Shown here piece after piece: positions 1 through 64,000 of a stretch of DNA of 64,000 nt. How positions within the stretch are numbered: position 1 is the first letter of the stretch; each line of letters starts with the position of its first letter. The notes under the pieces were generated by a model. The model was not told the DNA's origin. It saw only the letters and a list, made by a program, of their open reading frames with translations, and ran no database searches. The position numbers were made by a program, and so were the translations under genes. The stretch lies in assembly GCA_000092065.1 (NCBI GenBank), contig CP000597.1, one strand, 5' to 3'. This DNA is from Ostreococcus lucimarinus (taxonomy: Eukaryota).

Positions 1-1250
1 TTCGCGCGAACGGTGGGCGCCGTGTCGGCGGTGTCTTCGTCGTCGGCGTTGCCATCCTCCGCATCGCTTTCGTCGTCGTCACTCTTTGCCTTCGCTGGTT
101 TGGGATCGCAACCCTCAACGCTGTACGCGCTGCACACGTGATGAGAGCATCGCGAATACGAACTGCTCTGCGTCGCGGCCGGGGAGTCGTCGAGGTAACA
201 ACTTTGACAACCTTCGCTCGATTTTTCGACGCACCCGAGGACATCGCCGGAATCTTCCATGCAAGCCTTGTTGTATTGTCTATAAATACCGTGCTTAGAC
301 TCAATTTGCACGGGTGCACACGATGGCGTGGCCTTGACGTCGTCATCTTCCTCCTCCTCCTCGTCTTCTTCGTCTTTGATGGACGGCGTGACGCCGAGCG
401 ACGCCTCCGATGGCTTCGACTTTTTGCTAGACTTCTTACGCTTTGTCGACTTTTTCTCGTCGGTGTCATCCGTGTCGTCGACGACTGCATCATCAACGTC
501 GACATCGACGTCGTCGTCTGCGTCGAGGTCATCGTTCTCATCCTCTTCATCCTTCGTGGTTGAAGACTTTTTCTTCAAAGCTGATTTTGTCTTTGACGTC
601 TTCGACGAGGATTCCTCGGTTTCGTCGGCGACGTCGTCTACACTGCTCGTGCCCGCGGTCACGCGTTTCAAGCTTCCTTTTAAGCCTTTCAAAATCTTAT
701 CCGTCGTCGCTTTTAACGGTTGAAGCGTGGGATCAGCCGTCGTAAGCGTCCCCGCGCCACCTCTGATTTCCATCGTTCTCGGCGATGCGGCGCTCGAGTA
801 AAGCACGGCGCCGACGCCACACGCGACGACGGCGGAGACCGCGACGACGGTGTACGTGACGACGTGACTCTTAATCCCGAAAAACGACCGCCGAACCTTG
901 CGCTTGCGACCGCCATCTAGCAATGAAGCAGTCTCGCTCTCCTCGCGAGCGCGCTCGCGGTCGCGCTTCGCCTCGCGCTTGGCTTCCTTCTTGGCCAACT
1001 TTTCCGCCTTTCGGCGCGCGCGTTCCGCCTCCAAAGCGCGCCGCTCTTCTTCGCGTTTCTTTCGCGCGCGCTCTTCCTCGCGCCTCGTCAAATCAGCCTG
1101 AGAAACGAACCCGAATCCTTCCTCTTCGTCCCCGCCTCGTCGTCTCGCGCTTCGCGCCCGCTCCAACCCGCTCGCGAACTCATCGTCATCGCTCTCATCG
1201 CTGTCGACCCCGCCCAAGCGCTCGGCGACGAGTTTCGACGTCTTACGCAT
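1..1250 (-). CDS. partial gene, with its 3' end beyond the window start. The product has a basic/charged N-terminal region, one predicted transmembrane helix (VVTYTVVAVSAVVACGVGAVLY), a long poly-Asp/Glu tract and a Cys-containing tail; hypothetical membrane protein
   Basis: Manual translation of the minus strand. The frame whose ATG is the reverse complement of 1248-1250 stays open all the way to position 1. It is absent from the ORF track, presumably because there is no stop in the window. Third-position G/C bias is clear in the upstream half and weaker toward position 1. Confidence 0.4.
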   Translation of the reverse strand, partial: MRKTSKLVAERLGGVDSDESDDDEFASGLERARSARRRGGDEEEGFGFVSQADLTRREEERARKKREEERRALEAERARRKAEKLAKKEAKREAKRDRERAREESETASLLDGGRKRKVRRSFFGIKSHVVTYTVVAVSAVVACGVGAVLYSSAASPRTMEIRGGAGTLTTADPTLQPLKATTDKILKGLKGSLKRVTAGTSSVDDVADETEESSSKTSKTKSALKKKSSTTKDEEDENDDLDADDDVDVDVDDAVVDDTDDTDEKKSTKRKKSSKKSKPSEASLGVTPSIKDEEDEEEEEDDDVKATPSCAPVQIESKHGIYRQYNKACMEDSGDVLGCVEKSSEGCQSCYLDDSPAATQSSSYSRCSHHVCSAYSVEGCDPKPAKAKSDDDESDAEDGNADDEDTADTAPTVRA

Positions 1251-1900
1251 CCTTCGCCTCCGTTCGCTGTCTCTACCGAACGTGCTGTGCGACGGCGACT
1301 CGTCCCCGTCGCTCGCGCCGTCGCCGCCCGCGCGATCCCACGCGCTTCGTCGCCCCCCCCCTCCGCGCCCGTCCCCCCCGCCCGCCTCCACGTCCTCGTC
1401 GCGATCCCTCGCGAACGCATCGTCGTCGTGATCGTCGACGACGCGCGTCTCCTCGTCGCTCTCCGACGCCGTCGTCGCCGTTCGGCGCGCGTCTTCGTCG
1501 TCCGAGCTCTCGCGCGAGCGCACCGACCGCGCGTCGCTCGACGCGTTCTTCGCGCAGCACACCATGCGCGCGCGATCGGGACGCGTTCGCGCGCGCGTCC
1601 TCGTCGCTCGCCGATCGTCGTCGCGCGCGCGCGAGCGCGTCGGGGTGTTACGCGTTCCTCACGCCGGCTGGGTGTTACGCGTGCCTCACGAGGACTCTGA
1701 CGAGTCATGACTCAAGCGTAAATAATACACGTATGGACACTTGAATACGTTGGACATGTGGATATGAATCGACATACGAAACAAAAACAATCCGTTCCCG
1801 CGTTGACGGGTGAAGTGAAGATTAAATACTGTACCGTCCACGGCGTTTGAGGTTTCGGGCGGGCGCGGCGCGACTGCGGACGACGAACGACGCCGCGCGC

Positions 1901-1941
1901 GACGACGACGACGACGACGACGACGCGCGACGACCGCGTCG

Positions 1942-1974
<33 letters not shown>
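1901..1974. repeat. inverted trinucleotide repeat: (GAC)8 - 20 bp spacer - (TCG)10, capable of forming a hairpin or cruciform
   Basis: direct reading of 1901-1925 (gacgac...) and 1944-1974 (tcgtcg...). Confidence 0.9.
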
Positions 1975-1976
<2 letters not shown>

Positions 1977-2886
1977 GGGACGCGCGCGCGCGTCGCCGTC
2001 CGTCGCGCGCGCGCATCCCTCGACGCGCGCGACGACGGCCGACGCCCGACGCGCGCGCGCGCGTCGCTTGACGGAAACGACCGCGCCGACGGAAACGACG
2101 CTTCGTTCGAATTCAAACGCGCACGCGCGCCGCGCGCGCGCGACGTCGAGATTTTTCCTCGAGTGCGGACCCGCGGCGCGAAAAAAGCGCGACGCGCGGG
2201 AACCGCGGCGAAAAAGATTAATTTCCGCGTCAGCACCCGCGGCGACCCCGCGCGCGCGGCGCGCGCCCGCGATCGCGACGTTTTTCGTATATAGATGCAT
2301 CACGGGGTTCAATGCGTACACGCGCGTGGGTAAATATGTCGACACGCGTGTCGCCGCGATCGCGGGCGCGCGCCGCGCGGCGAAAATTTATCGCATTTAT
2401 CGCTCGCGCGCGGAGTCACGACTCGCCGACGCGCGAATCCCGCGAAATCCCGCGCGGGGGTGGATAATATCTTCCCGTAGTGCGTCGCGTCGATCGCCCA
2501 TGAGGGCTGTGAAAAAAACCCGCGCGCGAGATTTCGATTTTCACGAACGGTTCATGGTGTTCGTGCGCGCGCGAATGCGTGATCGCCGCGCGTCCGGCGT
2601 GGGTTCGGACGTTCGGGCGATACGAACGGACGTCCGGCGCGTGGCCCGGAGACGACGCCCGACGCGCGCGTGCGCCCGGCGCGCGTTACGCGGGGCGCGC
2701 GCGCGCGGCCGCACACGCGCGCGCACGCCGGGCGCACGCGAGCGACGCGCGCGGTTCGCGGTCGATCGATTCGAACGTCGCTCGATCGATCGACGCGCGC
2801 GCGAGACGCCGACCCGCGACGCCGACCCGACCCGCGACGTCGTTGTTAACGTCGCCGCGATCGATCGGCGTCGCGCGACGCGGGCG

Positions 2887-4379
2887 ATGATGGCGACGCC
2901 GCGCGAGCTCGACGCGCCGAGCGCGGGCTCGCCCGCGCGCGACGACGGCGCGAAAGATTTTCGTCGAACCGAATCCGTCGACGGCGAGGCCATCGCGCGC
3001 GAGCGCGCGCACTCGTTCAGCACGCAGTGCTCGTCGCAGACGACGATCGCGGACTTGGGCCAGGGGCGCGACGACGACGACGACCGCGTCGAGGACGAAC
3101 GCGTCGCGTTCGACGTCGCGCGCGATCGCGACGCGCGCGCGATCGACGAACGGGCGGAGAGAGAAACGCGCGATGCGATGGTAGCGCTCGCGCGCGCGCG
3201 CGCGGACGCGATCGGGCCGGACGGCGCGGATTTATGCGCCGACGTCGCGCGCGAGCTCCTGCGGCGCGAGCGCGCGGATCACGGGGCGTTCGTGTTGGAC
3301 GGCGCGACGGCGCATCACGCGGCGTACCGGGCGCAGTTGGTGGAGTGGATTTTGGACGTGTGCGCGGGGGAGCGGTACGGGCCGACGACGGCGGACGTCG
3401 CGATCGGATACATGGTGCGTGGACGATGCGATGCGACGCGATCAACTGTCTCGCCTCCTGGCTGGCTGATTCCGGGGGAGGGGGCCAGGGGCGATCTTGA
3501 TCTTATCTTCGCCGCGACCGACCGCGATGTTCGGACGAACGGCGAAAAAAATAAAACGTCGGAAACGATTCGAAACGCACGAACGCGCGCGATGGGGACG
3601 ATGGCGAACGATTGAACGAACGACTGACGACGAACGCGGACGCGACGAATGCGCAGGATCGAGTGTTGTCGAAAACCGTGGTGCCGAAGACGTCTTTACA
3701 TCTCGTCGCGCTGTGCTGCTTGCAGATTGCGGTGAAATACGAAGAGATTGAGGAACGTGTGCCGACGATGGCGAAACTTCGCGCGTGGACGTCGAACATG
3801 TACTCGCCGGATATCATTCAAAAGATGGAGTTGGCGGTGTTGATCGAGCTCAAATGGGAGCTCGGCATTCTGACGCCGGCGCACTTTTTGGAATCTTTCT
3901 TGACCATGATGAACGGTGGGACGACGAGCGAGGACGAAGTGGACGTCGGTGTGTGGACGCCGCAGTATCAAGAGGAGTTGAGACATTTGGTGTGTCAAAT
4001 GTACTCGTTGTGCGTGCAAGACGTGAGCTTGGCCAACGAGCTGCCGTCGCGCGTCGCCGCCGCCGTCATCGCAGCGTCGAGGTTGAACTTGGGCATCAAG
4101 CCCTTGTGTCCACCGACGCTCCGAGTTGCGGCGAACGTGACACCGCAGCAAATCTATCCTCTCGTGACGCACATGCACAGAATGTGGGAAGAAGCGTACG
4201 AAGACGACGAGACGACGATGATGGAAGCCGACGTCAAGGCCCACGCGGATTTCAACTCGCTCGCCATCGCCATTCCGCAACAAGAAGGTGTGGTGTATGC
4301 CGATAAACCCGGGTTCGAGCAGCGCATCACTGAAAACGCATCGCCGACGTGTCCGTTGGATATGCAGTGGGACGAATGA
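2887..4379 (+). CDS. D-type cyclin (cyclin N- and C-terminal folds), two exons: 2887..3414 and 3657..4379
   Basis: Two ORF-track ORFs (2068..3615 and 3612..4379) each carry half of a cyclin box. YRAQLVEWILDVCAGE...AIGYM ends exon 1 and DRVLSKTVVPKTSLHLVALCCLQIAVKYEE...ELKWELGILTPAHFLESFL starts exon 2. Joining them at GT (3415) / AG (3656) restores the conserved ...YMDRVLS... (cf. NYLDRFLS in cyclin D). The start is taken at ATG 2887 (MMATPRELD...) because the upstream part of ORF 2068 is Arg-rich low-complexity sequence. Confidence 0.8.
3415..3656 (+). other. spliceosomal intron (242 nt, phase 0) in the cyclin gene, GTGCGT...GCGCAG
   Basis: The cyclin box is interrupted by in-frame stops. 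Canonical GT/AG at these positions restores frame and conserved motif. Confidence 0.75.
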
Positions 4380-4770
4380 GCCGACGCGTTTCAGAGTCGA
4401 GAAATGGAGAGAGAAAGGGGTGAGATTCTGTGAGAATCGAGAGACCGAATCGAGAGACCGAATCGGTTAGTAAGTATGGACGGGATTATCGCGGTAACTA
4501 TTATCCTACCGCGGTACGCCCATCGTACCCCAAGGCGATCAAGGAGTATTCCATCATGTCGGGTAACCAAGCGAGCGCGACGGCGGTATCGTCATCACGA
4601 GACAACGCCGACTGCGCGGTGTATTATTTGTTTGATTTGTGCCAAATGTATTCTATTTTAATCAAAAGAGAAAGATATTTCGATACAACAAATCACACGT
4701 ACTTTACAAGAATCTAAATGCGTGGCGCGCTATCTTTTGTTCGTTCAATCGTCGCGCGCGCGCGCTACGT

Positions 4771-5769
4771 TTAACATCGCATGCCTTCCTCGGTGACCGT
4801 GTACGCGCCTCCGTGGCGGCGCACCGGTACGTCCCACGTCGCTACGCCCGCGTACTCACCGTATCCAACGCGTTTGTTCGACGGCGCCAACAAGACGCGC
4901 TGCGTCACCGCGTTCGTCCACTCCACGGGTAAGAAATCCTTGTACTGCCCACCCCGTCGACCATCGTTCGACGACAACGTCGTCTTTGTCACCACAACCG
5001 CCGCCCTATGCGCGCTCGCTAGGCGCTTGAACAATCTCGCCGCGGCGGAAAACACGCGCTGAATGTTAAACGGCGCCCCGTGGTCCTTCCTCGATGCTCG
5101 ATCGAGCCAGTAAAACGCCGCCACGTTGTCACAAATCACCAACCGCTGCGACGCGAATTTCGCCATCTCACCGCTTTTGGCACCGTTCGTACCTCCACCC
5201 TCTGCGTCCTCCCCCGTCTCCCTCGTCTCCGCCGTCTCCGCGTCCACGAACAGTCCGTCTCTTTTCGCGCTCTCGATCGCTCCGCTCCACGCCGCGTCCA
5301 GCGCCGTCAGCGTCTTCAACGCGTCCACCATCCCGTGCGCCCTCACCAGCGTGAATCTCGACATCGATTCCTCGTACACCTCATCTCGCATCGTCACTCG
5401 CTGATTCTCTCGCACGTTCGCCAGCTTTTCCTCAATCTTTCGATTCAGCGCTCGCAGCAGCCGCAGTTGGTCAAACTTTCCATCGCAATCGATGACGATC
5501 ACCCGCGCCTCGCTCCCGTCGTACCGCACCCCGTCCCGCGCTCGCGGCAGCACGGCGTGCGCGGCGATCTCGGTGACGAACTCCGTCTTCCCCGACCCCG
5601 GCGCGCCGACGATCTCGACGATCTCTCCCGCGCGAAGCGCCGGTTCGGGGTCGCGCGCGTCGACGAACGGAATCCCGCTCCGCAGCGGCTCTCGCAGCGC
5701 GCGGTCGAGGTACGCGCGCGCCGTCTCGCTCGGCGCGAGGAACGCGAGCGTTTCTTCCAGCGTGTTCAT
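4771..5769 (-). CDS. RAD51 paralog, XRCC2-like (RecA-fold ATPase)
   Basis: Walker A GEIVEIVGAPGSGKTEF followed by VIVIDCDGKFDQLRLLRAL, which resembles XRCC2 (VLFIDTDYHFDMLRLVTIL). The start is set at MNTLEE (ATG = revcomp of 5767-5769) because the upstream Arg-rich extension of ORF 4771..5871 would overlap the divergent TRAPPC5 start. Confidence 0.6.
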   Translation of the reverse strand: MNTLEETLAFLAPSETARAYLDRALREPLRSGIPFVDARDPEPALRAGEIVEIVGAPGSGKTEFVTEIAAHAVLPRARDGVRYDGSEARVIVIDCDGKFDQLRLLRALNRKIEEKLANVRENQRVTMRDEVYEESMSRFTLVRAHGMVDALKTLTALDAAWSGAIESAKRDGLFVDAETAETRETGEDAEGGGTNGAKSGEMAKFASQRLVICDNVAAFYWLDRASRKDHGAPFNIQRVFSAAARLFKRLASAHRAAVVVTKTTLSSNDGRRGGQYKDFLPVEWTNAVTQRVLLAPSNKRVGYGEYAGVATWDVPVRRHGGAYTVTEEGMRC

Positions 5770-5869
5770 CCGCGCGTCGCGCGCTCGCGCGACATCAACC
5801 GCGACGCGTCGACGAGTGCGACCGACTCGCGGCGTCCGCCGAACGAATCGCCATCGCGCGGCGCGCGGC

Positions 5870-6604
5870 ATGCGCGCGTCGACGCGCGATCGCCCGGGGG
5901 AGGTGTCGCGAAGCGCGTTCGATCACCTGTGCGCGGAGATGGTGCGCGAGGCGTTCAGGGCGACGCGCGCGGGCGCGGCGAGAGGCGACGCCGGGGAGGA
6001 ATTCATGGACGACGCCGCGGACTGGATGCGACGCGTCGACGGCGAGACCGCGCGCGCGGCGTGCGACAGGCTCGAACGCGTGGGATTTCGCATCGGCGAG
6101 CGCGTCGGCGAGCGCGTGAGCGCGCACGAGGATCCGTTCGCGGACGAGCAGAGCGCGATCATGTGCGCGTGCAAAGAGTTTTGGACCTTCGCGCACGGCA
6201 AGCGCGTCGACGCGCTCAAGACGAACAACAAGGGCACGTTCGTGTTTCACGACGATCAGTTTCGAGCGATGCGAGGCGTGCGATGCTCGAGCTCGAGCGC
6301 GGGCTCGAGCGCGGGCTCGAGCGCCGCCGCGTCGTCCGCCGCCGACGCGCTCGCCGACGCCGCGCTCGACGCCGTCGAGCGCGCCTACCTCGCCCTTCAC
6401 GCCGGCGTCGTTCGCGGCGGCTTAAAATCCTTCGGCATCACCGCTCGCGTGCGCGGCGAGCTTCGCGCGTCGCCGTCGTCGGCGTCGCGCGACGCGCGTC
6501 GACGCCCTTCGCGTCCGGGCTTCGCGTTCGCGCCCGCGCCGTCGCCCGCCGTCGCGTTCGTCGTCGACGTCGCGCGTCCGTCCCGCGCCGCGCCGGCGTC
6601 GTGA
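5870..6604 (+). CDS. TRAPP complex subunit 5 (Trs31/Bet3 family)
   Basis: SRSAFDHLCAEMV...CDRLERVGFRIGERVGERVS...CKEFWTFAHGKRVDALKTNNKGTFVFHDDQF matches TRAPPC5 (FLCKDLW...QMDSLRTNHQGTYVLQDN). Start at ATG 5870-5872 (MRASTRDRPGEV); upstream ORF sequence is antisense of the XRCC2-like gene. Confidence 0.65.
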   Translation: MRASTRDRPGEVSRSAFDHLCAEMVREAFRATRAGAARGDAGEEFMDDAADWMRRVDGETARAACDRLERVGFRIGERVGERVSAHEDPFADEQSAIMCACKEFWTFAHGKRVDALKTNNKGTFVFHDDQFRAMRGVRCSSSSAGSSAGSSAAASSAADALADAALDAVERAYLALHAGVVRGGLKSFGITARVRGELRASPSSASRDARRRPSRPGFAFAPAPSPAVAFVVDVARPSRAAPAS

Positions 6605-6808
6605 CGCAAGTATCATCGTTGTAACACCGCGCGCGTTCTCGTCGCCGCGCGCGTCCATCGCGACCCTTCGACGCCCGGTCGCCGCGCCGCGCGTGTTCGG
6701 CGCGTGTTCGCCGCGCGTTTTCGGTGCGTTTCGGCGCGATCGCTCGCGACGCACTTAGGGTTCGCGCGCGTCGAATACGAACGACCCTCGCGTTCGCGAA
6801 GGCAAACG

Positions 6809-6913
6809 CAAAAAAAATAAAAAAAATAATACCCGACCCCTGAGGGGTCACCTCAGATTTCGCGAGGGGTCGGCACTCGTCGCGAGGGGTCACTCGCACC
6901 GAATGTCCGAACC
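6809..6913 (+). promoter_or_regulatory. Intergenic block between TRAPPC5 and the hydrolase gene. It has an A-run (6809-6830), a CCCC-TGA-GGGG hairpin, three copies of GAGGGGTC (6842, 6865, 6885) and one copy of the recurrent motif CCGAATGTCCGAAC (6899-6913), about 280 bp upstream of ATG 7195
   Basis: direct reading; the motif recurs at 51717, 56041 and 58426. Confidence 0.45.
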
Positions 6914-7194
6914 ATACCCCCTCCTCACTGTTTGCCCTATACGCCCCCAGCGCGCGCGTCGGCGCCGGTCGGTCGGCGCCGCGTCGGCACCGCATCGGCG
7001 CCGCATCGGCGCCGCGTCGGCGCGCCATCGCGCCGCGCGCGCGACGACCGCGCGCGCGACGACGACGGCGACCGCGCGCGCGACGACGACGGCGACGACG
7101 CGAACGACGACGACGGCGCGCCGAATCGAATCGCGCGCGCCGTCGTCGTCGAACGAAGCATCGATCGACCGACCGGGACATCGATCGAACGACG

Positions 7195-8595
7195 ATGTTC
7201 GCGGCGTGCGCGCGCCGGGAGAAGACGCGCGGACGCGCGACGCGAGATCGAATCGACGCGCGCGTGGACGCGGTGGTGCGCGCGATGACGCGCGCGGACG
7301 CGACGGAGGAGGCGACGACGAGCGAGGGACGACGCGCGACGGCGGACGACGAACCGCTGACGCACGAGGGCGAGTGGCCGCGCGCGGAGGGAATGTCGCT
7401 GATCAATAAGGCTATATTTCAGGCGCCCGCGAGCTCGTACGGGGCGCGGTCGCACCCGTGGTCGCCGGCGCACTGCGCGAGGGTGCGGTCGGGGGCGGGG
7501 TACGAGTTTCCGTGCGTGTGGATCGCGTGCAAGCGCGCGCCGGCGGAGCGAGTCGTCATACACTGTCACGCGAACGCGTGCGATATCGGACACATACACT
7601 CGCTCTGCGCGCGAGACGCGGAGTGCTGGCGGGCGAACGTGCTGCTGGTGGAGTATCCGGGATACGGGACGTCGGAGGGCGTGGCGTACGAACGCGCGGT
7701 CGATCGACACGTCGCGGCGGCGTACGTGTACGTCACGGAAGAGTGTGGGGTGAATCCGCGAGACGTCGTAGTGCTCGGACGATCGCTCGGGACGGGACCG
7801 GCGACCAAGCTCGCGGCGGCGGTGGAGCGACTCGACGGCGCGCAGTTGGGCGGGGTGATTTTGCACTCCCCTTTCACGAGCGTGAAACAGGCTGGGTTAG
7901 TGCTTTTGGGGCAAATCGCGCACATTATGGATGATCGATGGGATAATCGCGAATGGGTGCGCGCGTATAAGGCGAGAACGCTCATCGTGCACGCGATCGA
8001 GGACGAAGTCGTGCCGTTTGCCCACGCCCAGGAGCTCGACGAAATCAGGCGCGCGGCGGGGCTACACTGCAAACTCCACTCCACGCACGGCACGCACAAC
8101 TATTTTTCCTATTACCGAGACTACTTGCAGCCGATATTGGAGTTCATCGATTCGAACATCAAGCCCGGGACAGGGGCACGCAAGCTCGCCCCGCTCGCCG
8201 ATCCGATTCCTCGGTGCGCGTTCTCCGAGGCGCAGGTCAGAAACATCATGGCCATGGTCAAGGCTCAGGTTCCGAACGAAGCGGAAGCGAACGTTCCGTT
8301 GGGTTTGCGATTTTACGGCATGGTGGATTCGGTCGGGGATACGATTTCCCCCGTCTCGACTTCGCCGACCAAGAGCGGGTTCTCGCGCTTTGGCTCGTCT
8401 GGCGCCTTGAGCACGGGCTCGTGGCCGCCCAAAAGCGGACGCACATCGCCGAAAACGCCACAGAAAACCGGCAAGTCGAAATCAATCTCACCCACATCCA
8501 CGATCGTGGGTGACATCGATCCCGAGAACGACGCAGACGACATGATTCTGACGCCGGGCGGCGCCAAGCCGAGGCTCACGCCTCTGCGCGGTTGA
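7195..8595 (+). CDS. alpha/beta-hydrolase, ABHD17/FAM108-like serine hydrolase
   Basis: GRSLGTG nucleophile elbow (GxSxG). VIHCHANACDIGHI...LLVEYPGYGTSEG...VVLGRSLGTGPATKLAA...ILHSPFTS...LIVHAIEDEVVPFAHAQEL matches the ABHD17 core. The true start may be the internal Met (MSLINKAIF...). Confidence 0.65.
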   Translation: MFAACARREKTRGRATRDRIDARVDAVVRAMTRADATEEATTSEGRRATADDEPLTHEGEWPRAEGMSLINKAIFQAPASSYGARSHPWSPAHCARVRSGAGYEFPCVWIACKRAPAERVVIHCHANACDIGHIHSLCARDAECWRANVLLVEYPGYGTSEGVAYERAVDRHVAAAYVYVTEECGVNPRDVVVLGRSLGTGPATKLAAAVERLDGAQLGGVILHSPFTSVKQAGLVLLGQIAHIMDDRWDNREWVRAYKARTLIVHAIEDEVVPFAHAQELDEIRRAAGLHCKLHSTHGTHNYFSYYRDYLQPILEFIDSNIKPGTGARKLAPLADPIPRCAFSEAQVRNIMAMVKAQVPNEAEANVPLGLRFYGMVDSVGDTISPVSTSPTKSGFSRFGSSGALSTGSWPPKSGRTSPKTPQKTGKSKSISPTSTIVGDIDPENDADDMILTPGGAKPRLTPLRG

Positions 8596-8671
8596 GAATT
8601 TCTTCGTCTGTATATGTATCACAAGCGCGCGCGTGAAACTGTATGTTTATTTGTAATGATAATCTGACGTA

Positions 8672-9547
8672 TCACGCAATCAAGCGCAGGAGCTGTCCGG
8701 AGAGCTGAAACGACTTCCCAGTCTCCTCGAGGCACCGATCCTTCTCTTCGCGCGACCACGCCTCGGCGGTTTCGTTTAACAAATTTCTCACCCGAGCCAA
8801 AGATTCATCCAAGCCCCCGTTCGCGCGCCACTCGTAAAATTCCAGTTCTTTACCATCCAAAATGAGCTCGCTCACCTTGCGTCCGATCATCCGTCCCCCC
8901 GCGCTGTGCGCAAAGTAGACGTTGTAAAAGTGACAAATAAACTCGGGCGGCGACGTCGCCGCGAGCGCCTTGAGCGTCTCCGCGTACTCCTTCCCCGCCC
9001 CCGTCGCTTCCCTCGGCGCCAACCCGAATCGCTCCTCCATATACTTAATATCCTTCCTCAGCGCCTCCGAGCGCTCTAACCCACAATTATTAAACTTTCC
9101 ATACGTTTTTTCGTTTTCGTTCGCCGCCACGACGCGCTCCATCGCCTCGTACACCGCCAGCGACTCCACCAAAAAGTTCAAGTATCCCTCCGCCGTCGGC
9201 GTCCATCGCGCCACGGGCTTTTGTTCCGACTTCGTCGCGTCCGTCTTTTTCTCTCCCTCCCTCGGCGCTTGCTCCCGCGTGTGCAGCGACATCGCGACGC
9301 GTCGCATCTCTTCGACGAAGCCTTTTTGTTGTCCCATCGACGCGCCGTGTCCGTGTCCGTGCGCGCGCGCGCGCGCGTGAGACGCCCGCGCGCGCGACAG
9401 AGAGGGCGCGCGCGCGACGTGCGCGCGCGACGACGGCGCGGCGGCGCGCGCCAGCGGCATGTCGGCGCTTCTACGTGCGCGCGAGCGCGTCGGACGGTGA
9501 CGTCGAGATTCATTCGTTGGGTTTCGAGCTCTCGTCCCGTCGTGCAC
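8672..9547 (-). CDS. HO1: heme oxygenase 1, plant/plastid type (HY1-like), with an N-terminal Arg/Ala/Ser-rich presequence
   Basis: Very close match to plant HO1: EEMRRVAMSLHTREQA...VARWTPTAEGYLNFLVES...GLERSEALRKDIKYMEE...EFICHFYNVYFAHSAGGRMIGRKVSELILDGKELEFYEW...REEKDRCLEETGKSFQLSGQLLRLI. Confidence 0.8.
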   Translation of the reverse strand: MHDGTRARNPTNESRRHRPTRSRARRSADMPLARAAAPSSRAHVARAPSLSRARASHARARAHGHGHGASMGQQKGFVEEMRRVAMSLHTREQAPREGEKKTDATKSEQKPVARWTPTAEGYLNFLVESLAVYEAMERVVAANENEKTYGKFNNCGLERSEALRKDIKYMEERFGLAPREATGAGKEYAETLKALAATSPPEFICHFYNVYFAHSAGGRMIGRKVSELILDGKELEFYEWRANGGLDESLARVRNLLNETAEAWSREEKDRCLEETGKSFQLSGQLLRLIA

Positions 9548-9872
9548 CCTGGATTGGTTCTCGTCGAGTTTTCTACGTATTTACCGTGATTTAGAGCCAT
9601 GCGTGCCGAAATCGCGATTGCGTTTTGTCCAGCCTGCACACTTACGCACAAACTTAGTGCAGGGCGACTAACAGCATCGCACATAACTTAAGTTCTCGTC
9701 GAGTTTTCTACGTATTTACCGTGCTTTAGATCTATTAGTGCCGAAATCGCGAAAACCGTTTTGTCCAGCCTGCACACTTACGCGTGGGTTGACGACTCTG
9801 CTCCACGACTTCGATTACACGAGTGGAGTGAGTGCGTGCGTGACTACAGAAAAACAACGCGTGGTAAATGAA

Positions 9873-12800
9873 TTAGTTGCCGCGGCGCTGAGCGCCGCGG
9901 AAACCGCCGCCGCGATCGCCGCGATCGTAATCGGCGTCGCGACGGCGGAACTGACGCTGGCGAAACGCGTCTCGCTCGTCGAGGATGCGGAATAAACCGC
10001 CCACGGCGTCGACGATGTTTTCGCTGGCGTCCGGAAGTGGTTTGCGAGGAGCCATGACTTTGAAAGCCAGCGCGGCATCGATCTCGCGACGGACGTCGGT
10101 GAGTAGATCCATGGTATCGGCGCACTGCGAATCGATGACGATCCAGTCGTCGAGCATGGCTCGGTGAGAGGTGGTTCGCTTGTCGCCGTCATCAGACGCG
10201 CCATCGGCGTCGCTCGACGACGCGAGTTCGCCGGATTCGTTCAATAGTCCCGCTTCGGGCGCCTTCGATGCCGTGGCGGCGTCATCACCATCCAGAAAGT
10301 CTCGCTTGGAGAGCTCGTGACCGCCGAGGAGCATGAGCTGCTCGGGGCGCATCGCCGTGACGTCTCGCAAGAACACTTGCGAGCTGAGCATCATCTCTCG
10401 ATACAAGAACCATCGAGGAAGAGGCGTGCGGTCGCGCGGTGGTTTGCGATGGAAAGCTACGCTCGAGGGGTGTAATCCGGCGTGGTCCTCGGTGCGCGTT
10501 CGCAGGGTGCCAAAGTTGCCAAACTGCCGCCGAGCCGCGATGTTCCCGGGGAGTCCTGCCGCCCAAACCGCGGTGAAGAGCGATTCGTTGGCGGCGTTAT
10601 AGTTCACCGATGCATCGTATCGCAGCGTCTTCTTACTCATCGATCGCCCGTCCAAATCGTAATCTTGAACCAATCCGATACGGTTTAGCTCGTGCAAGAG
10701 CTGCGAGCGAACCGAAGTGATGGTGTTCAAAGCGGCGATGGATATGAAATTATCGCTCGCCCAACGCCGAGCGCCGTCCCAGCCTTGATCGTACTGGATA
10801 GTCTGGAACGCATCGTACGCGCGAACAGTGGCGAGTAAATCTGAAGTCGCGCAGAACGATTGTCTGATTTGCCGCGCCTCGTCTCGCATCCCCGGAGGGA
10901 CGTAAAACGGATCCCGAGAGCTGAAACACGCCGCAGCGGTGAGCACTGGATCGAGACATTTCATCACTGCTCCCATGATGAGCATCCGTCCAGTCCCAGG
11001 ATCGAGCGGGAGGATGGACAGCAATCGTCCCATGGGCGTGAGGACTTCGCCTCCAGACGCCTCGTTCGTCTTGATGGCGCCGAGTTTAAAAAGCCTATCC
11101 ATCGCATACTCCACAGTCTCGTCCGACGGAGGGTCCATGGCTTTGGACAAGAAGTGTTGTACTCCGGTGTTGGTCATCGAGCACGTCTGCAAACAAGTCG
11201 CTTCGAGCGCCGTGCGCTGGATCTCTGGCGTCGGTCGTTCCGCCATGGCGTGCAGAGTACCGTGAGAATATATTCGGTAGCACGATCCAGGGGCGACACG
11301 TCCAGCGCGACCGGTTCGTTGTGTCGCGCTTGCGCGCGACGTTCCGACCGTGCCCATCGTCGACATTCCGCTCTCGGCGTTCCAAGACATCTCTCGTACC
11401 AGACCGCTGTCCACCACGGCGAGCACGTCGTTGATGGTGACAGAAGATTCGGCAATGTTCGTCGCTAATATGACCTTCACCACGCCATCTGGCGCCGGTA
11501 TGAACACTTTTTGTTGCTCTTCTTGAGGAATCGTCGAATGAAGTGGTATAACGTTCAACTTCTCGTAAAGCTCGGGGTCGGTGGTCTCCTCCAGTATCGC
11601 CATCGCCGACTTTATCTCATCCCAACCGGGTAGGAAGCACAAGATACTACCCTTACGTCCGGCGTCGGTTTCGATAGCCGCGACGTGTTTAGCGACTTCG
11701 GCGAGGAGTTGAATCGTGAGTTCGCTCACTTCCTTCGTTTCGTTCGCGCCGAATCGCTTACCAGCTCCACTCTTGCCCATGGACGACTCGCCCGTGCGCG
11801 CGTCGCGCATAGCCACCGCTCGACGAAGAGCACGCACGCGAGACGACGCTCGCATGCGACGAGGTGACATTCCTCGATTATTTTCGACGTCTTCCAACTT
11901 CATCGCCATGTCTTCGAGCGCAGGGTCGACGTCGTCGACGTCGTCGTCGTCATCGTCGACATCGTCTTCGTCCTCAGACACTTCCACTTCCACCTGCTCG
12001 TCCTCCGCCGCCGATATGCGCTCAAGTTGCTGCGCAGCGATTTCTTCGGCTTCGGCTTCCTCGAGTTCGCGCTGCAACGCGCGATCCTGCGCCGCGAGCA
12101 AATCTTTCGCAAGCTTTTTCAATCGACTTGGGATTTCTCGCTTACGAGCGTTGAATTCCTCCTCGCTTACAAGACTTTCATCTTCGACTTCGAGCTCGCC
12201 TCCACCGTCTAGCATATCCTCGAGGTGGACGATCTCTACAGGCCATCGCGGTTTCGTCGGTACGCTCATCAAAGGTACCTTTTCCTGCGTATCTTCACCC
12301 GCAAAGTAGTCACTGAACGATTCCGCGTCGAGCGTCGCGCTCATCAAAACGACTCGCAAATCCGGTCGAGTGGTGATGAGTTCGCGGAGCAAGACGAGCA
12401 GAAAGTCGGTGTTAATGTCGCGCTCGTGAACTTCGTCGATCATAACGTGCGAGATACCTTCCAAATTTTGATCTCTCATGAGTCTGCGAAGTAAAACCCC
12501 GGTCGTGACGAATTCAATGTTCGCCGCGTCGCGCGGTGAATTACCGTGTAATCGCACGGCGAAACCCACCGAGTTCCCAATCGGTTCGTCGCGCTCCGCC
12601 GCGACGCGCTCAGCGACAGATATCGCGGCGATACGTCGTGGTTGGGTGACGATAATGCGCGTGTTCGGCCCTTCGCCTTGTTGGATGGCGTCTTCTAAGA
12701 TGTACTGCGGACACTGGGTCGATTTCCCGCTCCCCGTGCCTCCGCTCACGACGACCACTTGATGTGTTTGCAACGCTTTCACGAGATCTTCGCGAATGGC

Positions 12801-14498
12801 TTTGATGGGCAGCGCATCGCGAATTCTCTTCATCTCTGCTTGAGGGCTTTGCTCGTTCTCGACGGCTCTTCGCAATCGCTTTGCCTCTTCCTCGGCGTAT
12901 TCGCTATTCTCCGCCGCAACGCGTTCCGCCGCACGCGACTCGCGCGCAGCCTTGAGTATTTCTTCCGCTTTCGACGGTCCATCGGAGCTTTTACGCCATT
13001 TTGACTCTTGTCGCGCCGAAAACTTGGCCTCAAACTCCGCTTGTAATTCCACTAGCTCAGACATTCTACCGTCGTGTTCCTCGGGCGAACCCATGGCCTC
13101 GACGAGAATATCGATTCCTTTATCCGGTAACGCGGGCATTGACATCATTGATACGTGATTCGCAGGCGAGGCGTCGATGATTCGATTCAACTCTTCGAGC
13201 CGCCTCTCGCCGACGACAGCGGCGAGCGGTTCGCGGACCGCGTTGATTATTGCCTCGGCTTCGCTCGATGCTTTACTCGCACCTTTCCCACTTCCCTCGA
13301 GCTTCTTCCCACCATCAACGAGCATGCTAACTTCAGTGACGAAATTTCGCTGCTTTTGCGACGTCACCATGGACGGTCGCGTCGAATTCAGCATTTCCAA
13401 GAGCATCTGCGCCCTGTTCTTCTTCGCCTGTTGCGACTCCTTCGCTCGCTCCATGAGCATCTTACGCACGTCCGGTGGATCTTTGGGATTGATCCCGCAC
13501 TGCGTGAACTGTTCGTACAAATCTATCAGCGCCAGCGCCTGCGACTCTTTCTTCCCGAACGCCACCCCCGTGTTGACGAGTTCCACCGCGTCGTCCTCCA
13601 TCGCCGTCGCGTCCGCGGGCGTCGGTTGAATCGCCCCGTGCGGCACCACCGTCCTCACCGTCGTGATGAACGTCTGATCGTGCGCCGGTCCGTTCATCGT
13701 CGTCGACATTCTTTGCTTAAACAGCATTTTCATAGCCGCCTTGTGTAAAATATTCCGTACGTTCTGCCCGTCGACGCCGAGTCGCTCCTTGACGCCCTTC
13801 GCGAGTTGCCGCGTCATGATCGCTCGTCCGTTTTCCCCGTGCGTCACCACCGCCGCGGGCGGCGCTTTACTCGATCGTTTCCCTCCCCCTCTCGACTTCG
13901 TTCGCGCGTCCTCGCGTCCCTGCCGCCCCCCTCGTCCTCCCCGTCCGCCCCGTCCGCCGCGTCCTCCGCGCCCTCGTCCCCCGCCTCGCCCTCGACCGCC
14001 TCGCCCTCGACGCTCATCCCTCCCGCCGCCCTCCTCCGCGCGCGCCGCCGTCGCCGTCGCTTTCGCGCGCCCTTCCTTCGTCGCCCACGCGCCGTCGCGC
14101 GCGTTCCCGCGTCCCGGCGCGTTCGCGCGCGCGTCGCCGCTCGCGCGTCGCGTCCCGCCCGCGTCGCCGCTCGCGCGCGCGCGCGCCGTCGTCGTCGCGC
14201 GCGCCGCGGCGAATCGATCGAGCGCGTTCCGGACGCTTCTCGCGCTTCCCGCGCGCGCGACGACCGCGCACGCGCCGAGCGCGCGCCTCGGCGTCGCGCA
14301 CGCCGCCGGCGCGCGCGCGTCGACGCGCGCGCGCGCGCGCGCCGTCGCCGCGACGCGCATCGCCGCCAGCGCGCTCCGGCGCATGCGACCGCGGCGCGCT
14401 CGGGTCGACGCCGCCGGCGCGCGTCGCGCGCGTGTGCGGCGCCGAGGCGCGCGCGCGCGCGCGGCGCGCGGCCGCGCGGCGATGTCGCGTATGCGCAT
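9873..14498 (-). CDS. DEAH-box ATP-dependent RNA helicase (DHX36/DHX57-like) with RGG/Gly-Arg-rich tracts at both termini
   Basis: Uninterrupted 4.6 kb ORF. Helicase motifs GGTGSGKSTQ (I), DEVHER (II), MSATLD (III), FLPGWDEI, ATNIAESSVTI, QRTGRAGR (VI). N-terminal (GRGG)n and C-terminal RGDRGGGFRG. The first ~150 codons are Ala/Arg-rich, so the real start may be downstream of 14498. Confidence 0.8.
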   Translation of the reverse strand: MRIRDIAARPRAARARAPRRRTRARRAPAASTRARRGRMRRSALAAMRVAATARARARVDARAPAACATPRRALGACAVVARAGSARSVRNALDRFAAARATTTARARASGDAGGTRRASGDARANAPGRGNARDGAWATKEGRAKATATAARAEEGGGRDERRGRGGRGRGGGRGRGGRGGRGGRGGRGGRQGREDARTKSRGGGKRSSKAPPAAVVTHGENGRAIMTRQLAKGVKERLGVDGQNVRNILHKAAMKMLFKQRMSTTMNGPAHDQTFITTVRTVVPHGAIQPTPADATAMEDDAVELVNTGVAFGKKESQALALIDLYEQFTQCGINPKDPPDVRKMLMERAKESQQAKKNRAQMLLEMLNSTRPSMVTSQKQRNFVTEVSMLVDGGKKLEGSGKGASKASSEAEAIINAVREPLAAVVGERRLEELNRIIDASPANHVSMMSMPALPDKGIDILVEAMGSPEEHDGRMSELVELQAEFEAKFSARQESKWRKSSDGPSKAEEILKAARESRAAERVAAENSEYAEEEAKRLRRAVENEQSPQAEMKRIRDALPIKAIREDLVKALQTHQVVVVSGGTGSGKSTQCPQYILEDAIQQGEGPNTRIIVTQPRRIAAISVAERVAAERDEPIGNSVGFAVRLHGNSPRDAANIEFVTTGVLLRRLMRDQNLEGISHVMIDEVHERDINTDFLLVLLRELITTRPDLRVVLMSATLDAESFSDYFAGEDTQEKVPLMSVPTKPRWPVEIVHLEDMLDGGGELEVEDESLVSEEEFNARKREIPSRLKKLAKDLLAAQDRALQRELEEAEAEEIAAQQLERISAAEDEQVEVEVSEDEDDVDDDDDDVDDVDPALEDMAMKLEDVENNRGMSPRRMRASSRVRALRRAVAMRDARTGESSMGKSGAGKRFGANETKEVSELTIQLLAEVAKHVAAIETDAGRKGSILCFLPGWDEIKSAMAILEETTDPELYEKLNVIPLHSTIPQEEQQKVFIPAPDGVVKVILATNIAESSVTINDVLAVVDSGLVREMSWNAESGMSTMGTVGTSRASATQRTGRAGRVAPGSCYRIYSHGTLHAMAERPTPEIQRTALEATCLQTCSMTNTGVQHFLSKAMDPPSDETVEYAMDRLFKLGAIKTNEASGGEVLTPMGRLLSILPLDPGTGRMLIMGAVMKCLDPVLTAAACFSSRDPFYVPPGMRDEARQIRQSFCATSDLLATVRAYDAFQTIQYDQGWDGARRWASDNFISIAALNTITSVRSQLLHELNRIGLVQDYDLDGRSMSKKTLRYDASVNYNAANESLFTAVWAAGLPGNIAARRQFGNFGTLRTRTEDHAGLHPSSVAFHRKPPRDRTPLPRWFLYREMMLSSQVFLRDVTAMRPEQLMLLGGHELSKRDFLDGDDAATASKAPEAGLLNESGELASSSDADGASDDGDKRTTSHRAMLDDWIVIDSQCADTMDLLTDVRREIDAALAFKVMAPRKPLPDASENIVDAVGGLFRILDERDAFRQRQFRRRDADYDRGDRGGGFRGAQRRGN

Positions 14499-14835
14499 AC
14501 AGCGCGCGGTTGGTTTTCACGGTCGCGTCGCCCCCGATGCGGTTTACGTGCGCTTTGAAGGGTGCTCGATGTCCGATGAAAGTGCGCGGTGTGACGATAT
14601 ATGCGATGTTCGGACAAACGGCGCGCGCGCGCCGCGATTCGACGATTCGACGATTGGACGACGGGACGCGCGCGACGCGATCGTGATGATAAGTACGCGT
14701 TCGTCGTCGGTTACAACGCGAATAAAACGCGACGCCTCGAGGCGTCGCGCGTCGACGCGGGCGCGCGACGACGACGGCGGCGCGACGAGCGCGCGCGAGC
14801 GGCGCGACGAGCGCGCCGGTCGCGATGGACGGCGA

Positions 14836-15157
14836 GGCGGCGCTTACATGCCGGCAGCCTTGCGCTCTTCCTCCATCTTCTTCGCGGCGGCGGCGCGACG
14901 GGCTTGGATTTCCTTCTCCTCGGCCGCGTTCTTCGCGCGAAGCTCCTCGGGAGAGAGCGTCTTCTCGTCGGAGCCTTCGTAGGCGTTCCAGTTGGACTTG
15001 CCGGCGACGGAATCCTTGAATCCGGCGCTGCGAGCGGACGACGCGACGACGACGGCGCGCGCTTCGTCAGTCTTCCGCGGTTCGAATTTTTTCGCGTCGT
15101 CGCGACGTCGTCGAACCCTCGCGCCCGTCCTCGCGCGATTTCGACGACGCCGTCCTC
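14836..15157 (-). CDS. 3' coding exon of an unannotated small protein (...SAGFKDSVAGKSNWNAYEGSDEKTLSPEELRAKNAAEEKEIQARRAAAAKKMEEERKAAGM*). It has no in-frame ATG, so it is probably preceded by an intron
   Basis: The minus-strand frame ending at TAA (revcomp of 14836-14838) has near-uniform G/C at third positions from about 15070 to the stop. The overlapping listed ORF 14711..15457 is in another frame and is Arg/Pro-rich junk. An in-frame TGA lies at 15158-15160. Confidence 0.3.
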
Positions 15158-15941
15158 GTCATCCTCGTCATCCTCGTCAGCATCGTCGACGTCGCCGCGG
15201 CGTCGTCGCCGCGACGTCGACGACGAGAAAATTTCCCTCGCGACGCCCCTCGACCCGCCCTCGCGCGCGTCGCGCCGCCGTATTTCTCCCGTGCCGACGC
15301 GCGTCGCGTCGCGTTCGCCCGCGCGTCGCGCGCGCGCCCGCGCGCGCGCGCGCGCGTAACGCATAGGGGGGCCCATCGCGCGAAATCGCGCGTCGCGTCG
15401 TCGCGGCGTCCCGCGTCGCGCGACCTCGCGTCGCGTCGCGCGTCGCTCGAGACGCACCGCGCGGAGACGTTGCGCTTGAATTGCGCCGGCGCGTTCGCGC
15501 GAACGGCCGCGGAGGAGGTGACGAGGGCAAACATCGTGTCGGAGCGCGTGCGTGTGTGTCGCGCGGGGTCGACGCGCGCGCGCTGGATAAGGATAAACCC
15601 TTGTATTTTTTCGCGAAAATCGGGTATGTTCGTCGCGTTTTCGGGTGACGGGCGTCGGTTACGCGTAATTAGCCATTTCGGCGCTAATATACGTGTCGTT
15701 TCCATGTGATTAGGCGTTTCGGCGGTCGTATACGTGCCGGTCGCGTGCATCCCGCGTGATGCGCCGTTTCGGCGCTCGTATGCGTGTGAATTCCATGTGA
15801 TTAGGCGTTTCGGGGCTCGTGTACGCGTCAGCGCCGCGCGCGGGTGCGATTCGGCCGTTGCGCGGTCGCGCGCGGTCGCGCGCGCACATCGCGACGCCGC
15901 GACGCCGCGCGAAACGCGTCGCGCGCGACGCGAGCGTCGCC

Positions 15942-18371
15942 ATGCGCGCGGACGATCCCGACGCCGACGCGTGCCTGTCCGACGGCGCGCGCGCGCGCGT
16001 GGACGCGCGACGCGCGCTCGCGGACGCCGAGAGGGGAACCGACGCGCGACGCGCGACGCGACGGCCGCGGACGCTCGCGCGCGTCGATCGCGACGACGGG
16101 CGAGGCGCGAGGGCGAGCGAGACGATCGCGGACGTCGACGGCCGACGACGGGCGATCGAAGCGAGCGTCAGGCGGGAGTACGAGCGAGCGCTGCGACGAC
16201 GCGCGGCGCGGTGCGAGACGCTCGAGCGCGAGGGCGAGGCGCGCGAGCGAGCGACGCGCGAGCTCGAGGCGCGACGCGCGGCGGAGGCGGAGAGGTTGAG
16301 GACGGAGTTGGAGGCGCGGACGGAGGAGCTGGCGCGCGCGAGAGGAGAGGGCGAGGAGATGGCGAAGGTGAAGGCGCGGGCGGAGGCGGAGGCGGAGACG
16401 CGCGCGCGCGCCGAGGCGGAGAACGAGACGCTGCGACGGCGGTGTGAGGAGGCGTGCGCGAGCGAAAAGAGCGCGAGGGAAAGCTTGGAAGAGCGCACGC
16501 GCGAGCTCGAGCGTTTGGCGAGCGCGATGGAGGCGGTGAAGGCGGATGCGACGCGAGCGAGGACGGCGAGCGAAAAGGCGAGCGAGCGGTGCGCCGAGCA
16601 AGAGGCGCGCGTATTTCGAGCGGTGCGTGCGGCGGAGAGAATGAAGCAGCGCGTCGAGGAAGCGGAACAACGCGCCAGTCGTGCGCAACGCGCTATGGCG
16701 TCGAGCGATGAGTCCAACGCGGCGCACAGTTGCGAGCTCGTCGAGCGTGCGAAGAGAGAAATCACCGACGCGCGTCGGCGAAACGAAGATTTGGAAACTC
16801 GTCTGACGCAGACGACGAGCGAGTTGGAGGCGTTGAGAGAAAAACTCGGTCCGGACATGGAGCGTGCGCGGTTAGAGGGTGCGCAATCCTATCGCGTTCG
16901 CATCGAGGCTCTGACGACCGCGCGAGACGACCTTCAACGCGAAGTCGAGGCGAGGCAGAGCAAAATCGACGAGCTCGAACGCGCCGACGCCAAAGCGCGC
17001 GCGCGGTACGACGAACTCAGGCGTGGAGCGGAGTTTAAGATTCAGACTCTCGAGCAACGCTGCGCGAACGCCGAGCGGCGCGTGTTGGAGAAGGAGGCGA
17101 GCGTGCGCGTGGCTGCGACGGCGCGCGACGCGGCTGAGCGACGGTGCGAAGAGCACGAAAAGATTCTCGAGAAGTCGTCGTCGCAAGACGTCGTCATCAC
17201 TTCTTTGCTCGCTAAGCTCGAGCAACGCGTGTGCGAGCTGTATGCCAAAGCCGACAGCGCGGCAAAGCTCATGCAAACGCAGCGTAAAGGAGACGCGACA
17301 AAAATGGCAAAGTTGCAGGCTCGCGTTCGCGCGGCGAGACGCGCGCGAGACGCCGCGAAGACGCGAGCGTCGCGACTCGTTCGAGAAAATGAAGAGTCCT
17401 TGATGCGCATTGGAATCATGGAAGTTCAATTGAAAGATGCCGAGCGTATGATCGAGAACGCCAACCGCGAGTGGTTGGCGGAATGTAGACGTCGCGAAAC
17501 CGCGGAGAGCGTCTCGTCCCGCGCCGAGGACGAACTCGGGGAGATCAGAGCGAAGATGAACGCGCTCGAGAGCGACAGAGCGGTGGTGCAGCGCGAAAAC
17601 CAAAAGTCATACGCCATGGCGCTCGAGCAAAACGTTCACGCCGAGGAGCGCATCGCTGAATTGACGAGTCAACTGGAGGCTTTGAAGTCGGACCTTGCCG
17701 CCGCTTCGGAAGCGTTGGCGGCGGCTCAAGTGGACGTGAATGCGGCGACAACCCGCGAGCAGTCGCTTCGCTGGAAATCTCAGGAGTTGGAGTCGTCGAA
17801 CGCCAACCTTCAGCGCGCGATCGACGAGCAGCGCGCCGCAATCGACGAACGCGACGGCGTCGAAGCCACCTTGGCCAAGCGAGAGGAAGAGCTCGCCAAC
17901 GCCGAGGCGCGCTCAGCTCGACTCGACTGTGAGCTCACGGATGCGAAGATCGACGCGCGACGCGCGAAAGAGGCGATGGCAAAAATGCAAAGCGAGTTGG
18001 ACGCGCTGCGAGCCCAGAGACCGGCGTCATCGCTCTCGAGCGAGCTCGCCGTCGTCGAGGCGATTCGCCGCGACCTTGCCACCCCCGAACCCGCGAAGAC
18101 AGTTCCAGGCGCGCTCGCACTGAGCCCCGACCAAGTTCAGCCATCATCCACGACGGCGACGACGACGACGACGATCATCGTCGACGCACCGCCGGAACAG
18201 AAGGAACAGACTCGGTCGACGCAACCGTCGCCCGCGCGTCGCGCGCGACGCCGCGCCAATCCGTTCGCCGACAAGGAGAACCCCGACGCCTCTCCCAAGC
18301 TCACCGCCGTCCCTCGCCGACAACACACCAACGCCCCTCTGTCCCCGTTATCACTCCTAGGCGTGCGATAA
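15942..18371 (+). CDS. long coiled-coil protein (Glu/Ala/Arg/Leu-rich heptads over ~700 aa) with a C-terminal KEN motif (ANPFADKENPDA); hypothetical
   Basis: 2.5 kb ORF with G/C-biased third positions. Start chosen at MRADDPDADA (ATG 15942); ORF-track start 15819 is also possible. Confidence 0.55.
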   Translation: MRADDPDADACLSDGARARVDARRALADAERGTDARRATRRPRTLARVDRDDGRGARASETIADVDGRRRAIEASVRREYERALRRRAARCETLEREGEARERATRELEARRAAEAERLRTELEARTEELARARGEGEEMAKVKARAEAEAETRARAEAENETLRRRCEEACASEKSARESLEERTRELERLASAMEAVKADATRARTASEKASERCAEQEARVFRAVRAAERMKQRVEEAEQRASRAQRAMASSDESNAAHSCELVERAKREITDARRRNEDLETRLTQTTSELEALREKLGPDMERARLEGAQSYRVRIEALTTARDDLQREVEARQSKIDELERADAKARARYDELRRGAEFKIQTLEQRCANAERRVLEKEASVRVAATARDAAERRCEEHEKILEKSSSQDVVITSLLAKLEQRVCELYAKADSAAKLMQTQRKGDATKMAKLQARVRAARRARDAAKTRASRLVRENEESLMRIGIMEVQLKDAERMIENANREWLAECRRRETAESVSSRAEDELGEIRAKMNALESDRAVVQRENQKSYAMALEQNVHAEERIAELTSQLEALKSDLAAASEALAAAQVDVNAATTREQSLRWKSQELESSNANLQRAIDEQRAAIDERDGVEATLAKREEELANAEARSARLDCELTDAKIDARRAKEAMAKMQSELDALRAQRPASSLSSELAVVEAIRRDLATPEPAKTVPGALALSPDQVQPSSTTATTTTTIIVDAPPEQKEQTRSTQPSPARRARRRANPFADKENPDASPKLTAVPRRQHTNAPLSPLSLLGVR

Positions 18372-18438
18372 ACATCAAATTCGTCTCTTCGCGCGTCGCC
18401 GCCGCCGCGCCCCGTCGCCTCACAACGAGTCGCTCGCC

Positions 18439-19533
18439 ATGCGCACCGACGGAGGCGTCGACGCCTCCGTCGGCGCCCTCGATCCGATGCGCGATGAGGT
18501 CACGCTTCGAACGCGCGTCGTCGCCAGCGCTTGCGCCGCGAGCGTCGCCGCCGTCGTCACCAATCCACTCGACGTCATCAAGACACAAATCCAAGCCAAC
18601 CACGCCGCGCTGGCGCGAATCAACCGCCTGAACCTCGCGCCGTACAGCGCAAAGTCGTGCCCGACGACGTGCCCGACGACCGGCAGCGCGACGTACATGT
18701 GCGCGCCCGAGTGCGCGCTGCCGACGAAGACGCTGGACGCGGCGCGAACGCTGGCGAGACGCGAGGGCGCGCGAGGGTTCTGGCGAGGCACCGGTGGGGC
18801 GCTGTTCGTCGCGCTGCCGGCGGTTGGCATATATTTGCCGTGCTACGACTACGCCCTGCGATGGTTGATCGAGAGTGGGGGCGTGGGAGAGAACGCGGCG
18901 CCGGCGCTCGCGGGGGCGGCGAGTCGAACGTTGGCGGTGTCGGCGTGCGCGCCGTTAGAGTTGGCCCGCACGCGCGTGTTAGCGACGCGTCGCGGGAGTC
19001 CGGGGGTGTATGGACAGAGCGGGGGACGGGCGTTCGTGGGAGCGCTCAGAGAGAGCGCGGGGGGAAGAGGAGGCGGGATGTTGGCGGGCGCTCGAAACGC
19101 GTGGACGGGCGTCGGGCCGACGCTGGCGAGAGACGTGCCGTACAGTGCGATGTATTGGTACGCCGTCGAGCAGTTCCGGTCGATACTCGGAGGCGACGTC
19201 GCGGGACATCGTCGAGAACGAACGACGCGAGAGTTGGCGGGGATCAATTTCGTGAGCGGGTGCGCGGCGGGCGCCGCGGTGGCGGCGCTCACGACGCCTC
19301 TGGACGTCGTGAAGACTCGCGTGCAAATACGCGATATCGCGCCAGTAGACTTTGCTTCTTCCACTGAGACCGTTCCGGGTGTATCTCGTCGTGGGATCGT
19401 GGGTGAACTCGCACACATCGCGCGCACCGGGGGAGTCGACGCGTTGTTCGCGGGGTGGGGCCCCAGAGCCGCTCGAGCGGCGCCTACGGGTGCGATCGTC
19501 CTGGTTGCGTACGAGGTCGTGAAGACGATGTGA
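18439..19533 (+). CDS. mitochondrial carrier family protein, SLC25A39/40 (MTM1)-like, with a Cys-rich insertion in the first matrix loop
   Basis: Three carrier repeats with PLDVIKTQIQ and PLDVVKTRVQ signatures. Insertion ...SAKSCPTTCPTTGSATYMCAPECALPTKTLDAARTLARREGARGFWRG... is typical of the SLC25A39/40 subfamily. Confidence 0.75.
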   Translation: MRTDGGVDASVGALDPMRDEVTLRTRVVASACAASVAAVVTNPLDVIKTQIQANHAALARINRLNLAPYSAKSCPTTCPTTGSATYMCAPECALPTKTLDAARTLARREGARGFWRGTGGALFVALPAVGIYLPCYDYALRWLIESGGVGENAAPALAGAASRTLAVSACAPLELARTRVLATRRGSPGVYGQSGGRAFVGALRESAGGRGGGMLAGARNAWTGVGPTLARDVPYSAMYWYAVEQFRSILGGDVAGHRRERTTRELAGINFVSGCAAGAAVAALTTPLDVVKTRVQIRDIAPVDFASSTETVPGVSRRGIVGELAHIARTGGVDALFAGWGPRAARAAPTGAIVLVAYEVVKTM

Positions 19534-19629
19534 AAGATAGATTTAGATAGCGCGTTAACGATGAGCGACTTAGCACTAGCTAGCATTACAGAATATTATT
19601 TAGTCGATTGTTTTGACGAGAACAGCGCA

Positions 19630-21063
19630 TTAGAACCACGAAGCCTCGGCACGGGTATTTTGCCTCGTCCCGGCGAGTGTCGATCGGCAAATCACGCATT
19701 GCCCGGTCTCGAACGCCGCTTTTGTCGAATGAAGCGCCCCGCACGCTTTGCATTCGATCCCGTTCGCACTTTTCGGGATAGATTCCAGAGTCGCCGCGCA
19801 CATCTTCTTAGGATCTTCGGTTTCCGGAACGTCGTCGGTCCTTTGGCCTCGCATCTCACACTGCGCCAGCATGGCTTCCAAATTTCCCCAATTTGACGAT
19901 GATGTTATCGACATTAGCTCTTTGATCATCTCCCCCGCCACCCCGGCGTTGCCTACCTTGAAATTTTTCGCGCTGGCGAACCGAAGCGACGCCCGGCGGT
20001 GTCGATCCTCGACTCTAGGCAGTGCTACGAGGTGCCGCGTCAACCGAGCGCACTCGCTGACGTTACCTGCCAGAAACGTCGAGCAGTCGCGCAATATTTT
20101 GCACGTTGTCGCGTACGCCGCGCATCTAAGCGCGATAGGATCTCCACTGTGCACCGCATTCACGGCTCCCGCGACAAACGCGAACAGCGCCTCGCTAAGC
20201 TTGTTGGCGTCGAACAGCTCGACTCCGCGATTGAACTCGCGTTGCGGGTTGATGGTATCGGTATCGGGTAGCGAAATTTGCGCTAGTTCTTCATAGAATG
20301 CCGATGATTCCGCTCCGAACGATCCTCTTGAGACGCCCCCGCGCGGGCTCACTACTCCGGACGTCGACCCTCCGCCTATCGATCGATTCGATGTTCGTCC
20401 TTCGTGCTCGCGACCACCTCCTCTTCCATTCAGGGCGTTTAATTCACGATTTTGTAGACTGGATCGACTCGGTGGAGACGATGTATGATGTCTGTCAACC
20501 GTGACGCTATCTATTCCCGACGAATCGGCCGTCGGTGTGCCGACGATGGCGTCGAGCATATCGTAAGGATCGACCGCAAGTGGCTTCGGCCTCGGCGTCG
20601 AGCGGGTAGGCGCCGCGACCGATTTCGACGCCGTCATCGTCGTGAAAGCCTCTAAATCACGCGTTAGCTGCGACAGACCTCCACGTTTCGTCGTTTGCGC
20701 CTCGTCTGATCCATCTTTCGCTACATCAACCGCCGCAGACGTCCCCGGCGCTTCATTTTCCGGTCGATCCGTCGTCGACGTCGCGTTTGAGTCAGCGTTC
20801 ACACCCTCGACGGCGTCCACGCGCGCCGACATCCTCGCCCGCGGCGGCGGTGCGAAAGAAAACGCATCTAACGGCTTCTCGTTCGTTTTCGCGTTCGTCA
20901 TCGCGGATAACGGCTTGATTTCAATCATAATCTTCCCCGGCGCACCGCGTCCAGACGCGCCCGGCCCTTCGGTTTCGTCGTCCGAAGAATCCACCGCACC
21001 ACCCTTCTTCGCGTAAAACGACGACGCATCGAGCGACATCTCCTTATCGTCGACCGCCTCCAA
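19630..21063 (-). CDS. hypothetical protein with Ser/Gly-rich middle and a Cys-rich C-terminus (IECKACGALHSTKAAFETGQCVICRS, possible zinc-binding)
   Basis: 1.4 kb ORF in a region of somewhat lower GC. No family recognised. Confidence 0.45.
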   Translation of the reverse strand: MEAVDDKEMSLDASSFYAKKGGAVDSSDDETEGPGASGRGAPGKIMIEIKPLSAMTNAKTNEKPLDAFSFAPPPRARMSARVDAVEGVNADSNATSTTDRPENEAPGTSAAVDVAKDGSDEAQTTKRGGLSQLTRDLEAFTTMTASKSVAAPTRSTPRPKPLAVDPYDMLDAIVGTPTADSSGIDSVTVDRHHTSSPPSRSSLQNRELNALNGRGGGREHEGRTSNRSIGGGSTSGVVSPRGGVSRGSFGAESSAFYEELAQISLPDTDTINPQREFNRGVELFDANKLSEALFAFVAGAVNAVHSGDPIALRCAAYATTCKILRDCSTFLAGNVSECARLTRHLVALPRVEDRHRRASLRFASAKNFKVGNAGVAGEMIKELMSITSSSNWGNLEAMLAQCEMRGQRTDDVPETEDPKKMCAATLESIPKSANGIECKACGALHSTKAAFETGQCVICRSTLAGTRQNTRAEASWF

Positions 21064-21348
21064 CGCCCTCGTGCCCGGACGCCGCGCGGCCTCGAGCGCT
21101 ACACCGCGTCAAACACGCGCGAGTGCGTTCCGATTGCGTTTTACACCGTCCACGAAATCAACCGCGCGCGTCGCCCTCGACGCGTCGATCGTCCGTCGCG
21201 CGTCGCCGCGCGCCCGCGCGGGATCCGTGCGCCCGCGCGCCCGCGCCTCGGGCTCGCGACGCGCCGGACGATCGCGACCCGGCGCGCGCGGAATGCCGCG
21301 GGTGCGTCCCCCCATCCTCACCTCCGTGGACCCGAGCGCGGTCGGTCG

Positions 21349-23148
21349 GTGTCGATCGCCATCGACCATCACCCAACCCCGTTTCGGGTTCACGACGTAA
21401 AAAACGAAACACGCGCGGGTTCGCGAAACGCAACGTGGTTCGATGACCGCGGATCGAACGTCATCGCGCGCATCGGAGATCGCGAAATCCAGTCGATCGC
21501 GAACGACCGAATCGAACCGCGCGCGTCGTCGATCGATGCGTTCGACGCGATCGATGGGACGAGGTTCGATGTGATCGCGCCGATCGATCGATCGATCGAT
21601 CGACGCGGCGCCGCGCGCGCGCGAATCGTCGGCACATCGCGCCGACGGATGGTGCGCGCGATGGACGTCGACGTCGTCGACCGGGCGTCGCGCGAGGGCG
21701 ATGAGATCGCGAAACGCGCCTCGCTGGACGTCGAGACGGGTCGGGACGCGAAGATGGGCGACGCGGGGGCGAGTTCGCGGTCGAATTCGTCCGCCGCCAC
21801 GGAGACTATGCGAAATGTCGATCGCGAATGCGGGACGACGGCGGAGCGACGAGGGAAGTACAGGTCGAGCGAGACGCACGAGGAGCACGTGAATAAGAAG
21901 ATACACGCGGCGAAGCGGCGGACGAGGAGCGAGCTGTCGGTGCGACAGGGAGGGTGGGCGAAGCACGGGTACGCGTACGAGGACGCGGACGCGACGTCGC
22001 GGTCGTTGAAACATTTACACGCGATCGAGCGGATATCGGTGAAGACGACGACAAAGGAAGAGTTTATCGAAAGGTTCGAGAGGACACGGACGCCGTGCGT
22101 GATCACGGACGCGATGGAGGATTGGGGGTGTTATAAAAACGACGGCGGGCGGTTTTGGAGCGTAGACACGCTCGCGGAGCGGTTTCGAGAGGTCAAGTTC
22201 AAGGTGGGGACGGACGACGATGGGTACCCGGTGCGGTTGAAGATGAAGCACATTCAGCATTACGTGAACGATCCGGTGCACATGCGAGACGATAGTCCGA
22301 TGTATGCGTTCGACGGGAGCGTCTTTGACAAGCCGGAGACAAAGTCGTTATTGGAGGACTTCAAGATTCCAGATTGGTTCGAGGAGGATTTGTTCAAGCA
22401 CGTCGGGGCGAAGCGTCGACCGCCTTATCGATGGATCGTTTTTGGGCCGCCTCGGAGCGGTTCGTCCGTGCACGTTGACCCGTTGGCGACGAGCGCTTGG
22501 AATGCGTTGATTTCGGGACGCAAGCGTTGGGCGCTTTATCCGCCGCGCTCGGTGGACAAGGCGACGATCAAGCCGCGAGGAATTGGTCTGGATGGTGAAT
22601 CGGTGACCTGGTTCAACAAAATGTACCCTCGAACGACGACAGAGGAGTGGAAGCGCCAAGGATTGCCCCCACCCATTGATGTCATCCAACATCCTGGGGA
22701 AATCATGTTCGTTCCAGACGGTTGGTGGCACGCAGTGCTGAATCTCGACCACACCATGGCGGTGACGCAAAACTTTTCGACTTCCGCCCGATTCGACGCG
22801 GTGTGGCGCATCACGCGTCGAGCGCGACCGAAAATGTCTGCTAGATGGCTGGAAAAGTTGCGACGGGTTCGTCCAGATTTAGCCGAGGTGGCGGATGCGC
22901 AGCCTCGTCGAAGCGAAGTCAGCGCAGGTGAACAAACGAGTTCGACGAGCAGTTCATCCTCTGGTTCAAGCGATACCGAAGCCGAAGCCGAGGACGAGGT
23001 CATGACGAAAGAACGCGAGACCTTTGAGCGAGCCGCGGGGGGCGGCGGCGACGCCTCGACCAAACGCACGAGAACTGGAGACGGTTTGATCGCCGACCTG
23101 GCCGCGGAAAAGATGCGCGCGGCGTCGAAATCGATGGACATCAACTAA
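21349..23148 (+). CDS. JMJD6: JmjC-domain protein, JMJD6 (2OG/Fe(II) oxygenase) orthologue
   Basis: Alignable to JMJD6 over the whole catalytic region: EEFIERFERTRTPCVI...FKVGTDDDGYPVRLKMKHIQHYV...DDSPMYAFDGSVFDK...KRRPPYRWIVFGPPRSGSSVHVDPLATSAWNALISGRKRWALYP...HPGEIMFVPDGWWHAVLNLDHTMAVTQNF. The start is more likely an internal Met around 21754-21808. Confidence 0.75.
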   Translation: MSIAIDHHPTPFRVHDVKNETRAGSRNATWFDDRGSNVIARIGDREIQSIANDRIEPRASSIDAFDAIDGTRFDVIAPIDRSIDRRGAARARIVGTSRRRMVRAMDVDVVDRASREGDEIAKRASLDVETGRDAKMGDAGASSRSNSSAATETMRNVDRECGTTAERRGKYRSSETHEEHVNKKIHAAKRRTRSELSVRQGGWAKHGYAYEDADATSRSLKHLHAIERISVKTTTKEEFIERFERTRTPCVITDAMEDWGCYKNDGGRFWSVDTLAERFREVKFKVGTDDDGYPVRLKMKHIQHYVNDPVHMRDDSPMYAFDGSVFDKPETKSLLEDFKIPDWFEEDLFKHVGAKRRPPYRWIVFGPPRSGSSVHVDPLATSAWNALISGRKRWALYPPRSVDKATIKPRGIGLDGESVTWFNKMYPRTTTEEWKRQGLPPPIDVIQHPGEIMFVPDGWWHAVLNLDHTMAVTQNFSTSARFDAVWRITRRARPKMSARWLEKLRRVRPDLAEVADAQPRRSEVSAGEQTSSTSSSSSGSSDTEAEAEDEVMTKERETFERAAGGGGDASTKRTRTGDGLIADLAAEKMRAASKSMDIN

Positions 23149-23212
23149 AAATTACGATATCAGAGGCACTCATCATTAATTCATTGTACAATTGTTGTGA
23201 AACACATATAAT

Positions 23213-24322
23213 CTACACATTCAATGTCCACGCCATATCAATCTCTGTCTCGGTCAGGCGCTCCGAGTACGAGCTCCTGACGCCACTTTCGTCTAAGAAC
23301 GCCGTCAAACAAAATCCTAAATATTCCGTCGAGGGCGATCCGAGTCCTCGCGAGACAAGCTCGCGAGCGCCCCACAGCGTGGCCGGTCCGTTGACGCGAA
23401 CGCGAACGCGTCGCTCGCGCTCAGCCGAGGACGCCATCTCGGCATCCGACTGCGCGGCACCCCTCAAATCGTAATCCACGCTGATCCTCAACGCGTACCC
23501 GCTCCTCACGAACACCTCCGCGATATCTCGCATACCCTCCACCGCGAGATCGAGCCGCTCCTTCCCTCCCCTCGCCGATACCGGTGCCGGCGTGCCCTTG
23601 AAGTACGCCACGTCGAAATCCTCCCCGCGATCGAACCCTCTCCGCAAGCGTTCATAAATCTTTTTCCCACACCTCTCCGCGATCGCCTCGGGCAAGTTCG
23701 CGTTATCCATCAACGCGGGATCCCTCCGCACGACCGTCACGAGACCCTCCGCTCCCGTACGTTCCTCAAAAACCTTCGCCGCCTTTGGAATCGCTCGCGA
23801 CGCGCACGCCATCTGCACGAACGTCACAAAGTCGAAATACAGCGGATCCGTGATTTTCCCTTGCTCGATCCGCAGCGGTTCGTACAAATACTTGTACGGC
23901 TCCCACTCCGACGCTCGAAACTTCCACGACGTCGCCTGGAACTCGTCCATCGGGAGCATGTCCACGTCGTCGATCGCCTCGTACGCCGACCGCAGCAGCA
24001 GCACCGCGAACGCGCCCTCGAGCGGCTTTCGCGGGAACTTCACCGGCACCGGCGCGCTCGGCGGCGGCGCGAACGCGAAATTTCCCGCGTTTTCGCGCGT
24101 CGGCGCGTACGCGTTCGCGCGCGCGTCCCTCGCCGCGCGCCGTCGGCCGTCGTCGTCGTCGTCGTCACCGTCCCTCGTCGCGCTCTCCGCGCGCCTCGTC
24201 GTCGCGATCAGGGGCGCCAACGCCGCGTACGCGGACATGACGTCGCGACGCGTCATCGCGCGCGCCGTCACGCGCCGACGCGGCGCCACCGACGCGCGCG
24301 GCGCGACGCGCGCGCGGCACAT
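23213..24322 (-). CDS. conserved hypothetical protein, possibly organelle-targeted (N-terminal MTRRDVMSAYAALAPLIATTRRAESA)
   Basis: 1.1 kb ORF with good codon bias and non-repetitive sequence (…YKYLYEPLRIEQGKITDPLYFDFVTFVQMACASRAIPKAAKVFEERTG…). No family recognised by eye. Start may be internal (24256 or 24238). Confidence 0.45.
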   Translation of the reverse strand: MCRARVAPRASVAPRRRVTARAMTRRDVMSAYAALAPLIATTRRAESATRDGDDDDDDGRRRAARDARANAYAPTRENAGNFAFAPPPSAPVPVKFPRKPLEGAFAVLLLRSAYEAIDDVDMLPMDEFQATSWKFRASEWEPYKYLYEPLRIEQGKITDPLYFDFVTFVQMACASRAIPKAAKVFEERTGAEGLVTVVRRDPALMDNANLPEAIAERCGKKIYERLRRGFDRGEDFDVAYFKGTPAPVSARGGKERLDLAVEGMRDIAEVFVRSGYALRISVDYDLRGAAQSDAEMASSAERERRVRVRVNGPATLWGARELVSRGLGSPSTEYLGFCLTAFLDESGVRSSYSERLTETEIDMAWTLNV

Positions 24323-24333
24323 CGCGGCTCGAA

Positions 24334-26283
24334 ATGATGCGAGTCGTCGTCGCGCGCGCGCTCCGCGCGCACGCGCTCGAGCGCGCGCGCGGCGATCGCT
24401 CGACGAAGACCGTCGTCGTCGCGCGCGCGCTTCGTCGGCGGTCGAGCGCGATCGAGGCGACGCCGAGCGCGAGCGGTGGCGGCGGCGGCGGCGGTTGGGC
24501 GAGCGGATTGCGACGCGCCGCGGGCGACGAGCGCGACGACGACGACCGCGACGCGTACGAAGACGACGGTCGAGCTTCGCGCTCGCGCGCGAGCGCGCGC
24601 GAGGGGCGAACGAGCGCGGGAGGGTTCGGGGAAGGACGAGAGGAGTGGCGCGGACGCGGCGACGGGGACGACGGCGCGCGGCGACGACGGTCGCGACCGA
24701 CGGGCGATCGAGCGCGCTCGCGCGGGAGACACGATCAGAGGCACGGCGCGCAGTCGTACGGACGAGGCGGACGAAGAGACGACGCGAGGGAGGGCGCGAG
24801 AGGGCGAGATCGGGAGGCGGCGCGGGAGGACGAGGGGCCGAAGCCGGTTCGAGCGGGACATCGGAGGTTTTACGCGACGTGTCATCCGGGTTTGGAGGAC
24901 GTCGTGGCGCGAGAGTTGGCGTCGCCGATGATAAATGCGAGTGATATCGTGATCGGGAAGTCTGGGGTGTCGTTTACGGGGACGCAAAGAGTTGGGTACG
25001 ACGCGAACGTGTGGCTGCGGAGCGCGGTTCGCGTGCTCGTGGAGCTCAAGCGAGGATATTTGGATCCATACGTGAGCGGGACGCAGAGTGTGTACGAGTT
25101 CGTGAAGCACGCCGTGCCTTGGGAAGAGGTCATACCGGGAGGCGAGCGCGGAGATGGGCTGAAGTTCGGCGTGGAGACGCGCCTGTGGGACTGCTCGCAG
25201 ATTACTTCGTCGCACGCCGCGAAGATTCGCGTCAAGGACGCCGTGTGCGACGCCCTCGTGGACGCCACGGGAACGAGGCCTTCGCCGCCGGATAATTACG
25301 CCGCCGCGGATGTGCCTCTTTACGTCACCCTGTATCGCGACGAGATCATCATGTACCGCGATATGAGCGGAGAATCGCTGCACAGACGGGGATACCGCAA
25401 CGCCATGCATCGCGCGTCGCTGAGCGAAAGCGCGGCGGCGGGGATGTTAAGTTTGGCGGGATGGCCCGATATGCTCGAAGAGTGGCAACGCGACCCCGCT
25501 GGATCGCCGCCACCCGTACTCATCGATCCCATGTGCGGAAGCGGGACGTTCCTCATCGAGGGCGCGCTCATGGCGGCCAACGTCGCCCCCGGTTTGATTC
25601 GCAGCGAAACCATCGGGTACGCGTTTGAGCGATGGCCCGATCACAATCCGAGAACTTTTGAGGAGTGCTTAGAAAATGCCAGAAGAATAGGAGCAGAAAC
25701 GCGCACGGCGGTACCGACGCCGCCCGTGATCATCGGGAACGATATACATCCAGGGGCGGTGACGTTGGCGGGTCAAGGATCAGAGACGGCGCGCGTGGCG
25801 GGCATGATCGACGTCTTCAGAAACGATTGCGAGATGTTCAACATCACCGCATCGAGCGCTGGGGCGAAAATCGCCCCGAACGCACCCAAACTCGTCGTGA
25901 CGAACCCACCGTGGGGTAAACGAATCGGCGCGGGCGAACCCGCCGGTAGACGACGCGTGGGCCCTGGGGATTACGACGACGAATACGGCGACGAAGACTC
26001 GTTCGATCGCGACACGACGGTTGGTTCGAACGACATCAGCGCAGAAGAAGCGCTCGAGCAGGTGTGGAATTCATTAGGCGTATTCTTAAAGCGCGAGTGT
26101 CCCGACTCTTCGGCTTTCGTGCTCAGTGGAAACCCAGAGGTATCTCGCGCGATTCGCATGCGAGCGTCTCGTAAACACGTCGTCGGCATCGGCGGCGTCG
26201 ATTGCCGGCTGCTCCGGTACGATATTTTGCCCCCCAAACCACCCGGCTACGCCCCAAGGCAGCGATTAGAGGAGCGCGATTGA
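24334..26283 (+). CDS. THUMP-domain N2-guanine RNA methyltransferase, RlmL/RlmK (YcbY)-like, probably organelle-targeted
   Basis: FYATCHPGLEDVVARELA (THUMP start), SAM-binding motif DPMCGSGTFLIEGALMAA and catalytic VVTNPPWGKRIG (cf. RlmL DPMCGSGTLLIEAA / NPPYGERL). The Arg/Gly/Asp-rich first ~170 codons are of uncertain status. Confidence 0.7.
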   Translation: MMRVVVARALRAHALERARGDRSTKTVVVARALRRRSSAIEATPSASGGGGGGGWASGLRRAAGDERDDDDRDAYEDDGRASRSRASAREGRTSAGGFGEGREEWRGRGDGDDGARRRRSRPTGDRARSRGRHDQRHGAQSYGRGGRRDDAREGARGRDREAAREDEGPKPVRAGHRRFYATCHPGLEDVVARELASPMINASDIVIGKSGVSFTGTQRVGYDANVWLRSAVRVLVELKRGYLDPYVSGTQSVYEFVKHAVPWEEVIPGGERGDGLKFGVETRLWDCSQITSSHAAKIRVKDAVCDALVDATGTRPSPPDNYAAADVPLYVTLYRDEIIMYRDMSGESLHRRGYRNAMHRASLSESAAAGMLSLAGWPDMLEEWQRDPAGSPPPVLIDPMCGSGTFLIEGALMAANVAPGLIRSETIGYAFERWPDHNPRTFEECLENARRIGAETRTAVPTPPVIIGNDIHPGAVTLAGQGSETARVAGMIDVFRNDCEMFNITASSAGAKIAPNAPKLVVTNPPWGKRIGAGEPAGRRRVGPGDYDDEYGDEDSFDRDTTVGSNDISAEEALEQVWNSLGVFLKRECPDSSAFVLSGNPEVSRAIRMRASRKHVVGIGGVDCRLLRYDILPPKPPGYAPRQRLEERD

Positions 26284-26340
26284 ACGACGAGGCGCGAACG
26301 GTCGCAAGAATGTGTGATGTTGTAATATTTCAGCGAGCTT

Positions 26341-27180
26341 TTACTTCAAGAACGTGCACGTGATCCACATCGCGACAAAGCTGAACAACGCGAGTATCAG
26401 CTCCGGGGCCACACCCTGCGGGAACAGTGGGATGTACACCGGCACGATCGACCCCACGAGCCACGCGAGCAAAAGCGCGATGAGAGAGTCCCTAAAAGCC
26501 TTTCCGAGCGTTCCCTGACCCCCGCGCTTTTCGTTCAAAAAGTACACGCACGTCCCGAACGCGCACGCCATCTGAAACGCCGGTCCACTCGTCGCCGGCG
26601 CCGCGATCGCCCATCCAGATATGATCACATACAGCATCGTCCGTCTGATCAGCGTCTGTTGATCCGGTTTCGCGAACATCGCCTTCACCCGCTGCACCAA
26701 CGGCGCGTCGTAATCGACCCCATCCTTATTCTTCTCCTTCTTCATCTTCCTAAGTCCCTTCTGCATCTTCCGCGTCGACAGTCTCTCGGATATCACCTTA
26801 TCGTACGCCGCCTCGATCGCCTCCACCCCTCGTTCGTCTCCCGCGTGCTCGCGAATCAAGTAATTAAACGCGCTCGACACCTCCTCGCTCGTCGCGTCCG
26901 CGTCGATCCCTAACCTCTTGTACGGGTCCTTCTCCTTCGTCCGCGCGAACGCGTTCGTCGGCCGCTTCGCCGCCGCGCCTCGAGCGTCGCTCTCGGCGTC
27001 GCCGCGCGCGTCGAACCCGCCGTCGTCGGCGCTCGCGCCGTCCATCGCGGCGTCGGCGCGTCGGACGAGCGAATCGCGGCGTCGCGCGCCGCCTCGCGCC
27101 TCGGCGCCTCGGCGCGCGCTCGAGAGGCGCGCGCGCGCGCGAACGGCGACGCGCGGGCGCGCGACGACGACGCGCGACAT
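26341..27180 (-). CDS. J-like-domain membrane protein, CPP1/CDF1-like (chaperone-like protein of POR), with a plastid transit-like N-terminus
   Basis: DPYKRLGIDADATSEEVSSAFNYLIREHAGDERGVEAIEAAYDKV (J-like domain) followed by about four hydrophobic helices (...LYVIISGWAIAAP..., ...LLLAWLVGSIVPVYIPLFP..., ...LILALFSFVAMWITCTF). Confidence 0.55.
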   Translation of the reverse strand: MSRVVVARPRVAVRARARLSSARRGAEARGGARRRDSLVRRADAAMDGASADDGGFDARGDAESDARGAAAKRPTNAFARTKEKDPYKRLGIDADATSEEVSSAFNYLIREHAGDERGVEAIEAAYDKVISERLSTRKMQKGLRKMKKEKNKDGVDYDAPLVQRVKAMFAKPDQQTLIRRTMLYVIISGWAIAAPATSGPAFQMACAFGTCVYFLNEKRGGQGTLGKAFRDSLIALLLAWLVGSIVPVYIPLFPQGVAPELILALFSFVAMWITCTFLK

Positions 27181-27566
27181 CGCGGCGCGCGCGCGTGGGA
27201 GTGCGCGCGCGCGAGCCCGGCGCGCGGCGCGAGGGCGCGCAAAGCCCTCGGAGTCCGTCCGTCGAGTCGTGAACGGTCAATCAGTCGATCGAGGGAAATC
27301 AGAGGAGGACCGAGACGACCGAGCGACGAAGAGAGACGAAGGAGAGATGAAGAAAGAAAGATTGTTATTCGCGAGAACGTCAGAGATGGCGTCGAAACGA
27401 CCGATGGCGATGGCGCGATGGCGCGACGACGATCGTCGACGCGAATCGCCGGCGGTTCCTCGCGGAACGGCGCGCGGAGGCGACGACGACGATCGTCGAC
27501 GCGGAATCGACGACGATGAATGAGATGTCTTGGTACAGCGACGGTGAGGCGAGAGGGCGTCGCCGT

Positions 27567-28394
27567 TTACGCGGTGATCGCCGTGGGCATGACGCGCTTA
27601 CCGATGGCGACGGCGTACTTGCCGCCGGCGACGGCGTACGGCGCGGCGACGTCGATGGCTTTGCTCACGACGGGCTGCGCCAACACGCGCTCGGCGACCG
27701 GGGTCGCCTTTTCGACGACCGCCACGACGCGCGGATTGGTGATGACCTGCTCCCACAACGACTTGACGCGAGCGAAGAGCTTATCGGAATCGAGAGCCGC
27801 GCGCGCTTGCGCGATGGCCATCTTCAACGCCGTCATCGCCTCCTCCGGGAGCTTCACCGCGCGCGTCTTCAATTCCTCGATCGCGTGCTCAACCTTGGAC
27901 AAGTACTCCGATCTCGCTTGTTTCAGCGCATCTAAGTTATCCGGATACTGTTCCTTCGCCTTGATCGCGTACGCGTACGCCGCGTTCGCCGTCTTCACCG
28001 GCGCCGAATTCTTCACGCGCGTCTCGTACGCCTCGTTCAGCACCTTCACCGCCCGGTCCACGTTCGCGTCCGCCTTCATCAGCGCCACCGGATACGTCTC
28101 ACACACCTTCTTCGCCACCGGTTGTCCGTAATGCGCGATCAAGCTTTCAATCTTGGTCAACGACCCTCGCAGCGCGGTCGCGTCTCGCGCCTTTTCGTAC
28201 GCCGCCGTCGCCCGCTTCGTCAACGCGTGCGTCTTCACGTACTCCAGCGACGTCTCCGTCGCGTTCACCACGAACGCCAACTGCTTCAATTCGTTCGTCG
28301 CGGTCGTCGTTTCGCCCTTTTCGACCACCGGGGCGACCGTTTTCGGCTTGGGCATCTTTTTAATCTTTTCCACGGACGGTTGCTCGAGGCTCAT
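27567..28394 (-). CDS. REF/SRPP-like (rubber elongation factor / stress-related protein family, lipid-droplet associated) protein; assignment tentative
   Basis: LKQLAFVVNATETSLEYVKTHA...YGQPVAKKVCETYPVALMKADANVDRAVKVLNEAYE resembles the SRPP N-terminal region (LKYLDFV...). Codon bias is clean. Confidence 0.45.
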   Translation of the reverse strand: MSLEQPSVEKIKKMPKPKTVAPVVEKGETTTATNELKQLAFVVNATETSLEYVKTHALTKRATAAYEKARDATALRGSLTKIESLIAHYGQPVAKKVCETYPVALMKADANVDRAVKVLNEAYETRVKNSAPVKTANAAYAYAIKAKEQYPDNLDALKQARSEYLSKVEHAIEELKTRAVKLPEEAMTALKMAIAQARAALDSDKLFARVKSLWEQVITNPRVVAVVEKATPVAERVLAQPVVSKAIDVAAPYAVAGGKYAVAIGKRVMPTAITA

Positions 28395-28620
28395 CTTTTC
28401 GTGCGCGTCGTAAAACGTCTCCTCGGGCGCGTCGTCGCGGGCGTCGATCGTCGATCGTTTGATCGTTTTCGTCTGTGCGCGCGCGTCGCGCGATTCACGG
28501 AACGGAATCGTGACGGTGCGTCGCGATGTGATGCATCAGCGGCGCGCGCGGTGCCCTCTGCCAGCGCTGGCGCCGACGCGCGCGACGGAAGGCGAAAGCG
28601 GGACGTCGATTACAACAAGA

Positions 28621-29808
28621 TCAAGACGAGAAAGAGTCGAGGTAGCCGTGTAAAGAGGTGGCGCCGCCGGTGTGCAAGAAACAGACTCGATCGCCCGGTT
28701 TGAAGACGCCGCGCGCGCAATAGTCAATCAAACCGGCGCCGGCTTTGCCGCTGTAGACGGGATCGAGGAGGACGCCCTCCGTCGACGCGAAGAGCCTGAT
28801 GGCGTCGATGGTTTGCGAGGTCGGGATGCCGTAGCCGTCGCCGACGTAATTGGTGTCGGCGACGATCTTGGAACGCTCGATCGGACGGATGCCGAGCTCG
28901 GCGCACGTCGCGAGGGCGAGCGCGTGCACGTTGGCTTCTTGCGTCGGTTGCGGCGCGCGGACGCCGAACCCGAGCAAGGGAAGGGAAGAATCGACGGAGT
29001 GTAAGCCGACGGCGAGTCCCGCCTGCGTACCCGCGCTACCGGTGGCGTGCACGAGATGATCGAACTCGATATCCATCTCGCGCGCTTGATCCAAGAGCTC
29101 GTGCGCCGCGCGCACGTATCCCAAAGCGCCTCGCGGGCACGACCCGCCGCCTACGATGGTGTACACTTTCTCGCCTTTCGCGCGAAACTCGTCCGCCACG
29201 CGCTCAAGCTCTTCGTTCATGTTTAACCCCTGGTCACCCGGACGGTATTCTCGCGTCGCACCGAACAAATCATCCAACAAAACGTTCCCGTTTCGCGTGT
29301 AGTTTTCGTCCTCGCGTCCCGTCCGATCCTCGAGCAAGACGTGACACTTCAATCCCAATTTCGCACACGCCGCCGCGGTTTGCCGCGCGTGATTCGATTG
29401 CGTCGCCCCTTGCGTCATCACCATCGTCGCCCCCACGGCGAGGGCTTCGGCCATGAGATACTCCAGCTTTCGCGTCTTATTCCCTCCCGTCAGCACGCCG
29501 TACGCGTCGTCCCGCTTCGCGTACACTCGCACGCCGTTCAACTTCTCGCTCAATCGCGGCAAGTACTCCAACGGCGTCGGTCCGTGCGCGAACGATTCAA
29601 CTCTCGGAAACGCTTTCAACGCCTCGCGCGCGTTCACCGCCGACGTCGCGTCCAGCGCCGCGTCGTTCGCGATCGCGCGTCGTCGCGACGCTTCGGATCC
29701 TCGCGATGTCGACCGCATCGTCTTCGACGCCGCGCTTCGGCGTCCTCCTCGCGTCGTCGCCCCGAGCGCGGGCGCGCGCGTCTTCATCGTCTTCATCGTC
29801 GTCTTCAT
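28621..29808 (-). CDS. PLP-dependent D-cysteine desulfhydrase / ACC deaminase family enzyme with an N-terminal presequence
   Basis: [48 protein letters not shown]...[27 protein letters not shown]... The GGNKTRKLE motif is diagnostic for this family. Confidence 0.8.
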
Positions 29809-30072
29809 TCGTCTCGCGCGTCGGTCGCGTCGCGCGCGCGCGCGTGTGCGCGGTCGGCACCCGCGCGTCGGCGTCGACGCCCAACCGTCGGCGACCGACC
29901 GATTTTATCCGATCCCGACGCGAACGACAGCGCATATACGAGACGACGCGACGCTTATGTGCGAAAAGCATACACGCGCCGCACACGGTACGGGATTTCA
30001 TACCGCGCGCGCCCGCGCGCGCGGCGCCGCGACGCGCGCGCGGCGCGACGCGACGCCTCGACGCCGACGGCG

Positions 30073-30615
30073 ATGGCGGCGACGGCGGCGACGACGACGA
30101 CGTCGATGAACGCGACGTCGGCGCGCTCGAGCGCGCGCGCGACGCGCGCGCGACGCGCGGATAAAACGACCGCGCGCGCGCGCCGACGCGCCGACGACGG
30201 CGACGACGACGGACGCGCGGCGACGACGACGACGCGCGCGGCGTGCGCGGCGATCGCGGCGATGGCGATGGCGTGCTCGAGCGCGCGGGCTTACGTCCCG
30301 GGATTCTTCGCGGCGAGCGCGGAGGCGAGCGAGACGACGACGACGACCTTCGCGGGGCGGTACGCCGACCCGAAACACCCGGGGTGCCTGCGAGAGATCT
30401 CGGCCGACGGCACGGTGCGAGGCGAAGACGGCGATCCGGGGTGCGGGAAGACGACGCGGACGCGGCCGTGGACCCTGAGCGGGGTGATCGACGTGAACGA
30501 CGACTCGATATTCATCGACTTTAGCCCGAAGGGCGGACCGGCGAACTTGCTCGGCGAACGCGTCGAGGGGGGGGTGAAATTTCCCGACGGTAACGTCTGG
30601 CGCAAGCTCGAGTGA
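30073..30615 (+). CDS. small hypothetical protein (~180 aa) with an Ala/Thr/Arg-rich presequence
   Basis: The codon-biased part of ORF 29341..30615 lies downstream of ATG 30073 (...FAGRYADPKHPGCLREISADGTVRGEDGDPGCGKTTRTRPWTLSGVIDVNDDSIFIDFSPKGGPANLLGERVEGGVKFPDGNVWRKLE). The upstream ORF portion is antisense of the desulfhydrase gene. Confidence 0.4.
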   Translation: MAATAATTTTSMNATSARSSARATRARRADKTTARARRRADDGDDDGRAATTTTRAACAAIAAMAMACSSARAYVPGFFAASAEASETTTTTFAGRYADPKHPGCLREISADGTVRGEDGDPGCGKTTRTRPWTLSGVIDVNDDSIFIDFSPKGGPANLLGERVEGGVKFPDGNVWRKLE

Positions 30616-30815
30616 GGGCTCGGACGATCGGATTGGGACTCGGAACGACGCGCGCGCGCGTCGTTTTCGCGTCGTTCGCGCGTTCGTTGTCGCACATTTT
30701 TCTCGCTCGCGCGTCGTTCTTGTAATGCGCCGACGCGACGCCTCGCCGCGTAACGCGACGCTCGAACGACGCGCGTCGATACGCGAGTCGCGCGCCCGGA
30801 CGCGCGATCGCGAGT

Positions 30816-31205
30816 ATGGTCTTCTCCACCGTCGCGTCCGTCGCGAGGCGCGCGATGACGTCCGCGCTCGCCGGGACGTCGAAAACGGCGCCGAGTGCGA
30901 TCGCCGCCCCGTTCGCGCTCGCGAGCGCGAGCGCGCTCGCGAACGCGCGTCAGCCGTCGATCGCGACGCGGCCGATGATCACCATCCCAGTCGAGCGTGG
31001 GGACGCCGAACGGGCGTATAAACGACTGCGGAGGATCATGATGAGCGAAGGGATTTATAAAGATTTGCGCGCGAGCACCGAGGGGCATCGAAAGCCGTCG
31101 CAGTTGCGCGTGTTGGCGCGGAAAGAGCGCGAACGGCGGACGAAGCGGAGCAAGTTGAACTCTAAGCTCGGATGGATCATGCGTCAGAAGGAGCGTGGGT
31201 TTTAG
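30816..31205 (+). CDS. organellar (bacterial-type) ribosomal protein S21 (bS21) with N-terminal presequence
   Basis: ITIPVERGDAERAYKRLRRIMMSEGIYKDLRASTEGHRKPSQLRVLARKERERRTKRSKL matches the bS21 core (VxVxxNESxExALRRFKR...GxxxExRRRxxYEKP...RK). Confidence 0.7.
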   Translation: MVFSTVASVARRAMTSALAGTSKTAPSAIAAPFALASASALANARQPSIATRPMITIPVERGDAERAYKRLRRIMMSEGIYKDLRASTEGHRKPSQLRVLARKERERRTKRSKLNSKLGWIMRQKERGF

Positions 31206-31366
31206 GAGGTTGGTCATCGTCGACGAAGCGGCGGCGGCGGCTTTGCGAGGTTTTACTTTAGCGTTAGAGTTGTTTTGTGACGACGGATGGTTCAGGATTG
31301 TGAATGAAAATAAGCGTCTGGGCAACAATTACACCACCAACTACACACGGTAAAGCTACATCGAAT

Positions 31367-31771
31367 CTAATCCTCGCACGCCGGGTCTTTCGCCATCTCG
31401 CTGCCCGGCGCGAAGAGCACCGCGCTCTTGTCCACGATGCCGACCAACAATCCCTCGAATCCACTCGTCTCTTTCTTCGTCGTGAACACGCTGGCGGATG
31501 AATTCTCGCTGATATCGTCCCCATCCGCGGCCATGGCGTCGCACTCATCGCTACAAGCGTCCGCACAGTACCCGTCGCTGCCGGGCGCGATGCGCAGGCA
31601 CTCCTTCACGCACTTGCTCTGACAAAACTGCGTGTCCGCCGCGGCCACGCTCGCGCCGACGTTCGTCGCCGAGACGGCGGCGAACACCATCGCCGACACG
31701 GCGAACGCAAATCGTCGCTCGCGCGCGGTATCGGTCGAGGCGGACGACCGGGACACGGCGGAGGGAGTCAT
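31367..31771 (-). CDS. small secreted/Cys-rich hypothetical protein (signal-like FAFAVSAMVFAAVSA, then CQSKCVKECLRIAPGSDGYCADACSDECD)
   Basis: Start chosen at MTPSAV within ORF 31367..31924 and lacks direct support; composition otherwise protein-like. Confidence 0.35.
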   Translation of the reverse strand: MTPSAVSRSSASTDTARERRFAFAVSAMVFAAVSATNVGASVAAADTQFCQSKCVKECLRIAPGSDGYCADACSDECDAMAADGDDISENSSASVFTTKKETSGFEGLLVGIVDKSAVLFAPGSEMAKDPACED

Positions 31772-32067
31772 CCTATCCACTCGAGAAGCGCGACTTTGGC
31801 GTTCGTTCGCTCGGCGCGGCGTCGCCGGGAGCGTCGGTCGGCGGGTGGTGTGGGCGAGCGTCATTACACACGCCGTGCTCGCGCGTTCAAGGGCGACGAA
31901 GGCGTCGGGAAGTGAGGTAAACAAAATTTTGTTGTTGGAAGTTTACATGAGGTGTCCGAAGTATTAATTTCTAGAACTGTCGAGAGAGACGGACGCTCTC
32001 GGCGGTGGGGTTTCTATTCGAGCGATCATCGATTGGTTATCCTGAACGCGTCACGTCACTTAACATC

Positions 32068-34023
32068 CTATTTCCTGCCGTGCTCGAAGGTGAAGCGCTC
32101 GCCGACGCCGCCCGAGACCTCTCGCGCGTTCATCGCGTCCACGCTGCTCATATCCGGGATGCTCGATAGACGTTTTGCTTTTGGCTCTTGGAGGGACTTC
32201 CGATGGTTTTCCGCAGCGACTGACTTCGTGGACAAAGGGAAGAAAAACGGATGCGCCAATGCCTGCTCCGGGGTGATGCGCTTACTGGCGTCGAGGGTGA
32301 CCATTCGAGAAATCAGCGCAAGTAAGACTTCGTGCTCTTCATCGAATCTACCGTCTTCTCTCGACATCCCCGCCGCGGCGTGCATCTTTTCCCTATGCTC
32401 TACGGATTCCATAGGATCATCGACATCGTCCATCGCGGCTTGTGCTTGCGCCGACACCGAACCGCGCTTGGCGAGTTCGTCATACAAAACCTTGGCCAGC
32501 GGTCGCGAACCGGGCGCGGGGACAGAGGAGTCGGATTTCTGCGCCGCGCGCAGCGCCTCTGGTGAAGGTTCTATACCACCATCCTCGTCAAAATATCTCG
32601 CCCGGTACTCGGTAGGAATCCTGTCGAACATCGATCGCGGTACTCGCCCTAAAGTCGCCTCGATTCGACACAATTGATCGTGCTCGCTCCAACCCGTAAA
32701 GAGCGGCTTGCCGGTGCGAAGTTCGTACATCATGCACCCGGCGCTCCACATATCGATCGCAGGACCGTACTGCATTCCTAGCATAACTTCTGGTGCGCGA
32801 TAAAATCTTGACTGCACGTATGAAAACTGTTGCTTGCCACACTTGCACGCGCTACCGAAATCGATGAGCTTCACCGCGCTTCGCTCTGGGTGACAGAGCA
32901 ACACGTTTTCAGGCTTGATGTCGCAGTGAATGATGCCGAGCGATTTCGTGTACTCTAGCGCGCGCATGATTTGAATCGCAAACTTTCGCACGAGCTTGAT
33001 CGAAACTCCGCTGAGGTTGGTGACGCGAAGCAAGTCGTACAGGGAGTGTGACATGATTTCAAACACCAAGCACTGGTAGCCCCCGCCGAGTTTTTCCGTC
33101 TGGTGCATAAAGACGTCCAGCAAGCGCACACACGCGTCTTTTCCCGGCAAATTCATCGCGTGAACGTCTTCGAGTGACATTTCCAGCTTTTCGTCCACTG
33201 ATTCTCCGCCAGTCTCTCGCAAAAACGCAATCTCCTGAGCCACCGCGGCGTCGGCGCGCTGCGAACGTTCGATCACCTTGATGGCTACGTGTTTGTCCTC
33301 CGCCAAATCGTACGCCAAGACGACTTTCCCGAACGACCCGCGTCCTAAAACTTTATCTAATAAGTACCTATCGTGCACCACCTCTCTCGAATTCCCCGCC
33401 GGTCGCTTCGTCGGCGACACCCACGGCTCGGTGGCTGAAGTCTCGCTCACGCGCACGCCCTCGCGCGACGGACTCGACGGCGGCGATACCTCGTGACTCA
33501 ACCGTCTTCGCGCCTCTAACGCATCGTAGTAGTTGCTATTGATCGACATATAAGTCGTCGTGAGCCCAACCGTGAGCGCTCGCGCTGGATTCACGTTTTG
33601 CGTAAACGTCTCTCCCGAAAGCAATCGCGCCTCGCCGCCCCCCTTCCCCTCGTCCCGTCGCGTCGTCGTCTCCCGCGCCGTCGTCGACCGCTCGCCCGTC
33701 GCAAAACTCACGCTCGCCCTTCCCTCGAGATCCATCGCCTCCGCCGCGCGCTCGACGCTCGCATCGGTGAACCGCGTCATGCGGAACGTCTCGACAATCA
33801 ACGACTGAATGCTCGCGAATGTGCGCTCGAATGCCCCCTCGTCGTTCGCGTCGTCGCGACTCCCGCCGCGTTTTCGCGCGCGCGCGCCTCCTCGCGCCGT
33901 CGCTCGCGCGCTCCCGCGCGCCGATCCGACGACGCGCGTCGACGCGCGCGGCGCGCTCTCGCGTCCGCGCGACGCGGGACGCCGACGTGGCGTGCGACCG
34001 ACCGCGCGCGCGATGAAGATCAC
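32068..34023 (-). CDS. DYRK-family dual-specificity protein kinase
   Basis: YLLDKVLGRGSFGKVVLAYD...HVAIKVI, HCDIKPENVLL, DFGSAC, activation-loop YVQSRFYRAPEV (DYRK signature YxQSRFYRxPEV), DMWSAGCMMYEL. Confidence 0.85.
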   Translation of the reverse strand: MIFIARAVGRTPRRRPASRGRESAPRASTRVVGSARGSARATARGGARARKRGGSRDDANDEGAFERTFASIQSLIVETFRMTRFTDASVERAAEAMDLEGRASVSFATGERSTTARETTTRRDEGKGGGEARLLSGETFTQNVNPARALTVGLTTTYMSINSNYYDALEARRRLSHEVSPPSSPSREGVRVSETSATEPWVSPTKRPAGNSREVVHDRYLLDKVLGRGSFGKVVLAYDLAEDKHVAIKVIERSQRADAAVAQEIAFLRETGGESVDEKLEMSLEDVHAMNLPGKDACVRLLDVFMHQTEKLGGGYQCLVFEIMSHSLYDLLRVTNLSGVSIKLVRKFAIQIMRALEYTKSLGIIHCDIKPENVLLCHPERSAVKLIDFGSACKCGKQQFSYVQSRFYRAPEVMLGMQYGPAIDMWSAGCMMYELRTGKPLFTGWSEHDQLCRIEATLGRVPRSMFDRIPTEYRARYFDEDGGIEPSPEALRAAQKSDSSVPAPGSRPLAKVLYDELAKRGSVSAQAQAAMDDVDDPMESVEHREKMHAAAGMSREDGRFDEEHEVLLALISRMVTLDASKRITPEQALAHPFFFPLSTKSVAAENHRKSLQEPKAKRLSSIPDMSSVDAMNAREVSGGVGERFTFEHGRK

Positions 34024-34246
34024 GTAGAAAGCGTGCGGTTTTGTTAGAAATCTGAAGAGTAAAGTATGAAGTATAGCTTCCCCTAGTTAACCTACAGGGA
34101 CTCATTGACGAGTTAACACTCATGAATCAACTAATCAATCATACTAGCTCGCAGGTTTCGCCGATGTGAAGTTTTATGATTCACGAAAAAGTCGGACAAA
34201 AGATTCGTTCCCGCGCATTTTCGCGACTCGAGGGGTGACTAAGGCT

Positions 34247-34291
34247 GGCTATCGGCTATCGGCTATCGGCTATCGGCTATCGGCTATTGGC
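34247..34291. repeat. heptanucleotide microsatellite (GGCTATC)6 plus a degenerate unit. On the minus strand it begins with, and supplies, the TAG stop codon of the gene 34284..35894
   Basis: direct reading of 34247-34291. Confidence 0.9.
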
Positions 34292-35894
34292 TGTGGCTAC
34301 GGGCCGCGGCCCACATCGTGAACACCTCGCTCGGTTCGCCGAAATCTTTGGAGACGAACCCGGAGACGGCGGTCGGGGAGACGGAACCGCAAAACAGCAG
34401 GCGACCGCCGGGCCAGGGGTTGCCGGCGTACCGGCCGCGTAAGACCACGCGGGGAGGGCAGACGGGGACGGAACCGTCGCGCGCGTCGGAATCGTCGATG
34501 ACGTAGACGATGCCCTTGAGTTCAGCCTTGCCCAAGCCGTCTTCGAGGTGCGCGGTGATGGTTCGCGAAGAACGCGCGTCGACGTCGTCGTCGTCGGACG
34601 CGCGCGCGACGGCGTGCCAACCGCCCCGGTGAGCGCGGTCTCGAGTCGACACGAGGGGCTGGTAGTCGGGAGGAATCAAGAGCTTGAGCTTGAAGACGAC
34701 GGCGTCCTTCGGGTCGTACCTCGGGTCGGTTGGGTGAAGCGTGTTCGCGTAGAGACGTGGAACGTCGAACGCGTATCGAAATCCCCGGTAATTCCCATCC
34801 ATCGCGTTCGCCGTCGTCGGCGCGTCTGAAACGAGCGCGCGACGCTCGAGATCGCCCGTCGGACGGCCGCCGTGCGGATACGGACCGCCGCCGATGCGAG
34901 TGGGAGGGCATAAGTGGAACCCGTCGCTCGTAAACATCGCCGATAAAAGCGGGATCACGTGACACAGCTCGTGCGCCATTCCATAACTGTTCGATGCCCA
35001 CATCGCCGTGCGCGCGAGAGTCCAGTCCTGCGATGGACTTCCACTGCCGATCTTCATTAAATTTCCCACGACCTTCTCATTCTTCTTCCTCTTCAGTGAT
35101 ATTTGAGCCTCCATAGCGCGCGTAGAGTACGCCGACAGAACTTCGCACATCGCCGGAACGAGCCCTTTAAACCGAGCTTCAATCGCACTCAACATGTCTT
35201 CGCGCGTTCCGTTTTTCCATAACCGACGCAGGCCAGGGTCTTTCACCAACAGTTCTCGAATCAATAGCGGAATTATCGGCTTCGCTCGGTCGTCGAAAAC
35301 CGCGTCGTAGTCGTCCGACGGCCTCGTTCCGCGGGCTCCGGATTCCGAATCGCCGTCGGGATCGTCATAATCGCAGTGCGTCGGCGCCCAAGGCAGCGGT
35401 GGTACGGTCAACGCCTCGACCAAGCCCGCAAAGTTTTCGCGCTCGCTTTCGCGCGCCCGATCGAAATCGACCCCCCTCTCCCGCTCCGCCCGCTCGCTCT
35501 CGCGCTCCGGCTCGCGCGTTCTCGTCAGACACGCGACTTTCAACGCGTACTCGTACGCGCGCGCGTCGTCCCCGAGCTCTCGAAACGACGCTCCGACGTC
35601 GTCGGCTCGCGCCGTCGCCGCCGCCGTCGTCGCGCACGTCTTCAGGAACACCCCTCGCATCGTCCGTCGCGTCGACGTCGTCCCGTCCGCGCGTCCCGGA
35701 TGCCTCGCCAGCGCGCCTCGGCACGCGCGCGCCATCCTTCGCTCGTAGTGCGCGTCGTCGTCCGTCGCCGCGTCCGCGTACGCGCCGCATCGCGAGAACG
35801 CCGCGATCGTTCGCGCGTCCATCCACGGCAGGACGCAGTCCGCGAACACGCGCGTCGGGACGACGTCCTCGAGCGTCGTCGCGTCGCCCGTCAT
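34284..35894 (-). CDS. hypothetical protein with an F-box-like N-terminus (LEDVVPTRVFADCVLPWMDARTIAAFSRC) and an HExxH motif (MAHELCH)
   Basis: 1.6 kb codon-biased ORF. Motifs read directly; no family assignment. Confidence 0.5.
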   Translation of the reverse strand: MTGDATTLEDVVPTRVFADCVLPWMDARTIAAFSRCGAYADAATDDDAHYERRMARACRGALARHPGRADGTTSTRRTMRGVFLKTCATTAAATARADDVGASFRELGDDARAYEYALKVACLTRTREPERESERAERERGVDFDRARESERENFAGLVEALTVPPLPWAPTHCDYDDPDGDSESGARGTRPSDDYDAVFDDRAKPIIPLLIRELLVKDPGLRRLWKNGTREDMLSAIEARFKGLVPAMCEVLSAYSTRAMEAQISLKRKKNEKVVGNLMKIGSGSPSQDWTLARTAMWASNSYGMAHELCHVIPLLSAMFTSDGFHLCPPTRIGGGPYPHGGRPTGDLERRALVSDAPTTANAMDGNYRGFRYAFDVPRLYANTLHPTDPRYDPKDAVVFKLKLLIPPDYQPLVSTRDRAHRGGWHAVARASDDDDVDARSSRTITAHLEDGLGKAELKGIVYVIDDSDARDGSVPVCPPRVVLRGRYAGNPWPGGRLLFCGSVSPTAVSGFVSKDFGEPSEVFTMWAAARSHSQ

Positions 35895-36030
35895 CGCGCG
35901 TCATCGAGTGGCGCCGCATCGCGAGGCGTCTGCGCGCGGCATCGCGCGACGCATGGCGCCGCGCGCCGCGAGCGACGCGCCGGCGCTGCCGTGCGCCGCG
36001 CGCGACGCGCGGTCGTCGCGAAGGCGGACG

Positions 36031-37200
36031 ATGTCGCGAAAGTGGGACCGATTCGCGTCGCGCGGCGACCCGACGCCGCTGTGGGTGGCGGACATGGATT
36101 TCAGCGCCCCGCGCGCGGTCGTCGACGCGGTGACGGCGATCGCGCGCGCGGGGCACTACGGGTACGCCGATCCGGACGATGCGGTGACGGAGGCGGCGAC
36201 GGCGCGGTTTCGGGAGCGGCACGGCGTCGCGGACGCGAACGCGAACGCCCTGCGATGGCTTCCGGGACTGAATCCGGGACTCAATCACGCCGTGCGCGCG
36301 GCGCGTCGCGCGCGGGGGGGACGAGCGGTCGTCACGGCGGTGTGCACGCCGATTTATCCACCGTTTTTGCACGCGTCGAGGAACGACGAAAGCGCGAGAG
36401 TCGAGGTGGCGCTGAGGCGAGCGATCGAAGACGGACGCGCGCGGTACTCGATCGATTGGGAAGCGCTCGAAACCGCGCTGGCGAGAGAAGACGTCGGGTT
36501 GCTGCTGTGGTGCAATCCGCACAACCCGGTGGGACGGGTGTGGACGAGGGACGAGATGGTTCGCGTCGCGAGGCTGTGCGTAAAGCACGACGTCGTTTTG
36601 TGCTCGGATGAAGTGTGGCGGGAGTTGATTTTGGACGAAAAGGCGACGCCATTTTGCGGCGCGGGCTCGATTTTGGACGAAGTCGACGGTTTGCGCGAGC
36701 GATTGATCATCATGACGTCGCCTTCGAAGACGTACAACGTCGCGGGGTGCGACGTCGCGATGGCGTACATCGCCGATAAAGCTCTGCGGCTGCACTTCGC
36801 GCGCGCTGGCTCGGATAAAGCCGAAATCACGCCTTTTGGCTACGCCGCGACGCTGGCGGCTTACACAGATCCCTCGTGCGAAGAGTGGCGGCAGCGCCTT
36901 TTGACGTACTTGCGAGCGAATCGCGACCACATCGACGCCGCGCTCTCAGACGACGCCAACGCGCGTGAGCTCATGACTTGGACAGTACCTGACGCGTCGT
37001 ATTTGATGTGGCTCAACTGTGAAAAACTCGTCGATCGCGTCGAGCGATCGCCGTTCGAGCATTTCATCGAACACGGCGTGGCGTTGAGCGACGGCGCTCC
37101 GTTCTCGGCGCCGCTCAGCGCGCGCATCAACTTCGCCACGAGGCGCGATATCTTAGATCAAGGTCTCGACAGCATCGTGACCGCACTCGAGCGGGCGTAA
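36031..37200 (+). CDS. PatB/MalY-type C-S lyase (cystathionine beta-lyase-like, class I/II aminotransferase fold)
   Basis: ...PLWVADMDFSAPRAVVDAV...GHYGY...NPHNPVGRVWTRDEM...SPSKTYNVAGCDVAMAYI... The LPxWVAxMDF start and SxSKT(F/Y)N(L/I)AG Lys region are typical of MalY/PatB. Start set at ATG 36031 (MSRKWDRF). ORF-track start 35908 would leave only 13 bp to the divergent gene ending at 35894. Confidence 0.7.
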   Translation: MSRKWDRFASRGDPTPLWVADMDFSAPRAVVDAVTAIARAGHYGYADPDDAVTEAATARFRERHGVADANANALRWLPGLNPGLNHAVRAARRARGGRAVVTAVCTPIYPPFLHASRNDESARVEVALRRAIEDGRARYSIDWEALETALAREDVGLLLWCNPHNPVGRVWTRDEMVRVARLCVKHDVVLCSDEVWRELILDEKATPFCGAGSILDEVDGLRERLIIMTSPSKTYNVAGCDVAMAYIADKALRLHFARAGSDKAEITPFGYAATLAAYTDPSCEEWRQRLLTYLRANRDHIDAALSDDANARELMTWTVPDASYLMWLNCEKLVDRVERSPFEHFIEHGVALSDGAPFSAPLSARINFATRRDILDQGLDSIVTALERA

Positions 37201-37261
37201 TATCGAACTGAATCGAATTGAATTGTAACTTACATGCATTGATACCTTCCTATACAGGCGA

Positions 37262-38008
37262 CTACGACTTTTGCGGTTCTCGCAAAGTATTCGGTTGCGC
37301 CCTGGGCGCGATTCGTCCCTTACTCGCCTTCTTCGACGCCTCCGCGCGTATGCGCTCTAATTTCTGCCTCGGTGTCTCCGGTGCCTTGGTCAAAGGCGAC
37401 GATTTTGGATTTTCTTTCGTGTACCGCACCACACGCTCGTCCTCCTTTCCGCCGAGCGTGATAATTTTTTCCTTTTCATACGTCAATTTCTTCTTCCCAT
37501 ACCTCTCCCTTTGCATCTTATCCGCGTACGGTCTCGGCAACCCGCTCCTCGTCATCCACTTATAATTCTTCCCGAGCGCCTCCATCCGTCGTTTCGCCGC
37601 CGCCGTCTGATGAAACGTATTCCACGCGTAAAACGCCAAGCCCGCCGCGCCGACGAGCAACAGCACCACCAGCAGCACCCTTCGCAATCGATCGCGTTTC
37701 ATCTTCGCCCTGCGGCTTCGAAACCACGCGTTCACCGCTTGTTCCGTCGTACCGATCTGTTTCGCCAGCCTCCGTCGCGTCGCCGCGTCGGGTCGTCGTT
37801 CGAGTTCGAAGACGCCGCGCAGAATCTCCGCGCCGGCGTCGCTCACCCCCGTTTGCCGCGCCTTCGCCTCATCCAGCGCGCGCGCCATCGTTCGTCGCCG
37901 AAGCGTCGACGCGCTCGAGGACGACACCGTCGACGCGCCGGTCTCGCTCGACGTCGCGCTCGAGCGAGCGACGCGCGCGTCGTCACCGAAACTCTCCCGT
38001 CGCGACAT
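37262..38008 (-). CDS. small homeobox-domain protein with a C-terminal transmembrane helix
   Basis: ...AEILRGVFELERRPDAATRRRLAKQIGTTEQAVNAWFRSRRAKMKR fits homeodomain helices 1-3 (third helix WFxNRRxKxK), followed by VLLVVLLLVGAAGLAFYAW. The rest of ORF 37262..38797 upstream of Met 38008 is Arg/Ser-rich low complexity. Confidence 0.5.
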   Translation of the reverse strand: MSRRESFGDDARVARSSATSSETGASTVSSSSASTLRRRTMARALDEAKARQTGVSDAGAEILRGVFELERRPDAATRRRLAKQIGTTEQAVNAWFRSRRAKMKRDRLRRVLLVVLLLVGAAGLAFYAWNTFHQTAAAKRRMEALGKNYKWMTRSGLPRPYADKMQRERYGKKKLTYEKEKIITLGGKEDERVVRYTKENPKSSPLTKAPETPRQKLERIRAEASKKASKGRIAPRAQPNTLREPQKS

Positions 38009-38316
38009 CGCGGTCGCGCGCGCGATCGCTCGCTCGCTCGCGCGCGCGCGCGAGTCGCTCGAACGACGCGTCGCGCGTCTCCGTCGCTCGTCGCGCGCCG
38101 ATCGCGATCGCGCGCGTCCCGGGCGACGACGTGTGGCGTCGCGTCGCGCGCGGCCGCGCGTCCATCTTCGCCGCCCGCCGCACTGCGCGTCGCGCGAAAG
38201 CGCTCGATCGCGACGCGCGCGCGCGGAATCGCGAGACGAACGCCTCGCGCGCCCGCTCGACGCCGCGATCGATCGCGTCGACCGTCGCGACGCGCGAGAG
38301 CGACGGAATCGTGACG

Positions 38317-39159
38317 ATGCGCGCCGACGCCTCGATCGCGGCGTCGCGACGATTCTTCGTCGTCGCGTTCGCGCTCGCGTGCGCGCTCGCGGGCGTCGCG
38401 CGCGCGCGCGCGTACGGCTACGATCCGTGCGCGTCGTCCGGCGAGCGCGGGATCGAGATCGCGGGCGCGGTGACGATCGGGTTGGCGTTTTGGCCCGGCG
38501 GCGCGCTCGAGCGCTGGGACGGGTATCACCCGTGCGCGCAGAGGGCGCAGCTCGCGGCGCTGGGCGTCGGAACGACGTCGTTCGTGATAAACAGCGCGGA
38601 GCTGACGGCGCTGCGAGGCACGCGGGCGGACGAGGATGGGCTGTACGCGACGAACGCGAGCGCGACGATGATGTCCGTCGTCGCGTACACGGCGACGCGG
38701 GTGAGCGCGCCGAGAGCGGTGCGGTTGGAGGCGGCGGAGCCGACGAACGCGAACGGACGAAGCGGTCGGGTGAACGCGCTGACGCTGTTAGTGACATTAG
38801 ACGGTGGGGACGTGAAGTATTTGCGTTGGCACGACGGCGGGTGCGGAGCGTGCGGCGGCGTCGGGGACGCGCGGTGCTTGTCCGTGGGCGACGGCGACGT
38901 CGCGTGCTCGGCGTCGTTGGCGGGATGCGATGGCACGTGCTCGGGCTCGGCGTGCGACGTGGATTTAGCCACCGCAGATGCGTTGCGGTGTCAGCTCACG
39001 GTGACGGTGGCGACGAGCGGGACGGATAAAAACGACGAAGTCTTCGTCTTGGGTAGCCAGCTCGAGCGGCTTTCAATGTACGCGAGCTCGGGGGCGTACG
39101 CGAGCGCCTCGGCGCAGTCCACGGCGGCGGTGACGGGAGTGACGGGATTCCTCGGTTGA
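38317..39159 (+). CDS. secreted/cell-surface Cys-rich hypothetical protein (signal peptide MRADASIAASRRFFVVAFALACALAGVARA)
   Basis: Codon-biased part of ORF 38131..39159 starting at ATG 38317. About 14 Cys and a hydrophobic C-terminal end. Confidence 0.45.
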   Translation: MRADASIAASRRFFVVAFALACALAGVARARAYGYDPCASSGERGIEIAGAVTIGLAFWPGGALERWDGYHPCAQRAQLAALGVGTTSFVINSAELTALRGTRADEDGLYATNASATMMSVVAYTATRVSAPRAVRLEAAEPTNANGRSGRVNALTLLVTLDGGDVKYLRWHDGGCGACGGVGDARCLSVGDGDVACSASLAGCDGTCSGSACDVDLATADALRCQLTVTVATSGTDKNDEVFVLGSQLERLSMYASSGAYASASAQSTAAVTGVTGFLG

Positions 39160-39220
39160 GCGTTTTGAGCGTTTGTTCGCGAAAATCTAACGCGTCTTGT
39201 TACACGGTTTGTTCTTTCTT

Positions 39221-39929
39221 CTATAACGACAGGTCGCCGGCGAGAATGTCGGCCAGTTTTTCCAAACGCTCCTCCTCCTTTAACGCCAACGCGTCGTCGT
39301 ACAACGCGGCTATGCGCGCCTGCACCACGCCCTCGCCCATCGCGCTCGGCGACTCGGCCGCGTCGTCGCCGAGCAGCCCGTTTGCCACCGCCAGCGCCTC
39401 GACGTCCTCGCGCGTCCTCGTCGTCGTCGTCGCCCGCATCTCTCTCCCCAAATCACTCTCTTCCCCTAAACTCTTCAGTTCCAACACGTCCCACATCGTC
39501 GCTTCCAACGCCGCTATCGTCCTTCGAACGCCGTGCGCGTCCTCGTCCTTCGCCGCGTCCCTCGTCAGCGCCTCGTCCGCCGCCGCGTCGTCCAACCGCA
39601 CCTCCACCACCTCAAACATCCGATCCAGCGCCCACGCCCGCACGTCTTCGGGCACGCCCGTCTCGCGCGCCTCGCTCACGTCGTACGCCACGATCCGCGC
39701 GTCGACGCCCTCGAACGCTTCCGTCGCGTCCTCGTCGTCTCGCGCGTCCCGCTCGAGCGCGTCCCGCCCGCGCGCGAACTCCTCCGCGCTCCCGCACGCC
39801 AGCACCACCGCGCGCGCGCGTCCACGACGCGCGCGCGACGCACTCTCGCGTTTCTCGCCCGCCGTCGCGTCGTCGACGACGCGCGCGCGCACGTCGGCGA
39901 CGTAATACTTCGTGTCCAGCGTCCAGCGT

Positions 39930-39963
<34 letters not shown>

Positions 39964-40042
39964 GCGCGCCGAGCGTCGCGCGCACGGCGTCGACGTACGC
40001 CATCGCGCGCGCGCCGTACACGTCGCACGCGTTGGCGCGCAT
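39221..40042 (-). CDS. alpha- and gamma-adaptin-binding protein p34 (AAGAB) homologue
   Basis: WTLDTKYYVADVRARVV (cf. WTIDNKYYSADINLCVV), acidic region, DRMFEVVEV (cf. HGFELVEL) and C-terminal KEEERLEKLADIL. Start taken at the internal Met (MRANACDVY) because the first Met of the ORF (40096) would overlap the divergent SelO start. Confidence 0.55.
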
Positions 40043-40094
40043 GCTCGCGCGCGACGCGTCGGCGCGCGTCGCTGTGCCGCACTGCGGGACGCGC

Positions 40095-42113
40095 ATGTTC
40101 GAGCGCGGCGCGCTCGCGCGGCTCGGACGACGCGCGGTCGAGCGCGCGCGCGCGCCGGCGCTCCGTCCAGAGCGCGGCGCGGCCGGCGCGGCGCACGCGC
40201 GGCGACGACGCGCGCGCGCGACGACGACGACGACGACGATGACGTCGAAACCTTTGGACCTGCACGACTCGTTCGAGGACGCGGCGCGACGCGCGGGCGC
40301 GCAGACGTGGATCGAAAGCCTGGACGAGGACCCGGAATCGAGCGCGCGCGCGCCGAACCGAACGTCGCGAGAGGTGAGATCGGGGCACTACGTGGAGGTC
40401 GAGCCCGAGGCGCTGGCGAACCCTCGCGCGCGGTTGGCGTCGACGACGTGCGCGGAGGCGATCGGGTTTAAAATCGCGCGAGAGTGCGAAAACTTGGAGG
40501 ATGGGTTCGTGAAATATTTCAGCGGTGACGTCGGGGGGGCGCGGGAGACGACGATGCGGACGTGGGCGACGCCGTACGCGCTGAGCATCATGGGACAGCG
40601 GATGACGAGCAACTGTCCGTTCGGAAACGGGAACGGGTACGGCGATGGACGCGCGATTTCGGTGGGAGAGATGGTGAATCCGGTGACTGGACAGAGGTAT
40701 GAGCTCCAGTTGAAGGGGGGGGGGCGGACGCCGTTTTGTCGCGGCGCGGATGGACGCGCGGTGTTGAGGAGTTCGATTCGAGAATTTTTGGCGAGCGAGG
40801 CGATGCACGCGTTGGGGGTGGATACGACGCGGGCGTTGTGTTTGATCGAAAGCGTTCGCGGGACGACGGCGCGAAGGCCCTGGTACAGCCCGACGAGCGA
40901 CGAGGAACACGCCAAGCGCGTGCCCACGGTGGATGACCCGAGACTGAAGGATTACCCGCCCGAGCAACGCGTGGAAATCGTGGAAATGTTAAAGCAACAG
41001 AAACGCGATCCGGACATCATGATACAAGAGCCGTGCGCGATCACGACGCGCGTTGCGCCGAGTTTCATGCGCATCGGGCACATTGATCTGTTTTCGCGAC
41101 GCGCGACGGCGCCTCGAGCGACGGCGCTTCAGAAGGAACAGCTCAAGAAAATCATTCGCCACGCGGCGTTTCGAGAGTTCCCAGAGACTATCGAAGAGCA
41201 CGGAGAAGACATGGCGAAAGTCACTCGATCGATGCTCGAAAAATCTGGCAAGAAAATAGCGAAAATGGTCGCGGGATGGATCCGCGTCGGGTTTTGTCAA
41301 GGAAATTTTAACGCCGACAACTGTCTCGTCGGCGGACGAACGATGGATTACGGCCCCTTTGGTTTCATGGACAAGTACGACCCCTCGTTCGCCAAGTGGA
41401 CGGGGAGCGGTGATCACTTTGCGTTCATGGCGCAACCCAAAGCTGGGCTCACGAATTTCGCCGTGCTGGCGGTTTCGTGCGCGCCTTTACTCGCGGGCGG
41501 CTCGGACGAGGCGACGGAGCTCGTGCGCGAGATGGAGGCGACGTTTGAGAACGAACTCAACGACGTCTTCCGCGCCAAGCTCGGGTTTGCGCCGAACGAA
41601 GACTCAGTGCGCGTCGCGCGCGACTTGTTCCGCTCAGAAAATGGTCTCGAAGGTTTGATGTACGAGAGCCAGGCGGATTGGACGGTGACTTGGAGACGGC
41701 TCGCGGAGTGCGCCGAAGTCGCCGACGAGAGCGACGACGAGGCGCTTCTCGCCCCGTTGCTGGAGACGTGCTTTTACGGTAATTCGATGAATGATGAGCG
41801 CAAAGCGAGCTGGTGCGCCTTCATACGTCGATGGAGAGACGCACTGAAGGCGTCTGGGACGTCGCTCGCCGACGCAGCGAAGCGCATGCGCTCGGAGAAT
41901 CCAAAGTACGTCTTGCGCGAGCACTTGCTCGTCGATGCGTACACCAAAGCCTCCGACGGCGACTTTTCGCTCGCTGAAGAGTTGTTTGAGCTCACGCAGC
42001 ACCCGTACGGGGGTGAAGGCGACGATGCGAAGTACGACGCAAAGTATTTTGTCAAGGCGCCCGAGGAGGCGCTGACGTCTGGCGGCGTCGCGTTCATGTC
42101 TTGATCCTCGTAA
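40095..42113 (+). CDS. SELENOO: SelO (protein adenylyltransferase/AMPylator, YdiU family). Probable selenoprotein: ORF TGA at 42102-42104 read as Sec, then Ser-Ser-TAA
   Basis: NPVTGQRYELQLKGGGRTPFCRGADGRAVLRSSIREFLASEAMHALGVDTTRAL closely matches the SelO/YdiU catalytic core. Eukaryotic SelO selenoproteins carry Sec at the antepenultimate position; here ...FMS-TGA-TCC-TCG-TAA. Candidate SECIS at 42212-42265. N-terminus (from 40095) resembles a mitochondrial presequence. Confidence 0.8.
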
Positions 42114-42211
42114 GCGAGTCCACTGTTCTTTGAACGGGCTCGCGCGGTCGCAAACGATTGAATTGATTAGTACGCTCGGTGTCGTTCACATCTCCACCCA
42201 CTACGGTGGAA

Positions 42212-42265
42212 GACGTGACGCGACGACTCGAAACGCGTTTTTAACGCGCGAGCCGTCGCCGATTT
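42212..42265 (+). other. candidate SECIS element (form 2) in the SelO 3' UTR
   Basis: GUGAC (UGA 42216-42218) / 11-nt strand GCGACGACUCG / AAAC / mini-stem GCG-UUUUUAA-CGC / CGAGCCGUCGC (pairs with the 5' strand, one A-C mismatch) / C-GA-U. The core quartet UGA..GA, the conserved AAA 12 nt after the quartet, and a TGTAA about 25 nt downstream all fit. Confidence 0.5.
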
Positions 42266-42308
42266 TTTGGAACGACCCAAATTCGTTTTGTAACGCTAAA
42301 TTACATTG

Positions 42309-43628
42309 CTAAAGCGATCCCAACTCCGTGGCTTGAATTCGAGTGTACTGCACCACGGGACGACCCGATCCGAACATGATGCCGTCTCGCCACCATAAGT
42401 ACGCGGTGACGGCGATAATGGACGAGAGAAGAACGATGAAGCACGCCAACCAAAGCGAGCCTCCGACCGCCGTCCCGTGTCGTCTCAACGCCTCCTTGCG
42501 ATGTTCGACTTGATCGGGATCTACAGGTGGAGGCGGCGGTGGTGGCGACGGATCCGCCGTCGGACTCGCTTGCCCGAGCGGTGTCCGCAGCGCGCTCGCG
42601 CAAAACGCCAAAGTCGCCGAGACGTCGATGTCTCTTCGAGTCTTTTCCTCGTTCACGGCCGCCACGCACACCGTCTTGATGCGATCGTTCGCGCTCAAAT
42701 CGCACCCTTCACGACTTTTCACGTCGTCGTATTCGTATTTTGACATCAACGCCGCGCCGAGCGCTCGAGCGCACGCCTCGGTCTCGCGCTCGCCCTCCCC
42801 CGCGCCGACTAAATCGCTCGACTCGCACGCCCTCGTCGCGTCTTCCACCCCTCGCGCTAAACCAGCGTCGACGTGCGCCTCGACGACGCCGAATCGGCAC
42901 GAACGCACGCCATCCACACCATTCGCCCTACCGCACGCCTCCCACGCGTCTCGCGTCGCCCTCTCGACCGCCTTCGTCGCCCTTCGCGTCGCCCGACCGA
43001 CGGCGCGCGCGCACGTCCCGTACTTCCCCCCCCCAACCTCATCGCACGTCCTCAGCGCTCGCTCCACCACCGCCTCGACGTCCCCATTCGTCATCTCTCC
43101 CACGATGCGCTCCACCACGCGCTCGAGCACGCCCTCGACGCACCCTCCCTCGCACGTCGCGTCCGCGTCGTCGCCGCACGCGCTCGCCCCCCCGTCCCCC
43201 CTCGCCTCGTCGTACGCCCGCTCCCGCCCGATCGCCCGCCCGACGCCCGCGCACGTCCCCAACAGCGCCTTTCGCGCCCCCGTCTCGCCCTCGTTCGGCG
43301 TCTCCATCGCGCGCGTCGTCGTCGCTCTCGCCGCGCACGTCGCCGCCGCCGCGTCCCGCGCGCCGTCGCGACATCGCGTCAGCAGCGCCTCCGTCGCGCA
43401 CGCCTCGCGGTCGGCGCTCGACGCGCACGTCGCCGCGATCTCGTCCGCGACCTCGCTCCACGTCGTCGGCGCCCGCGCGTCGTCGAGACGAGACGCGCGA
43501 AGATTCGGATTCGTCGCGCGCGGCGCGATCGCGCGCGCGCTCGCTCGCGTCGCCGTCGCGCCCCGCGCGAGCGCGGCGACGCAGACGACGCAGACGGCGA
43601 TCGCGCGTCGACGCGCGCCGTCGCGCAT
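42309..43628 (-). CDS. type I membrane protein, hypothetical: signal peptide, Cys-rich ectodomain, poly-Pro linker (PPPPPPPVDP), one TM helix, short tail
   Basis: 1.3 kb codon-biased ORF with these features read directly. Confidence 0.5.
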   Translation of the reverse strand: MRDGARRRAIAVCVVCVAALARGATATRASARAIAPRATNPNLRASRLDDARAPTTWSEVADEIAATCASSADREACATEALLTRCRDGARDAAAATCAARATTTRAMETPNEGETGARKALLGTCAGVGRAIGRERAYDEARGDGGASACGDDADATCEGGCVEGVLERVVERIVGEMTNGDVEAVVERALRTCDEVGGGKYGTCARAVGRATRRATKAVERATRDAWEACGRANGVDGVRSCRFGVVEAHVDAGLARGVEDATRACESSDLVGAGEGERETEACARALGAALMSKYEYDDVKSREGCDLSANDRIKTVCVAAVNEEKTRRDIDVSATLAFCASALRTPLGQASPTADPSPPPPPPPVDPDQVEHRKEALRRHGTAVGGSLWLACFIVLLSSIIAVTAYLWWRDGIMFGSGRPVVQYTRIQATELGSL

Positions 43629-43682
43629 CTCGTCTCGACGTCGCGACGTCGCGATGTGCCGTCGCGGTGATTTCGCGACGCG

Positions 43683-44969
43683 ATGGCGAACGGCGACGCG
43701 CGGCGACGGCGCGCGCGCGTCGACGTCGGCGACGCGACGCGCGACGAATCGCGCGACGCGATCGCCGTCGCGCTCGACGGCGACGCGTTCGGACGCGACG
43801 CGACGCGACGCGCGACGAACGCGCTGGCGACGCTGCGAGATTACGACGACGGGGGAGACGACGACGACGACGAGATCGCGCGCGACGACGGGACGAACGA
43901 GGCGTTACCGCTCGGGTGGAAACGCGCGATCGACGCCGCGAGCGGGCGAGGGTACTACTACAACAAGTCCCTGAACGCGTCGTCGTGGACGCGGCCGACG
44001 ACGACGACGACGACGAGGGAACGAGGGACGACGAAGGGACGCGAAGGCGACGATGGGGGAGACGGCGAAGACGACGAAACGAACGACGCGACGTTAAACG
44101 CGCGGGCGCGCGCGAGAGGGTTGATGGAGGCGTACGAGGCGAGGTGCGCGGACGTGGGCGCGCGGGCGGCGGCGACGCCGAGCGCGGCGCTGCGATACGC
44201 CGAGTTGATGGAGGTCGTGAACGGACGACGCGACGACGTGGGGGCGGAGAGATTGCGAGCGATCGAGCGAGGGATGGATGCGGACGTCGAGGCGTACGAG
44301 GCGTGGACGAGGGAGGCGGAGGAAGAGACGGCGCGCGAGGAGGCGGCGGCGACGACGAGGGAGGGCGAGGCGGACGCGGCGGAAGCGGCGGAAGCGGTCG
44401 TCGTCGACGCGCGCGCGAAGGGGACGATACGTCGACCTCCGGCGCCGCCGTTACCGACGCACGAAGCGTTCGTCGCGCCGCCGGCGCCGCCGGCGAAGAA
44501 ACCAAAGCGCTCCGCGGCGGCGGCGCTGAGCCACGCCAAGAGACTCGGGGGCGACGTTCAGAAGTGGGCCAAGCTGCGCGACGTGGAAGCGGAAGACGCG
44601 AGGCCCGCGAAGGCGAGCGAACGCATGGAGGCCGAACGCGCGCGCGAGCTCGAGGAATGGCGAAAGGATCGCATTCGAGACGGCGTCGATGGGTCGAAGA
44701 ATCCAAACTTTTTACCCGTCGGCGACTGGCGCGCGCGCGTCAAAGCGGCGGCGGCGAAGACCAAACTCGAGGAGTTTCGCGCGCGCCGAGAGGATCAAGC
44801 GCGAGTGAATAAAACGGCGACGATAGAACGGTCGAACGCAGACGACGCGAGCGCAGAGCTCGAAGCGCCGCTTCCACCCGGCTGGCGCGCCTTCGTCGAC
44901 GACGAATCGGGCCGCGTCTACTTCGGCAACTTTGACACGAAGCGAACGACGTGGGAACGACCGCGGTAG
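43683..44969 (+). CDS. protein with two WW domains (one N-terminal, one C-terminal) and a charged middle
   Basis: LPLGWKRAIDAASGRGYYYNKSLNASSWTRP and LPPGWRAFVDDESGRVYFGNFDTKRTTWERP are canonical WW domains. The overlapping 690-aa and 555-aa Arg-rich ORFs are artefacts. Confidence 0.7.
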   Translation: MANGDARRRRARVDVGDATRDESRDAIAVALDGDAFGRDATRRATNALATLRDYDDGGDDDDDEIARDDGTNEALPLGWKRAIDAASGRGYYYNKSLNASSWTRPTTTTTTRERGTTKGREGDDGGDGEDDETNDATLNARARARGLMEAYEARCADVGARAAATPSAALRYAELMEVVNGRRDDVGAERLRAIERGMDADVEAYEAWTREAEEETAREEAAATTREGEADAAEAAEAVVVDARAKGTIRRPPAPPLPTHEAFVAPPAPPAKKPKRSAAAALSHAKRLGGDVQKWAKLRDVEAEDARPAKASERMEAERARELEEWRKDRIRDGVDGSKNPNFLPVGDWRARVKAAAAKTKLEEFRARREDQARVNKTATIERSNADDASAELEAPLPPGWRAFVDDESGRVYFGNFDTKRTTWERPR

Positions 44970-45056
44970 CGAAATCTTAGAAAACATAGACCTAGCGATG
45001 CGTAAAATAGAAAATCTAGCAAAAACTACTCATACCCGCGAGAACTACCCGCGCGT

Positions 45057-45992
45057 CTAATCCGCGGCTTCGGCGGGCTTTTCTTCGTCGTTTTTCTTCG
45101 TTCCCGGCGCCGGCGCGTTACCGTTCGCCGTCGCCTTTGCGTGCTCCCGGTCCTCTTTCGTCATCGCCACCATGCGCAGATTATACTTGCACAACTTTTC
45201 GTAGTCTTGCACCACGGAAAGACACGCGACGCCCTTGACGATCTCCACCATGATGGTCAAGTCTGGGTCTCCCAGGTTCACCTTGTTCGGCGGCTGTTCA
45301 ATCATCCCCGCGATGGCTTCGATCACCTCCGTTCTGTGCAGCGTGTTATTCGACCGACGTTCGAACGCGATCGCGAACGTCTGCTCTCTCCCACTCTTGA
45401 AATGTTTCTCGATCAGCGGTTTACACGCCTCCTTGATCTCATCCACCCCCGCGAAGCACGTCGTCTCCACCGGCACGACGCGCATGGCGTGTCGCGAAAA
45501 CGTCACATTCGTATCCCTCGCTCGCTCCAAGTCCGCCTTCACCAGCGCCGCGACGTCCGCGACGTCCACGACCTCCTTCGACGCTCGCACGAACGTGCAC
45601 GCGCGCATGTCGAGCGATATTTCCTTAAACAGAGGATTCTTTCCCGCCTCGCGCAGTTCCTCCAGCTCCGCCGCGAGCGCGTCGCCCGCGTCGCCCGCGT
45701 CCTCAGCTTTCGTCTCCGCCGTCGCCGCGCCCGTCGCCGCGTCGCTCGCGCCATCCGCGCCCTCGCTCTCTTCCCTCGCGCGCTTCCGCGCGCGCTCGTG
45801 CTGCTCGCCGAGGTTCCTCGCGACGTCTCGCGCCGCGCTTCGCTCCTTCCCGCCGTCGCACGTCACGATGACGCCGCGCGCGCCGTACGGAATCGTCCCG
45901 CCGCTCGCGTGCGAGCTCTTGAACCACTTCGCCTTCTTTTGGCGCCCGCGCTGGGCGCCATCGCGCGCGCGCTCGCGCTTGCCGTCGCGCAT
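45057..45992 (-). CDS. THUMPD1: THUMP domain-containing protein 1 (THUMPD1/Tan1-like)
   Basis: GVIVTCDGGKERSAARDVARNL...NPLFKEISLDMRACTFVRA...MRVVPVETTCFAGVDEIKEACKPLIEKHF...QTFAIAFERRSNNTLHRTEVIEAIAGMI...DLTIMVEIVKGVACLSVVQDYEKLCKYNL matches THUMPD1 throughout. Confidence 0.75.
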   Translation of the reverse strand: MRDGKRERARDGAQRGRQKKAKWFKSSHASGGTIPYGARGVIVTCDGGKERSAARDVARNLGEQHERARKRAREESEGADGASDAATGAATAETKAEDAGDAGDALAAELEELREAGKNPLFKEISLDMRACTFVRASKEVVDVADVAALVKADLERARDTNVTFSRHAMRVVPVETTCFAGVDEIKEACKPLIEKHFKSGREQTFAIAFERRSNNTLHRTEVIEAIAGMIEQPPNKVNLGDPDLTIMVEIVKGVACLSVVQDYEKLCKYNLRMVAMTKEDREHAKATANGNAPAPGTKKNDEEKPAEAAD

Positions 45993-46054
45993 CGTCGCGT
46001 CGCGGTGTGGCGGCGCGCGATCGATGTCGCACTTCTCGACGCGCGCGCGCGCGC

Positions 46055-46657
46055 ATGGCGTCGCGAGGCGCCCACGTCCCGGGCACCGACGGCAGCGACC
46101 ACGCGTTTCGTCAGCGCGTCGTCGACAGGTACCAAAACTACGCCACGGCGCGCCGAAGGGCGAAAGTTTTGTTGCGCGCGCACGCGCTCGTCGCGATGGC
46201 GTTCGCGATGTGCACCGCGCTCGGCGCGTTCGCGACGCGCGGGATGCGCCTGGGGGCGACGTTTGACTCGAGAACGACGGCGACGCTGATGGCGGGGGTG
46301 ATGGCGTGCGCGCTCGCGGCGCACGGCGCGCGAGCGGTGGACGATAAGCGCGGGACGGGGGGGACGAGGACGTGCGCGCTCGCGCTCGGCGCGCTCGGCG
46401 CGGCGCACGGAGCGTTCGGGACGTACGCGCGGTGGGTCGGGATCGACGAGATCGGGTCGCCGGCGTGGATGTGGGCGGAACTGACGTCGATGGCGATCGG
46501 GAAAGCGCTCGGCGCGACGTGGGTGTCGCCGGGGATGTGCTATCCCGCGTGCGTCAACGCGGAGACGCTCGCGGAGATGTTCATGATCGGGACGCCGCTG
46601 GGGGTGTACGCGATGTGCGTCGGGATCGATAGTCATCACGGGCGGAAGAATAAGTGA
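46055..46657 (+). CDS. hypothetical multi-pass membrane protein (~200 aa, about four hydrophobic segments)
   Basis: Codon-biased ORF 46007..46657. Start moved to ATG 46055 (MASRGAHV) because 46007 is only 15 bp from the THUMPD1 start codon. Confidence 0.4.
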   Translation: MASRGAHVPGTDGSDHAFRQRVVDRYQNYATARRRAKVLLRAHALVAMAFAMCTALGAFATRGMRLGATFDSRTTATLMAGVMACALAAHGARAVDDKRGTGGTRTCALALGALGAAHGAFGTYARWVGIDEIGSPAWMWAELTSMAIGKALGATWVSPGMCYPACVNAETLAEMFMIGTPLGVYAMCVGIDSHHGRKNK

Positions 46658-46699
46658 GCGCGCTTTATTATTCACGAGGGTGACGGACGTTTCGCGAGT

Positions 46700-47896
46700 C
46701 TACGCGCGCGCGGGCGTCGACGACGCCCACGCGCGAGGCGAACGCAAGGCGTCGACGAGTCTACTCTCGGGCGAACCCGGTTCGGGCTTGACGTCGTAAT
46801 CCCACCGCACGCGCGGTGGTGCGCTCACCATGATGGCTTCGATGCGTCCGCCGTCCAGGCCGAAGCGCACGCCGCGATCGTACAAGAGATTGAACTCGAT
46901 GTAACGTCCGCGACGCTGGTGGTGCCATCGCTCCTGCGCCTCGCCGTACGGTTCGTCTCGTCGACGATGGACGATGGGGAGGTAGGAATTCAACCATTCG
47001 TCCGCGATCGCGCGCGTGAACGCCTCGGCGTCGGTGACGCCGCGCACGCGCGCGCCCTGATCCGATGTCTCGCCGGTTTCCAAGTCGTCGAAGAAGACGC
47101 CGCCGACGCCGCGATGTTCCCTTCGCGCGGGAATGTAAAAGTATTCATCGCACCACTCCTTGCACGCCTCGTACACCCCGTGTTCGCTCGGCGCGCTGTC
47201 GTACGCATCGCACACCGCCTCGTACTTGTCGTGAAACTCGCTCGCGTCGTCCTCGAACAAATAATATGGCGTCAAATCCGCGCCGCCGCCGTACCACGCC
47301 TTACCGCCGACTCGAAACCTGCGCACGTCCGCGCGAAACGTCGGCACCATGGGCGACCGCGGATGAAACACTAACGACAGCGCGCACGCTTCGTACGCTT
47401 GTCCGCCGCTCGGATCGATCTCTTGCCGTCCTCGGCTCGACATCGCCTTCGCGCGTTCCGCCGTGAGCGTCCCGCGAATGATGGACACGTTCGCCGCCGC
47501 CTTCTCGAACACTCGTCCGCCCTCGAGCACGCGCGTGAGCCCGTACCCGTCGGCTTTCGTGCCTCGCTCCCAGTAGTCCTCGCAAAACCCGATCCCGTCG
47601 CCCTCGACCGCCGCGAGCGCTTCGCAAAGTTCGCGCTGCTTATCCAAAAGAAAATCTTCAAAAGAATCCAAATCGACGCCGCTCGCGACGTCGCGCGCGC
47701 TCGACGCGACGCGGCGTCGCGACGACGTCGCCGTCGTGCTCGCACCGCGCTCGCGCCGTCGTCGCTCGCTCGCGCGCGCGATCGCGGTGCCGGAGACCGT
47801 CGCGCGGGACATGGCGGCGCCGACGAGTGCGGCGTCCGCGGCGTCGACCGACGCGATCGGACGCGCCGCGATCGTTCGCTCGCGCGCGCGTTTCAT
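46700..47896 (-). CDS. CPOX: oxygen-dependent coproporphyrinogen III oxidase (HemF/CPOX), plastid type
   Basis: ...GGGADLTPYYLFEDDASEFHDKYEAVCD...RGRYIEFNLLYDRGVRFGLDGGRIEAIMVSAPP... diagnostic of HemF. Start at ATG = revcomp of 47894-47896, because the upstream gene on the same strand ends at 47935. Confidence 0.9.
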   Translation of the reverse strand: MKRARERTIAARPIASVDAADAALVGAAMSRATVSGTAIARASERRRRERGASTTATSSRRRVASSARDVASGVDLDSFEDFLLDKQRELCEALAAVEGDGIGFCEDYWERGTKADGYGLTRVLEGGRVFEKAAANVSIIRGTLTAERAKAMSSRGRQEIDPSGGQAYEACALSLVFHPRSPMVPTFRADVRRFRVGGKAWYGGGADLTPYYLFEDDASEFHDKYEAVCDAYDSAPSEHGVYEACKEWCDEYFYIPARREHRGVGGVFFDDLETGETSDQGARVRGVTDAEAFTRAIADEWLNSYLPIVHRRRDEPYGEAQERWHHQRRGRYIEFNLLYDRGVRFGLDGGRIEAIMVSAPPRVRWDYDVKPEPGSPESRLVDALRSPRAWASSTPARA

Positions 47897-47934
47897 TCTA
47901 TTACTAGCTAAGCTACATCGCTCTCGCGATCCGT

Positions 47935-48651
47935 CTAACGCGACGCCCCGAAGCCGCCGCGCGCCGCGTCGTCGGCGTCGTCCGCCGTCAACTGTCCCGG
48001 CAGCCGCGCGCACCCCGGATTAAATATCGAGTACGCGCTCGCCTCGCCCGGTCGTCGCCGCCCTAAATTCCCGCACACGAGCGCGAATCCCGTGAGCAGC
48101 ACGAACGGCGGTCCCGCGTCGATCGCCGCCGCGCACCGCGCGCACGCCGCCCAGCACGCGACGCGAAGCGCCGGAAATCGCGCGACGACGTTCGCCGTCC
48201 ACCGCGCCGTCCCGAGCCTCTCCCGCATGAACGTCTCCGCGCGCTTTCGCGTCCCCGTCAACGGTACTACTAAATCGTCGTCCTCGTCCTCGCGCTCGTC
48301 CTCGCGCTCGCGCGTCGTTCGTCGTCGCGCTTCCTCGCTCGCGCCGTCGTCCCGCCTTCGCGTCGTCGTCGCCGTCACCGTCGCCCCGTCCTCGATCCCG
48401 ATCGCCTCGACCGTCGCGTTCGACGTCGCGCTCAGCGCGCGTCCCTCGTGCTCGAACGCGACGTCCGCCGTCGTCGCGCCCGGCGCGCACCGCGCGAGCA
48501 TCGCGTCGACGAGTTCGCGCTCGCGCGCGTCCGAACGCGTCTCCACGCGCGTCGCGACGACGTCGTCGACGAGCGTCCCGCGCGACGTCGCGCGCACCGT
48601 CACGCGCACGCGTCGACGCGAATGTTCGTCTCCCGCGATCGCGCGCGCCAT
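47935..48651 (-). CDS. hypothetical protein with a ubiquitin-like domain followed by hydrophobic (TM-like) segments
   Basis: VRVTVRATSRGTLVDDVVATRVETRSD...EAIGIEDGATVTA has a ubiquitin-fold-like pattern, then ...FPALRVACWAACARCAAAIDAGPPFVLLTGFALVCGNLG. Assignment tentative. Confidence 0.4.
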   Translation of the reverse strand: MARAIAGDEHSRRRVRVTVRATSRGTLVDDVVATRVETRSDARERELVDAMLARCAPGATTADVAFEHEGRALSATSNATVEAIGIEDGATVTATTTRRRDDGASEEARRRTTREREDEREDEDDDLVVPLTGTRKRAETFMRERLGTARWTANVVARFPALRVACWAACARCAAAIDAGPPFVLLTGFALVCGNLGRRRPGEASAYSIFNPGCARLPGQLTADDADDAARGGFGASR

Positions 48652-48850
48652 CGCGTCGTCGACGAGTGCCGCGGCGTCGTCGGCGGACGCGCGCGCGGAT
48701 TCGATGTCGCCGCACTCGTCGCCGCGCGATCTCGACGATCGCGGGCGTCGTCGGACGACGCGCGCGCCGCACGCGCCGCGCGCGCCGCGCTCTTCGCGCG
48801 CGCGTCGCGTCGAACGATCGGTCGAGCGGGGACGAGACGCGCGACGCGAA

Positions 48851-48877
48851 TCTGAATTCTGAATTCTGAATTCTGAA
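48851..48877. repeat. (TCTGAAT)4 heptamer microsatellite in the divergent promoter between 47935..48651 (-) and 48896..50515 (+)
   Basis: direct reading. Confidence 0.9.
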
Positions 48878-48895
48878 TCCGCGGCGATTCGGACG

Positions 48896-50515
48896 ATGCG
48901 CGAGCGACGGCTGGGGACGAGCGATGGGACGACGACGCGCGAGGACTTTGGGGCGGATCGATTGCTGATCGACGTGGCGAATTACGTCGTCGGGTACGAG
49001 ATCAAGTCGAGGGACGCGGTGAAGACGGCGAGGCACGCGATAATGGATTTCGTCGCGTGCGCGCTGCGGGGAGGAAGCGATCCGGGGTGCGCGAAATTAC
49101 TCGGACCGTGCGTGCCGGGAATCGAGTGCAAGCACGGAGCGCACGTGCCGGGGACGGAGTATTATCTCGATCCCGTGACGGCGACGTTTAACGCGACGAC
49201 GTGCGCGCGGTGGTTGGATTACAACGATTCGTTTTACGGCGCGGAGTGGGCGCATCCGAGCGACACGATTGGGGCGATTTTGAGCGTCAGCGAGTACGTC
49301 AGTCGATTGAGGAACGATCGCGGGCTGAGCGTGCTGAGCATGCGAGACGTCATCGTGGCGACGATCAAGGCGTACGAAATCGTCGGCGTGCTCGCGCTCG
49401 AGAACTCGTTCAATCAGATTGGCGTCGATCACGGACTGTTGACTCGCGTCGCCGTGGCCGCAGTGACGACGTCCATGCTCGGTGGTGGGCGATTAGAGGT
49501 GATGTACGCCACTTCGCAGGCTTTCATCGACGGCAGCGGTTTGCGATGCTTCCGACATTACCCGTGCGCGGGGACGCGAAAGGGTTGGGCGGCGGGAGAT
49601 AACGCCGCCCGAGGCGTCACTTTAGCGTTGATGACGATGAGAGGCGAAATAGGATATCTTGGTGCGCTGTCAGCGCCGGTTTGGGGATTCAACGACGTGT
49701 TTTACCGGCGTCAAGACATCGTGCTCAAGCGAGACTTTGGGGAATTCGTCATGGAAAACGTCGTCTTCAAGCCGTCGTTTCCGAGCGAGATTCACGCTCA
49801 AACCGCCATCGAGGCCGCGTTTCGATTGCATCCGCAAGTCGTCCACCGCGTGGACGAGGTTCACAGCGTCGCGGTTCACACCACACGTAGCGCTGTACGA
49901 TGCATCGATAAGACCGGGCCGCTGAACGGGCCCGCGGATCGCGATCACTGCTTGCAGTACGCCGTCGCCGTCGCGCTCCTGTACGGGAATATGACATCAG
50001 ATCATTACGAAGACTCCGTGGCGAGCGACCCGCGAGTGGATGAAATGAGACGCAAAATTCTCATCGCAGAAAATCCACAATACAGCGCCGATTACGTTGA
50101 TCCAGATCGCCGTTCTTGTTCGAATTCGATTCAAGTGCACTTTAAGGATCGCACGAGCACGAACAAGTTTGAGGTCGAGTACCCAGTTGGACATCGTCGC
50201 AGAAGAATGGAGGGGTTTCCAGCGTTAGAAAAGAAGTTCATATCGTCTTTACACACAAAGTTTCCACCGGAGCGTGCGGGATTCATCTTTGAACGAGTCA
50301 CCGACGCGCAAATTTTCGACGCCTTGACACCGATGGACTTCATGGAATTGTTCAACGCCACGCCGCATCCCGTGCTCTTACCGCCGATGCGCGCGGCACC
50401 TGGAGTTTTTGATTACACTCCGATAGATAGTCGAGCGTCGACCCTAGTTCCTCGTCTCACGGATGGTACCGCAGAGACTCGAGCGGTGGGAGACGGCGCA
50501 GACGCGCGCGGTTAG
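48896..50515 (+). CDS. MmgE/PrpD family protein (2-methylcitrate dehydratase / cis-aconitate decarboxylase family)
   Basis: Full-length similarity to PrpD architecture (N-terminal helical domain ...DFVACALRGGSDPG...; C-terminal ...HSVAVHTTRSAV...). 539 aa is typical. Confidence 0.75.
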   Translation: MRERRLGTSDGTTTREDFGADRLLIDVANYVVGYEIKSRDAVKTARHAIMDFVACALRGGSDPGCAKLLGPCVPGIECKHGAHVPGTEYYLDPVTATFNATTCARWLDYNDSFYGAEWAHPSDTIGAILSVSEYVSRLRNDRGLSVLSMRDVIVATIKAYEIVGVLALENSFNQIGVDHGLLTRVAVAAVTTSMLGGGRLEVMYATSQAFIDGSGLRCFRHYPCAGTRKGWAAGDNAARGVTLALMTMRGEIGYLGALSAPVWGFNDVFYRRQDIVLKRDFGEFVMENVVFKPSFPSEIHAQTAIEAAFRLHPQVVHRVDEVHSVAVHTTRSAVRCIDKTGPLNGPADRDHCLQYAVAVALLYGNMTSDHYEDSVASDPRVDEMRRKILIAENPQYSADYVDPDRRSCSNSIQVHFKDRTSTNKFEVEYPVGHRRRRMEGFPALEKKFISSLHTKFPPERAGFIFERVTDAQIFDALTPMDFMELFNATPHPVLLPPMRAAPGVFDYTPIDSRASTLVPRLTDGTAETRAVGDGADARG

Positions 50516-50617
50516 CAACGCTTCGGCGACACCCCTTGTTGTAATGGTAGCATGAAACACGAACGCGAGCCGTCAGCGATTGAGTTTGCGCCAAGCAATC
50601 GAAACGACGCGATTTAG

Positions 50618-50654
50618 TGATGCGATTCAGTGATGCGATTCAGTGATGCGATGG
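50618..50654. repeat. 13-bp tandem repeat (GTGATGCGATTCA)x3 in the 3' region of the PrpD-family gene
   Basis: direct reading. Confidence 0.85.
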
Positions 50655-50788
50655 CTAAAAAACGATGAAGTAATGATCACTTCCGTGACAAGTCAGATAA
50701 CAACTCTGAAGCTCCTCGCTTTTTTCAGCGAGAGCGTAACTACCCTCCGCTAACGGCTAATAGTAATATCGTTCCTTAGGGTAAATAT

Positions 50789-51651
50789 TTACCCTTGGAC
50801 TTGGCGCTGGTCAACGGCGCACGCAGCTTCGGACGCCGGGCGGTGAGCCAAGAACGCGGAGCATTGCACTTGCTTGATGTTGTCGAAGCCAGCGACGCGG
50901 ACGTAGCATTCCGGGAAGCACTTGATGCAGGTGTTGATTTCCGCAATGACTTCATCCGGGTTTTGGCAGCCGTACATGGGGAGCTTCCACATAACCCAGT
51001 AACGGTTGTCGTAGTAACCGGCGTTGATGGAGGTGTCCATGTTCGCCCAGCCGTGGCCGTCGGTGTACGCGTGCGCGGAGTCTTCGAACTCGATGCACGG
51101 GGTCCAGCCGTTGTTCAACAAGTATTGCACTTGCTTGGAGATTTCGGCGTCGGAGAGCGGCGGCAAGAAGGAGAAGGTCTCGAACATCCTGCGTGACGAC
51201 GTAAAAACGAAGCGAAATCGGTCAGTACAGCGCTCGCGCGCGTCGTTCGGACCCTCGTCGGTGACCGAGTTAAAACCCTAAAACCCAATAACCCAGCGCG
51301 CGTTCCTGACCGCACGATCGCCGCCGAACGAGCCCTCGCGCGCACCCCCCACGCCGACCCCTCGCACCGCGATCGCGGGCGTTAAAACGTCGAAGAAGAA
51401 CTTTCTTCAACGAAATATCGCCCTCGCGGCGTCGTCGAGGCGCGCGCGCGCGCGCAGAGGTCGCGCAACGTTCGCGCGATGCGGCGCTATCCTCTCGCGA
51501 AAGATACGCGAAGGTTCGATCGATCGCGCGCGTTCACGTACTTGTTGCCGTGCGGGCGCCAGATCATCATGGACTTGGCGTTGGCGACCTTGCCGGTGGT
51601 GACGGCGACGGTCTTCGCGACTTGCGCGGAAGCTTGGGTGATGGCGGACAT
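50789..51651 (-). CDS. rbcS: RuBisCO small subunit, copy A (exon 1 51542..51651, intron 51189..51541, exon 2 50789..51188)
   Basis: Exon 2 = MFETFSFLPPLSDAEISKQVQYLLNNGWTPCIEFE...YYDNRYWVMWKLPMYGC...VRVAGFDNIKQVQ, canonical rbcS. Exon 1 (MSAITQASAQVAKTVAVTTGKVANAKSMMIWRPHGN) is a transit peptide plus the conserved MxxW...NK motif. GTACGT donor and ...CACGCAG acceptor rejoin ...GNK|MFETF in phase 2. Confidence 0.9.
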
Positions 51652-51716
51652 GATTGCGTGCGTGTGGATTAGTGCGGCGCGCGCGCCGCGCGCGCGCGTC
51701 GGGGCGGCGCGAGGTG

Positions 51717-51731
51717 CCGAATGTCCGAATC
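51717..51731 (+). promoter_or_regulatory. copy of the recurrent motif CCGAATGTCCGAATC, ~185 bp upstream of rbcS copy B ATG, in the shared divergent promoter of rbcS A/B
   Basis: direct reading. The same 13-mer core occurs at 6899, 56041 and 58426, all on the + strand. Confidence 0.4.
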
Positions 51732-51914
51732 ACGATCGCCCGCCCCTTAAAACGTATTCCAATCGTCTCTACAACTATATGATTTCGATTTTGACGGGAT
51801 AATCTCGACGAGATAAATTCGAGCGCGCGTTTTCGCGCGAATCGTGTGGATTTGCTGACTCGGTGCCGATCACGCGAGGGCGTCGGCACTTTCCAGCACG
51901 CTTATCTCGAAATC

Positions 51915-52806
51915 ATGTCCGCCATCACCCAAGCCTCCGCGCAAGTCGCGAAGACCGTCGCCGTCACCACCGGCAAGGTCGCCAACGCCAAGTCCATGAT
52001 GATCTGGCGCCCGCACGGCAACAAGTACGTGAACGCGCGCGCGCGACGGGACGCGAACGTAATCCGAAAAAGCGACGCGCGCGGATTGCTCGGCCGGTCG
52101 TGAAGAAGGGGTCTTCGAGGGGCGCGCGAGGGCGTCGTGACGCGCGCGATGAATGAAAAAGATGCCTGAAGTTTTTATGCATCGGATCGTCAGCGCGCGG
52201 TGGGCGTCGCGCGTCGACGCGAGCGTCGGCACGGGGTTCGAGTGAGCCCCCCCAGGGGGGAGGCCTCCGAGATCCATCGTAACCGCCTTCGGAGATTTCT
52301 TCTTTAATTTTCCTCGCGACGCGTGGTTGCGCGTTGAAATCGACGGAAAACGATGCACAGAATAATTACTGACCCGATTTCGCTTCGTTTTTACGTCGTC
52401 ACGCAGGATGTTCGAGACCTTCTCCTTCTTGCCGCCGCTCTCCGACGCTGAAATCTCCAAGCAAGTGCAATACTTGTTGAACAACGGCTGGACCCCGTGC
52501 ATCGAGTTCGAAGACTCCGCGCACGCGTACACCGACGGCCACGGCTGGGCGAACATGGACACCTCCATCAACGCCGGTTACTACGACAACCGTTACTGGG
52601 TTATGTGGAAGCTCCCCATGTACGGCTGCCAAAACCCGGATGAAGTCATTGCGGAAATCAACACCTGCATCAAGTGCTTCCCGGATTGCTACGTCCGCGT
52701 CGCTGGCTTCGACAACATCAAGCAAGTGCAATGCTCCGCGTTCTTGGCTCACCGCCCGGCGTCCGAAGCTGCGTGCGCCGTTGACCAGCGCCAAGTCCAA
52801 GGGTAA
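51915..52806 (+). CDS. rbcS: RuBisCO small subunit, copy B (exon 1 51915..52024, intron 52025..52406, exon 2 52407..52806)
   Basis: Same exon sequences as copy A (one Glu/Asp difference in exon 2), GTACGT donor, CACGCAG acceptor. Confidence 0.9.
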
Positions 52807-53417
52807 ACGTCTCGACGTTTCCTGCGAACGCCCGCGCGCGTCTGTAGACGCGCGCTGCCGCGGACTCACGCTCGTGTAGAGATGTAGTCCTATTGAATTA
52901 CATACGAAGACTTCACGTCACTTCACGCGTTAACGCTTCGCCCTCGCCCTCGCGCGTCGCGCATCTCCGGACGCTCTCTCTCCCTCTCGCGCGGACCGAC
53001 CGCCGCGCAGCACACCCGGTCGTAACCGTTCCATTTGACCGTTCCAATCCCTTCTCGAACGCGCGCGAAGATTTTCCGAGATCGAGGACTCGCCGCGGTT
53101 CGCGACTCAAGAAATCTAGATCACGCCGTGAGATCTTCGCCCGCCGTCGTTTCCGCCACACGTTTCCGCGCCGCCGGGCGAAAATGAGGCTTTAGGGTTT
53201 ACGCGCGTCGTATGGGCAAACAGTTCGCGAGCACTCTGCGTAGGCCCCCTGAAGGGGGCTTTTTCCTCTATTTTCTTACATACAGCTTACATAATTTATA
53301 ATACAGAGAAGATCCCATATAAAGTACATCACGAATACGAATACGAACGCCCTCACAACCCCCTGACGCGCGCGCCGCCGCGGCCGAGCGACATAATCGC
53401 ACGCGTATCTCGAGATC

Positions 53418-54537
53418 ATGTCTGCCATCACCCAAGCCTCCGCGCAAGTCGCGAAGACCGTCGCCGTCACCACCGGCAAGGTCGCCAACGCCAAGTCCAT
53501 GATGATCTGGCGCCCGCACGGCAACAAGTACGTATAGTTTACGACGTGTTTCGACGCGATCGCGCGCCGCGTCCGATCGCGCCGCATCCGACGCCCCGAG
53601 GGACGATCGTCGTCGTGTTCGCGCGCGTCCGCGCGCGCGTCGCCGACGCGATCGCGGTCGATCTCTTCGATGATTTTCATCGCATCGATCGCGACGCGCG
53701 AAAGCGGCGCGCGCGCAACGTGGACGCGTGCGAACCGTCGATCACGGCGCGGTCGCGGGGTGATCGGATAAGCGCGAAAACCCAAACGCGAAAACCCAAA
53801 CGGGAACCCGAGCGGGAATTTTCGGGTGTTTGCGTCGAACGGCGCGGCGTTCGACGATTTAGCGTGCGCGATGATTTGTGCATCGTCGAGTCGGGCGTCG
53901 AGACGTCGAGACGTCGTCGCCGCGCGCGCGGCGGGGTCGGTCGGCGCGCGGATCATCCGTAGATTATCATCGACCGGACGATCGGCCGTCGACCGACCTT
54001 TGAATGCTCGGCGCGGGAGGGTGTTTCGTACTCGGGTCGGACGCGGTCCACGAGCGACGTCACGGTTGGGCGAGCGTAGAAGACTCGCGCGAGCGCTGTA
54101 CTGACCGATTTCGCTTCGTTTTTACGTCGTCACGCAGGATGTTCGAGACCTTCTCCTTCTTGCCGCCGCTCTCCGACGCCGAAATCTCCAAGCAAGTGCA
54201 ATACTTGTTGAACAACGGCTGGACCCCGTGCATCGAGTTCGAAGACTCCGCGCACGCGTACACCGACGGCCACGGCTGGGCGAACATGGACACCTCCATC
54301 AACGCCGGTTACTACGACAACCGTTACTGGGTTATGTGGAAGCTCCCCATGTACGGCTGCCAAAACCCGGATGAAGTCATTGCGGAAATCAACACCTGCA
54401 TCAAGTGCTTCCCGGATTGCTACGTCCGCGTCGCTGGCTTCGACAACATCAAGCAAGTGCAATGCTCCGCGTTCTTGGCTCACCGCCCGGCGTCCGAAGC
54501 TGCGTGCGCCGTTGACCAGCGCCAAGTCCAAGGGTAA
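53418..54537 (+). CDS. rbcS: RuBisCO small subunit, copy C (exon 1 53418..53527, intron 53528..54137, exon 2 54138..54537)
   Basis: Exons identical to copy B apart from a synonymous change in codon 2. The intron is 610 nt and unrelated in sequence except for the last ~40 nt. Confidence 0.9.
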
Positions 54538-54695
54538 ACGTCTCGACGTTTCCTGCGAACGCCCGCGCAAGTCGACTCAACTCAGTATTATGAAGATTTT
54601 TTCCATTTGATTTACGTAGGAAATTGCTTTGTCTGTCATAATGAGATGCATACTTACATATTAAAATGTCCCCGAATTTCTCGACGCGACTCGGA

Positions 54696-55997
54696 TCAGC
54701 GAAGCTCGCCGAGCGCCGCACGCGAGAAGACTGCCCGTGTGCTCTCGTCGCCCGCGCATACCTCTGACGAACTCGAGTCGTCGGAATTTTTGCTGAAGTC
54801 TAATGGTAATGTCAGTTCTAAGTGTCTCTTCGCGCCTGAGTATTTGAATTTGAAATCAAACGTGCGTCGAGAACGTTCACGAAGCTCGCGCTTGCCCACG
54901 ACGGCGGCGCTCGGCGGCGTCCCGGTGGTTACGACCCAACTCCGCGCTCGCTCGACGTCTCGGAGCTGCATCGTCGCCAACTCGTCCTGGCTTAAAGGCT
55001 GAGCTGTGATGGGTTTATGATTCAACCAAACGTTCACGAGGAACGTCACGCGCTTAGACGACTGCGGCGTACCGCGCGCGAACTCACTCGGGGCGCCGTG
55101 CAAGAACCGTCCGTCAAATGTGATTTGCTTCCCCCACTTTGGCCACGAAACGACGCACTCGGTGATATCACCGCACACCCCGACGTCGCCGTTTTCGTAA
55201 TCACAATTCACCTTCGTCGGACGGTTCACGACCACCGTCGGCGTCCCTCCGTCGCAAAAGTACGTCACCGTGCCGAGTTGCGGATGCGCGTTGACGCCCG
55301 CGCCCTCGAGGGCGTAGTCTTTGTCCCAGTGCCACCCGATCTCATCACCCTCATCGATGACTTGCGTCCACCACTCGGCGCCCGATTTCGAGGGATCATA
55401 CCTCGCTCTCTCGTCTTCGTCGCGCGCGCCGGCGTCTCGTTCCGCGCGCGCCGCGGCTTCGCGCGTCGCCCTTCGAAACGTCTCTCGCGCTAAATACTCG
55501 AGCGCGCACCTCGGTTCGCTCTCGGCGTTCACCCAAAACGTCCTCCCACTCGACGTCCCGCTCGTCCTTCTCTTCCCTCTCGCATTTTTCGCCGTGTGCG
55601 CCGCCTCGCAATCCTTCGTCAACCGCCTCGCGTCGTCGTCGTCGAGCGCGTCTCGCCCCGCGAACGTCGTCGCGCTCGTCGTCTCGTACGTCAGGTATCG
55701 GTTCACTTCGCACGCGATTCGTCCGAGTTCATCCACCGCGAGTTCGAGCTCGGACGTCGCGCTCGCGTCGTCGTCGCTCTCGTCGCTCTCGTCGCTCTCG
55801 CTCTCGCTCTCGCTCTCGCTCGTCGTCGCCTCGCGCGCGTCGTTCGCGCGCCTCGTCCGTCGCGTCGTCATCCGCGCCTCGTCGTCGCGTCGTCGACGTC
55901 GCGCGTTCGCCGCCCCGCGTCGCGCGCGCCGGTCGCCCGACGCGCGACGGGCGTCGCGCGTTCGCCGCGTCGACGGCCGCCGGGCTCGAGCGCGCAA
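54696..55997 (-). CDS. hypothetical protein with a 2OG-Fe(II) oxygenase/cupin-like motif pattern (GWHWDKDY ... RFLHG ... R..F.VNVW) and an N-terminal (SE)n/(SDE)n acidic repeat
   Basis: 1.3 kb codon-biased ORF. HxD...H...R spacing read directly; family not assigned. Confidence 0.5.
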   Translation of the reverse strand: MRARARRPSTRRTRDARRASGDRRARRGAANARRRRRDDEARMTTRRTRRANDAREATTSESESESESDESDESDDDASATSELELAVDELGRIACEVNRYLTYETTSATTFAGRDALDDDDARRLTKDCEAAHTAKNARGKRRTSGTSSGRTFWVNAESEPRCALEYLARETFRRATREAAARAERDAGARDEDERARYDPSKSGAEWWTQVIDEGDEIGWHWDKDYALEGAGVNAHPQLGTVTYFCDGGTPTVVVNRPTKVNCDYENGDVGVCGDITECVVSWPKWGKQITFDGRFLHGAPSEFARGTPQSSKRVTFLVNVWLNHKPITAQPLSQDELATMQLRDVERARSWVVTTGTPPSAAVVGKRELRERSRRTFDFKFKYSGAKRHLELTLPLDFSKNSDDSSSSEVCAGDESTRAVFSRAALGELR

Positions 55998-56061
55998 GCG
56001 GACCCGAATACCACTAAAGCGTAGCGCTGTATACTCATACCCGAATGTCCGAACATCCGCG
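55993..56061 (+). repeat. ~70-bp dispersed repeat, copy 1 (ends with CCGAATGTCCGAACATCCGCG), ~240 bp upstream of the PiT gene ATG
   Basis: About 90% identical to 58377..58447: GCAAGCGGACCC(G/A)AATACCACTAAAGC(G/A)TAG..CT.TATACTCATA(C/T)CCGAATGTCCGAACATCCGCG. Confidence 0.8.
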
Positions 56062-56302
56062 TGAAAGTGCTACACTTTGTCAGGAAAATGTCGATTCACA
56101 GTCGATTCACAGTTGATGAACATTGCAACAAGTTGCAAAAATCGAGTTCGATTGGAACCAATCGCGTCTTCTTTCGAGGTTCACGAACCGTGAATTCGTT
56201 CCGCGAGGAATATTCTCGGAATCTCGCCTTTTCAAATTCCCGCGTGGGAATATGCGCAGTCGCCGCAAGAACACGTCGCGCGCCGTCTCGTCACGCACAA
56301 CG

Positions 56303-58052
56303 ATGAGCTCTTCGGATGCGCTCGCTCAAGCGTCCCGCCACCTTTTGGCCGGCGCTACTGAAACCAAGAGATTCGAATGGATCGTCGTTTGCGGCGGTTT
56401 CCTCGCCTTCTTCGCCGCCTTTGGCATCGGTACGCACACGATGCGCGCACTTTTTACCTTTCGCGTTCATAGGCTTTAATGACACGGCTTGGTCGCACAC
56501 GTGCGATTGGAGTGTATTAGAAGCATCACTGACGTCGTGCGATCAATCGTATTTACCTACAGGTGCCAACGACGTCGCGAATGCGTTCGCCACCTCTGTC
56601 GGGTCCGGCGCGTTGACCATTAAAAACGCTGTAGTCCTCGCCGCGATCTTTGAATTCTGTGGTGCCATGTTCATGGGCGGTCACGTCGTCAACACAATTC
56701 GCAAGGGCATTGCTAACCAGAAATGCTTCGCCGGTACCGGTGGTGCCAACGATCCCGGCCTCTTGATGTACGGCTGCCTATGCGTCATTTTTGCCGTCGC
56801 CATCTGGCTCGTCGTCGCATCTGCCTTCGAAATGGCCGTCTCCACGACGCACTCGTGCGTTGGTGGTATGATTGGAATGACTTTGGTCGCGCGTGGTAGC
56901 GAGTGTGTCATTTGGACCAAGAAAGCGGACGAATTCCCGTACGTCAAAGGCGTCGTCGCCGTCATCATCTCCTGGCTCTTGTCCCCGGTCATCTCTGGCG
57001 CCTTTGCGTTCGTCTTCTTCGTGACCCTGCGTACTCTCGTCATGCGTTCCGAACATTCTTATTCTCGTACTGCCGTCGCGTTCCCAGTGTTGCTTGCGTG
57101 CACTCTCATCATCAACATCTTCTTCATCGTGTACAAGGGCGCCAAGTTCCTTGAGCTCGACGACACACCGGTCGGTACGGCGTGCGCCATCGCGTTCGGC
57201 ATCGGCGGAGGATGTGGCATTGTTGCGTACTTCTTCGTTACCCCTTACATCCTCAAGACGACCGATGAGCTCTTCGAGAAGCAACAGCTCGAAAAGGCGG
57301 AGCGTGGTTCGGGCAAGAAGGCCGAAGAGAAGGTCGTCCGTCAACCGCGCGAGTATCCTGTCGGGGTCTTTGGCGCGCCGCGTCGCATGTGGTACGCTCT
57401 GCAAGATCATCTTGAATCTTCACTCACCCACAAGGCTGAAGACATTCTTGACGAAGACATGGCTGTATTGGCGATCCACGAAAACGCCGAAAAGTTTGAC
57501 GAAAAGACTGAACTTTGCATGCGATACTTGCAAATCCTCACCGCGTGCTGCGACTCGTTCGCGCACGGCGCCAACGATGTGGCCAACTCTATCGGTCCCT
57601 TCGCCTCTATGGTAGTCGTCTTCAAGAGCGGTAAAGTTTCGAAGGAAGCTGAAATGGGCGACGATTCATATTGGATTCTCGGTCTTGGCGCTGCCGGCAT
57701 CGTCTGTGGCCTCGCCTTGTACGGCTACAAGATTCTTCACGCTCTCGGTACCAAGATTGCCAAGCTCACCCCGAGTCGCGGTATCTGCATCGAGCTTGGT
57801 GCGGCTTGCGTCATCATCATGGGATCCCGTCTCGGCTGGCCGCTGTCTACCACTCACTGCCAAGTTGGTGCCACCGTCGGCGTCGCCCTACTCGAAGGCC
57901 GCAAGGGCATCAACTGGTTCATCATCGGTAAAACTGTGTTCGGCTGGATCATCACCCTCGTCATCGTCGGCTTCTCCACGGCGGCGTTCTTCGCACAAGG
58001 TGCCTACGCTCCGATGAAGAGCTACCCGTGCTACATCACAGGTAGTTGCTAA
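56303..58052 (+). CDS. PiT-family inorganic phosphate transporter (exon 1 56303..56429, intron 56430..56562, exon 2 56563..58052)
   Basis: Two PiT signature motifs GANDVANAF (at the exon junction) and HGANDVANSIGP, with about 10-12 TM segments. Exon 1 (MSSSDALAQASRHLLAGATETKRFEWIVVCGGFLAFFAAFGIG) lies in a different frame (ORF 56123..56479). GTACGC...CCTACAG intron (133 nt, phase 1) recreates ...AFGIGANDVANAF. Confidence 0.85.
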
Positions 58053-58376
58053 ATGGGCCCTCCTAGCTTACCCCCTCCCTAGGTTACCCCCGACGGAGTT
58101 ATTCTTTGAATACTCTCGGTGTTTTTCCCGCTATTGATAGCGATGAGATTCTCGACAAATTCGCGTTCAGTGGGGTCTGAAAATTTGCCGTCGCCCACGA
58201 GAGCGTCGAATTGCTCCGCCAACGTCCGTCGAATTGCTCCGCCAACGTCAGCGATGGCGCGCCTGTGCGAGAGAATTCAGACTCAACAATACTTCGCGCG
58301 CGCGCTGTTTTGGTTCCAACCGGAGCCGCACGGATCAATTGCACACCGCGTAATCGCCCTGAGTGGTATCGATACC

Positions 58377-58447
58377 ACGCAAGCGGACCCAAATACCACT
58401 AAAGCATAGTACTATATACTCATATCCGAATGTCCGAACATCCGCGC
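58377..58447 (+). repeat. ~70-bp dispersed repeat, copy 2, ~95 bp upstream of ORF 58542
   Basis: see copy 1. Confidence 0.8.
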
Positions 58448-58541
58448 GATTCCCGCCGCGATTCGCCGCGATTCGCCGCGACTCCGCGACGCGCGCGACG
58501 ACGGACGGCGAACGACGCCTCGAGACGACGGCGCGCGCGCG

Positions 58542-59780
58542 ATGGCGACGACGACGACCCCGCGCGTCGCGACGACGGGCGCGCGGGCGGCGCGAGGCCG
58601 ACGCGCGAGGACGGAGGCGACGCGCGCGAACGCGACGGCGACGCGCGCGACGGGACGACGCGCGAACGGGACGGCCGCGAGGGACGCGCGAGCGAAAAGC
58701 GCGGGAAAGGACGACGGCGCGAGCGATCAGGGAGGGTCGAGCGGCGTGGAAAGGGAGACGCGCGCGCGACGGACGCCGAGCGCGCGAGAGAGCGCGATGG
58801 AGGCGGCGGCGGCGCGCGAGGCGGAAAACGCGGGGATGAAGCCGTCGTCGAGCGGGGAGACGGCGACGCGGACGGTGAAGGACGAGGCGCTGGAGATACC
58901 GTTTCAGAGCACGAGTCCGAGGAAACGGGTCGGGCGAACGCGGTTGTTGCGGACGCCCATGGCGGGGGGGGTGGTGAGCCGAGACACCAAGGATAGCAAC
59001 TTGCCCTCGATGGCGACGGCGGCGAGAAACTTGATGGAACTCGCGGATTACGGCGATTTGAGCACGACGATGAGCGACATGCATCATCGTCGCGCTGGGT
59101 ACCCGTTCGGAAGCACGGTGGACTTCGCGACGGACGCCACGGGGCATCCAATCTTTTGCCTGGCGCCGCTCGCGATTCACACGCGCAACATCGCCGCCGA
59201 CGGCAAGTGCTCGTTGACGGTGAAGATGAGCGGTTGGGGCGGGTTGGCGAACGCCAGGGTGACGATATTCGGCGACGTTCAGCGCTTGCCCAACGGAGAG
59301 TATCAAACGGCGGCGAACGAAATCTTCAAGTCCAAGTATCACGCGCGCAAGGAAGCCATCGACATGGAGGATCGCTGGGGCGACTACACGTATTATCGCA
59401 TGAATCGCATCGTCGACGTGTACTTCGTCGGTGGGTTCGGAACGTTGAACTGGATCAAGCTCGACGAGTACTGCTCGACGTCCCCCGACACGATCGTCAC
59501 CGCCGCGCACGGTAAGAGCGTCATCGAAACCTTGGGCGAGCTCAACACGCGCTTCTCCCAGCGTCTCGCCGCGCACATGGGCAATCTCTTGGACCTCGTC
59601 GTGGACGATTTATGGATCATCTCCATCGATCGTCGCGGTATGGACGTTCGCGTGCGCACCGACGGCAGCTCGTTGATTCGCAGAATCTCTTTCGACACCG
59701 ACGTCGAGTGTTTCGACGACGCCAAGCGCGCCGTCGAGTGCGCGTTGACCAACGACGACCTCTGTCGCGGCGAGTTCTGA
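58542..59780 (+). CDS. pyridoxamine 5'-phosphate oxidase-like FMN-binding fold protein with a C-terminal DUF2470-like region (GluTR-binding-protein-like), probably plastid-targeted
   Basis: ...ARNLMELADYGDLSTTMS...GYPFGSTVDFATDATGHPIFCLAPLAIHTRNI...CSLTV... resembles the PNPOx-like split-barrel family. N-terminal ~100 aa Ala/Arg/Thr-rich. Start may be an internal Met. Confidence 0.55.
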   Translation: MATTTTPRVATTGARAARGRRARTEATRANATATRATGRRANGTAARDARAKSAGKDDGASDQGGSSGVERETRARRTPSARESAMEAAAAREAENAGMKPSSSGETATRTVKDEALEIPFQSTSPRKRVGRTRLLRTPMAGGVVSRDTKDSNLPSMATAARNLMELADYGDLSTTMSDMHHRRAGYPFGSTVDFATDATGHPIFCLAPLAIHTRNIAADGKCSLTVKMSGWGGLANARVTIFGDVQRLPNGEYQTAANEIFKSKYHARKEAIDMEDRWGDYTYYRMNRIVDVYFVGGFGTLNWIKLDEYCSTSPDTIVTAAHGKSVIETLGELNTRFSQRLAAHMGNLLDLVVDDLWIISIDRRGMDVRVRTDGSSLIRRISFDTDVECFDDAKRAVECALTNDDLCRGEF

Positions 59781-59918
59781 TCCGCCCGCCCGCTCGCGCT
59801 TTCGACGCGTTGTAACCGATATCTTTCGTAATCTTTCGAGATTCGCGCGATCGATTTCGGATTTTCGCGCGCCGCCTCGTCGTCCTCTCCCGCGCGCGCG
59901 CCTCGCGTTCGTCCGACG

Positions 59919-61184
59919 ATGACGTCACCGCCCCGCCCGACGATCCAACCGCCGACGTCACGCCGCGCCGCACTCGCGCGCGCGAACGAACGCCGACGCG
60001 ACGAACGACGTGAGCGAACGACGCGAGCGATGGAAGAGTTCACGTCCGCGTTAATCTACGCCCCCGCCAAGGCGTTCGGCGACGGCGACGCCGCGCGCGA
60101 CGTGCGCGCGCGCGTGCGATGCGCGCGCGCGATGCACGCGACGTCATCGTCCGCGGTGACGATCGCGGACGGCGTCGCGAACGGCGCGGCGATGAGCGCC
60201 GGAACGACGCCGCGGACGAAGGCGAAAGTGAACGCGCGCGACGCGCGACGCGTCGTGCGATGCGCGGCGGTCGGGGACTGGATCGTCGCGGCGAGCGGGA
60301 CGGACGCGCGCGCCGTCGGGACGACGCTGGCGGAGGCGCGCGCGAGCGCGGAGGGCGGCGCGGCGCGCGTGGAGGCGATTCGAGACGCGCTTCGACGGGT
60401 GACGACGAAGGAAACGACGACGCCGTTTGCGGTGATCGCGTTCGACGGCGCGACGAAGCGCGGATTCGCGGTGAGACACAAGGACGGGCTTCGGACGAGG
60501 TACGGGCACGACGAGCGAGGCGCGCTCGTGCTCGCGCTCGGGGACGACTTTGAGAACGGCGATGCGTTGGAAGAGCTGTGCGCGGGGAGATTCATCTTCG
60601 GACACGGCTACGTCAAGCCGATGGAGTACGGGGCGTTCTGGAAGAGCGCCAAGAGCACTCGCGCGGGGTCGCCCGCCAAGGCGGCGCACGGCGAGGCGAG
60701 ATCCGTCCCGCGCTCGCCTCTGGGCGTCGTCAAGACGAACGCGCCGCGCGCGGAAGCGAGCGCGCGCGCCTCTTCGCCGAACGCGTACGTGCCGCCGGCG
60801 CGTCGCGCGGCTTTGGCTGAAGAAAAGAGACGAGAGGAGGAAGCGCGCAGAAAGAGCGAAGCCGTCGATCGGGCGCTCGCGGAAACCCTGCAAAACCAAG
60901 AGCGCGTGGCGTCGGCGCTCGGCGGTGCGCTCGCGAGCGCGCTCATGAAGGCGGTGTCTCGCGCGAGCTTCTCCAAGGACGAGAGCATGAACGAAGTCTC
61001 TCGATTCCACGCCGCTCGATTGAGCCGCCAAAACATCGAGGCGGCGTCGAGCTTCTACGCTCCCGCCGCGCCGGCGTCGACCGCGCCGCGAGTCGCCTCG
61101 CGAGCGTCCATCGACTCCTGCGCTCGTCTCTCCATCGAAAGCCATCGCGAATCGATGGAATTCCTCCGTCGCGCCGCGTGCTGA
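59919..61184 (+). CDS. hypothetical protein
   Basis: 1.27 kb ORF with good third-position bias in its central part (...PFAVIAFDGATKRGFAVRHKDGLRTRYGHDERGALVLALGDDFENGDALEELCAGRFIFGHGYVKPMEYGAFW...). No family recognised. Confidence 0.45.
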   Translation: MTSPPRPTIQPPTSRRAALARANERRRDERRERTTRAMEEFTSALIYAPAKAFGDGDAARDVRARVRCARAMHATSSSAVTIADGVANGAAMSAGTTPRTKAKVNARDARRVVRCAAVGDWIVAASGTDARAVGTTLAEARASAEGGAARVEAIRDALRRVTTKETTTPFAVIAFDGATKRGFAVRHKDGLRTRYGHDERGALVLALGDDFENGDALEELCAGRFIFGHGYVKPMEYGAFWKSAKSTRAGSPAKAAHGEARSVPRSPLGVVKTNAPRAEASARASSPNAYVPPARRAALAEEKRREEEARRKSEAVDRALAETLQNQERVASALGGALASALMKAVSRASFSKDESMNEVSRFHAARLSRQNIEAASSFYAPAAPASTAPRVASRASIDSCARLSIESHRESMEFLRRAAC

Positions 61185-61262
61185 GACGCGTCGCCGCTAC
61201 GATTTAAACGCCGCCGCCGCTTTGTAACAACACGATTCTGCATTTACTATTACTACGCTCTA

Positions 61263-62771
61263 CTACTGCCCCAAGTGCACGCGCGTCGGGGCGACGTCGC
61301 CCTCGATTCGAAACGTCGTGTACTGCCGGAGTTGACGCAAGAAGTCCTCGCTCGCCTCGGGCGACGGCGAAGGCACGCGCGCGCGATCGCGAGCTCTCAC
61401 CTCGCCGATGTAAAACTCTTTCAGGTACAAGAACGACTCGCGGCTGGAGTGATACATCTCGAAATGTCGCGCGGCGTCCATGTCGAGCGATTGTTTTGGG
61501 ATGATGGTGTCCCCACCCGGGTGCTCGTTCAACCATCGCTTGACGTCCAAGACCATTCCGTCGATGACGAGCCAGACGCCTCCCGCGGCGTTGTGCGCGA
61601 CGACTTCGTCCCAATCGTACTCGCGTATCCTCGAACCGTACGCCCCGAGCTTTTCGGCGCAGTATTCTTCGAGCGAACGGCATTCTAAAACCTCGGCCGC
61701 GCGCGCGAGCGCTTCGGTGACGCGAATGTCGAACGCGGGCGGAGGTTGCCCGGTGGCCGCTCGCTCGAGGAAAATCAACGCTCGATCGAAGACGTCGGTG
61801 TCGATGTCGACATCCGCGCTCACGAATTCATCGGCGTCGTCCTCGCCGAGCTCTCCCGCGCGTCGAACCGCGGACGTCAACGCTATGCACTGCCGAAGCA
61901 GACGCCTATTCACCGGAAACGTCTCGCCGTCTTTGGTGCGCACCTCGATCACTTCGCGCCGAGCCAATCGCACCGAGCGCGCTTTGCCTTCATTATTCGC
62001 GATTCTCAACGAATTTTCGTCGCTCGAGCGCACGTAGAACGTCGTCTCAGCGTTTACGCGCGCGCGAAAGCAGTGATAGCCCAACGTCGCCGCTTCCTCT
62101 TCGCACGTCTTTGAGTTGACGTCGGCGACGCGCGCTCGATACGTCGACCCGTCGATGTCGAGCACGAACACCTCGGACGTCGTCAACACGCGACCGAGCT
62201 CTCCGAAGTGCGCCCTCATCGCGCGTCTCGCGACCTCGCTCTCGATTTCTCGCTCGTCGTCGTCGTCGTCGTCGTCGTCTCGAACGCGCGAGAGCTCCAT
62301 CGCGACGTCCACCGCGTCGTCCACCTCGCTCGCCTCCACCGCCTCGAATTCCGCGTCGTTATCCAGCGCCAGTCGCATGTTGTGCCGCATCGCTCGTGTC
62401 ATCGCCACGCATCCCACCGGGACGTCTCGCGACGGTTCGAATCGCACCGTCGACCCGCCCAACGCGGCGCCTCGTCTCGCGAACCGCCGAAGCGCGTCGT
62501 CTCGCGTCGCCGTCTCGCGCAGCCCTTCGTGCACGCGCGCCGCGCTCGACGTCGACGTCGCGTCGTCCGCGTCGTCATCGCTCGCGATCACTCGCAATCG
62601 CGCGCCTCGTCGCGCGTCGTCCGCGCGCGCGCCGGTCGCGTCGTCGTACCGCACGCGGTCGCCGAAACTCACGAATCGATCGCTCGCGGTCGGTTTTTCG
62701 TCATCCAGGGCGCGTCGGGAGACGCCCGCGGTCAGCGTGTTCGGCCCGCGCGGGAGTTTGAAGTTTACCAT
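61263..62771 (-). CDS. protein with a C-terminal cytochrome b5-like heme-binding domain and a central BTB/Skp1-like segment
   Basis: EYDWDEVVAHNAAGGVWLVIDGMVLDVKRWLNEHPGGDTIIPKQSLDMDAARHFEMYHSS carries the cyt-b5 HPGG motif. IEVRTKDGETFPVNRRLLRQCIALTSAV...DVFDRALIFLE resembles a Skp1/BTB fold. Confidence 0.6.
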   Translation of the reverse strand: MVNFKLPRGPNTLTAGVSRRALDDEKPTASDRFVSFGDRVRYDDATGARADDARRGARLRVIASDDDADDATSTSSAARVHEGLRETATRDDALRRFARRGAALGGSTVRFEPSRDVPVGCVAMTRAMRHNMRLALDNDAEFEAVEASEVDDAVDVAMELSRVRDDDDDDDDEREIESEVARRAMRAHFGELGRVLTTSEVFVLDIDGSTYRARVADVNSKTCEEEAATLGYHCFRARVNAETTFYVRSSDENSLRIANNEGKARSVRLARREVIEVRTKDGETFPVNRRLLRQCIALTSAVRRAGELGEDDADEFVSADVDIDTDVFDRALIFLERAATGQPPPAFDIRVTEALARAAEVLECRSLEEYCAEKLGAYGSRIREYDWDEVVAHNAAGGVWLVIDGMVLDVKRWLNEHPGGDTIIPKQSLDMDAARHFEMYHSSRESFLYLKEFYIGEVRARDRARVPSPSPEASEDFLRQLRQYTTFRIEGDVAPTRVHLGQ

Positions 62772-62873
62772 CGCCGGAAACCGACGACGGCGACGAGACG
62801 ACGCGATGCGGAGTGACGATTACAATCGCGTCGCGGCGAGCGCTCGCGGCGCGTCAACCGACGCCGAGGCGCG

Positions 62874-63452
62874 TCACGGAATCAATCCGCGTCGATCGTG
62901 CAGACCGACCATCGCGGCGCACGATTTCGCGTAAACGTCGTCGAACGACGCCGCGATGTCCGCGTTCAAGGTCTCGGCGCGTCTGACGCGCCTCGACGGC
63001 GCGGCGCCGCCGCCGCCCGCGCGTCGAGCGCGGCGGCGCGCGGCGTCCAGATACCCGACGGACACGCGCGCGTGCGCCGCCTCCGCGCTCGCGGGATCGG
63101 CGTGCGCGCGCCGGAAAAACGTCGTCGCCATCGCGCACCTGGCCGTGAACTCGCGAACCTCCCTTTCGTCGTCGCCTTCGCCTCGGCCGTCGCCTCGGTC
63201 GTCCCGCTCGACCGCGCTCGACCGCGCGAGCTCGACGACGCGATCGAGCAGCACCGCGCGCGCGCGCGCGGTGATGGGCGCGATCGACGACGCCGCGTCC
63301 GCCGTCGCCGTCGTCGTCGTCGTCGCCGTCTCGTCCGCCGTCTCGTCCGCCGTCGCCGGTCGTCCCATCACCGCGCGCAGGACGGCGCGATACGACGCGC
63401 GCGCGAGCGCGACGGACGCGCGCGACGCCCTCGGCGCGCGCGCGAGCGGCAT
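62874..63452 (-). CDS. possible small organelle-targeted protein (192 aa, MPLARAPRASRASVALARASYRAVLRAV..., LYR-like motif?)
   Basis: ORF-track ORF with clear G/C third-position bias at its 3' end (...ETLNADIAASFDDVYAKSCAAMVGLHDRRGLIP) and less Arg than the surrounding antisense ORFs. Weak. Confidence 0.3.
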   Translation of the reverse strand: MPLARAPRASRASVALARASYRAVLRAVMGRPATADETADETATTTTTATADAASSIAPITARARAVLLDRVVELARSSAVERDDRGDGRGEGDDEREVREFTARCAMATTFFRRAHADPASAEAAHARVSVGYLDAARRRARRAGGGGAAPSRRVRRAETLNADIAASFDDVYAKSCAAMVGLHDRRGLIP

Positions 63453-63570
63453 CGACGCGTCGGCGTCGATCTACGACGGCATCGAGCCCGCGATCCGCGA
63501 TCGATCGTCGACGACGCGCGCGCGTGTGCGGCGAATCGGCGCGGCGCGGCGTCACTCGACGTCGCGCGCG

Positions 63571-64000
63571 ATGGCGCGCGACGACGACGACGACGGCGAC
63601 GTCGACGCGACGCGCGCGAACGCGCCGAACGTCGACGCCGACGCGCGCGCCGGCGACGGGGCGACGGAGGCGGACGCGGCGCGCGAGCGCGAGGAAAGAC
63701 GGCGCGCGTCGACGAGACGTTGGTTGGATTTCGTGCACTCGAAGGCGTTCAGAGATGAAGTGAGCGACGTGTTCGCGCGCGCGAGTGCGGTGCACAGAGA
63801 CGACGGCGTGATGGATTGCACGGAATTGCAGTTCGCGATCGATTTGCTGCACGAACGATTGCGCGAGAAAGGGGCGAACGGGCACGCGATGCCGAGGGGA
63901 CCGCGAGCGGGACGGCGCGAGGCGCGCGAGCTCTTGCGCGACTTTGATTTGGACAGAGACGGCGCGCTGGACGAGCGAGAGTTTCACTTGTTGTGTCAAA
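63571..64000 (+). CDS. partial gene (continues beyond window end): acidic N-terminus then EF-hand calcium-binding motif(s)
   Basis: Manual translation from ATG 63571 is open to 64000: MARDDDDDGDVD...WLDFVHSKAFRDEVSDVFARASAVHRDDGVMDCTELQFAIDLLHERLREKGANG...ELLRDFDLDRDGALDEREFHLLCQ. DFDLDRDGALDEREF is a canonical EF-hand loop. Not in the ORF track because there is no stop. Confidence 0.5.
   Translation, partial: MARDDDDDGDVDATRANAPNVDADARAGDGATEADAAREREERRRASTRRWLDFVHSKAFRDEVSDVFARASAVHRDDGVMDCTELQFAIDLLHERLREKGANGHAMPRGPRAGRREARELLRDFDLDRDGALDEREFHLLCQ

Follow-up and report, generated by a model that had tools for sequence, protein, structure and literature searches.

The 13-mer CCGAATGTCCGAA is probably a cis-regulatory element of Ostreococcus promoters, a putative recognition site of a sequence-specific DNA-binding protein. 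It is over-represented, confined to intergenic DNA, retained across species and found in either orientation, and it forms homotypic arrays in which the number of units varies. Binding of a protein to the motif, and an effect of that binding on transcription, we infer from the sequence.

The smallest of the free-living eukaryotes, Ostreococcus serves as a model for primary production in the sea. Its transcription factors are few and its intergenic regions ~200 nt long, and to our knowledge almost nothing is known of its promoter code. In the literature on Ostreococcus promoter motifs we found neither the sequence nor a description of the motif; it also goes unmentioned in articles that deal with the O. 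tauri T2T genome or with prasinovirus infection. Likewise, no known transcription-factor motif was established as a match to the 13-mer.

Copies in the window

We analysed a window of 64,000 nt of nuclear DNA from Ostreococcus lucimarinus CCE9901. The exact 13-mer occurs in it four times, at 6899..6911, 51717..51729, 56041..56053 and 58426..58438, always on the + strand, against an expected 0.01 in 100 dinucleotide-preserving shuffles, none of which reached four. The count and the strand reported by a sequence-only reading of the window are thus borne out. The base that follows is C at 6899, 56041 and 58426 and T at 51717.

The first copy lies in the tandem intergenic region between a TRAPP gene, which ends at 6604, and an alpha/beta-hydrolase gene (ATG 7195). 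The second is found in the intergenic region from which the two rbcS genes diverge, copy A (- strand, ATG 51650) and copy B (+ strand, ATG 51915). The third is inside block E1 (55993..56061, + strand), upstream of a PHO4/PiT transporter gene (ATG 56303), and the fourth inside block E2 (58378..58446, + strand), upstream of a CREG-barrel/HOZ-like gene (ATG 58542). At all four sites a + strand ATG follows at 116-296 nt, in agreement with the 100-300 bp first claimed. At 51717 and 56041, however, the intergenic region is a divergent one and a - strand gene begins 67 nt and 44-170 nt behind the motif, respectively, so that describing these copies as upstream of a + strand gene is ambiguous.

Blocks E1 and E2, 69 nt each, are 91% identical, and targeted blastn found extended similarity among the window copies only between these two; E1 is followed by ~95 nt of AT-rich sequence, up to ~56150. 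The copies at 56041 and 58426 are therefore not independent. The recurrence remains far above chance, as the sequence-only reading held, with three independent occurrences rather than four. Generic repeat finding in the window was dominated by CG-rich low-complexity sequence.

Two variants lie on the - strand. One, CCGAACGTCCGAA (2604..2616), differs by a single mismatch, lacks the ATG and is situated upstream of the cyclin-side gene. This site would be spanned by a long ORF that begins at ATG 2500; the gene calls of the orthologous locus L373 begin further downstream. The other, CCGTTTGTCCGAA (14609..14621), is followed by CAT and lies 111 nt upstream of the ATG of a DEAH helicase gene (9873-14498, - strand).

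Confinement to intergenic DNA and retention between species

Our search set comprised 191 kb from six or more Ostreococcus lineages of several species, none selected by the motif, in which intergenic and coding DNA were separated by prokaryote-style gene calls and our own codon scoring. All 15 matches with up to two mismatches, seven of them exact, fell in intergenic DNA and none in coding DNA. Intergenic DNA makes up 20% of the set, which gives a binomial probability of 3e-11, the 15 matches representing ~9-10 independent loci. In comparison, 400 permutations of the 13-mer averaged 3.35 matches in coding and 0.85 in intergenic DNA, and one of the 400 reached 15 intergenic matches; the seven exact copies stand against 0.005 for permuted motifs. 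The estimated density is ~1 site per 13-27 kb.

The 15 matches all lie in tandem or divergent regions that contain a gene start, and every resolved instance of the motif lies in an intergenic region with at least one gene start. A role as terminator or 3' UTR element was rejected, because divergent promoters with the motif contain no 3' end. Among motif-selected metagenome contigs sorted as Mamiellales-like by tetranucleotide signature, at least 11 of 13 loci carry the motif between genes. The 120 loci returned for the 14-mer in the metagenome scan were mostly bacterial chance matches, for example to the codons of ferredoxin CEPECPN.

At five places the motif is retained in orthologous promoters, and for the hydrolase, the helicase, the cyclin-side gene and a gene of 814-905 aa the flanks have diverged. 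The hydrolase promoter of L373 (92% aa ortholog) has the exact motif at -293 between diverged flanks, and the hydrolase intergenic region of L375 (67% aa ortholog) carries CCAAATGTCCGAAC. The variant at 14609 recurs unchanged, as CCGTTTGTCCGAACAT, ahead of the helicase ortholog of L373. The variant at 2604 is matched by CCGAGCGTCCGAA at the orthologous place in L373, and by CCGAGTGTCCGAA, on the other strand, in the cyclin-side intergenic region of L375. Furthermore, CGAATGTCCGATGAT stands upstream of the 814-905 aa gene in L126, L132, L138 and L139, the rest of the region being unalignable in L139. The rbcS copy at 51717 is unchanged in L138 (the 96% HOZ species) and in every close haplotype, but this intergenic region is ~90% conserved overall and the retention therefore says little alone. 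Looking up the exact rbcS protein yielded nothing beyond this locus in close haplotypes.

Conservation does not extend to HOZ, where the motif is absent upstream of the gene in L138, the closest other species, and in L142-144, and lies on the opposite strand in L139 and L140. Searches of 21 kb of O. tauri, 16 kb of L142 and 13 kb of L144 gave no match. These absences point to fast turnover or to uneven use among species. The orthologous hydrolase promoter of O. tauri is likewise without a match, but there a gap of 20 N lies just upstream of the intergenic region. Together, the intergenic position of all 15 matches and the orthologous retention uphold the promoter-region part of the earlier suggestion of a shared promoter, TSS-proximal or 5' UTR element; its 5' UTR part is unlikely.

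Orientation, repeat units and structural variants

We consider it unlikely that the motif is a directional core-promoter or TSS-proximal element which, like a TATA box, an initiator or a downstream element, positions RNA polymerase II in one orientation and at a fixed distance. All four exact window copies are directed at a + strand gene, and at four independent tandem loci (hydrolase, HOZ, L116 and L139 12471) the motif is oriented with the downstream gene. Such a fixed orientation relative to the gene, which the sequence-only reading had claimed, does not hold elsewhere. The motif is reversed between species at HOZ (L139/L140) and in the cyclin-side region (L375), and in L123 it stands in a tandem intergenic region 64 nt upstream of a gene start, the only one there, and in antisense to it. 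The distance from the motif to the ATG at which it points ranges from ~90 to 563 nt across loci, which would argue against a fixed distance. A TATATAC stretch does lie 14 nt upstream of the motif in block E2, but none is present at 6899 or 51717, and in L383 this TATA-like stretch is replaced and the units are kept. Arrays of up to 10 units are likewise unlike a single positioning element.

These arrays are built of an 8-nt unit with the core GTCCGAA, in variable number. They stand in promoters as homotypic arrays in L045, L018 and L063 (10 units), L007 and L012, and run head-to-tail in L045 and L163. At HOZ, the window and L127 have CCGAATGTCCGAAC, most other haplotypes have CCGAATGTCCGAATGTCCGAAC and L383 has one further unit, so that near-identical haplotypes carry 2, 3 or 4 units. 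Head-to-tail units of variable copy number are what a microsatellite displays, and the 13-mer itself amounts to 1.6 units of the 8-mer. It is nevertheless very unlikely that the motif is a neutral, slippage-prone microsatellite seed, (CCGAATGT)n, in relaxed intergenic DNA, its window copies having arisen by local duplication. Two of the window copies are indeed a duplication, but the motif recurs at many unrelated loci of several species between unrelated flanks, is retained base for base in orthologous promoters despite diverged flanks, and mostly stands as isolated copies, arrays being the minority. Permuted 13-mers of equal composition, moreover, do not accumulate in intergenic DNA. Microsatellite behaviour describes how copies grow and leaves the conservation of isolated copies unexplained. 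The variable unit number counted above among the properties of a promoter element is also expected of a neutral microsatellite.

When 19 independent instances were aligned on the motif, the flanks shared nothing except a tendency to CAT(C) after it. The motif is thus not a dispersed repeat, a reading that would have undone the original claim and that fails on unrelated flanks and an exclusively intergenic position. A dispersed repeat or MITE was rejected, since only E1 and E2 share 69 nt and neither terminal inverted repeats nor target-site duplications were seen.

The structural variation around E1 and E2 raises the separate question of a mobile-element fragment or terminus, or a recombination or integration hot-spot, used by the PiT segment, a pogo-like transposon and a giant virus. 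E1 and E2 flank the PHO4/PiT phosphate-transporter gene, which is missing in some near-identical wild haplotypes; the upstream block is missing in some. The 5' edge of E2 is the right-hand boundary of this presence/absence polymorphism, an ORF for a DDE_1 transposase lies just upstream of E2 in L135 and L136, and the end of a giant-virus contig, described below, carries ~14 copies. We regard this explanation as very improbable all the same. The indel boundary does not coincide with the motif but falls 42-48 nt upstream of it, and L126, which joins window positions 55995 and 58384, is not a simple E1 x E2 recombination product. No target-site duplications or terminal inverted repeats were found at the E1 replacement or at the E2 edges, and no flanks are shared between copies other than E1 and E2. 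The copies in the hydrolase, rbcS and helicase promoters are stable from one haplotype or species to another. L127 and L128 lack the E1 segment altogether and have an unrelated segment of ~65 nt in its place; both still carry PiT, and E1 is therefore a recent duplicate that is dispensable for PiT. A single-protein scan found no PiT relatives in viral contigs.

It is extremely unlikely that the motif works at the RNA level, as a uORF start (ATG TCC GAA, Met-Ser-Glu) or a 5' UTR element: its ATG has a purine at -3, in other haplotypes automated gene calls begin the HOZ protein (452 aa) there and the uORFs opened are of 9 codons at 51721 and 23 codons at 56045, but the conserved variants at 2604 and 14609 and in the cyclin-side region of L375 have no ATG, the frame differs between haplotypes by an 8-nt indel that has no consequence, both orientations occur relative to genes, and Rfam yielded no family at gathering score over the whole window. 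ARAGORN made one doubtful tRNA call in the window, unconnected with the motif.

A candidate promoter-binding site

As a protein-binding site in promoters, the motif would have a recognised unit of ~8 nt with the core GTCCGA(A/T). The 13-mer would then comprise two overlapping units, CCGAA-TGT-CCGAA, often with a third (CAT CCG) next to them or extended into longer head-to-tail arrays. Because the units are repeated head-to-tail, binding would be side by side and involve one or more protein molecules or domains. The putative protein would be bound in short intergenic regions, typically 100-350 nt from the start codon, and would modulate how the neighbouring gene or genes are transcribed. The genes beside the motif (rbcS, HOZ-like, hydrolase, PiT, helicase, RPS14, ClpP and RibBA) have no evident common function. 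Such varied neighbours, together with the density of sites, suggest a promoter factor in wide use and not one tied to a single pathway; the heterogeneity would fit such a factor no less well than it would a small regulon.

Known plant cis-elements offer a first comparison. Like the telo-box AAACCCTA, the Evening Element AAAATATCT and P1BS GNATATNC, the motif is short, promoter-confined and upstream of many genes, and like green-lineage cis-elements it is conserved in orthologous promoters, in either orientation and sometimes repeated. In contrast to these three, whose sequences it does not match, it is longer and more information-rich (13 nt, in 8-nt units). It also presumably bears an imperfect resemblance to AP2/DRE (CCGAC), LUX (GATWCG) and ANT-type sites. 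The Evening Element is reported to be functional in the Ostreococcus TOC1 promoter (cited in PMC2850359).

The head-to-tail promoter arrays (L045, L007 and L012) and the variable unit number at HOZ resemble homotypic transcription-factor clusters grown by slippage, unlike which most copies are isolated sites of 1.6 units. With dispersed repeats and MITEs the motif has in common its presence at many loci and the two window copies in a 69-nt duplicate beside structural variants; unlike MITEs, it has no shared flanks, terminal inverted repeats or target-site duplication and is stable at orthologous positions.

The yeast general regulatory factors Rap1, Reb1, Abf1 and Tbf1 bind long, specific promoter motifs of functionally unrelated genes in a compact genome, and Rap1 and Tbf1 sites lie beside telomere-type repeats. 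The present motif is likewise long and specific and would occupy a sizeable minority of promoters, again in a compact genome and of genes without a functional link. Organism and sequence differ. The likeness is one of use and not of ancestry. It extends to a pair of uncultured NCLDV contigs, from one sample with a near-complete Ostreococcus chromosome, whose capsid protein matches Pfam NCLDV capsid families and gave no named relatives. The pair carries ~14 copies of the motif, including eleven tandem 18-mers at the genome end, and these copies adjoin TTTAGGG telomere-type repeats in the manner of the yeast Rap1 and Tbf1 sites. That the motif is the putative site of a Mamiellales-specific, broad promoter-binding protein of general regulatory or insulator-like type, co-opted by an algal giant virus, is a doubtful proposition to which we give a small chance. 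The viral copies could be a decoy for a host factor, a tether for chromatin or the transcription machinery, or a terminal signal for replication or packaging. Should these arrays truly be sites for a host factor, they would provide a rare case of host cis-regulatory sequence carried by a giant virus.

For Ostreococcus itself, a motif on perhaps 5-15% of promoters, as extrapolated from the 191 kb, would offer a practical handle on the promoter code. At 13 nt and of high information content, it is short enough to mutate in luciferase reporters and specific enough to fish for the binding protein.

Motif copies in the window and variation around PiT

The window is CG-rich (G+C ~64%) and comes from the nuclear genome of a picoeukaryotic green alga whose genes are separated by very short intergenic regions; the product of its 2-methylcitrate dehydratase gene (48896-50515) is identical to XP_001422164.1 of O. 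lucimarinus CCE9901. The recurrent 13-mer CCGAATGTCCGAA, built from a repeat unit of ~8 nt (GTCCGAAT), is present in four exact copies, all on the + strand, as the sequence-only reading had reported. Each is separated by 116-296 nt from a downstream + strand ATG: the copy at 6899 from an alpha/beta hydrolase gene (ATG 7195), that at 51717 from rbcS (ATG 51915), that at 56041 from the PHO4/PiT phosphate transporter gene PiT (ATG 56303) and that at 58426 from a gene for a CREG-barrel protein (ATG 58542), with relatives annotated as HOZ, the non-canonical heme oxygenase. Chance was rightly judged an unlikely source, since 0.01 copies are expected and none of 100 dinucleotide-preserving shuffles reached four. 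Allowing up to two mismatches adds two copies, both on the - strand, CCGAACGTCCGAA at 2604 and CCGTTTGTCCGAA at 14609.

The four exact copies represent only three independent occurrences. Targeted blastn showed 91% identity over 69 nt between 55993-56061 (E1) and 58378-58446 (E2), the blocks carrying the copies at 56041 and 58426, and no flank similarity between any other pair of window copies. Two of the near-identical environmental haplotypes (L126 and L383) lack window 55995-58384 entirely and with it the PiT gene. PiT is present in L127 and L128, with an unrelated ~65-nt segment in place of E1, and L132-134 agree with the window. In L135 and L136 the sequence diverges from the window upstream of 58246, where a DDE_1 transposase ORF lies. 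Comparison of these haplotypes indicates that E1 is a recent copy of E2 that PiT does not need. The proximal PiT promoter (56150-56303) is retained in every PiT-bearing haplotype and holds in all of them, ~90 nt upstream of the start codon, a perfect palindromic P1BS-type GAATATTC (56208-56215). It matches the P1BS form GNATATNC of the PHR1/PSR1 phosphate-starvation element, and this candidate P1BS is more likely to regulate PiT than the motif in E1.

PiT itself (56303-58052, intron ~56432-56540) is a presence/absence polymorphism in near-identical environmental Ostreococcus haplotypes (absent from L126 and L383; present in L127, L128 and L132-134). Its G+C content is ~55% versus 64%, and its codon usage was not recognised by the coding score used. 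The transposase ORF is pogo-like (L135 526-1458, L136 1-825); it takes the place of PiT directly upstream of the HOZ promoter, which marks this intergenic region as a hot-spot of structural change.

Elsewhere in the window, three rbcS copies occupy 50789-54537, all of them with a short first exon followed by an intron (copy A, ATG 51650, - strand; copy B, ATG 51915, + strand; copy C, ATG ~53418, + strand). Copies A and C have ~47 nt of 5' flank in common, and the motif starts just beyond that stretch. ARAGORN called a 93-nt tRNA-Arg(TCG) at 5692-5784 (+ strand), inside the 5' part of a - strand Rad51/AAA-like gene (4771-5871); this is probably either spurious or a tRNA with an intron. Tandem 7-nt repeats, (GGCTATC)n, occupy 34247-34290 at the 5' end of the predicted - strand ORF 34284-35894.

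Intergenic position and tandem units

We examined motif position in 191 kb of Ostreococcus DNA unselected for the motif, comprising the window and L138, L139, L142, L144, L373, L374 (O. tauri) and L375, loci retrieved via HOZ and hydrolase orthologs. Coding and intergenic DNA were divided by called genes and, for the window, by a codon-usage score. Every one of the 15 matches at up to two mismatches (7 exact) is intergenic, against an intergenic share of 20% of the total (binomial 3e-11); these include non-independent orthologous sites and count as ~9-10 loci. Over the same 191 kb, 400 permuted 13-mers averaged 3.35 matches in coding and 0.85 in intergenic DNA, and a single one of the 400 reached 15 intergenic matches. 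Of 13 loci on contigs that were selected for the motif and have an Ostreococcus-like tetranucleotide signature, at least 11 have it between genes, and in the remainder it sits at the far 5' end of ORFs that were called too long. All resolved instances fall in tandem or divergent intergenic regions, that is, regions holding a gene start.

An alignment of 19 independent instances centred on the motif, from the window, other Ostreococcus species and Mamiellales-like metagenome contigs, revealed no conservation beyond it save a tendency to a CAT(C) continuation. The motif is therefore not a dispersed repeat, a possibility that the sequence-only reading had raised against itself, as the flanks of the 19 instances are unrelated. 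The CAT(C) continuation is the beginning of a third unit (CCGAATGT CCGAACAT CCG), so that the 13-mer amounts to 1.6 copies of a unit 8 nt long, whose core is GTCCGA(A/T). Promoters also contain longer head-to-tail arrays: ten units lie between two divergent genes in L045, L018 and L063, the array of L007 reads CGAATGTCCGATTGTCCGATCGTGTCCGAATGTCCGAAC, and L012 has a near-exact second copy, CCGAATGTCCGAG, ~35 nt downstream of an exact one. At HOZ the number of units varies by haplotype from two to four or more. Other short tandem repeats in promoter regions of the window contain GATTCG (GCCGCGATTCGCCGCGATTCGCC; CGATTCGACGATTCGACGATTGG), which matches the LUX-type GATWCG site, and there is also a (GAATTCT)n run (58449-58480, 14630-14655, 48851-48880).

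Conservation, turnover and orientation

Conservation in orthologous promoters was seen at the hydrolase, helicase and cyclin-side regions, but not throughout at HOZ. In the hydrolase promoter of L373, another Ostreococcus with 92% hydrolase protein identity, the exact 13-mer stands at -293 with both flanks different, and the more distant L375 (67% identity, 58% G+C) carries CCAAATGTCCGAAC in the same TRAPP-hydrolase intergenic region, oriented as in the window. The helicase promoter has CCGTTTGTCCGAACAT, identical between window and L373. The cyclin-side intergenic region carries CCGAACGTCCGAA (-) in the window, CCGAGCGTCCGAA (-) in L373 and CCGAGTGTCCGAA (+) in L375. A further site just beyond the window, CGAATGTCCGATGAT, precedes an 814-905 aa gene in L126, L132 and L138, and is found in L139 too (80% identity level), in a promoter that is otherwise unalignable. 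The rbcS copy is retained in L138, which adds little because the whole intergenic region is ~90% conserved there. The HOZ copy is absent from L138 and L142-144 and on the opposite strand in L139/L140, showing that motif sites also turn over. In O. tauri there were no matches in 21 kb, with a 20-N gap just upstream of its TRAPP-hydrolase intergenic region.

A fixed orientation relative to the gene, claimed from the window copies, does not hold. At four independent loci in tandem intergenic regions the motif is aimed at the downstream gene (hydrolase, HOZ, L116 and L139 12471). In L123, however, it lies 64 nt upstream of the sole gene start there and antisense to it; this copy and the flips between species show that orientation is not fixed. 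Motif-to-ATG distance ranges from about 26 to 563 nt, and the TATA-like stretch of E2 is not general among motif copies and is replaced in L383.

The motif had been proposed as a promoter, TSS-proximal or 5' UTR element. Promoter regions hold all resolved copies, but a uORF or leader function is unlikely, as the motif's ATG is missing from both conserved window variants (2604 and 14609) and from their orthologs, and an 8-nt indel at HOZ changes the reading frame between haplotypes. The many copies in divergent regions, where no gene ends nearby, rule out a terminator or 3' UTR role.

Public automated HOZ-like models (P0017, P0018; 449-452 aa) begin at the motif's internal ATG (window 58430-58542). 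The 8-nt unit indel puts this ATG out of frame with HOZ in the window and L127; the models are therefore too long, and the protein most likely starts at 58542 or further downstream.

A viral lead and a candidate protein-binding site

We scanned IMG/VR with a 14-mer, and most matches were chance occurrences inside phage genes. Two AT-rich contigs stand out, L163 (105 kb) and L175 (36 kb) (IMGVR_UViG_3300046167_000859 and _000786), from JGI sample 3300046167, which also gave a 361-kb Ostreococcus contig. They have in common a 350-nt contig end (98.6% identity) containing TTTAGGG-type repeats and repeated modules ...TTATGT(A/T)CCGAATGTCCGAA(C/T)G...AACCCTAAAC..., and the L163 end additionally carries eleven tandem 18-mers, CCGAATGTCCGAACCGTA. 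Taken together with the opening bases of the copy that follows, the 18-mer unit agrees with window 6898-6918 at 20 of 21 positions. Including the 18-mers, these NCLDV-like ends hold ~14 copies of the motif (L163 13760-14337, L175 9420-9795), adjoining the TTTAGGG-type repeats, the telo-box-like modules and an AAAATTGA. L163 has genes for an NCLDV major capsid protein (PF16903 + PF04451) and a 1920-aa repeat protein, as well as an adenine methyltransferase-like ORF. No named relatives were found, and no other IMG/VR contig contains the array. The array may be one captured copy amplified by slippage, and we regard it as a lead rather than a finding.

Genes neighbouring the motif encode rbcS, HOZ-like, ABHD17-like hydrolase, PiT, DEAH helicase, RPS14, ClpP, RibBA, Pho88, a Mei2-like RRM protein, KRI1, a kinase and a KH protein, among which we saw no common functional theme. 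We found no paper giving the motif or its description and no known factor matching it; possible resemblances to DRE (CCGAC), LUX (GATWCG) and ANT-type sites are partial and imperfect. The motif fits a candidate promoter site for a sequence-specific binding protein, which would recognise it as 8-nt units in tandem and could use it in either orientation. Extrapolated from the observed density (one exact copy per ~27 kb, one relaxed copy per ~13 kb), a 13-Mb genome would hold several hundred to about a thousand such sites.

What the first reader, a model, noticed from the sequence alone, without database searches (positions are those of the whole stretch)
14836..15157. Strongly codon-biased small ORF with no start codon, hidden under an Arg-rich artefact ORF: probably the last exon of an unannotated spliced gene
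On the minus strand, the frame ending at TAA (revcomp of 14836-14838) has near-uniform G/C third positions for ~75 codons and encodes a plausible Lys/Glu-rich tail (...SAGFKDSVAGKSNWNAYEGSDEKTLSPEELRAKNAAEEKEIQARRAAAAKKMEEERKAAGM). It lacks any in-frame ATG; a TGA lies upstream at 15158-15160. The ORF track instead reports an overlapping 248-aa Arg/Pro-rich ORF in another frame, which looks non-coding. An upstream exon with the start codon is likely spliced onto an acceptor near 15070-15085 (AG at ...CGGAAG|ACTGACGAAG|CGCG).
Basis: seen in the sequence. Interest (0 to 1): 0.55.

Follow-up and report, generated by a model that had tools for sequence, protein, structure and literature searches.

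The report
Annotated two-exon Ostreococcus small-protein gene

Summary
On the minus strand an open frame runs 15158..14844 (stop TAA 14846-14844, not 14838-14836). It has no usable ATG, and its last 60 codons have GC3 0.83.

It is exon 2 of a two-exon gene:
- Exon 1: 15534..15458 (MFALVTSSAAVRANAPAQFKRNVSA + 2 nt).
- Intron: 430 nt, phase 2, 15457..15028. Donor GTGCGT, exact branch motif GACTGACG 39 nt before the 3' end, acceptor CAG.
- Exon 2: 15027..14844.

The spliced product is 100% identical over its full 86 aa to XP_001422258.1 / A4S9Z6, "predicted protein [Ostreococcus lucimarinus CCE9901]". The gene is therefore already annotated.

Supporting evidence:
- Full-length cDNA contigs of the O. 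tauri orthologue remove the intron at the same position.
- Relatives keep the exons far better than the intron.
- Intron length varies by non-multiples of 3.
- Substitutions concentrate at third codon positions.
- The 248-aa Arg-rich ORF runs from the donor's GTG to the TAA of a TGTAA motif and is broken in relatives.

The protein family appears confined to Mamiellales-like picoalgae. It has no Pfam, NCBIfam or PDB relative. It looks like a cleavable organelle-targeting presequence followed by a 60-aa disordered hydrophilic protein with one long helix. Low interest.

The parts
15458..15534 (-). Exon 1 coding part (ATG 15534-15532; 77 nt). It encodes MFALVTSSAAVRANAPAQFKRNVSA plus the first 2 nt of Arg26, and is the putative organelle-targeting presequence.
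   Evidence: joined to exon 2 it gives an uninterrupted 86-aa CDS; 100% identity and coverage to XP_001422258.1. GC3 0.88. 97-100% identical in close relatives.
15028..15457 (-). Spliceosomal intron, 430 nt, phase 2, GT-AG (GTGCGTCT...CGCTCGCAG), 73% GC.
   Evidence: Its length varies (427/429/430/431/442 nt in O. lucimarinus-like contigs, 257 nt in O. tauri) while the spliced frame is kept. 74-97% identity where exon 2 is 95-100%. The orthologous intron is removed in O. tauri cDNA contigs.
15452..15457 (-). 5' splice site GTGCGT.
   Evidence: Matches 6 of 7 positions of the published O. lucimarinus non-chromosome-2 consensus GTGCGTG (PMC2483917). Identical in 8 related loci.
15065..15072 (-). 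Branch-point motif GACTGACG (branch A at 15067, 39 nt before the intron's last base).
   Evidence: position. PMC2483917: 87% of EST-confirmed non-chr2 O. lucimarinus introns hold ACTGAC and 66.5% hold GACTGACG. CTGAC sits at the same 39-nt distance in all O. lucimarinus-like loci and at 48 nt in O. tauri.
15028..15030 (-). 3' splice site CAG.
   Evidence: Same ...CGCAG|CGCCGG junction as in O. tauri, where cDNA contigs prove its use.
14844..15027 (-). Exon 2 coding part (last nt of Arg26, 60 codons AGFKDS...KAAGM, stop TAA 14846-14844). This is the mature protein.
   Evidence: 95-100% nucleotide identity in relatives. Differences from O. tauri by codon position are 5/5/23.
14711..14715 (-). 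TGTAA, a likely polyadenylation signal in the 3' UTR (inferred).
   Evidence: sequence TTGTAACC. In the O. tauri cDNA contigs the poly(A) tail starts 29 nt after the same TTGTAACC. That UGUAA is the green-algal poly(A) signal is from my own knowledge of Chlamydomonas.
14711..15457 (-). 248-aa Arg/Pro-rich ORF: a non-coding artefact. It spans the intron, exon 2 in the wrong frame, and the 3' UTR.
   Evidence: Its GTG start is the GT of the splice donor and its TAA is that of the TGTAA motif. The frame stays open for only 52-204 codons in six close relatives and 146 in O. tauri; it is intact (247) only in L007.

Best explanation
The window is nuclear DNA of Ostreococcus lucimarinus CCE9901. The finding is exon 2 of a small two-exon protein-coding gene on the minus strand, already in GenBank as XP_001422258.1 ('predicted protein', 86 aa).

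Gene structure (shown). The 77-nt exon 1 (15534..15458) encodes a 26-residue presequence. A 430-nt U2-type intron (15457..15028) carries the species-typical signals: donor GTGCGT, branch GACTGACG, acceptor CAG. It is spliced out in phase 2. Exon 2 (15027..14844) encodes the remaining 60 residues.

Transcript ends (inferred). By analogy with the O. tauri cDNA, transcription probably starts a few tens of nt upstream of the ATG and ends about 30 nt after the TGTAA at 14715-14711.

Protein (inferred, not shown). The presequence has no acidic residue, four basic ones, and is rich in Ala/Ser/Thr/Val. It evolves faster than the rest of the protein. It most likely directs the protein into an organelle, plastid more likely than mitochondrion, and is removed near ...VSAR|AGF, which is exactly at the exon junction. 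The mature ~6.6-kDa protein is hydrophilic (GRAVY -1.1). It has a disordered head with a near-invariant motif (S-N-W-N-x-Y-E-G; W, N, E and G are invariant) and a conserved [ST]-x-E-E stretch, followed by a ~30-residue charged Ala/Lys/Glu helix. It probably acts by binding a partner rather than as an enzyme. The strong G/C-ending codon bias and the assembly of full-length cDNAs from ocean metatranscriptomes suggest high expression.
For: - Identity and annotation: the spliced model has 100% identity and 100% coverage to XP_001422258.1 / A4S9Z6.
- Frame: 77 nt + 184 nt = 261 nt = 86 codons plus the stop, with no internal stop.
- Splice signals: donor GTGCGT and an exact GACTGACG 39 nt from the 3' end match the published O. 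lucimarinus consensus GTGCGTG / GACTGACG (PMC2483917).
- A second textbook intron with the same signals lies at 3415-3656 in the window.
- Transcript evidence in the orthologue: two Tara cDNA contigs carry a 5' SMART oligo and a poly(A) tail. They match the O. tauri genome exactly except that the 257-nt GTACGT...CGCAG intron is removed at the same codon.
- Selection on the exons: exons 95-100% identical against intron 74-97% and flanks 70-97%. Intron length differs by non-multiples of 3.
- Substitutions against O. tauri in the mature part fall 5/5/23 by codon position.
- A phase-2 intron at the end of the presequence is present in 9 loci, including low-GC (41-48%) relatives.
- Protein features: composition and pI; conserved columns; AlphaFold gives mean pLDDT 60, with helix 52-83 and the rest coil.
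- GC3 is 0.83-0.88, against 0.65 and 0.73 in the two neighbouring genes.
Against: - No transcript of this exact locus could be examined. The JGI metagenome scan returned only genomic contigs, and the exact-sequence look-up found no contig on record for P0001.
- Two other in-frame AGs (giving introns of 328 or 340 nt) could in principle yield 116-120-aa isoforms.
- Targeting and cleavage are inferred from composition only. No localisation predictor or experiment was available.
- No family, fold or literature supports any biochemical role.
- The link from codon bias to expression level is an inference.
Confidence: 0.9

Rival explanations
1. Alternative 3' splice sites or intron retention: the same exon 1 is joined to an upstream in-frame AG (intron of 328 or 340 nt). 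This would give 116-120-aa isoforms carrying an Arg-rich insert. Alternatively the intron is retained, and translation stops at the TGA inside the branch motif (15069-15067).
For: One search lists two further AGs that keep the frame open. A CTGAC lies 47 or 59 nt upstream of them. The 227-aa ORF 15067..15750 shows what an unspliced mRNA would encode.
Against: - The insert is not conserved. The intron part of the frame has no codon-position contrast (0.73/0.68/0.64).
- Relatives carry frame-breaking indels in the intron.
- The O. tauri cDNA uses the distal CAG.
- The GenBank model uses the distal site.
- The exact GACTGACG lies downstream of those AGs.
Confidence: 0.05
2. The exon-2 frame is a stand-alone unspliced gene, translated from a non-ATG or upstream start within the open frame. 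Prokaryote-style gene callers modelled it this way in metagenomes (for example P0003, 96 aa).
For: The frame is open for 104 codons. Automated calls of this kind exist in ENA, JGI and Logan data (P0003, P0005, P0008, P0010).
Against: - There is no ATG, GTG, TTG or CTG in frame upstream of the conserved part.
- The N-terminal extensions of those calls are unrelated to each other.
- Conservation and codon bias stop exactly at the acceptor.
- cDNA shows splicing in O. tauri.
Confidence: 0.02
3. The 248-aa Arg/Pro-rich ORF (14711..15457, minus strand) is the real gene, and the Lys/Glu-rich frame is the by-product.
For: It is the longest ORF over the interval in a mechanical ORF list.
Against: - It starts at the GTG of the splice donor and ends at the TAA of the TGTAA motif.
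- It is cut to 52-204 codons in six close relatives and 146 in O. tauri; only L007 keeps it (247).
- Substitutions follow the other frame's third positions.
- Arg-rich ORFs in all frames are the expected by-product of 72% GC, CG-rich DNA.
Confidence: 0.01

Closest known systems
GenBank XP_001422258.1 / ABP00575.1 / UniProt A4S9Z6, 'predicted protein' of Ostreococcus lucimarinus CCE9901
   Same: Identical over all 86 residues, so it has the same two exons and the same splice junction.
   Different: Nothing differs. It is this gene. The record carries no function or domain.
Ostreococcus tauri XP_022839572.1 / CEF98971.1 / A0A090M444, 'unnamed product'
   Same: 78% identical and the same length (86 aa). 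It has a phase-2 intron at the same codon and the same ...CGCAG|CGCCGG acceptor. Splicing, the 5' end and the poly(A) site are documented by two cDNA contigs.
   Different: The intron is 257 nt with donor GTACGT. The genomic neighbours differ: none of the ORFs in the 4 kb on either side has a match in this 64-kb window.
Canonical O. lucimarinus non-chromosome-2 spliceosomal introns (Irimia & Roy 2008, PMC2483917)
   Same: Donor GTGCGT(G), extended branch motif GACTGACG, AG acceptor a few tens of nt downstream.
   Different: Position +7 of the donor is C instead of G. At 430 nt the intron is more than twice the species mean of 187-188 nt (PMC2367439).
Nuclear-encoded small organellar proteins with a cleavable N-terminal presequence, with an intron separating the presequence from the mature part
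   Same: The N-terminal 26 residues have no acidic residue and are basic and hydroxylated. They diverge faster than the mature part, and the exon boundary falls at the presumed cleavage region.
   Different: Import and cleavage were not tested. No homology to any named plastid or mitochondrial protein was found.

Membership tests
U2-type GT-AG spliceosomal intron of the O. lucimarinus non-chromosome-2 class | 5' splice site close to GTGCGTG | tested here: met
   GTGCGTC at 15457-15451, 6 of 7 positions. Consensus from PMC2483917.
U2-type GT-AG spliceosomal intron of the O. lucimarinus non-chromosome-2 class | Branch motif ACTGAC / GACTGACG near the 3' end, followed by an AG | tested here: met
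   Exact GACTGACG at 15072-15065. The branch A is 39 nt from the 3' end, and the intron ends in CAG. The 8-mer alone is not rarer than chance in 64 kb (3 found, 4.4 expected). Its position and strand are what count.
U2-type GT-AG spliceosomal intron of the O. lucimarinus non-chromosome-2 class | Removal restores one reading frame across conserved exons | tested here: met
   The 86-codon CDS has no internal stop. The same holds in 9 related loci.
U2-type GT-AG spliceosomal intron of the O. lucimarinus non-chromosome-2 class | Spliced transcripts observed | tested here: inconclusive
   Shown for the O. tauri orthologue by two cDNA contigs. No transcript sequence of the O. lucimarinus locus was reachable.
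A4S9Z6 / A0A090M444 orthologue group (uncharacterised small protein of Mamiellales-like algae) | Full-length sequence similarity, including the near-invariant S-N-W-N-x-Y-E-G motif (W, N, E, G invariant) and the A-R-R-A helix segment | tested here: met
   100% identity to A4S9Z6 and 78% to the O. tauri protein. Conserved columns. 25 profile hits (E<=0.001) in 1.84 billion representatives; 21 are small family-like proteins and the other 4 are long repeat proteins I judge spurious.
Organelle-targeting presequence (chloroplast transit peptide or mitochondrial presequence) | N-terminal stretch with no acidic residues, net positive charge, rich in Ala/Ser/Thr, less conserved than the mature part | tested here: met
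   26 aa with K+R 4, D+E 0, Ala 7, S+T 4. 14 of 26 residues are shared with O. tauri, against 53 of 60 in the mature part (from the alignment).
Organelle-targeting presequence (chloroplast transit peptide or mitochondrial presequence) | Import into the organelle and cleavage | not testable with these tools
   No localisation predictor or experimental data were available.
Mitochondrial ATPase inhibitor IF1 (Pfam PF04568), considered because of similar size and a presequence + disordered head + long charged helix layout | Match to the family profile | tested here: not met
   No Pfam hit at E<=10 for the query. IATP is not among the weak hits of any of 16 family members.
LEA / hydrophilin-type proteins, considered because of composition | Match to an LEA or hydrophilin profile | tested here: not met
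   No such Pfam family appears among the hits of 16 members at E<=10.
Introner elements (repetitive introns of Micromonas; PMC4540971 listed, features from my own knowledge) | Many near-identical intron copies in the genome | tested here: not met
   Within the 64-kb window the intron matches only short low-complexity CG-rich stretches. The whole genome was not searched.

The most novel reading that the evidence does not exclude
The protein founds a lineage-restricted family (Ostreococcus clades plus lower-GC Mamiellales-like picoalgae) of highly expressed, organelle-targeted, intrinsically disordered mini-proteins with a near-invariant SNWNxYEG motif. Its role, for example as a binding partner of a plastid complex, is entirely unknown. 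The gene has kept a phase-2 intron exactly at the presequence/mature junction while moving to different genomic neighbourhoods in different Ostreococcus clades. In the searches made here, only the O. lucimarinus and O. tauri entries carried a source name; all other family members were unnamed environmental calls.
Probability: 0.4. Interest if true: 0.3.

Novelty: already known. Interest (0 to 1): 0.1.

Why it matters
It matters little beyond quality control. The case shows that a start-less, codon-biased frame beneath a long GC-driven ORF is a reliable sign of a downstream exon in this compact algal genome. It also shows that the species' strict splice signals (GTGCGT...GACTGACG...AG) allow the intron to be placed by eye.

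The gene model has been public since the 2007 genome annotation. The only open question is what this small, conserved, apparently well-expressed picoalgal protein does. That is a modest question and is experimentally tractable in O. tauri.

Tried and rejected
1. Both are out of frame with exon 1, and they overlap or lie 5 nt after the branch motif. Rejected.
2. Function by homology. Pfam, NCBIfam and PDB sequences with a family profile (best E 0.43) gave nothing consistent.
3. Exhaustive profile search of 1.84 billion representatives. It found only the family itself plus four long repeat proteins. The three whose sequences I read (P0043, P0047, P0048) share a 'KS[LI]xLKxxWNSYQGLG' repeat with the 'KSNWNAYEG' motif, which I judge a chance resemblance; the fourth (P0044) was not inspected.
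4. AlphaFold gave pLDDT 60 with a single helix. I did not run fold searches because a low-confidence single-helix model gives meaningless matches.
5. A non-coding RNA hosted in the unusually long intron. An Rfam E-value scan of 14400-16000 gave only hits far below gathering scores.
6. A viral copy of the gene. None in IMG/VR.
7. Spliced O. lucimarinus transcripts in JGI metagenome contigs. The 27 loci were all matched through one exon only (26 through exon 2, one through exon 1) and none spanned the junction. The exact-sequence look-up of P0001 returned nothing.
8. Literature searches by accession and by peptide motif gave no papers.
9. An introner-like repeated intron. No further copies in the window.

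Full report
**What is in the sequence**

The window is GC-rich (55-72% per 2 kb). Mechanical ORF listing gives overlapping Arg-rich ORFs in all frames.

A TGA at 15161-15159 bounds it upstream. The quoted peptide is exact.

The frame has no ATG before codon 95 of 104 and no GTG, TTG or CTG at all.

The codon-position signal is real but shorter than stated:
- The last 60 codons have GC 0.63/0.47/0.83 at positions 1/2/3.
- The 44 codons upstream in the same frame are flat at 0.73/0.68/0.64.

Only 130 of 4256 sampled 60-codon windows in the 64 kb show a comparable contrast.

**The gene model**

Reading upstream on the same strand, an ATG at 15534-15532 opens MFALVTSSAAVRANAPAQFKRNVSA followed by CG|GTGCGT. 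Downstream...CGCTCGCAG|C GCC GGA TTC precedes the conserved peptide.

Joining 15534..15458 (77 nt) to 15027..14844 (184 nt) gives a 261-nt CDS of 86 codons plus the stop, with no internal stop. The intron (15457..15028) is 430 nt, phase 2 and GT-AG.

**It is already annotated**

The 86-aa product is 100% identical over 100% of its length to 'predicted protein [Ostreococcus lucimarinus CCE9901]' (XP_001422258.1, ABP00575.1, UniProt A4S9Z6). So the window is O. lucimarinus nuclear DNA, and the public annotation uses exactly this splice junction.

Its inference of a spliced gene is right.

**Splice signals**

Irimia & Roy (PMC2483917) studied EST-confirmed O. lucimarinus introns outside chromosome 2:
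- The 5' consensus is the atypical GTGCGTG.
- 87% contain ACTGAC.
- 66.5% contain the extended GACTGACG.

This intron starts GTGCGTC. It holds an exact GACTGACG at 15072-15065, with the branch A 39 nt from the intron's last base.

The 8-mer by itself is not rarer than chance in 64 kb (3 found, 4.4 expected). What is informative is its strand and its position before the frame-restoring CAG.

The two AGs in it give exon lengths incompatible with the phase of exon 1, and one lies only 5 nt after the branch A.

A second intron with the same anatomy lies at 3415-3656 on the plus strand (ATG|GTGCGTG...GACTGACG-27 nt-CAG). This shows these are the signals in use in this genome region.

**Transcript evidence from the orthologue**

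The O. tauri protein (XP_022839572.1, 78% identical, 86 aa) is encoded at L001:4001-4518 with a 257-nt intron (GTACGT...CGCAG) at the same codon.

Two independent ENA contigs (L002, L003) begin with the SMART template-switch oligo and end in poly(A). They match the O. tauri genome base for base, except that exactly this intron is missing. They also place:
- the mRNA 5' end about 30 nt upstream of the ATG;
- the poly(A) site 29 nt after a TTGTAACC.

The same TTGTAACC occurs in the window, with its TGTAA at 14715-14711.

**Comparative evidence at this locus**

The JGI metagenome scan returned 27 loci, none spanning the splice junction: 26 were matched through exon 2 and one through exon 1.

| Segment | Close relatives of the window | More distant O. 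lucimarinus-like lineage (L014/L015) |
|---|---|---|
| Exons | 97-100% | exon 2 95%, exon 1 82% |
| Intron | 94-98% | 74% |
| Flanks | 84-100% | 70-72% |

(All.)

Further points:
- Intron lengths are 427, 429, 430, 431 and 442 nt, so they differ by non-multiples of three. The spliced product stays 86 aa, and donor, branch distance and acceptor are unchanged.
- Against O. tauri, differences in the mature part fall 5/5/23 on codon positions 1/2/3.
- A phase-2 intron ending the presequence (donor GT[GA]CG, CTRAC 27-48 nt before the chosen AG in eight of the nine) is recovered in nine loci. These include contigs with 41-48% GC, which I take to be other Mamiellales.

**The Arg-rich ORF**

The 248-aa ORF (14711..15457) starts at the GTG that is the splice donor and stops at the TAA of the TGTAA motif. 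The frame stays open for only 52-204 codons in six close relatives and 146 in O. tauri; it is intact (247) only in L007.

**The protein**

No family or literature match was found:
- Pfam, NCBIfam and PDB show no relative.
- No paper mentions the accessions or the motif.
- No viral copy exists in IMG/VR.
- An exhaustive profile search found 25 hits. They are the family itself plus four long repeat proteins; the three I inspected share a short repeat motif, which I regard as a chance match.
- In the two cluster look-ups, only the O. lucimarinus and O. tauri entries carry names; the other members looked up are unnamed environmental calls.

Sequence features:
- The 26 N-terminal residues lack acidic residues, carry four basic ones and are Ala/Ser/Thr/Val-rich.
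- They share 14 of 26 residues with O. tauri, against 53 of 60 for the rest.
- The mature 60 residues are hydrophilic (6.6 kDa, pI 6.6, GRAVY -1.1).
- W39, N40, E43, G44, E54, A57 and A68 are invariant across 16 members.
- AlphaFold gives low confidence (pLDDT 60), with one helix at 52-83 and coil elsewhere.

From this I infer, without proof, a cleavable organelle-targeting presequence (plastid more likely than mitochondrion) encoded by exon 1. The mature product would be a small, mostly disordered binding protein encoded by exon 2.

GC3 of 0.83-0.88, against 0.65 and 0.73 in the neighbouring genes, together with the assembly of full-length cDNAs from ocean samples, suggests high expression. 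[quoted passage not shown]

At 430 nt the intron is over twice the species mean of 187-188 nt. It hosts no recognisable RNA and is not a repeated element within the window.

**Verdict**

This is an ordinary gene that is already annotated, so interest is low. The residual curiosity is the unknown role of a small picoalgal protein family.

Noticed in passing
window 15662-15825: There is a tandem duplication in the intergenic region between this gene and the divergently oriented coiled-coil ORF (15819..18371, plus strand). Two 73-nt copies are 82% identical and 91 nt apart. Each holds CGCCGAAACGCCTAATCACATGGAA (two matches with at most 1 mismatch; none expected by chance). A 22-nt core of the motif occurs once each in three O. 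lucimarinus-like metagenome contigs. It is possibly a shared promoter element.
   Followed up: partly
window 3415-3656 (+): A textbook O. lucimarinus intron sits immediately after an ATG: acATG|GTGCGTGG ... GACTGACG (3622-3629) ... GCGCAG|gatcg, 242 nt. The gene it belongs to was not examined. A further candidate (GTGCGTGT...ACTGAC...CACGCAG) lies at 51658-52406 on the plus strand.
   Followed up: partly
L001 (O. tauri chr 9), L005 (third Ostreococcus-like clade) versus window 1-64000: The small gene sits in different neighbourhoods in different clades. The O. tauri copy is flanked by CS-domain, WW, JmjC, RFC and epimerase genes. The L005 copy is flanked by SNAP, proteasome ATPase, GHMP kinase, DUF1995 and SDR genes. 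None of these has a tblastn match anywhere in the 64-kb window, whereas O. lucimarinus-like contigs keep the DEAH-helicase neighbour. The intron is retained in all, so any relocation was at the DNA level.
   Followed up: partly
L004 (Logan ERR15133913 contig, 1071 nt), gene at 377-643: This is an intron-less copy of the L005-type gene (P0007, 88 aa). Its 3' flank matches the L005 genome. Its 376-nt 5' flank is AT-rich and unrelated to L005. It could be an RNA-seq assembly chimera, or a genuine intron-less or relocated copy.
   Followed up: no
window 14711-14715 (-) and L001/L002: TTGTAACC lies in the 3' UTR of both the O. lucimarinus and O. tauri genes. In O. tauri cDNA the poly(A) tail starts 29 nt after TGTAA. 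This suggests that the Chlamydomonas-type UGUAA poly(A) signal is used in Ostreococcus too.
   Followed up: partly
window 9873-14498 (-): The 1541-aa ORF downstream on the same strand looks like a DEAH/RHA-type helicase, judged by eye from GSGKST and DEVHERD motifs in its translation; no profile search was run. Its first ~230 codons are Arg/Ala-rich, with a run of RGG/RGRGG repeats at about residues 170-215, in 72% GC DNA. The mechanical ATG at 14498 is probably not the true start, and part of that stretch may be 5' UTR or intergenic.
   Followed up: no
window 15148-15183 (within the intron): There is a short 9-nt tandem repeat (CGTCATCCT x3-4 on the plus strand, which reads GAGGATGAC on the gene strand) inside the intron (family D16). 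A second CTGAC sits next to it, 149 nt from the 3' splice site.
   Followed up: no

What the first reader, a model, noticed from the sequence alone, without database searches (positions are those of the whole stretch)
42102..42265. SelO gene ends at an in-frame TGA followed by Ser-Ser-TAA and a SECIS-like hairpin: probable selenocysteine recoding
The SelO/YdiU-family ORF (40095..42104) is listed as terminating at TGA 42102-42104. The next nine bases are TCC TCG TAA, so the protein would end ...FMS-U-SS if TGA is read as Sec. Eukaryotic SelO is a known selenoprotein family whose single Sec sits three residues from the C-terminus, which is exactly this layout. About 100 nt downstream (42212-42265) there is a stem-loop with the SECIS hallmarks: a GUGA..GA quartet, an 11-bp helix, an unpaired AAA 12 nt after the quartet, a mini-stem and apical loop. 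A TGTAA follows about 25 nt later. Marine picoalgae are known to have large selenoproteomes. If the locus is correct, a pipeline treating TGA as stop would truncate the protein and miss the redox-active residue.
Basis: partly seen in the sequence, partly recalled or inferred. Interest (0 to 1): 0.8.

Follow-up and report, generated by a model that had tools for sequence, protein, structure and literature searches.

The report
Known selenocysteine codon in algal SelO

Summary

- **Source.** The window is Ostreococcus lucimarinus CCE9901. Its SelO protein is identical, wherever the two align, to XP_001422161.1.
- **Layout.** The ORF ends ...AFMS-TGA-TCC-TCG-TAA.
- **Coding past the TGA.** All 94 related Sec-type loci I fetched (65 distinct, down to 42% identity) keep TGA-Ser-Ser-stop. 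The Ser codons vary synonymously, including TCN to AGY switches. The two homologues that have Cys at this position end ...CSS.
- **SECIS.** The hairpin at 42215-42263 has a G-UGA/GA quartet, an 11-position helix, unpaired AAA, a 6-bp mini-stem and a UUU loop. It is one of only two conserved islands in the 3' UTR of eight Ostreococcus lineages. 91.8% of pair cells are paired and 7 of 17 pairs show compensatory changes. A model built from it finds same-layout elements behind more distant (about 50% identical) SelO genes.
- **Rfam.** The Rfam models miss it, but they also miss every other SelO locus tested, so this is a sensitivity gap.
- **Prior work.** Lobanov 2007 lists SelO as a selenoprotein in O. 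lucimarinus. Dudkiewicz 2012 names the O. lucimarinus SelO GenBank entry as Sec-misannotated.
- **Extra.** A second conserved hairpin starts directly after the true stop (42114-43). It is widespread in Sec-type SelO mRNAs and resembles the SRE/PSL elements.

The parts
40095..42113 (+). SelO (protein adenylyltransferase / selenoprotein O) coding sequence including the Sec codon and the true stop. The real start may be the ATG at 40239.
   Evidence: Pfam PF02696 E 7.5e-66. 100% identical over all aligned residues to O. lucimarinus XP_001422161.1. Start ambiguity from the N-terminal alignment.
42102..42104 (+). In-frame TGA, read as selenocysteine, antepenultimate residue (Uxx>).
   Evidence: TGA is present at this position in all 94 Sec-type loci. 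Cys (TGC/TGT) is present in P0100 and P0116. Literature.
42105..42113 (+). Ser-Ser codons and the true stop TAA.
   Evidence: In 65 distinct loci Ser1 is TCC 35, TCT 29, TCG 1. Ser2 is TCG 42, AGT 16, AGC 3, TCA 2, TCC 1, TCT 1. The stop is TAA 49, TAG 16. This is synonymous variation under protein-level constraint.
42114..42143 (+). Proximal stem-loop (PSL, SRE-like) starting at the first base after the stop, 9 nt after UGA: GCGAGUCC / ACU bulge / GUUC-UUU-GAAC / GGGCUCGC.
   Evidence: dG -16.2 kcal/mol, z -3.5 on the + strand, against -11.7 on the - strand. In 10 Ostreococcus-type sequences 97.7% of cells are paired, against 16-48% in slid controls, and 4 pairs show changes on both sides. 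An anchored stem is present in 82% of 57 distinct SelO tails, against 27% and 38% in controls.
42215..42263 (+). Type II SECIS core: unpaired G, UGAC/CGAU non-Watson-Crick quartet, helix II (10 bp plus an A.C mismatch), unpaired AAA, 6-bp mini-stem, UUU apical loop.
   Evidence: The model R1 hit at 42203-42286 (85.5 bits) is the only strong hit in the window.
42289..42293 (+). Unsupported.
   Evidence: Present only in the window, its nearest strain L019 and L008. Absent in five other Ostreococcus-type lineages.

Best explanation
This is the nuclear SelO (selenoprotein O) gene of Ostreococcus lucimarinus.

TGA 42102-42104 is decoded as selenocysteine, giving a protein that ends ...AFMS-U-S-S. 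Translation then terminates at TAA 42111-42113.

Recoding is directed by a type II SECIS element 114 nt downstream in the 3' UTR (42215-42263). It is of the Ostreococcus kind, with an unpaired G before the UGA/GA quartet and a long mini-stem. By analogy with other eukaryotes it would recruit SBP2, eEFSec and Sec-tRNA[Ser]Sec to the ribosome paused at UGA.

A second conserved hairpin begins 9 nt after the UGA, immediately after the real stop. It most likely acts as a local recoding modulator of the SRE/proximal-stem-loop type, sitting at the ribosomal mRNA entry site when UGA is in the A site.

Shown here: the sequence layout, coding constraint beyond the TGA, Cys/Sec correspondence, and conservation and covariation of both hairpins.

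Inferred: actual selenium incorporation, binding of the factors, and any effect of the proximal hairpin on recoding.
For: - Identity: Pfam SelO match; identity to the O. lucimarinus protein.
- Coding past the TGA: TGA-Ser-Ser-stop in 94 of 94 Sec-type loci, with TCN to AGY switches at the second Ser.
- Cys forms: they end ...CSS and are encoded by TGC/TGT.
- 3' UTR conservation: the alignment of seven Ostreococcus lineages shows only two conserved islands, the proximal hairpin and the SECIS.
- SECIS structure: RNAalifold predicts independently the structure I had drawn by hand. 91.8% of cells are paired against 29-39% for slid controls. 7 of 17 pairs have compensatory changes. GUGAC, AA and CGAU are invariant.
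- More distant loci: the orthologue-derived model finds same-layout elements 130-240 nt behind SelO in loci about 50% identical.
- Literature: SelO is listed as a selenoprotein in O. tauri and O. lucimarinus. The described Ostreococcus SECIS hallmarks are G before the core and a long mini-stem. 75Se labelling of O. tauri shows selenoproteins (PMC2375036). The O. lucimarinus GenBank entry gi:145355852 is named as Sec-misannotated at Uxx> (PMC3281104).
- Proximal hairpin.
Against: - Rfam covariance models give no SECIS hit in the window, even at E<=10. The same models miss all 20 other SelO loci tested.
- Helix I of the SECIS is weak (A-U and G.U rich) and is not cleanly alignable.
- No transcript 3'-end, proteomic or 75Se data specific to this protein were available.
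- The convergent gene's stop codon lies only 46 nt beyond the SECIS, so the two 3' UTRs must abut or overlap.
- For the proximal hairpin, the published test of the mammalian SelS, SelK and SelO proximal stem-loops found no active stimulation of recoding in a surrogate reporter (PMC6844570).
Confidence: 0.95

Rival explanations
1. The TGA is a genuine stop. The protein ends ...AFMS, as in the NCBI model, and the downstream hairpins are ordinary 3' UTR or termination structures.
For: Public annotation ends at TGA. Rfam reports no SECIS. A loose SECIS-like pattern occurs by chance about twice per 128 kb scanned.
Against: 94 of 94 loci keep exactly two Ser codons and then a stop, with synonymous codon-family switches. 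Cys replaces the TGA in two homologues. The SECIS covaries. Stable hairpins right after stops are not general in this genome: 49 other ORF ends have a mean z of 0.03. Published work classifies the gene as a selenoprotein gene.
Confidence: 0.02
2. The TGA is read through by a near-cognate tRNA (Trp, Cys or Arg) under the influence of the stop-proximal hairpin. The distal hairpin is not a functional SECIS.
For: The proximal hairpin, with its 9-nt spacer, resembles known read-through and frameshift stimulators. The SEPN1 SRE is reported to promote read-through of other stop codons as well (PMC6844570).
Against: The distal element carries every invariant SECIS motif at canonical spacing, and these motifs are the invariant columns across lineages. 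Ostreococcus is documented to use Sec widely, with SECIS elements of the same style. Cys, the chemical analogue of Sec, is what replaces the TGA in homologues.
Confidence: 0.02
3. The conserved hairpins act on the minus strand, in the 3' UTR of the convergent gene 42309-43628, rather than in the SelO mRNA.
For: The intergenic gap is only about 195 nt, and the convergent gene is syntenic in all Ostreococcus-type loci. The model gives a weak reverse-strand hit because the stem is near-palindromic (20.5 bits).
Against: The UGA/GA quartet, the AAA and the 5'-side bulge are strand-specific. G.U and U.G pairs in both hairpins would become A.C on the minus strand. The proximal hairpin is 4.5 kcal/mol weaker on the minus strand. 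Both elements recur behind SelO in distant lineages, where the neighbour can differ: L014 has no convergent gene within 900 nt.
Confidence: 0.01

Closest known systems
Ostreococcus tauri / O. lucimarinus SelO selenoprotein gene and its type II SECIS (Lobanov et al. 2007, Genome Biol 8:R198; Dudkiewicz et al. 2012, PLoS One 7:e32138)
   Same: This is that gene. The protein is identical to XP_001422161.1 apart from model differences. It has the Uxx> layout and a SECIS with G before the quartet and a long mini-stem, as described for nearly all Ostreococcus SECIS elements.
   Different: Nothing substantive differs. The stop-proximal hairpin and the spurious 27-codon intron in the NCBI model appear in none of the passages I retrieved from these papers.
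Human SELENOO (Sec667 of 669, mitochondrial, CxxU motif; Han et al. 2014, PMC3994087)
   Same: Same family (PF02696). There is a single Sec, with two residues after it and a 3' UTR SECIS.
   Different: The alga has F at the position of the resolving Cys (FMSU, not CxxU), as noted for the 'marine picoeukaryote' branch. Its SECIS has GUGA rather than the usual AUGA. Mitochondrial targeting is untested, and the start codon is uncertain.
SEPN1 SRE and the SelS, SelK and SelO proximal stem-loops (SL1/PSL) of mammals (Bubenik 2013, PMC3628699; Cockman 2019, PMC6844570)
   Same: A stable, phylogenetically conserved stem-loop lies a few nucleotides 3' of the Sec UGA. For selenoproteins with a C-terminal Sec it sits at the very start of the 3' UTR. 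A SelO PSL was predicted and tested in a heterologous reporter in mammals.
   Different: Here it is shown in green algae and many other protist SelO mRNAs, with a fixed 9-10 nt spacer and a recurrent GCG...CGC closing stem. Its function is untested. The published data conflict: SL1 enhances recoding when placed next to the UGA, whereas the PSL is dispensable or inhibitory in the V5 surrogate assay.
Rfam SECIS families
   Same: The architecture matches the SECIS definition: quartet, helix II, AAR, and an apical region with a mini-stem.
   Different: No Rfam model scores it at E<=10, and none scores any of 20 related SelO loci at gathering threshold. These protist elements lie outside what the models detect.

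Membership tests
SelO/YdiU protein family (PF02696) | Significant match to the SelO profile over the kinase-like domain | tested here: met
   E 7.5e-66, 223 bits against a cut-off of 22.8. PDB SelO/YdiU chains match at E ~1e-42.
Sec-containing SelO (Uxx> type) | In-frame TGA at the column where non-Sec homologues have Cys, two residues before the C-terminus | tested here: met
   The window reads ...AFMS-TGA-SS-stop. P0100 ends ...FMSCSS and P0116 ends ...YFSCSS, encoded by TGC/TGT. Uxx>/Cxx> is described in PMC3281104.
Sec-containing SelO (Uxx> type) | Coding constraint continues past the TGA | tested here: met
   94 of 94 loci keep Ser-Ser-stop. The second Ser uses both TCN (46) and AGY (19) codons in 65 distinct sequences.
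Sec-containing SelO (Uxx> type) | Selenium actually incorporated at this residue | not testable with these tools
   Only indirect support: 75Se labelling of O. tauri proteins in general (PMC2375036).
Eukaryotic SECIS element, type II | Non-Watson-Crick quartet: 5' UGAN opposite 3' NGAN (tandem G.A/A.G) | tested here: met
   UGAC 42216-42219 and CGAU 42260-42263. Both are invariant in 8 lineages.
Eukaryotic SECIS element, type II | Helix II of about 9-12 bp leading to unpaired AA(R) at fixed distance from the quartet | tested here: met
   There are 11 positions (10 bp plus A.C), and AAA begins 12 nt after UGA. The AA is invariant. Helix II is 90.9% paired, with 3 compensatory pairs.
Eukaryotic SECIS element, type II | Additional mini-stem and apical loop above the AAR | tested here: met
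   6-bp mini-stem and UUU loop. 93.5% paired, with 4 of 6 pairs compensatory. This matches the 'long mini-stem' of Ostreococcus SECIS elements.
Eukaryotic SECIS element, type II | Helix I below the internal loop | tested here: inconclusive
   Only a purine-rich 5' flank and a U-rich 3' flank that can form weak A-U and G.U pairs. MFE folds differ between lineages.
Eukaryotic SECIS element, type II | Located in the 3' UTR of the same mRNA, downstream of the UGA at sufficient distance | tested here: met
   On the same strand, 114 nt from the UGA in the window and 99-136 nt in relatives. The transcript extent itself was not tested.
Eukaryotic SECIS element, type II | Recognised by curated SECIS covariance models | tested here: not met
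   No Rfam hit at gathering threshold or at E<=10. The same negative for 20 other Sec-type SelO loci shows low model sensitivity, not absence of the element.
Eukaryotic SECIS element, type II | Binds SBP2 and supports Sec insertion | not testable with these tools
   Requires experiment.
SRE / proximal stem-loop of selenoprotein mRNAs | Stable stem-loop starting within about 6-10 nt 3' of the Sec UGA | tested here: met
   The stem starts 9 nt after the UGA. dG -16.2, z -3.5.
SRE / proximal stem-loop of selenoprotein mRNAs | Phylogenetic conservation of the structure | tested here: met
   97.7% paired with compensatory changes within Ostreococcus. An anchored stem is present in 82% of 57 distinct SelO tails, against 27% and 38% in controls.
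SRE / proximal stem-loop of selenoprotein mRNAs | Alters UGA recoding efficiency | not testable with these tools
   Only a weak correlate: the two Cys-form loci lack such a stem (n = 2).

The most novel reading that the evidence does not exclude
The stop-proximal hairpin (42114-42143) may be the local representative of an ancient element shared by Sec-type SelO mRNAs. It is a stem with a GCG...CGC base that starts 9-10 nt after the UGA. It is retained across very divergent protist lineages and possibly up to the mammalian SelO PSL. It may be tied functionally to decoding a UGA that sits only two codons before a real stop, for example by pausing the ribosome, or by separating Sec insertion from termination.
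Probability: 0.4. Interest if true: 0.45.

Novelty: already known. Interest (0 to 1): 0.2.

Why it matters
For the scan, this is a positive control. A reader without tools correctly recognised a recoded stop codon and its SECIS from raw sequence.

Biologically it adds nothing to the published Ostreococcus selenoproteome.

In practice it shows three things:
- The RefSeq model of this gene is still wrong in at least two ways. It is truncated at the Sec codon, and a conserved 27-residue segment has been removed as an intron.
- Metagenome-derived SelO proteins are systematically truncated by three residues.
- The Rfam SECIS models do not detect these algal elements.

The only part that could lead further is the conserved stop-proximal hairpin. 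It offers a broad comparative data set for the unresolved question of what such hairpins do in selenoprotein mRNAs with a C-terminal Sec.

Tried and rejected
- **Rfam.** I scanned the whole window at gathering threshold, 42000-42500 at E<=10, and 20 related loci. There was no SECIS hit anywhere. The weak hits (AS-traI, RefA5, psbT-asRNA, Guanidine-II) lie far below their thresholds and are chance.
- **Home-made SECIS pattern scan.** The pattern alone is only about twice as frequent as in shuffles. The other four hits were not followed up; two of them (12479-12539 +, 55168-55210 -) fall within the span of long ORFs.
- **Model R1 on the window.** No second SECIS of this type was found. The next hits are GC-rich CGN repeats at E>=0.07.
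- **TGTAA as a poly(A) signal.** It is not conserved.
- **Supplement search of Lobanov 2007** for the SelO C-terminal peptide found nothing in the text held.
- **Papers not held.** Howard 2005, Howard 2007 and Palenik 2007 could not be read. Whether Howard 2005 lists SelO among the SRE candidates could therefore not be checked.
- **Cys-form control for the proximal hairpin.** It is limited to two distinct loci, because all 80 metagenome loci returned were Sec forms.

Full report
**What is there**

The region reads ...GTC GCG TTC ATG TCT TGA TCC TCG TAA. The ORF is a SelO/YdiU protein (Pfam PF02696, E 7.5e-66; bacterial SelO structures match at E ~1e-42). TGA is at 42102-42104, two Ser codons follow, and TAA is at 42111-42113.

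Its parts are:
- G42215, then UGAC 42216-42219.
- Helix II, GCGACGACUCG with CGAGCCGUCGC (10 pairs plus one A.C).
- Unpaired AAA 42231-42233.
- Mini-stem CGCGUU/AACGCG and loop UUU.
- CGAU 42260-42263.

**Source organism**

The exact protein occurs on many marine metagenome contigs. Its 90% cluster contains XP_001422161.1 / A4SA14 of Ostreococcus lucimarinus CCE9901. The window protein is identical to that entry at every aligned residue.

The NCBI model differs in three ways:
- It starts at the Met equivalent to 40239.
- It removes 27 residues as an intron.
- It stops at the TGA.

The 27 residues are conserved in all homologues aligned, so that intron is almost certainly spurious. Which ATG is the true start remains open. 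The O. tauri orthologue also starts at the downstream Met.

**Is the TGA translated?**

About 115 of the 120 best homologues are annotated as ending ...FM[ST]. Two end ...FMSCSS and ...YFSCSS.

I fetched DNA for Ostreococcus-type relatives at 71-79% identity, for a 52% relative, and for 80 further metagenome loci down to 42% identity over the last 73 residues. All 94 Sec-type loci read TGA-Ser-Ser-stop.

In the 65 distinct sequences:
- The first Ser is TCC 35, TCT 29, TCG 1.
- The second Ser is TCG 42, AGT 16, AGC 3, TCA 2, TCC 1, TCT 1.

The switch between the TCN and AGY codon families keeps the amino acid while changing two or three bases. That is a protein-level constraint beyond the supposed stop. 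The Cys forms use TGC or TGT at this codon.

**Is the hairpin a SECIS?**

An alignment of seven Ostreococcus-type 3' ends shows only two conserved islands in otherwise unalignable UTRs: a hairpin directly after TAA, and the proposed SECIS.

For eight distinct SECIS sequences:
- RNAalifold predicts exactly the structure I had drawn by hand.
- 91.8% of pair cells are standard pairs, against 29-39% when the 3' partners are slid.
- 7 of 17 pairs carry changes on both sides.
- 0 of 500 shuffles reach the observed covariation score.
- The invariant columns are the functional SECIS motifs: CGUGACGCGACG, the AA, and GUCG.CGAUUU.

The distance from the Sec UGA to the quartet UGA is 99-136 nt, and 114 nt in the window.

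A covariance model built from this alignment gave these results:
- It scores the window element at 85.5 bits and finds no second element in the window.
- In loci about 50% identical it finds same-layout elements 130-240 nt behind the SelO stop (E 0.008-0.07). Their layout is [G/A]UGAC, an 11-position helix, AAA, a mini-stem, then CGAU.

Rfam finds nothing, either in the window or in 20 other Sec-type SelO loci. I read this as lack of sensitivity for these elements, not as evidence against a SECIS.

A loose SECIS pattern alone is only about twice as frequent in the window as in shuffles. The weight therefore rests on position, strand, conservation and covariation. Helix I is weak and could not be aligned convincingly.

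**Literature**

- Lobanov et al. 2007 (PMC2375036) detected 29 selenoprotein genes in O. lucimarinus. Their Table 2 lists SelO for both Ostreococcus species and their Figure 4 shows the O. tauri SelO type II SECIS. They describe the Ostreococcus SECIS hallmarks as an unpaired G before the core and a long mini-stem, which is what is seen here.
- Dudkiewicz et al. 2012 (PMC3281104) state that the marine-picoeukaryote SelO branch usually has Uxx>. They name gi:145355852 [O. lucimarinus] and gi:116056105 [O. tauri] as entries whose Sec was misannotated as a stop.
- Han et al. 2014 (PMC3994087) show Sec667 and a CxxU motif in human SelO. The alga has FMSU and so lacks the resolving Cys.

The finding is therefore correct and already known.

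The first conserved island is a hairpin at 42114-43: GCGAGUCC, ACU bulge, GUUC-UUU-GAAC, GGGCUCGC. It starts at the first base after TAA, 9 nt after the UGA.

Stability and strand:
- dG is -16.2 kcal/mol (z -3.5) on the + strand and -11.7 on the - strand.

Conservation within Ostreococcus (10 sequences):
- 97.7% of cells pair, against 16-48% in slid controls.
- Changes include GCGAGU/ACUCGC to GCGGAU/AUCCGC.
- Several U.G wobbles fit only the + strand.

Breadth across 57 distinct SelO tails:
- A stem domain starting 0-2 nt after the stop with dG <= -10 is present in 82%.
- The same measure gives 27% at other offsets in the same UTRs and 38% in dinucleotide shuffles (Mann-Whitney p about 1e-10 to 1e-11).
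- The sequences are not phylogenetically independent, so these p-values overstate the significance.

The closing stem:
- Many lineages share a GCG...CGC closing stem. Positions 4-8 vary as pairs, and the interior ranges from 26 to about 68 nt.
- That tabulation is fitted to predicted structures and is descriptive only.

Controls:
- In the window itself, 49 other ORF ends show no such tendency (mean z 0.03).
- The two Cys-form loci lack it (n = 2).

Comparable elements are known. These are the SEPN1 SRE, SelS SL1/PSL, and predicted proximal stem-loops of mammalian SelK and SelO, which were tested as replacements for the SelS PSL (PMC3628699 and PMC6844570). Their function is disputed.

I rate the hairpin as real and probably linked to Sec decoding (about 0.4). 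It is at most a new member, or a broader distribution, of a known kind.

**Mechanism**

Shown:
- The Uxx> coding layout under selection.
- A conserved, covarying type II SECIS on the same strand, 114 nt downstream.
- A conserved stop-proximal hairpin.

Inferred from established eukaryotic Sec biology:
- SBP2 binds the quartet.
- eEFSec delivers Sec-tRNA to the UGA.
- The proximal hairpin sits at the mRNA entry channel when UGA is in the A site, and may slow the ribosome or eRF1 action.

**Verdict**

The novelty class is 'already known' and the interest is low.

Noticed in passing
window 42114-42143 (+); also L007-L094 directly after the SelO stop: A conserved hairpin starts at the first base after the true stop, 9 nt after the Sec UGA. 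It covaries within Ostreococcus. It is present in 82% of 57 distinct Sec-type SelO 3' ends from very divergent lineages, often with a GCG...CGC closing stem. It is absent from the two Cys-form loci. It resembles the SRE/PSL elements of mammalian selenoprotein mRNAs.
   Followed up: yes
window 40920-41000 (+), within SelO: The NCBI model XP_001422161.1 removes 27 residues (VPTVDDPRLKDYPPEQRVEIVEMLKQQ) as an 81-nt in-frame GT..AG intron. The segment is conserved in all 14 homologues aligned, so the intron is very probably an annotation error.
   Followed up: partly
window 40095 versus 40239 (+): The SelO start codon is ambiguous. The upstream ATG adds an Arg/Ala-rich 48-residue extension, possibly an organelle presequence, and forms a CATG overlap with the longest reading of the divergent minus-strand ORF. 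The NCBI model and the O. tauri orthologue start at the downstream ATG.
   Followed up: partly
window 42264-42311: The convergent gene 42309-43628 (-) encodes 439 aa with no Pfam match, and it is syntenic in all Ostreococcus-type loci. Its stop codon lies only 46 nt beyond the SECIS 3' end, so the two 3' UTRs must abut or overlap.
   Followed up: no
P0008 (metagenome protein, 69% identity to the window SelO): This gene model does not end ...AFMS. Its tail contains SCLDPRKRV, a near-match to SCLDPRKRVH, which I got when I translated the window's TGA region in a different frame. It is a frame-shifted or mis-called C-terminus in a public metagenome annotation.
   Followed up: no
all 120 best homologues and 94 loci: Nearly every publicly predicted SelO protein from marine protists is truncated by three residues (U-S-S), because TGA was taken as a stop. 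Rfam SECIS models detect none of the 20 loci tested.
   Followed up: yes
window 39935-39962: A (GTC)n / (GAC)n repeat encodes a poly-Asp run in the divergent minus-strand ORF 39221-40096. CGN-type triplet repeats elsewhere in the window produce the weak false hits of the SECIS model (for example 1887-1976).
   Followed up: no

What the first reader, a model, noticed from the sequence alone, without database searches (positions are those of the whole stretch)
50789..54537. Three-copy rbcS cluster: a head-to-head inverted pair plus a tandem copy
Three RuBisCO small-subunit genes lie within 3.7 kb. Copy A is on the minus strand and its start codon (51651) faces copy B (ATG 51915) across a 263-bp shared divergent promoter. 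Copy C follows B in direct orientation with a ~1.5 kb period. The supplied ORF track shows the same antisense ORF (MMEVSMFAQPWPSVYACAESS...) three times, which is the footprint of this arrangement. The coding exons are essentially identical across the three copies (one Glu/Asp difference, one synonymous change). Such local amplification of a highly expressed photosynthesis gene is potentially relevant to dosage and co-regulation. Collapsed or mis-assembled copies are a common assembly problem at loci like this.
Basis: seen in the sequence. Interest (0 to 1): 0.65.

Follow-up and report, generated by a model that had tools for sequence, protein, structure and literature searches.

The report
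Three-copy Rubisco small-subunit gene cluster
A marine green picoalga (Ostreococcus lucimarinus or a near-identical strain) carries three almost identical copies of the Rubisco small-subunit gene side by side, kept alike by copying between them; this is real but is an ordinary arrangement for this gene family.

Summary
Window 50789-54537 contains three complete, intron-containing rbcS genes: A on the minus strand, B and C on the plus strand. A and B sit head-to-head across 263 bp, and C follows B. Each gene has two exons (110 + 400 nt) and one phase-2 intron of 353, 382 or 610 nt. Each encodes a 169-aa precursor.

The three coding sequences differ at only 4 of 510 sites: three synonymous and one Glu/Asp at codon 130. 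The intron interiors and flanks cannot be aligned.

It is not an assembly artefact. Eleven independent environmental contigs of 11-362 kb show the same PrpD>-<A-B>-C> order. Spliced transcript contigs carry all three copy-specific 3' UTRs.

The B/C protein equals XP_001422165.1 of Ostreococcus lucimarinus. Related contigs and Micromonas pusilla have three or four copies at the same locus next to PrpD, and the O. tauri annotation points to at least two.

Copy-specific 5' leaders are conserved by position between species. The exons, however, are 99.4-100% identical within a genome and only 75-87% identical between lineages. The Glu/Asp variant also sits in different copies in different haplotypes. 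This is concerted evolution by exon-limited gene conversion in a dosage cluster, a known kind of system. Interest is low to moderate.

The parts
50789..51188 (-). rbcS copy A, exon 2 (400 nt including the TAA stop). Carries GAA (Glu) at codon 130.
   Evidence: spliced model translates to 169 aa.
51189..51541 (-). Copy A intron, 353 nt, GT..AG, phase 2. The interior is unalignable with the B and C introns. The last 52 nt are identical to C and the last 33 nt identical to B. Contains the TACTGAC branch-point-like motif.
51542..51651 (-). Copy A exon 1 (110 nt): a 27-aa transit peptide plus the first 10 mature residues.
   Evidence: mature start aligned to residue 1 of PDB RbcS chains.
51652..51914 (.). 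263-bp divergent intergenic region between the A and B start codons. Includes both short 5' leaders (about 26-33 nt each) and a central AT-rich patch at 51730-51819 (GC 0.35-0.43).
   Evidence: A-type leader in transcript contig L008. B-type leader in protein P0026, which comes from a source labelled 'merc'.
51915..52024 (+). Copy B exon 1.
52025..52406 (+). Copy B intron, 382 nt.
52407..52806 (+). Copy B exon 2 (Asp at codon 130; private synonymous T at CDS position 153).
52807..53417 (+). B-C intergenic region. Contains the B 3' UTR (at least 114 nt, 52807-52920), a GGCCCCCTGAAGGGGGC palindrome followed by a T-run (53243-53265), the AT-rich patch upstream of C (53260-53349, GC 0.27-0.32) and the C-type 5' leader.
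53418..53527 (+). Copy C exon 1 (private synonymous T at CDS position 6).
53528..54137 (+). Copy C intron, 610 nt.
54138..54537 (+). Copy C exon 2 (Asp at codon 130).
50667..50788 (-). Copy A 3' UTR, at least 122 nt, as seen in spliced transcript contigs.
   Evidence: L052 matches 122/122 and L006 matches 109/109.
54538..54675 (+). Copy C 3' UTR (about 138 nt). The first 31 nt are shared with B.
   Evidence: L054 matches 127/138.
48896..50515 (+). Neighbouring MmgE/PrpD (2-methylcitrate dehydratase) gene, convergent with copy A. It serves as the synteny anchor of the cluster across Mamiellales.

Best explanation
This is a genuine nuclear rbcS mini-cluster of an Ostreococcus (O. lucimarinus or a near-identical strain).

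**What the genes make.** Three transcribed genes each encode a 169-aa precursor: a 27-aa chloroplast transit peptide plus a 142-aa mature small subunit. By established knowledge of the family, this subunit is imported into the chloroplast and assembles with plastid-encoded RbcL into L8S8 Rubisco. The three products are the same protein apart from Glu/Asp at codon 130. The cluster therefore most likely supplies gene dosage for one of the cell's most highly expressed genes, not different isoforms.

**Promoters.** A and B are transcribed outward from a 263-bp spacer with one central AT-rich patch. C has its own AT-rich upstream patch.

**How the copies stay alike.** The triplication is old. It predates the split between this species and at least two related lineages. 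Yet the exons stay nearly identical within each genome, because ectopic gene conversion keeps homogenising two short homology blocks:

- exon 1, extended by a few bases on each side;
- exon 2, plus the last 33-52 nt of the intron and 1-31 nt beyond the stop codon.

The unalignable intron interiors and flanks bound these tracts.

**Shown here:** the gene structure, splicing, transcription of all three copies, the age of the arrangement, within-genome homogeneity, and a polymorphism shared among paralogs.

**Inferred:** the dosage function, sharing of the promoter, and conversion as the molecular process.
For: **Structure.** Gene models, 510-nt CDS, 4 variable sites, unalignable introns.

**Family.** Pfam PF00101 E = 3e-39. 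PDB RbcS E = 7e-50, aligned from mature residue 1.

**Splicing and expression.** Ten intronless transcript contigs join exon 1 to exon 2 exactly as modelled. They carry A-, B- and C-specific 3' UTRs, and A- and C-type leaders. The B-type leader is seen in P0026.

**Reality of the three copies.** Eleven independent contigs of 11-362 kb share the same order and orientation.

**Antiquity.**
- L013 has (-)(+)(+) and the same downstream gene.
- L014 has PrpD, then (-)(+)(+)(+), then the same downstream gene.
- M. pusilla CCMP1545 has three copies next to PrpD.
- Copy-specific leaders (A-type GCACTAATCC, B-type CACTTT, C-type GGCATAATCGC) and extended flank matches are conserved by position between the window and L013/L014.

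**Concerted evolution.**
- Core exon-2 identity is 99.4-100% within a genome and 75-87% between lineages.
- M. pusilla shows the same pattern of identical exons and divergent introns.

**Ongoing exchange.**
- Codon-130 Glu/Asp over copies A, B, C is distributed as EDD, EDE, EEE or DDD in different haplotypes.
- CDS position 6 in copy B is polymorphic between the state fixed in A and the state fixed in C.
- A divergent exon-2 allele with the same 16 differences sits at position A in one contig and at position B in another.
Against: - No experiment here shows that three copies are needed for Rubisco abundance, or that A and B share regulatory elements.
- Strong purifying and codon-usage selection (GC3 = 0.85) must contribute to exon conservation and cannot be fully separated from conversion.
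- The EEE and DDD haplotypes come from short-read scaffolds, where repeat consensus collapse is possible.
- The two contigs carrying the divergent allele could be strain chimeras produced by metagenome assembly.
Confidence: 0.85

Rival explanations
1. Assembly artefact: one or two real copies were duplicated or mis-joined by the assembler.
For: Short-read assemblies break at this locus. L004 (same strain, 100% identical over 2,018 nt) stops about 30 nt into exon 2 of A. L018 and L019 also stop inside the repeat. Chimeric short contigs exist.
Against: Each copy has its own intron, leader and 3' flank. Eleven independent contigs up to 362 kb show the identical three-copy order. Transcripts carry three different 3' UTRs. 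Related species have 3-4 copies at the same locus.
Confidence: 0.01
2. Recent, lineage-specific duplications explain the identity, with no gene conversion needed.
For: Paralogs cluster by genome, which is also what very recent duplication would give. Copy number does vary: 4 in L014, and 2 versus 3 in Bathycoccus.
Against: Intron interiors and flanks are unalignable and differ in length (353/382/610 nt), while the exons differ by 0.4-0.6%. A recent duplication would leave the introns alike. Position-specific leaders and flanks are conserved between the window and L013/L014, whose coding sequences are only about 86% identical. The same (-)(+)(+) order lies between the same two neighbours.
Confidence: 0.03
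3. Exon identity is maintained only by purifying selection on protein sequence and codon usage in a very highly expressed gene, without sequence exchange.
For: [quoted passage not shown] The identical intron segment begins at a branch-point-like CTGAC motif in both this species and M. pusilla, which suggests functional constraint there.
Against: Among codons encoding the same amino acid, 12-30% differ between lineages but only 0-1% within a genome. Synonymous sites are therefore not frozen. Identity also extends 31 nt past the stop codon between B and C. The same polymorphisms (codon 130, CDS position 6, the 16-site allele) appear in different paralogs in different haplotypes. Selection alone does not produce that pattern.
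Confidence: 0.07
4. The copies are retained for differential regulation (for example by light, diel phase or nutrients) rather than for dosage. A/B and C have unrelated upstream regions.
For: The upstream regions of A, B and C share no extended similarity beyond about 20-30 nt of leader. Leader types are conserved by position across species, which implies constraint on copy-specific 5' sequences. Differential regulation of rbcS family members is established in plants (reference titles listed in PMC9833052).
Against: There are no expression data by condition here. Transcript contigs show all three UTR types, but they come from mixed environmental samples. In L014, three of the four copies carry the same A-type leader.
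Confidence: 0.25

Closest known systems
rbcS tandem arrays of green algae and plants: Chlamydomonas RBCS1/RBCS2, Arabidopsis RBCS1B-3B, tomato RBCS3A-3C, rice OsRbcS2-5 (review PMC9833052)
   Same: Several linked nuclear rbcS genes lie within a few kb. They encode the same or almost the same mature protein. Copies are more alike within a species than between species. Dosage is the usual rationale.
   Different: Here one copy is inverted, giving a head-to-head pair with a 263-bp spacer, rather than a purely direct array. The genes have a single intron. The host is a haploid picoalga with a compact genome. The evidence for conversion is unusually clean, whereas in angiosperms it is disputed: Yamada et al. 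2019 (PMC6859733) found no significant conversion signal and favoured birth-and-death evolution.
The annotated rbcS loci of other Mamiellales: M. pusilla CCMP1545 scaffold GG663751 with three genes next to PrpD, and O. tauri with CEG00799 next to PrpD CEG00798
   Same: Same synteny block (coproporphyrinogen oxidase, SAYSvFN, PrpD, rbcS cluster). Same intron position after ...NK in M. pusilla. M. pusilla also shows the same pattern of identical exons and divergent introns. For O. tauri only the protein models and their accessions were seen.
   Different: Read from PrpD, M. pusilla has (-)(-)(+), whereas the window has (-)(+)(+). The O. tauri annotation contains a 325-aa model that fuses two copies. 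Bathycoccus has 2-3 direct copies at a different locus.
Concerted evolution of small gene families by ectopic gene conversion (general model: Ohta; Nei and Rooney; Mano and Innan, as cited in PMC6859733)
   Same: Paralogs are homogenised within genomes. Polymorphisms are shared between paralogs. Tract ends coincide with the ends of homology.
   Different: There is nothing mechanistically different. This is a compact three-member case that includes an inverted member.

Membership tests
Rubisco small subunit (RbcS, Pfam PF00101), nuclear green-type | Full-length RuBisCO_small domain scoring above the curated threshold | tested here: met
   133.4 bits against a cut-off of 27, profile positions 1-97 of 97.
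Rubisco small subunit (RbcS, Pfam PF00101), nuclear green-type | Sequence homology to structurally solved RbcS chains over the whole mature protein | tested here: met
   E = 7e-50 to 1e-47 against green-algal RbcS chains (8q04, 1ir2, 7jfo, 1gk8). The alignment starts at mature residue 1.
Rubisco small subunit (RbcS, Pfam PF00101), nuclear green-type | N-terminal chloroplast transit peptide in front of the conserved mature N-terminus | tested here: met
   27 residues precede MMIWRP, which aligns with the mature MQVWTP start of solved chains. The cleavage site is inferred, not measured.
Rubisco small subunit (RbcS, Pfam PF00101), nuclear green-type | Assembly with RbcL into the L8S8 holoenzyme | not testable with these tools
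   Needs biochemistry. Inferred from homology.
Linked rbcS multigene cluster under concerted evolution | Two or more complete, transcribed copies within a few kb | tested here: met
   Three intact ORFs within 3.75 kb. Spliced transcripts carry each copy's 3' UTR.
Linked rbcS multigene cluster under concerted evolution | Duplication older than speciation, yet paralogs more alike within genomes than orthologs between genomes | tested here: met
   Positional conservation of leaders and flanks. Identity is 99.4-100% within genomes and 75-87% between lineages.
Linked rbcS multigene cluster under concerted evolution | Polymorphisms shared among paralogs (direct trace of exchange) | tested here: met
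   Codon-130 patterns EDD, EDE, EEE and DDD; polymorphism at CDS position 6 in copy B; a 16-site allele at position A or position B. Caveat: some of these contigs are short-read scaffolds or possible strain chimeras.
Linked rbcS multigene cluster under concerted evolution | All members in direct (tandem) orientation | tested here: not met
   Copy A is inverted relative to B and C. This is not a defining requirement of the kind, only the usual layout.
Bidirectional (divergent) promoter gene pair | Head-to-head genes with less than 1 kb between their starts, both transcribed | tested here: met
   263 bp between the ATGs. A-type leader in transcript contig L008 and B-type leader in P0026.
Bidirectional (divergent) promoter gene pair | Shared cis-elements that drive both genes (co-regulation) | not testable with these tools
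   There is only a single central AT-rich patch at 51730-51819. No sequence conservation of the spacer with L013 or L014 beyond the leaders.
Invertible segment bounded by inverted repeats (flip-flop isomers) | Long, near-identical inverted repeats flanking the segment | tested here: met
   457-nt arms at 50788-51244 and 54082-54538, differing at one base, 2,837 nt apart.
Invertible segment bounded by inverted repeats (flip-flop isomers) | Both orientations present in one species | tested here: not met
   0 of 11 long contigs are inverted. The junction predicted by inversion (C intron - exon 2 - A flank - PrpD) occurs only in short contigs (L015, L022, L024, L030). It occurs about as often as the parental junction and as a third, non-inversion junction (3-4: 3: 3). 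That ratio is what repeat-induced chimeras would give.

The most novel reading that the evidence does not exclude
The two outer copies (A and C) form a 457-bp, near-perfect inverted repeat around a 2.8-kb segment. A crossover between them would invert that segment. It would flip copy B and swap the promoter, exon 1 and intron halves of A and C without damaging any gene. The result is exactly the (-)(-)(+) order seen at the syntenic locus of Micromonas pusilla. On this reading the cluster is a naturally invertible cassette, and part of the O. lucimarinus population may carry the inverted isomer. The inverted isomer predicts a junction of C intron - exon 2 - A flank - PrpD. Four short environmental contigs show that junction.
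Probability: 0.12. Interest if true: 0.5.

Novelty: new member of a known kind. Interest (0 to 1): 0.27.

Why it matters
As a discovery it matters little. Linked, near-identical rbcS copies are a textbook feature, and the genes are already modelled in the O. lucimarinus reference as 'predicted protein'.

It has practical value in three ways:

- It marks a place where short-read assemblies break or make chimeras, and where annotation fuses copies. The O. tauri 325-aa model is an example.
- It shows that RNA-seq quantification of rbcS in Ostreococcus must use UTRs or introns to tell the copies apart.
- It offers a compact, well-sampled natural case of exon-limited gene conversion that includes an inverted member. 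The case could be used to measure conversion rates and tract lengths in a haploid marine alga for which many environmental genomes exist.

Tried and rejected
- **Spliced protein look-up.** I used the exon-2 ORFs and homolog ids instead.
- **Non-coding RNA.** Rfam scans of the cluster (E-value mode) and of the whole window (gathering threshold) found nothing credible. There is no intronic snoRNA or similar that would explain the different introns.
- **Intron homology.** Local alignments of intron interiors scored slightly above mononucleotide shuffles. The excess corresponds to (CG)n low-complexity runs of about 16-21 matched bases, so I did not take it as homology.
- **Organism name.** The PrpD search and a paper search for SRR1179203 did not give a name. 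The cluster-member look-up finally did.
- **Inversion polymorphism.** I looked for inversion isomers in environmental data. Recombinant junctions exist in short contigs, but I rejected them as evidence for two reasons. All three possible exits from the repeat occur about equally often, and all 11 long contigs are parental. One contig from the same scan, L017, is a demonstrable chimera of rbcS cDNA with bacterial clpP and trigger-factor genes.
- **Literature.** Searches found no description of the Mamiellales rbcS cluster.
- **Not used.** The sigma-70 promoter and terminator scan was not run, because the organism is a eukaryote.
Full report
**1. Observation**

The region was read directly and screened for repeats and ORFs. 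Exon-2-sized blocks are repeated three times:
- 50788-51244, inverted against 54082-54538 (457 nt);
- 50788-51221, inverted against 52374-52807 (434 nt);
- a direct B/C repeat beginning at 52374 and 54105.

Exon-1-sized blocks of 119-139 nt are likewise repeated three times. BLAST of the unit and of the protein against the whole window finds exactly three copies and no fourth.

Gene models with canonical GT..AG introns:

| Copy | Strand | Exon 1 | Intron | Exon 2 |
|---|---|---|---|---|
| A | minus | 51542-51651 | 51189-51541 (353 nt) | 50789-51188 |
| B | plus | 51915-52024 | 52025-52406 (382 nt) | 52407-52806 |
| C | plus | 53418-53527 | 53528-54137 (610 nt) | 54138-54537 |

Each CDS is 510 nt (169 aa), and the intron is in phase 2 within codon 37. 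The two start codons of A and B are 263 bp apart.

The three CDS differ at four sites:
- position 6, private to C, synonymous;
- position 21, private to A, synonymous;
- position 153, private to B, synonymous;
- position 390, GAA (Glu) in A against GAT (Asp) in B and C.

The count of synonymous differences (three, not one) and the 'about 1.5 kb period' (1503 bp for exon 1, 1731 bp for exon 2) need minor correction. The thrice-repeated antisense ORF is simply the reverse frame of exon 2.

**2. What the genes are**

- The spliced protein matches Pfam RuBisCO_small over the whole profile (E = 3e-39).
- From residue 28 (MMIWRP...) it aligns with residue 1 of mature green-algal RbcS chains in the PDB (E = 7e-50 to 1e-47).
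- The precursor is therefore a 27-aa transit peptide plus a 142-aa mature subunit.
- The B/C protein is identical to XP_001422165.1, annotated 'predicted protein [Ostreococcus lucimarinus CCE9901]'.
- A short-read assembly (SRR1179203, L004) is 100% identical to the window over 2,018 nt.
- The window is therefore O. lucimarinus or a near-identical strain. Its GC content is 63.7%.

**3. Reality of the three copies**

*Short-read contigs.* Those from the same strain or species stop inside exon 2. L004 ends about 30 nt into the repeat, and L018 and L019 end within it.

*Long contigs.* Looking up the exon-2 ORFs in the public contig index returned eleven independent records of 11-362 kb, from JGI and ENA metagenomes. 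All show the same order:

PrpD - A 3' flank - exon 2(-) - A intron - exon 1(-) - spacer - exon 1(+) - B intron - exon 2(+) - B flank/C upstream - exon 1(+) - C intron - exon 2(+) - C flank - downstream gene

Identity to the window is about 97-99%. The cluster is not an artefact.

**4. Expression and splicing**

Ten intronless contigs of 537-941 bp join exon 1 to exon 2 exactly at the predicted junction (...GGCAACAA|GATGTTC...). They must derive from mRNA. They carry copy-specific sequences as follows:

| Feature | Copy A | Copy B | Copy C |
|---|---|---|---|
| 3' UTR | L006 109/109, L052 122/122 | L005 114/114, L055 112/113 | L054 127/138 |
| 5' leader | L008 | protein P0026 (from a source labelled 'merc') begins with the translation of the B leader | most contigs |

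Several of these contigs combine markers of different copies. With near-identical paralogs this is expected from assembly, so I use them only as evidence that each UTR type is transcribed.

**5. Anatomy of the similarity**

Identity between copies is confined to two blocks:
- **Exon 1 block:** 3-4 nt upstream of the ATG to 6-17 nt into the intron.
- **Exon 2 block:** from 33 nt (B against A or C) or 52 nt (A against C) upstream of the acceptor, to 1 nt (A) or 31 nt (B against C) past the stop codon.

Other points:
- Intron interiors and outer flanks give no alignment beyond (CG)n low complexity.
- The conserved intron tail starts at a TACTGAC branch-point-like motif.
- AT-rich patches stand out in a 64%-GC background. 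One sits at the centre of the A/B spacer (51730-51819, GC 0.35-0.43). A second sits 70-150 nt upstream of C (53260-53349, GC 0.27-0.32). Others lie in the 3' flanks.
- No Rfam family matches the cluster or the window.

**6. Relatives**

| Lineage | Locus | Copies and orientation |
|---|---|---|
| Micromonas pusilla CCMP1545 (L001) | next to PrpD, collinear flanks on both sides | three copies; read from PrpD (-)(-)(+), against (-)(+)(+) in the window |
| L013 (CDS about 86% identical, GC 61.5%) | same downstream gene | (-)(+)(+) |
| L014 | PrpD and the same downstream gene | (-)(+)(+)(+), four copies; the first is frameshifted in a low-coverage contig |
| O. tauri | rbcS next to PrpD by consecutive accessions (CEG00798, CEG00799) | not resolved; one model fuses two copies into 325 aa |
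| Bathycoccus | a different locus | two (L002) or three (L009) direct copies |

M. pusilla has the same intron position. It also shows the same pattern: identical exons, unalignable introns, and identity resuming at a CTGAC motif.

**7. Concerted evolution**

- In the 351-nt core of exon 2, paralogs are 99.4-100% identical within the window, within M. pusilla and within L013. Between lineages they are only 75-87% identical.
- Among codons for the same amino acid, 12-30% differ between lineages but 0-1% within a genome.
- The copies nevertheless have positional orthologues. The A-type leader (GCACTAATCC) occurs in the minus-strand copy of L013 and L014. The B-type (CACTTT) occurs in the middle copy of L013. 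The C-type (GGCATAATCGC) occurs in the last copy of L013 and L014.
- BLAST matches of each window copy extend furthest into the flanks of the copy at the same position.
- The triplication is therefore older than these species splits, and the exons have been homogenised since.

**8. Population evidence for continuing exchange**

Across the long contigs, codon 130 over copies A, B and C reads:

| Pattern (A, B, C) | Contigs |
|---|---|
| E, D, D | the window and five contigs |
| E, D, E | two |
| E, E, E | two scaffolds |
| D, D, D | two (one scaffold and c11998, whose copy A carries the divergent allele described below) |

Further observations:
- Position 6 of copy B is either the A state or the C state.
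- Position 21 stays private to A (absent from the divergent A copy of c11998).
- A divergent exon-2 allele has 16 differences, seven of them amino-acid replacements. It is found at position A in ERZ10646630 contig_11998 and at position B in ERZ10646569 contig_27864.
- In each case that allele is embedded in diverged but position-appropriate introns and flanks. Both contigs also lack window 55996-58383.
- Whether those two contigs are real recombinant haplotypes or strain chimeras cannot be decided here. Either way, paralogs of that lineage share the same substitutions.

These paralog-shared polymorphisms are what ectopic gene conversion predicts. Selection alone does not predict them.

**9. 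Inversion idea, tested and not supported for the present population**

A and C are inverted repeats, so a crossover between them would invert the 2.8 kb in between. That yields exactly the M. pusilla order.

A metagenome scan with A's 3' flank, and a look-up of the 177-aa ORF that reads from C's intron into exon 2, found these junction types in short contigs:

| Junction | Contigs | Meaning |
|---|---|---|
| C intron - exon 2 - A flank - PrpD | L015, L022, L024, L030 | predicted by inversion |
| C intron - exon 2 - C flank | L023, L025, L028 | parental |
| C intron - exon 2 - B flank | L026, L027, L031 | a third type, not predicted by inversion |

The near-equal use of all three exits is what random resolution of a repeat longer than the assembly k-mer would give. 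One contig from the same scan, L017, is a proven chimera of rbcS cDNA with bacterial clpP and trigger factor. All eleven long contigs are parental. I therefore treat the recombinant junctions as probable artefacts. I keep inversion only as a plausible explanation for the difference between genera.

**10. Comparison with what is known, and verdict**

- Tandem arrays of nearly identical rbcS genes are described for Chlamydomonas, Arabidopsis, tomato, rice and others (review PMC9833052).
- Concerted evolution versus birth-and-death has been debated for angiosperm rbcS (PMC6859733).
- I found no paper in the searchable library that describes the Mamiellales cluster. The genes are, however, present in the published reference annotations.
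- The finding is therefore a real, well-behaved member of a known kind. Its distinctive traits are the inverted member and an unusually clear, population-level trace of exon-limited conversion.
- It deserves a low-to-moderate score, not the 0.65 first assigned.

Noticed in passing
window 50617-50652 (3' flank of copy A): A 13-nt tandem repeat, GTGATGCGATTCA, is present in about 2.8 copies. Environmental contigs of the same species have this flank 13 nt shorter (255 against 268 nt aligned, about 95% identity). The likely cause is that the repeat number is polymorphic.
   Followed up: partly
window 55996-58383: This segment of about 2.4 kb holds a PHO4-family phosphate transporter gene in the collinear contigs. 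It is absent from two environmental contigs (L033 = ERZ10646630 contig_11998; L036 = ERZ10646569 contig_27864) that are otherwise 97-99% identical. It is a presence/absence variant just beyond the cluster's downstream neighbour.
   Followed up: partly
L033 4370-4769 (copy A) and L036 4297-4696 (copy B): A divergent 'type-2' exon-2 allele shares 16 differences from the window. These include D50P, S54A, S74A, N86G, T89S, I125V and Q164K. It occurs at position A in one contig and position B in another. Protein P0007 (58 member sequences) carries only D50P, which suggests mosaic alleles. These could be real haplotypes or strain chimeras.
   Followed up: partly
window 53243-53265 and 52246-52260: G/C palindromes. 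GGCCCCCTGAAGGGGGC followed by TTTTT lies between B and C, just before C's AT-rich patch. A similar GCCCCCCCAGGGGGG lies inside the B intron. The first is unique in the window. Similar CCCCC/GGGGG motifs appear upstream of rbcS copies in L014. Their function is unknown.
   Followed up: partly
L017 (JGI Ga0247566_1001361), 1-3004: This contig is a chimera. Spliced rbcS cDNA (positions 431-1053) is fused to bacterial-looking ClpP (198 aa) and trigger-factor-like (301 aa) ORFs. It is a caution about chimeras in these environmental assemblies.
   Followed up: yes
O. tauri protein CEG00799.1 / XP_022840588.1 (P0248): This 325-aa annotated 'small chain' is two rbcS copies fused head to tail (...RPAS-AK-MSAVAQ...). 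It is a gene-model error caused by the tandem copies.
   Followed up: partly
L003 (JGI 3300052691), 253-807: An O. tauri-like rbcS lies 200 bp from a convergent PrpD and has no intron. The contig may be a metatranscriptome contig joined through overlapping 3' UTRs, or it may reflect a real intron loss.
   Followed up: no
L009 8665-10329 versus L002: Bathycoccus-like contigs differ in rbcS copy number, with three against two direct copies. In the three-copy version a 554-aa minus-strand ORF with no Pfam hit lies between copies 1 and 2.
   Followed up: no
window 54696-55997 (minus strand): The cluster's downstream neighbour is a 433-aa ORF rich in Arg/Asp/Glu/Ser low-complexity sequence, with no Pfam match. 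It is conserved at this position in L013, L014 and partly in M. pusilla.
   Followed up: no
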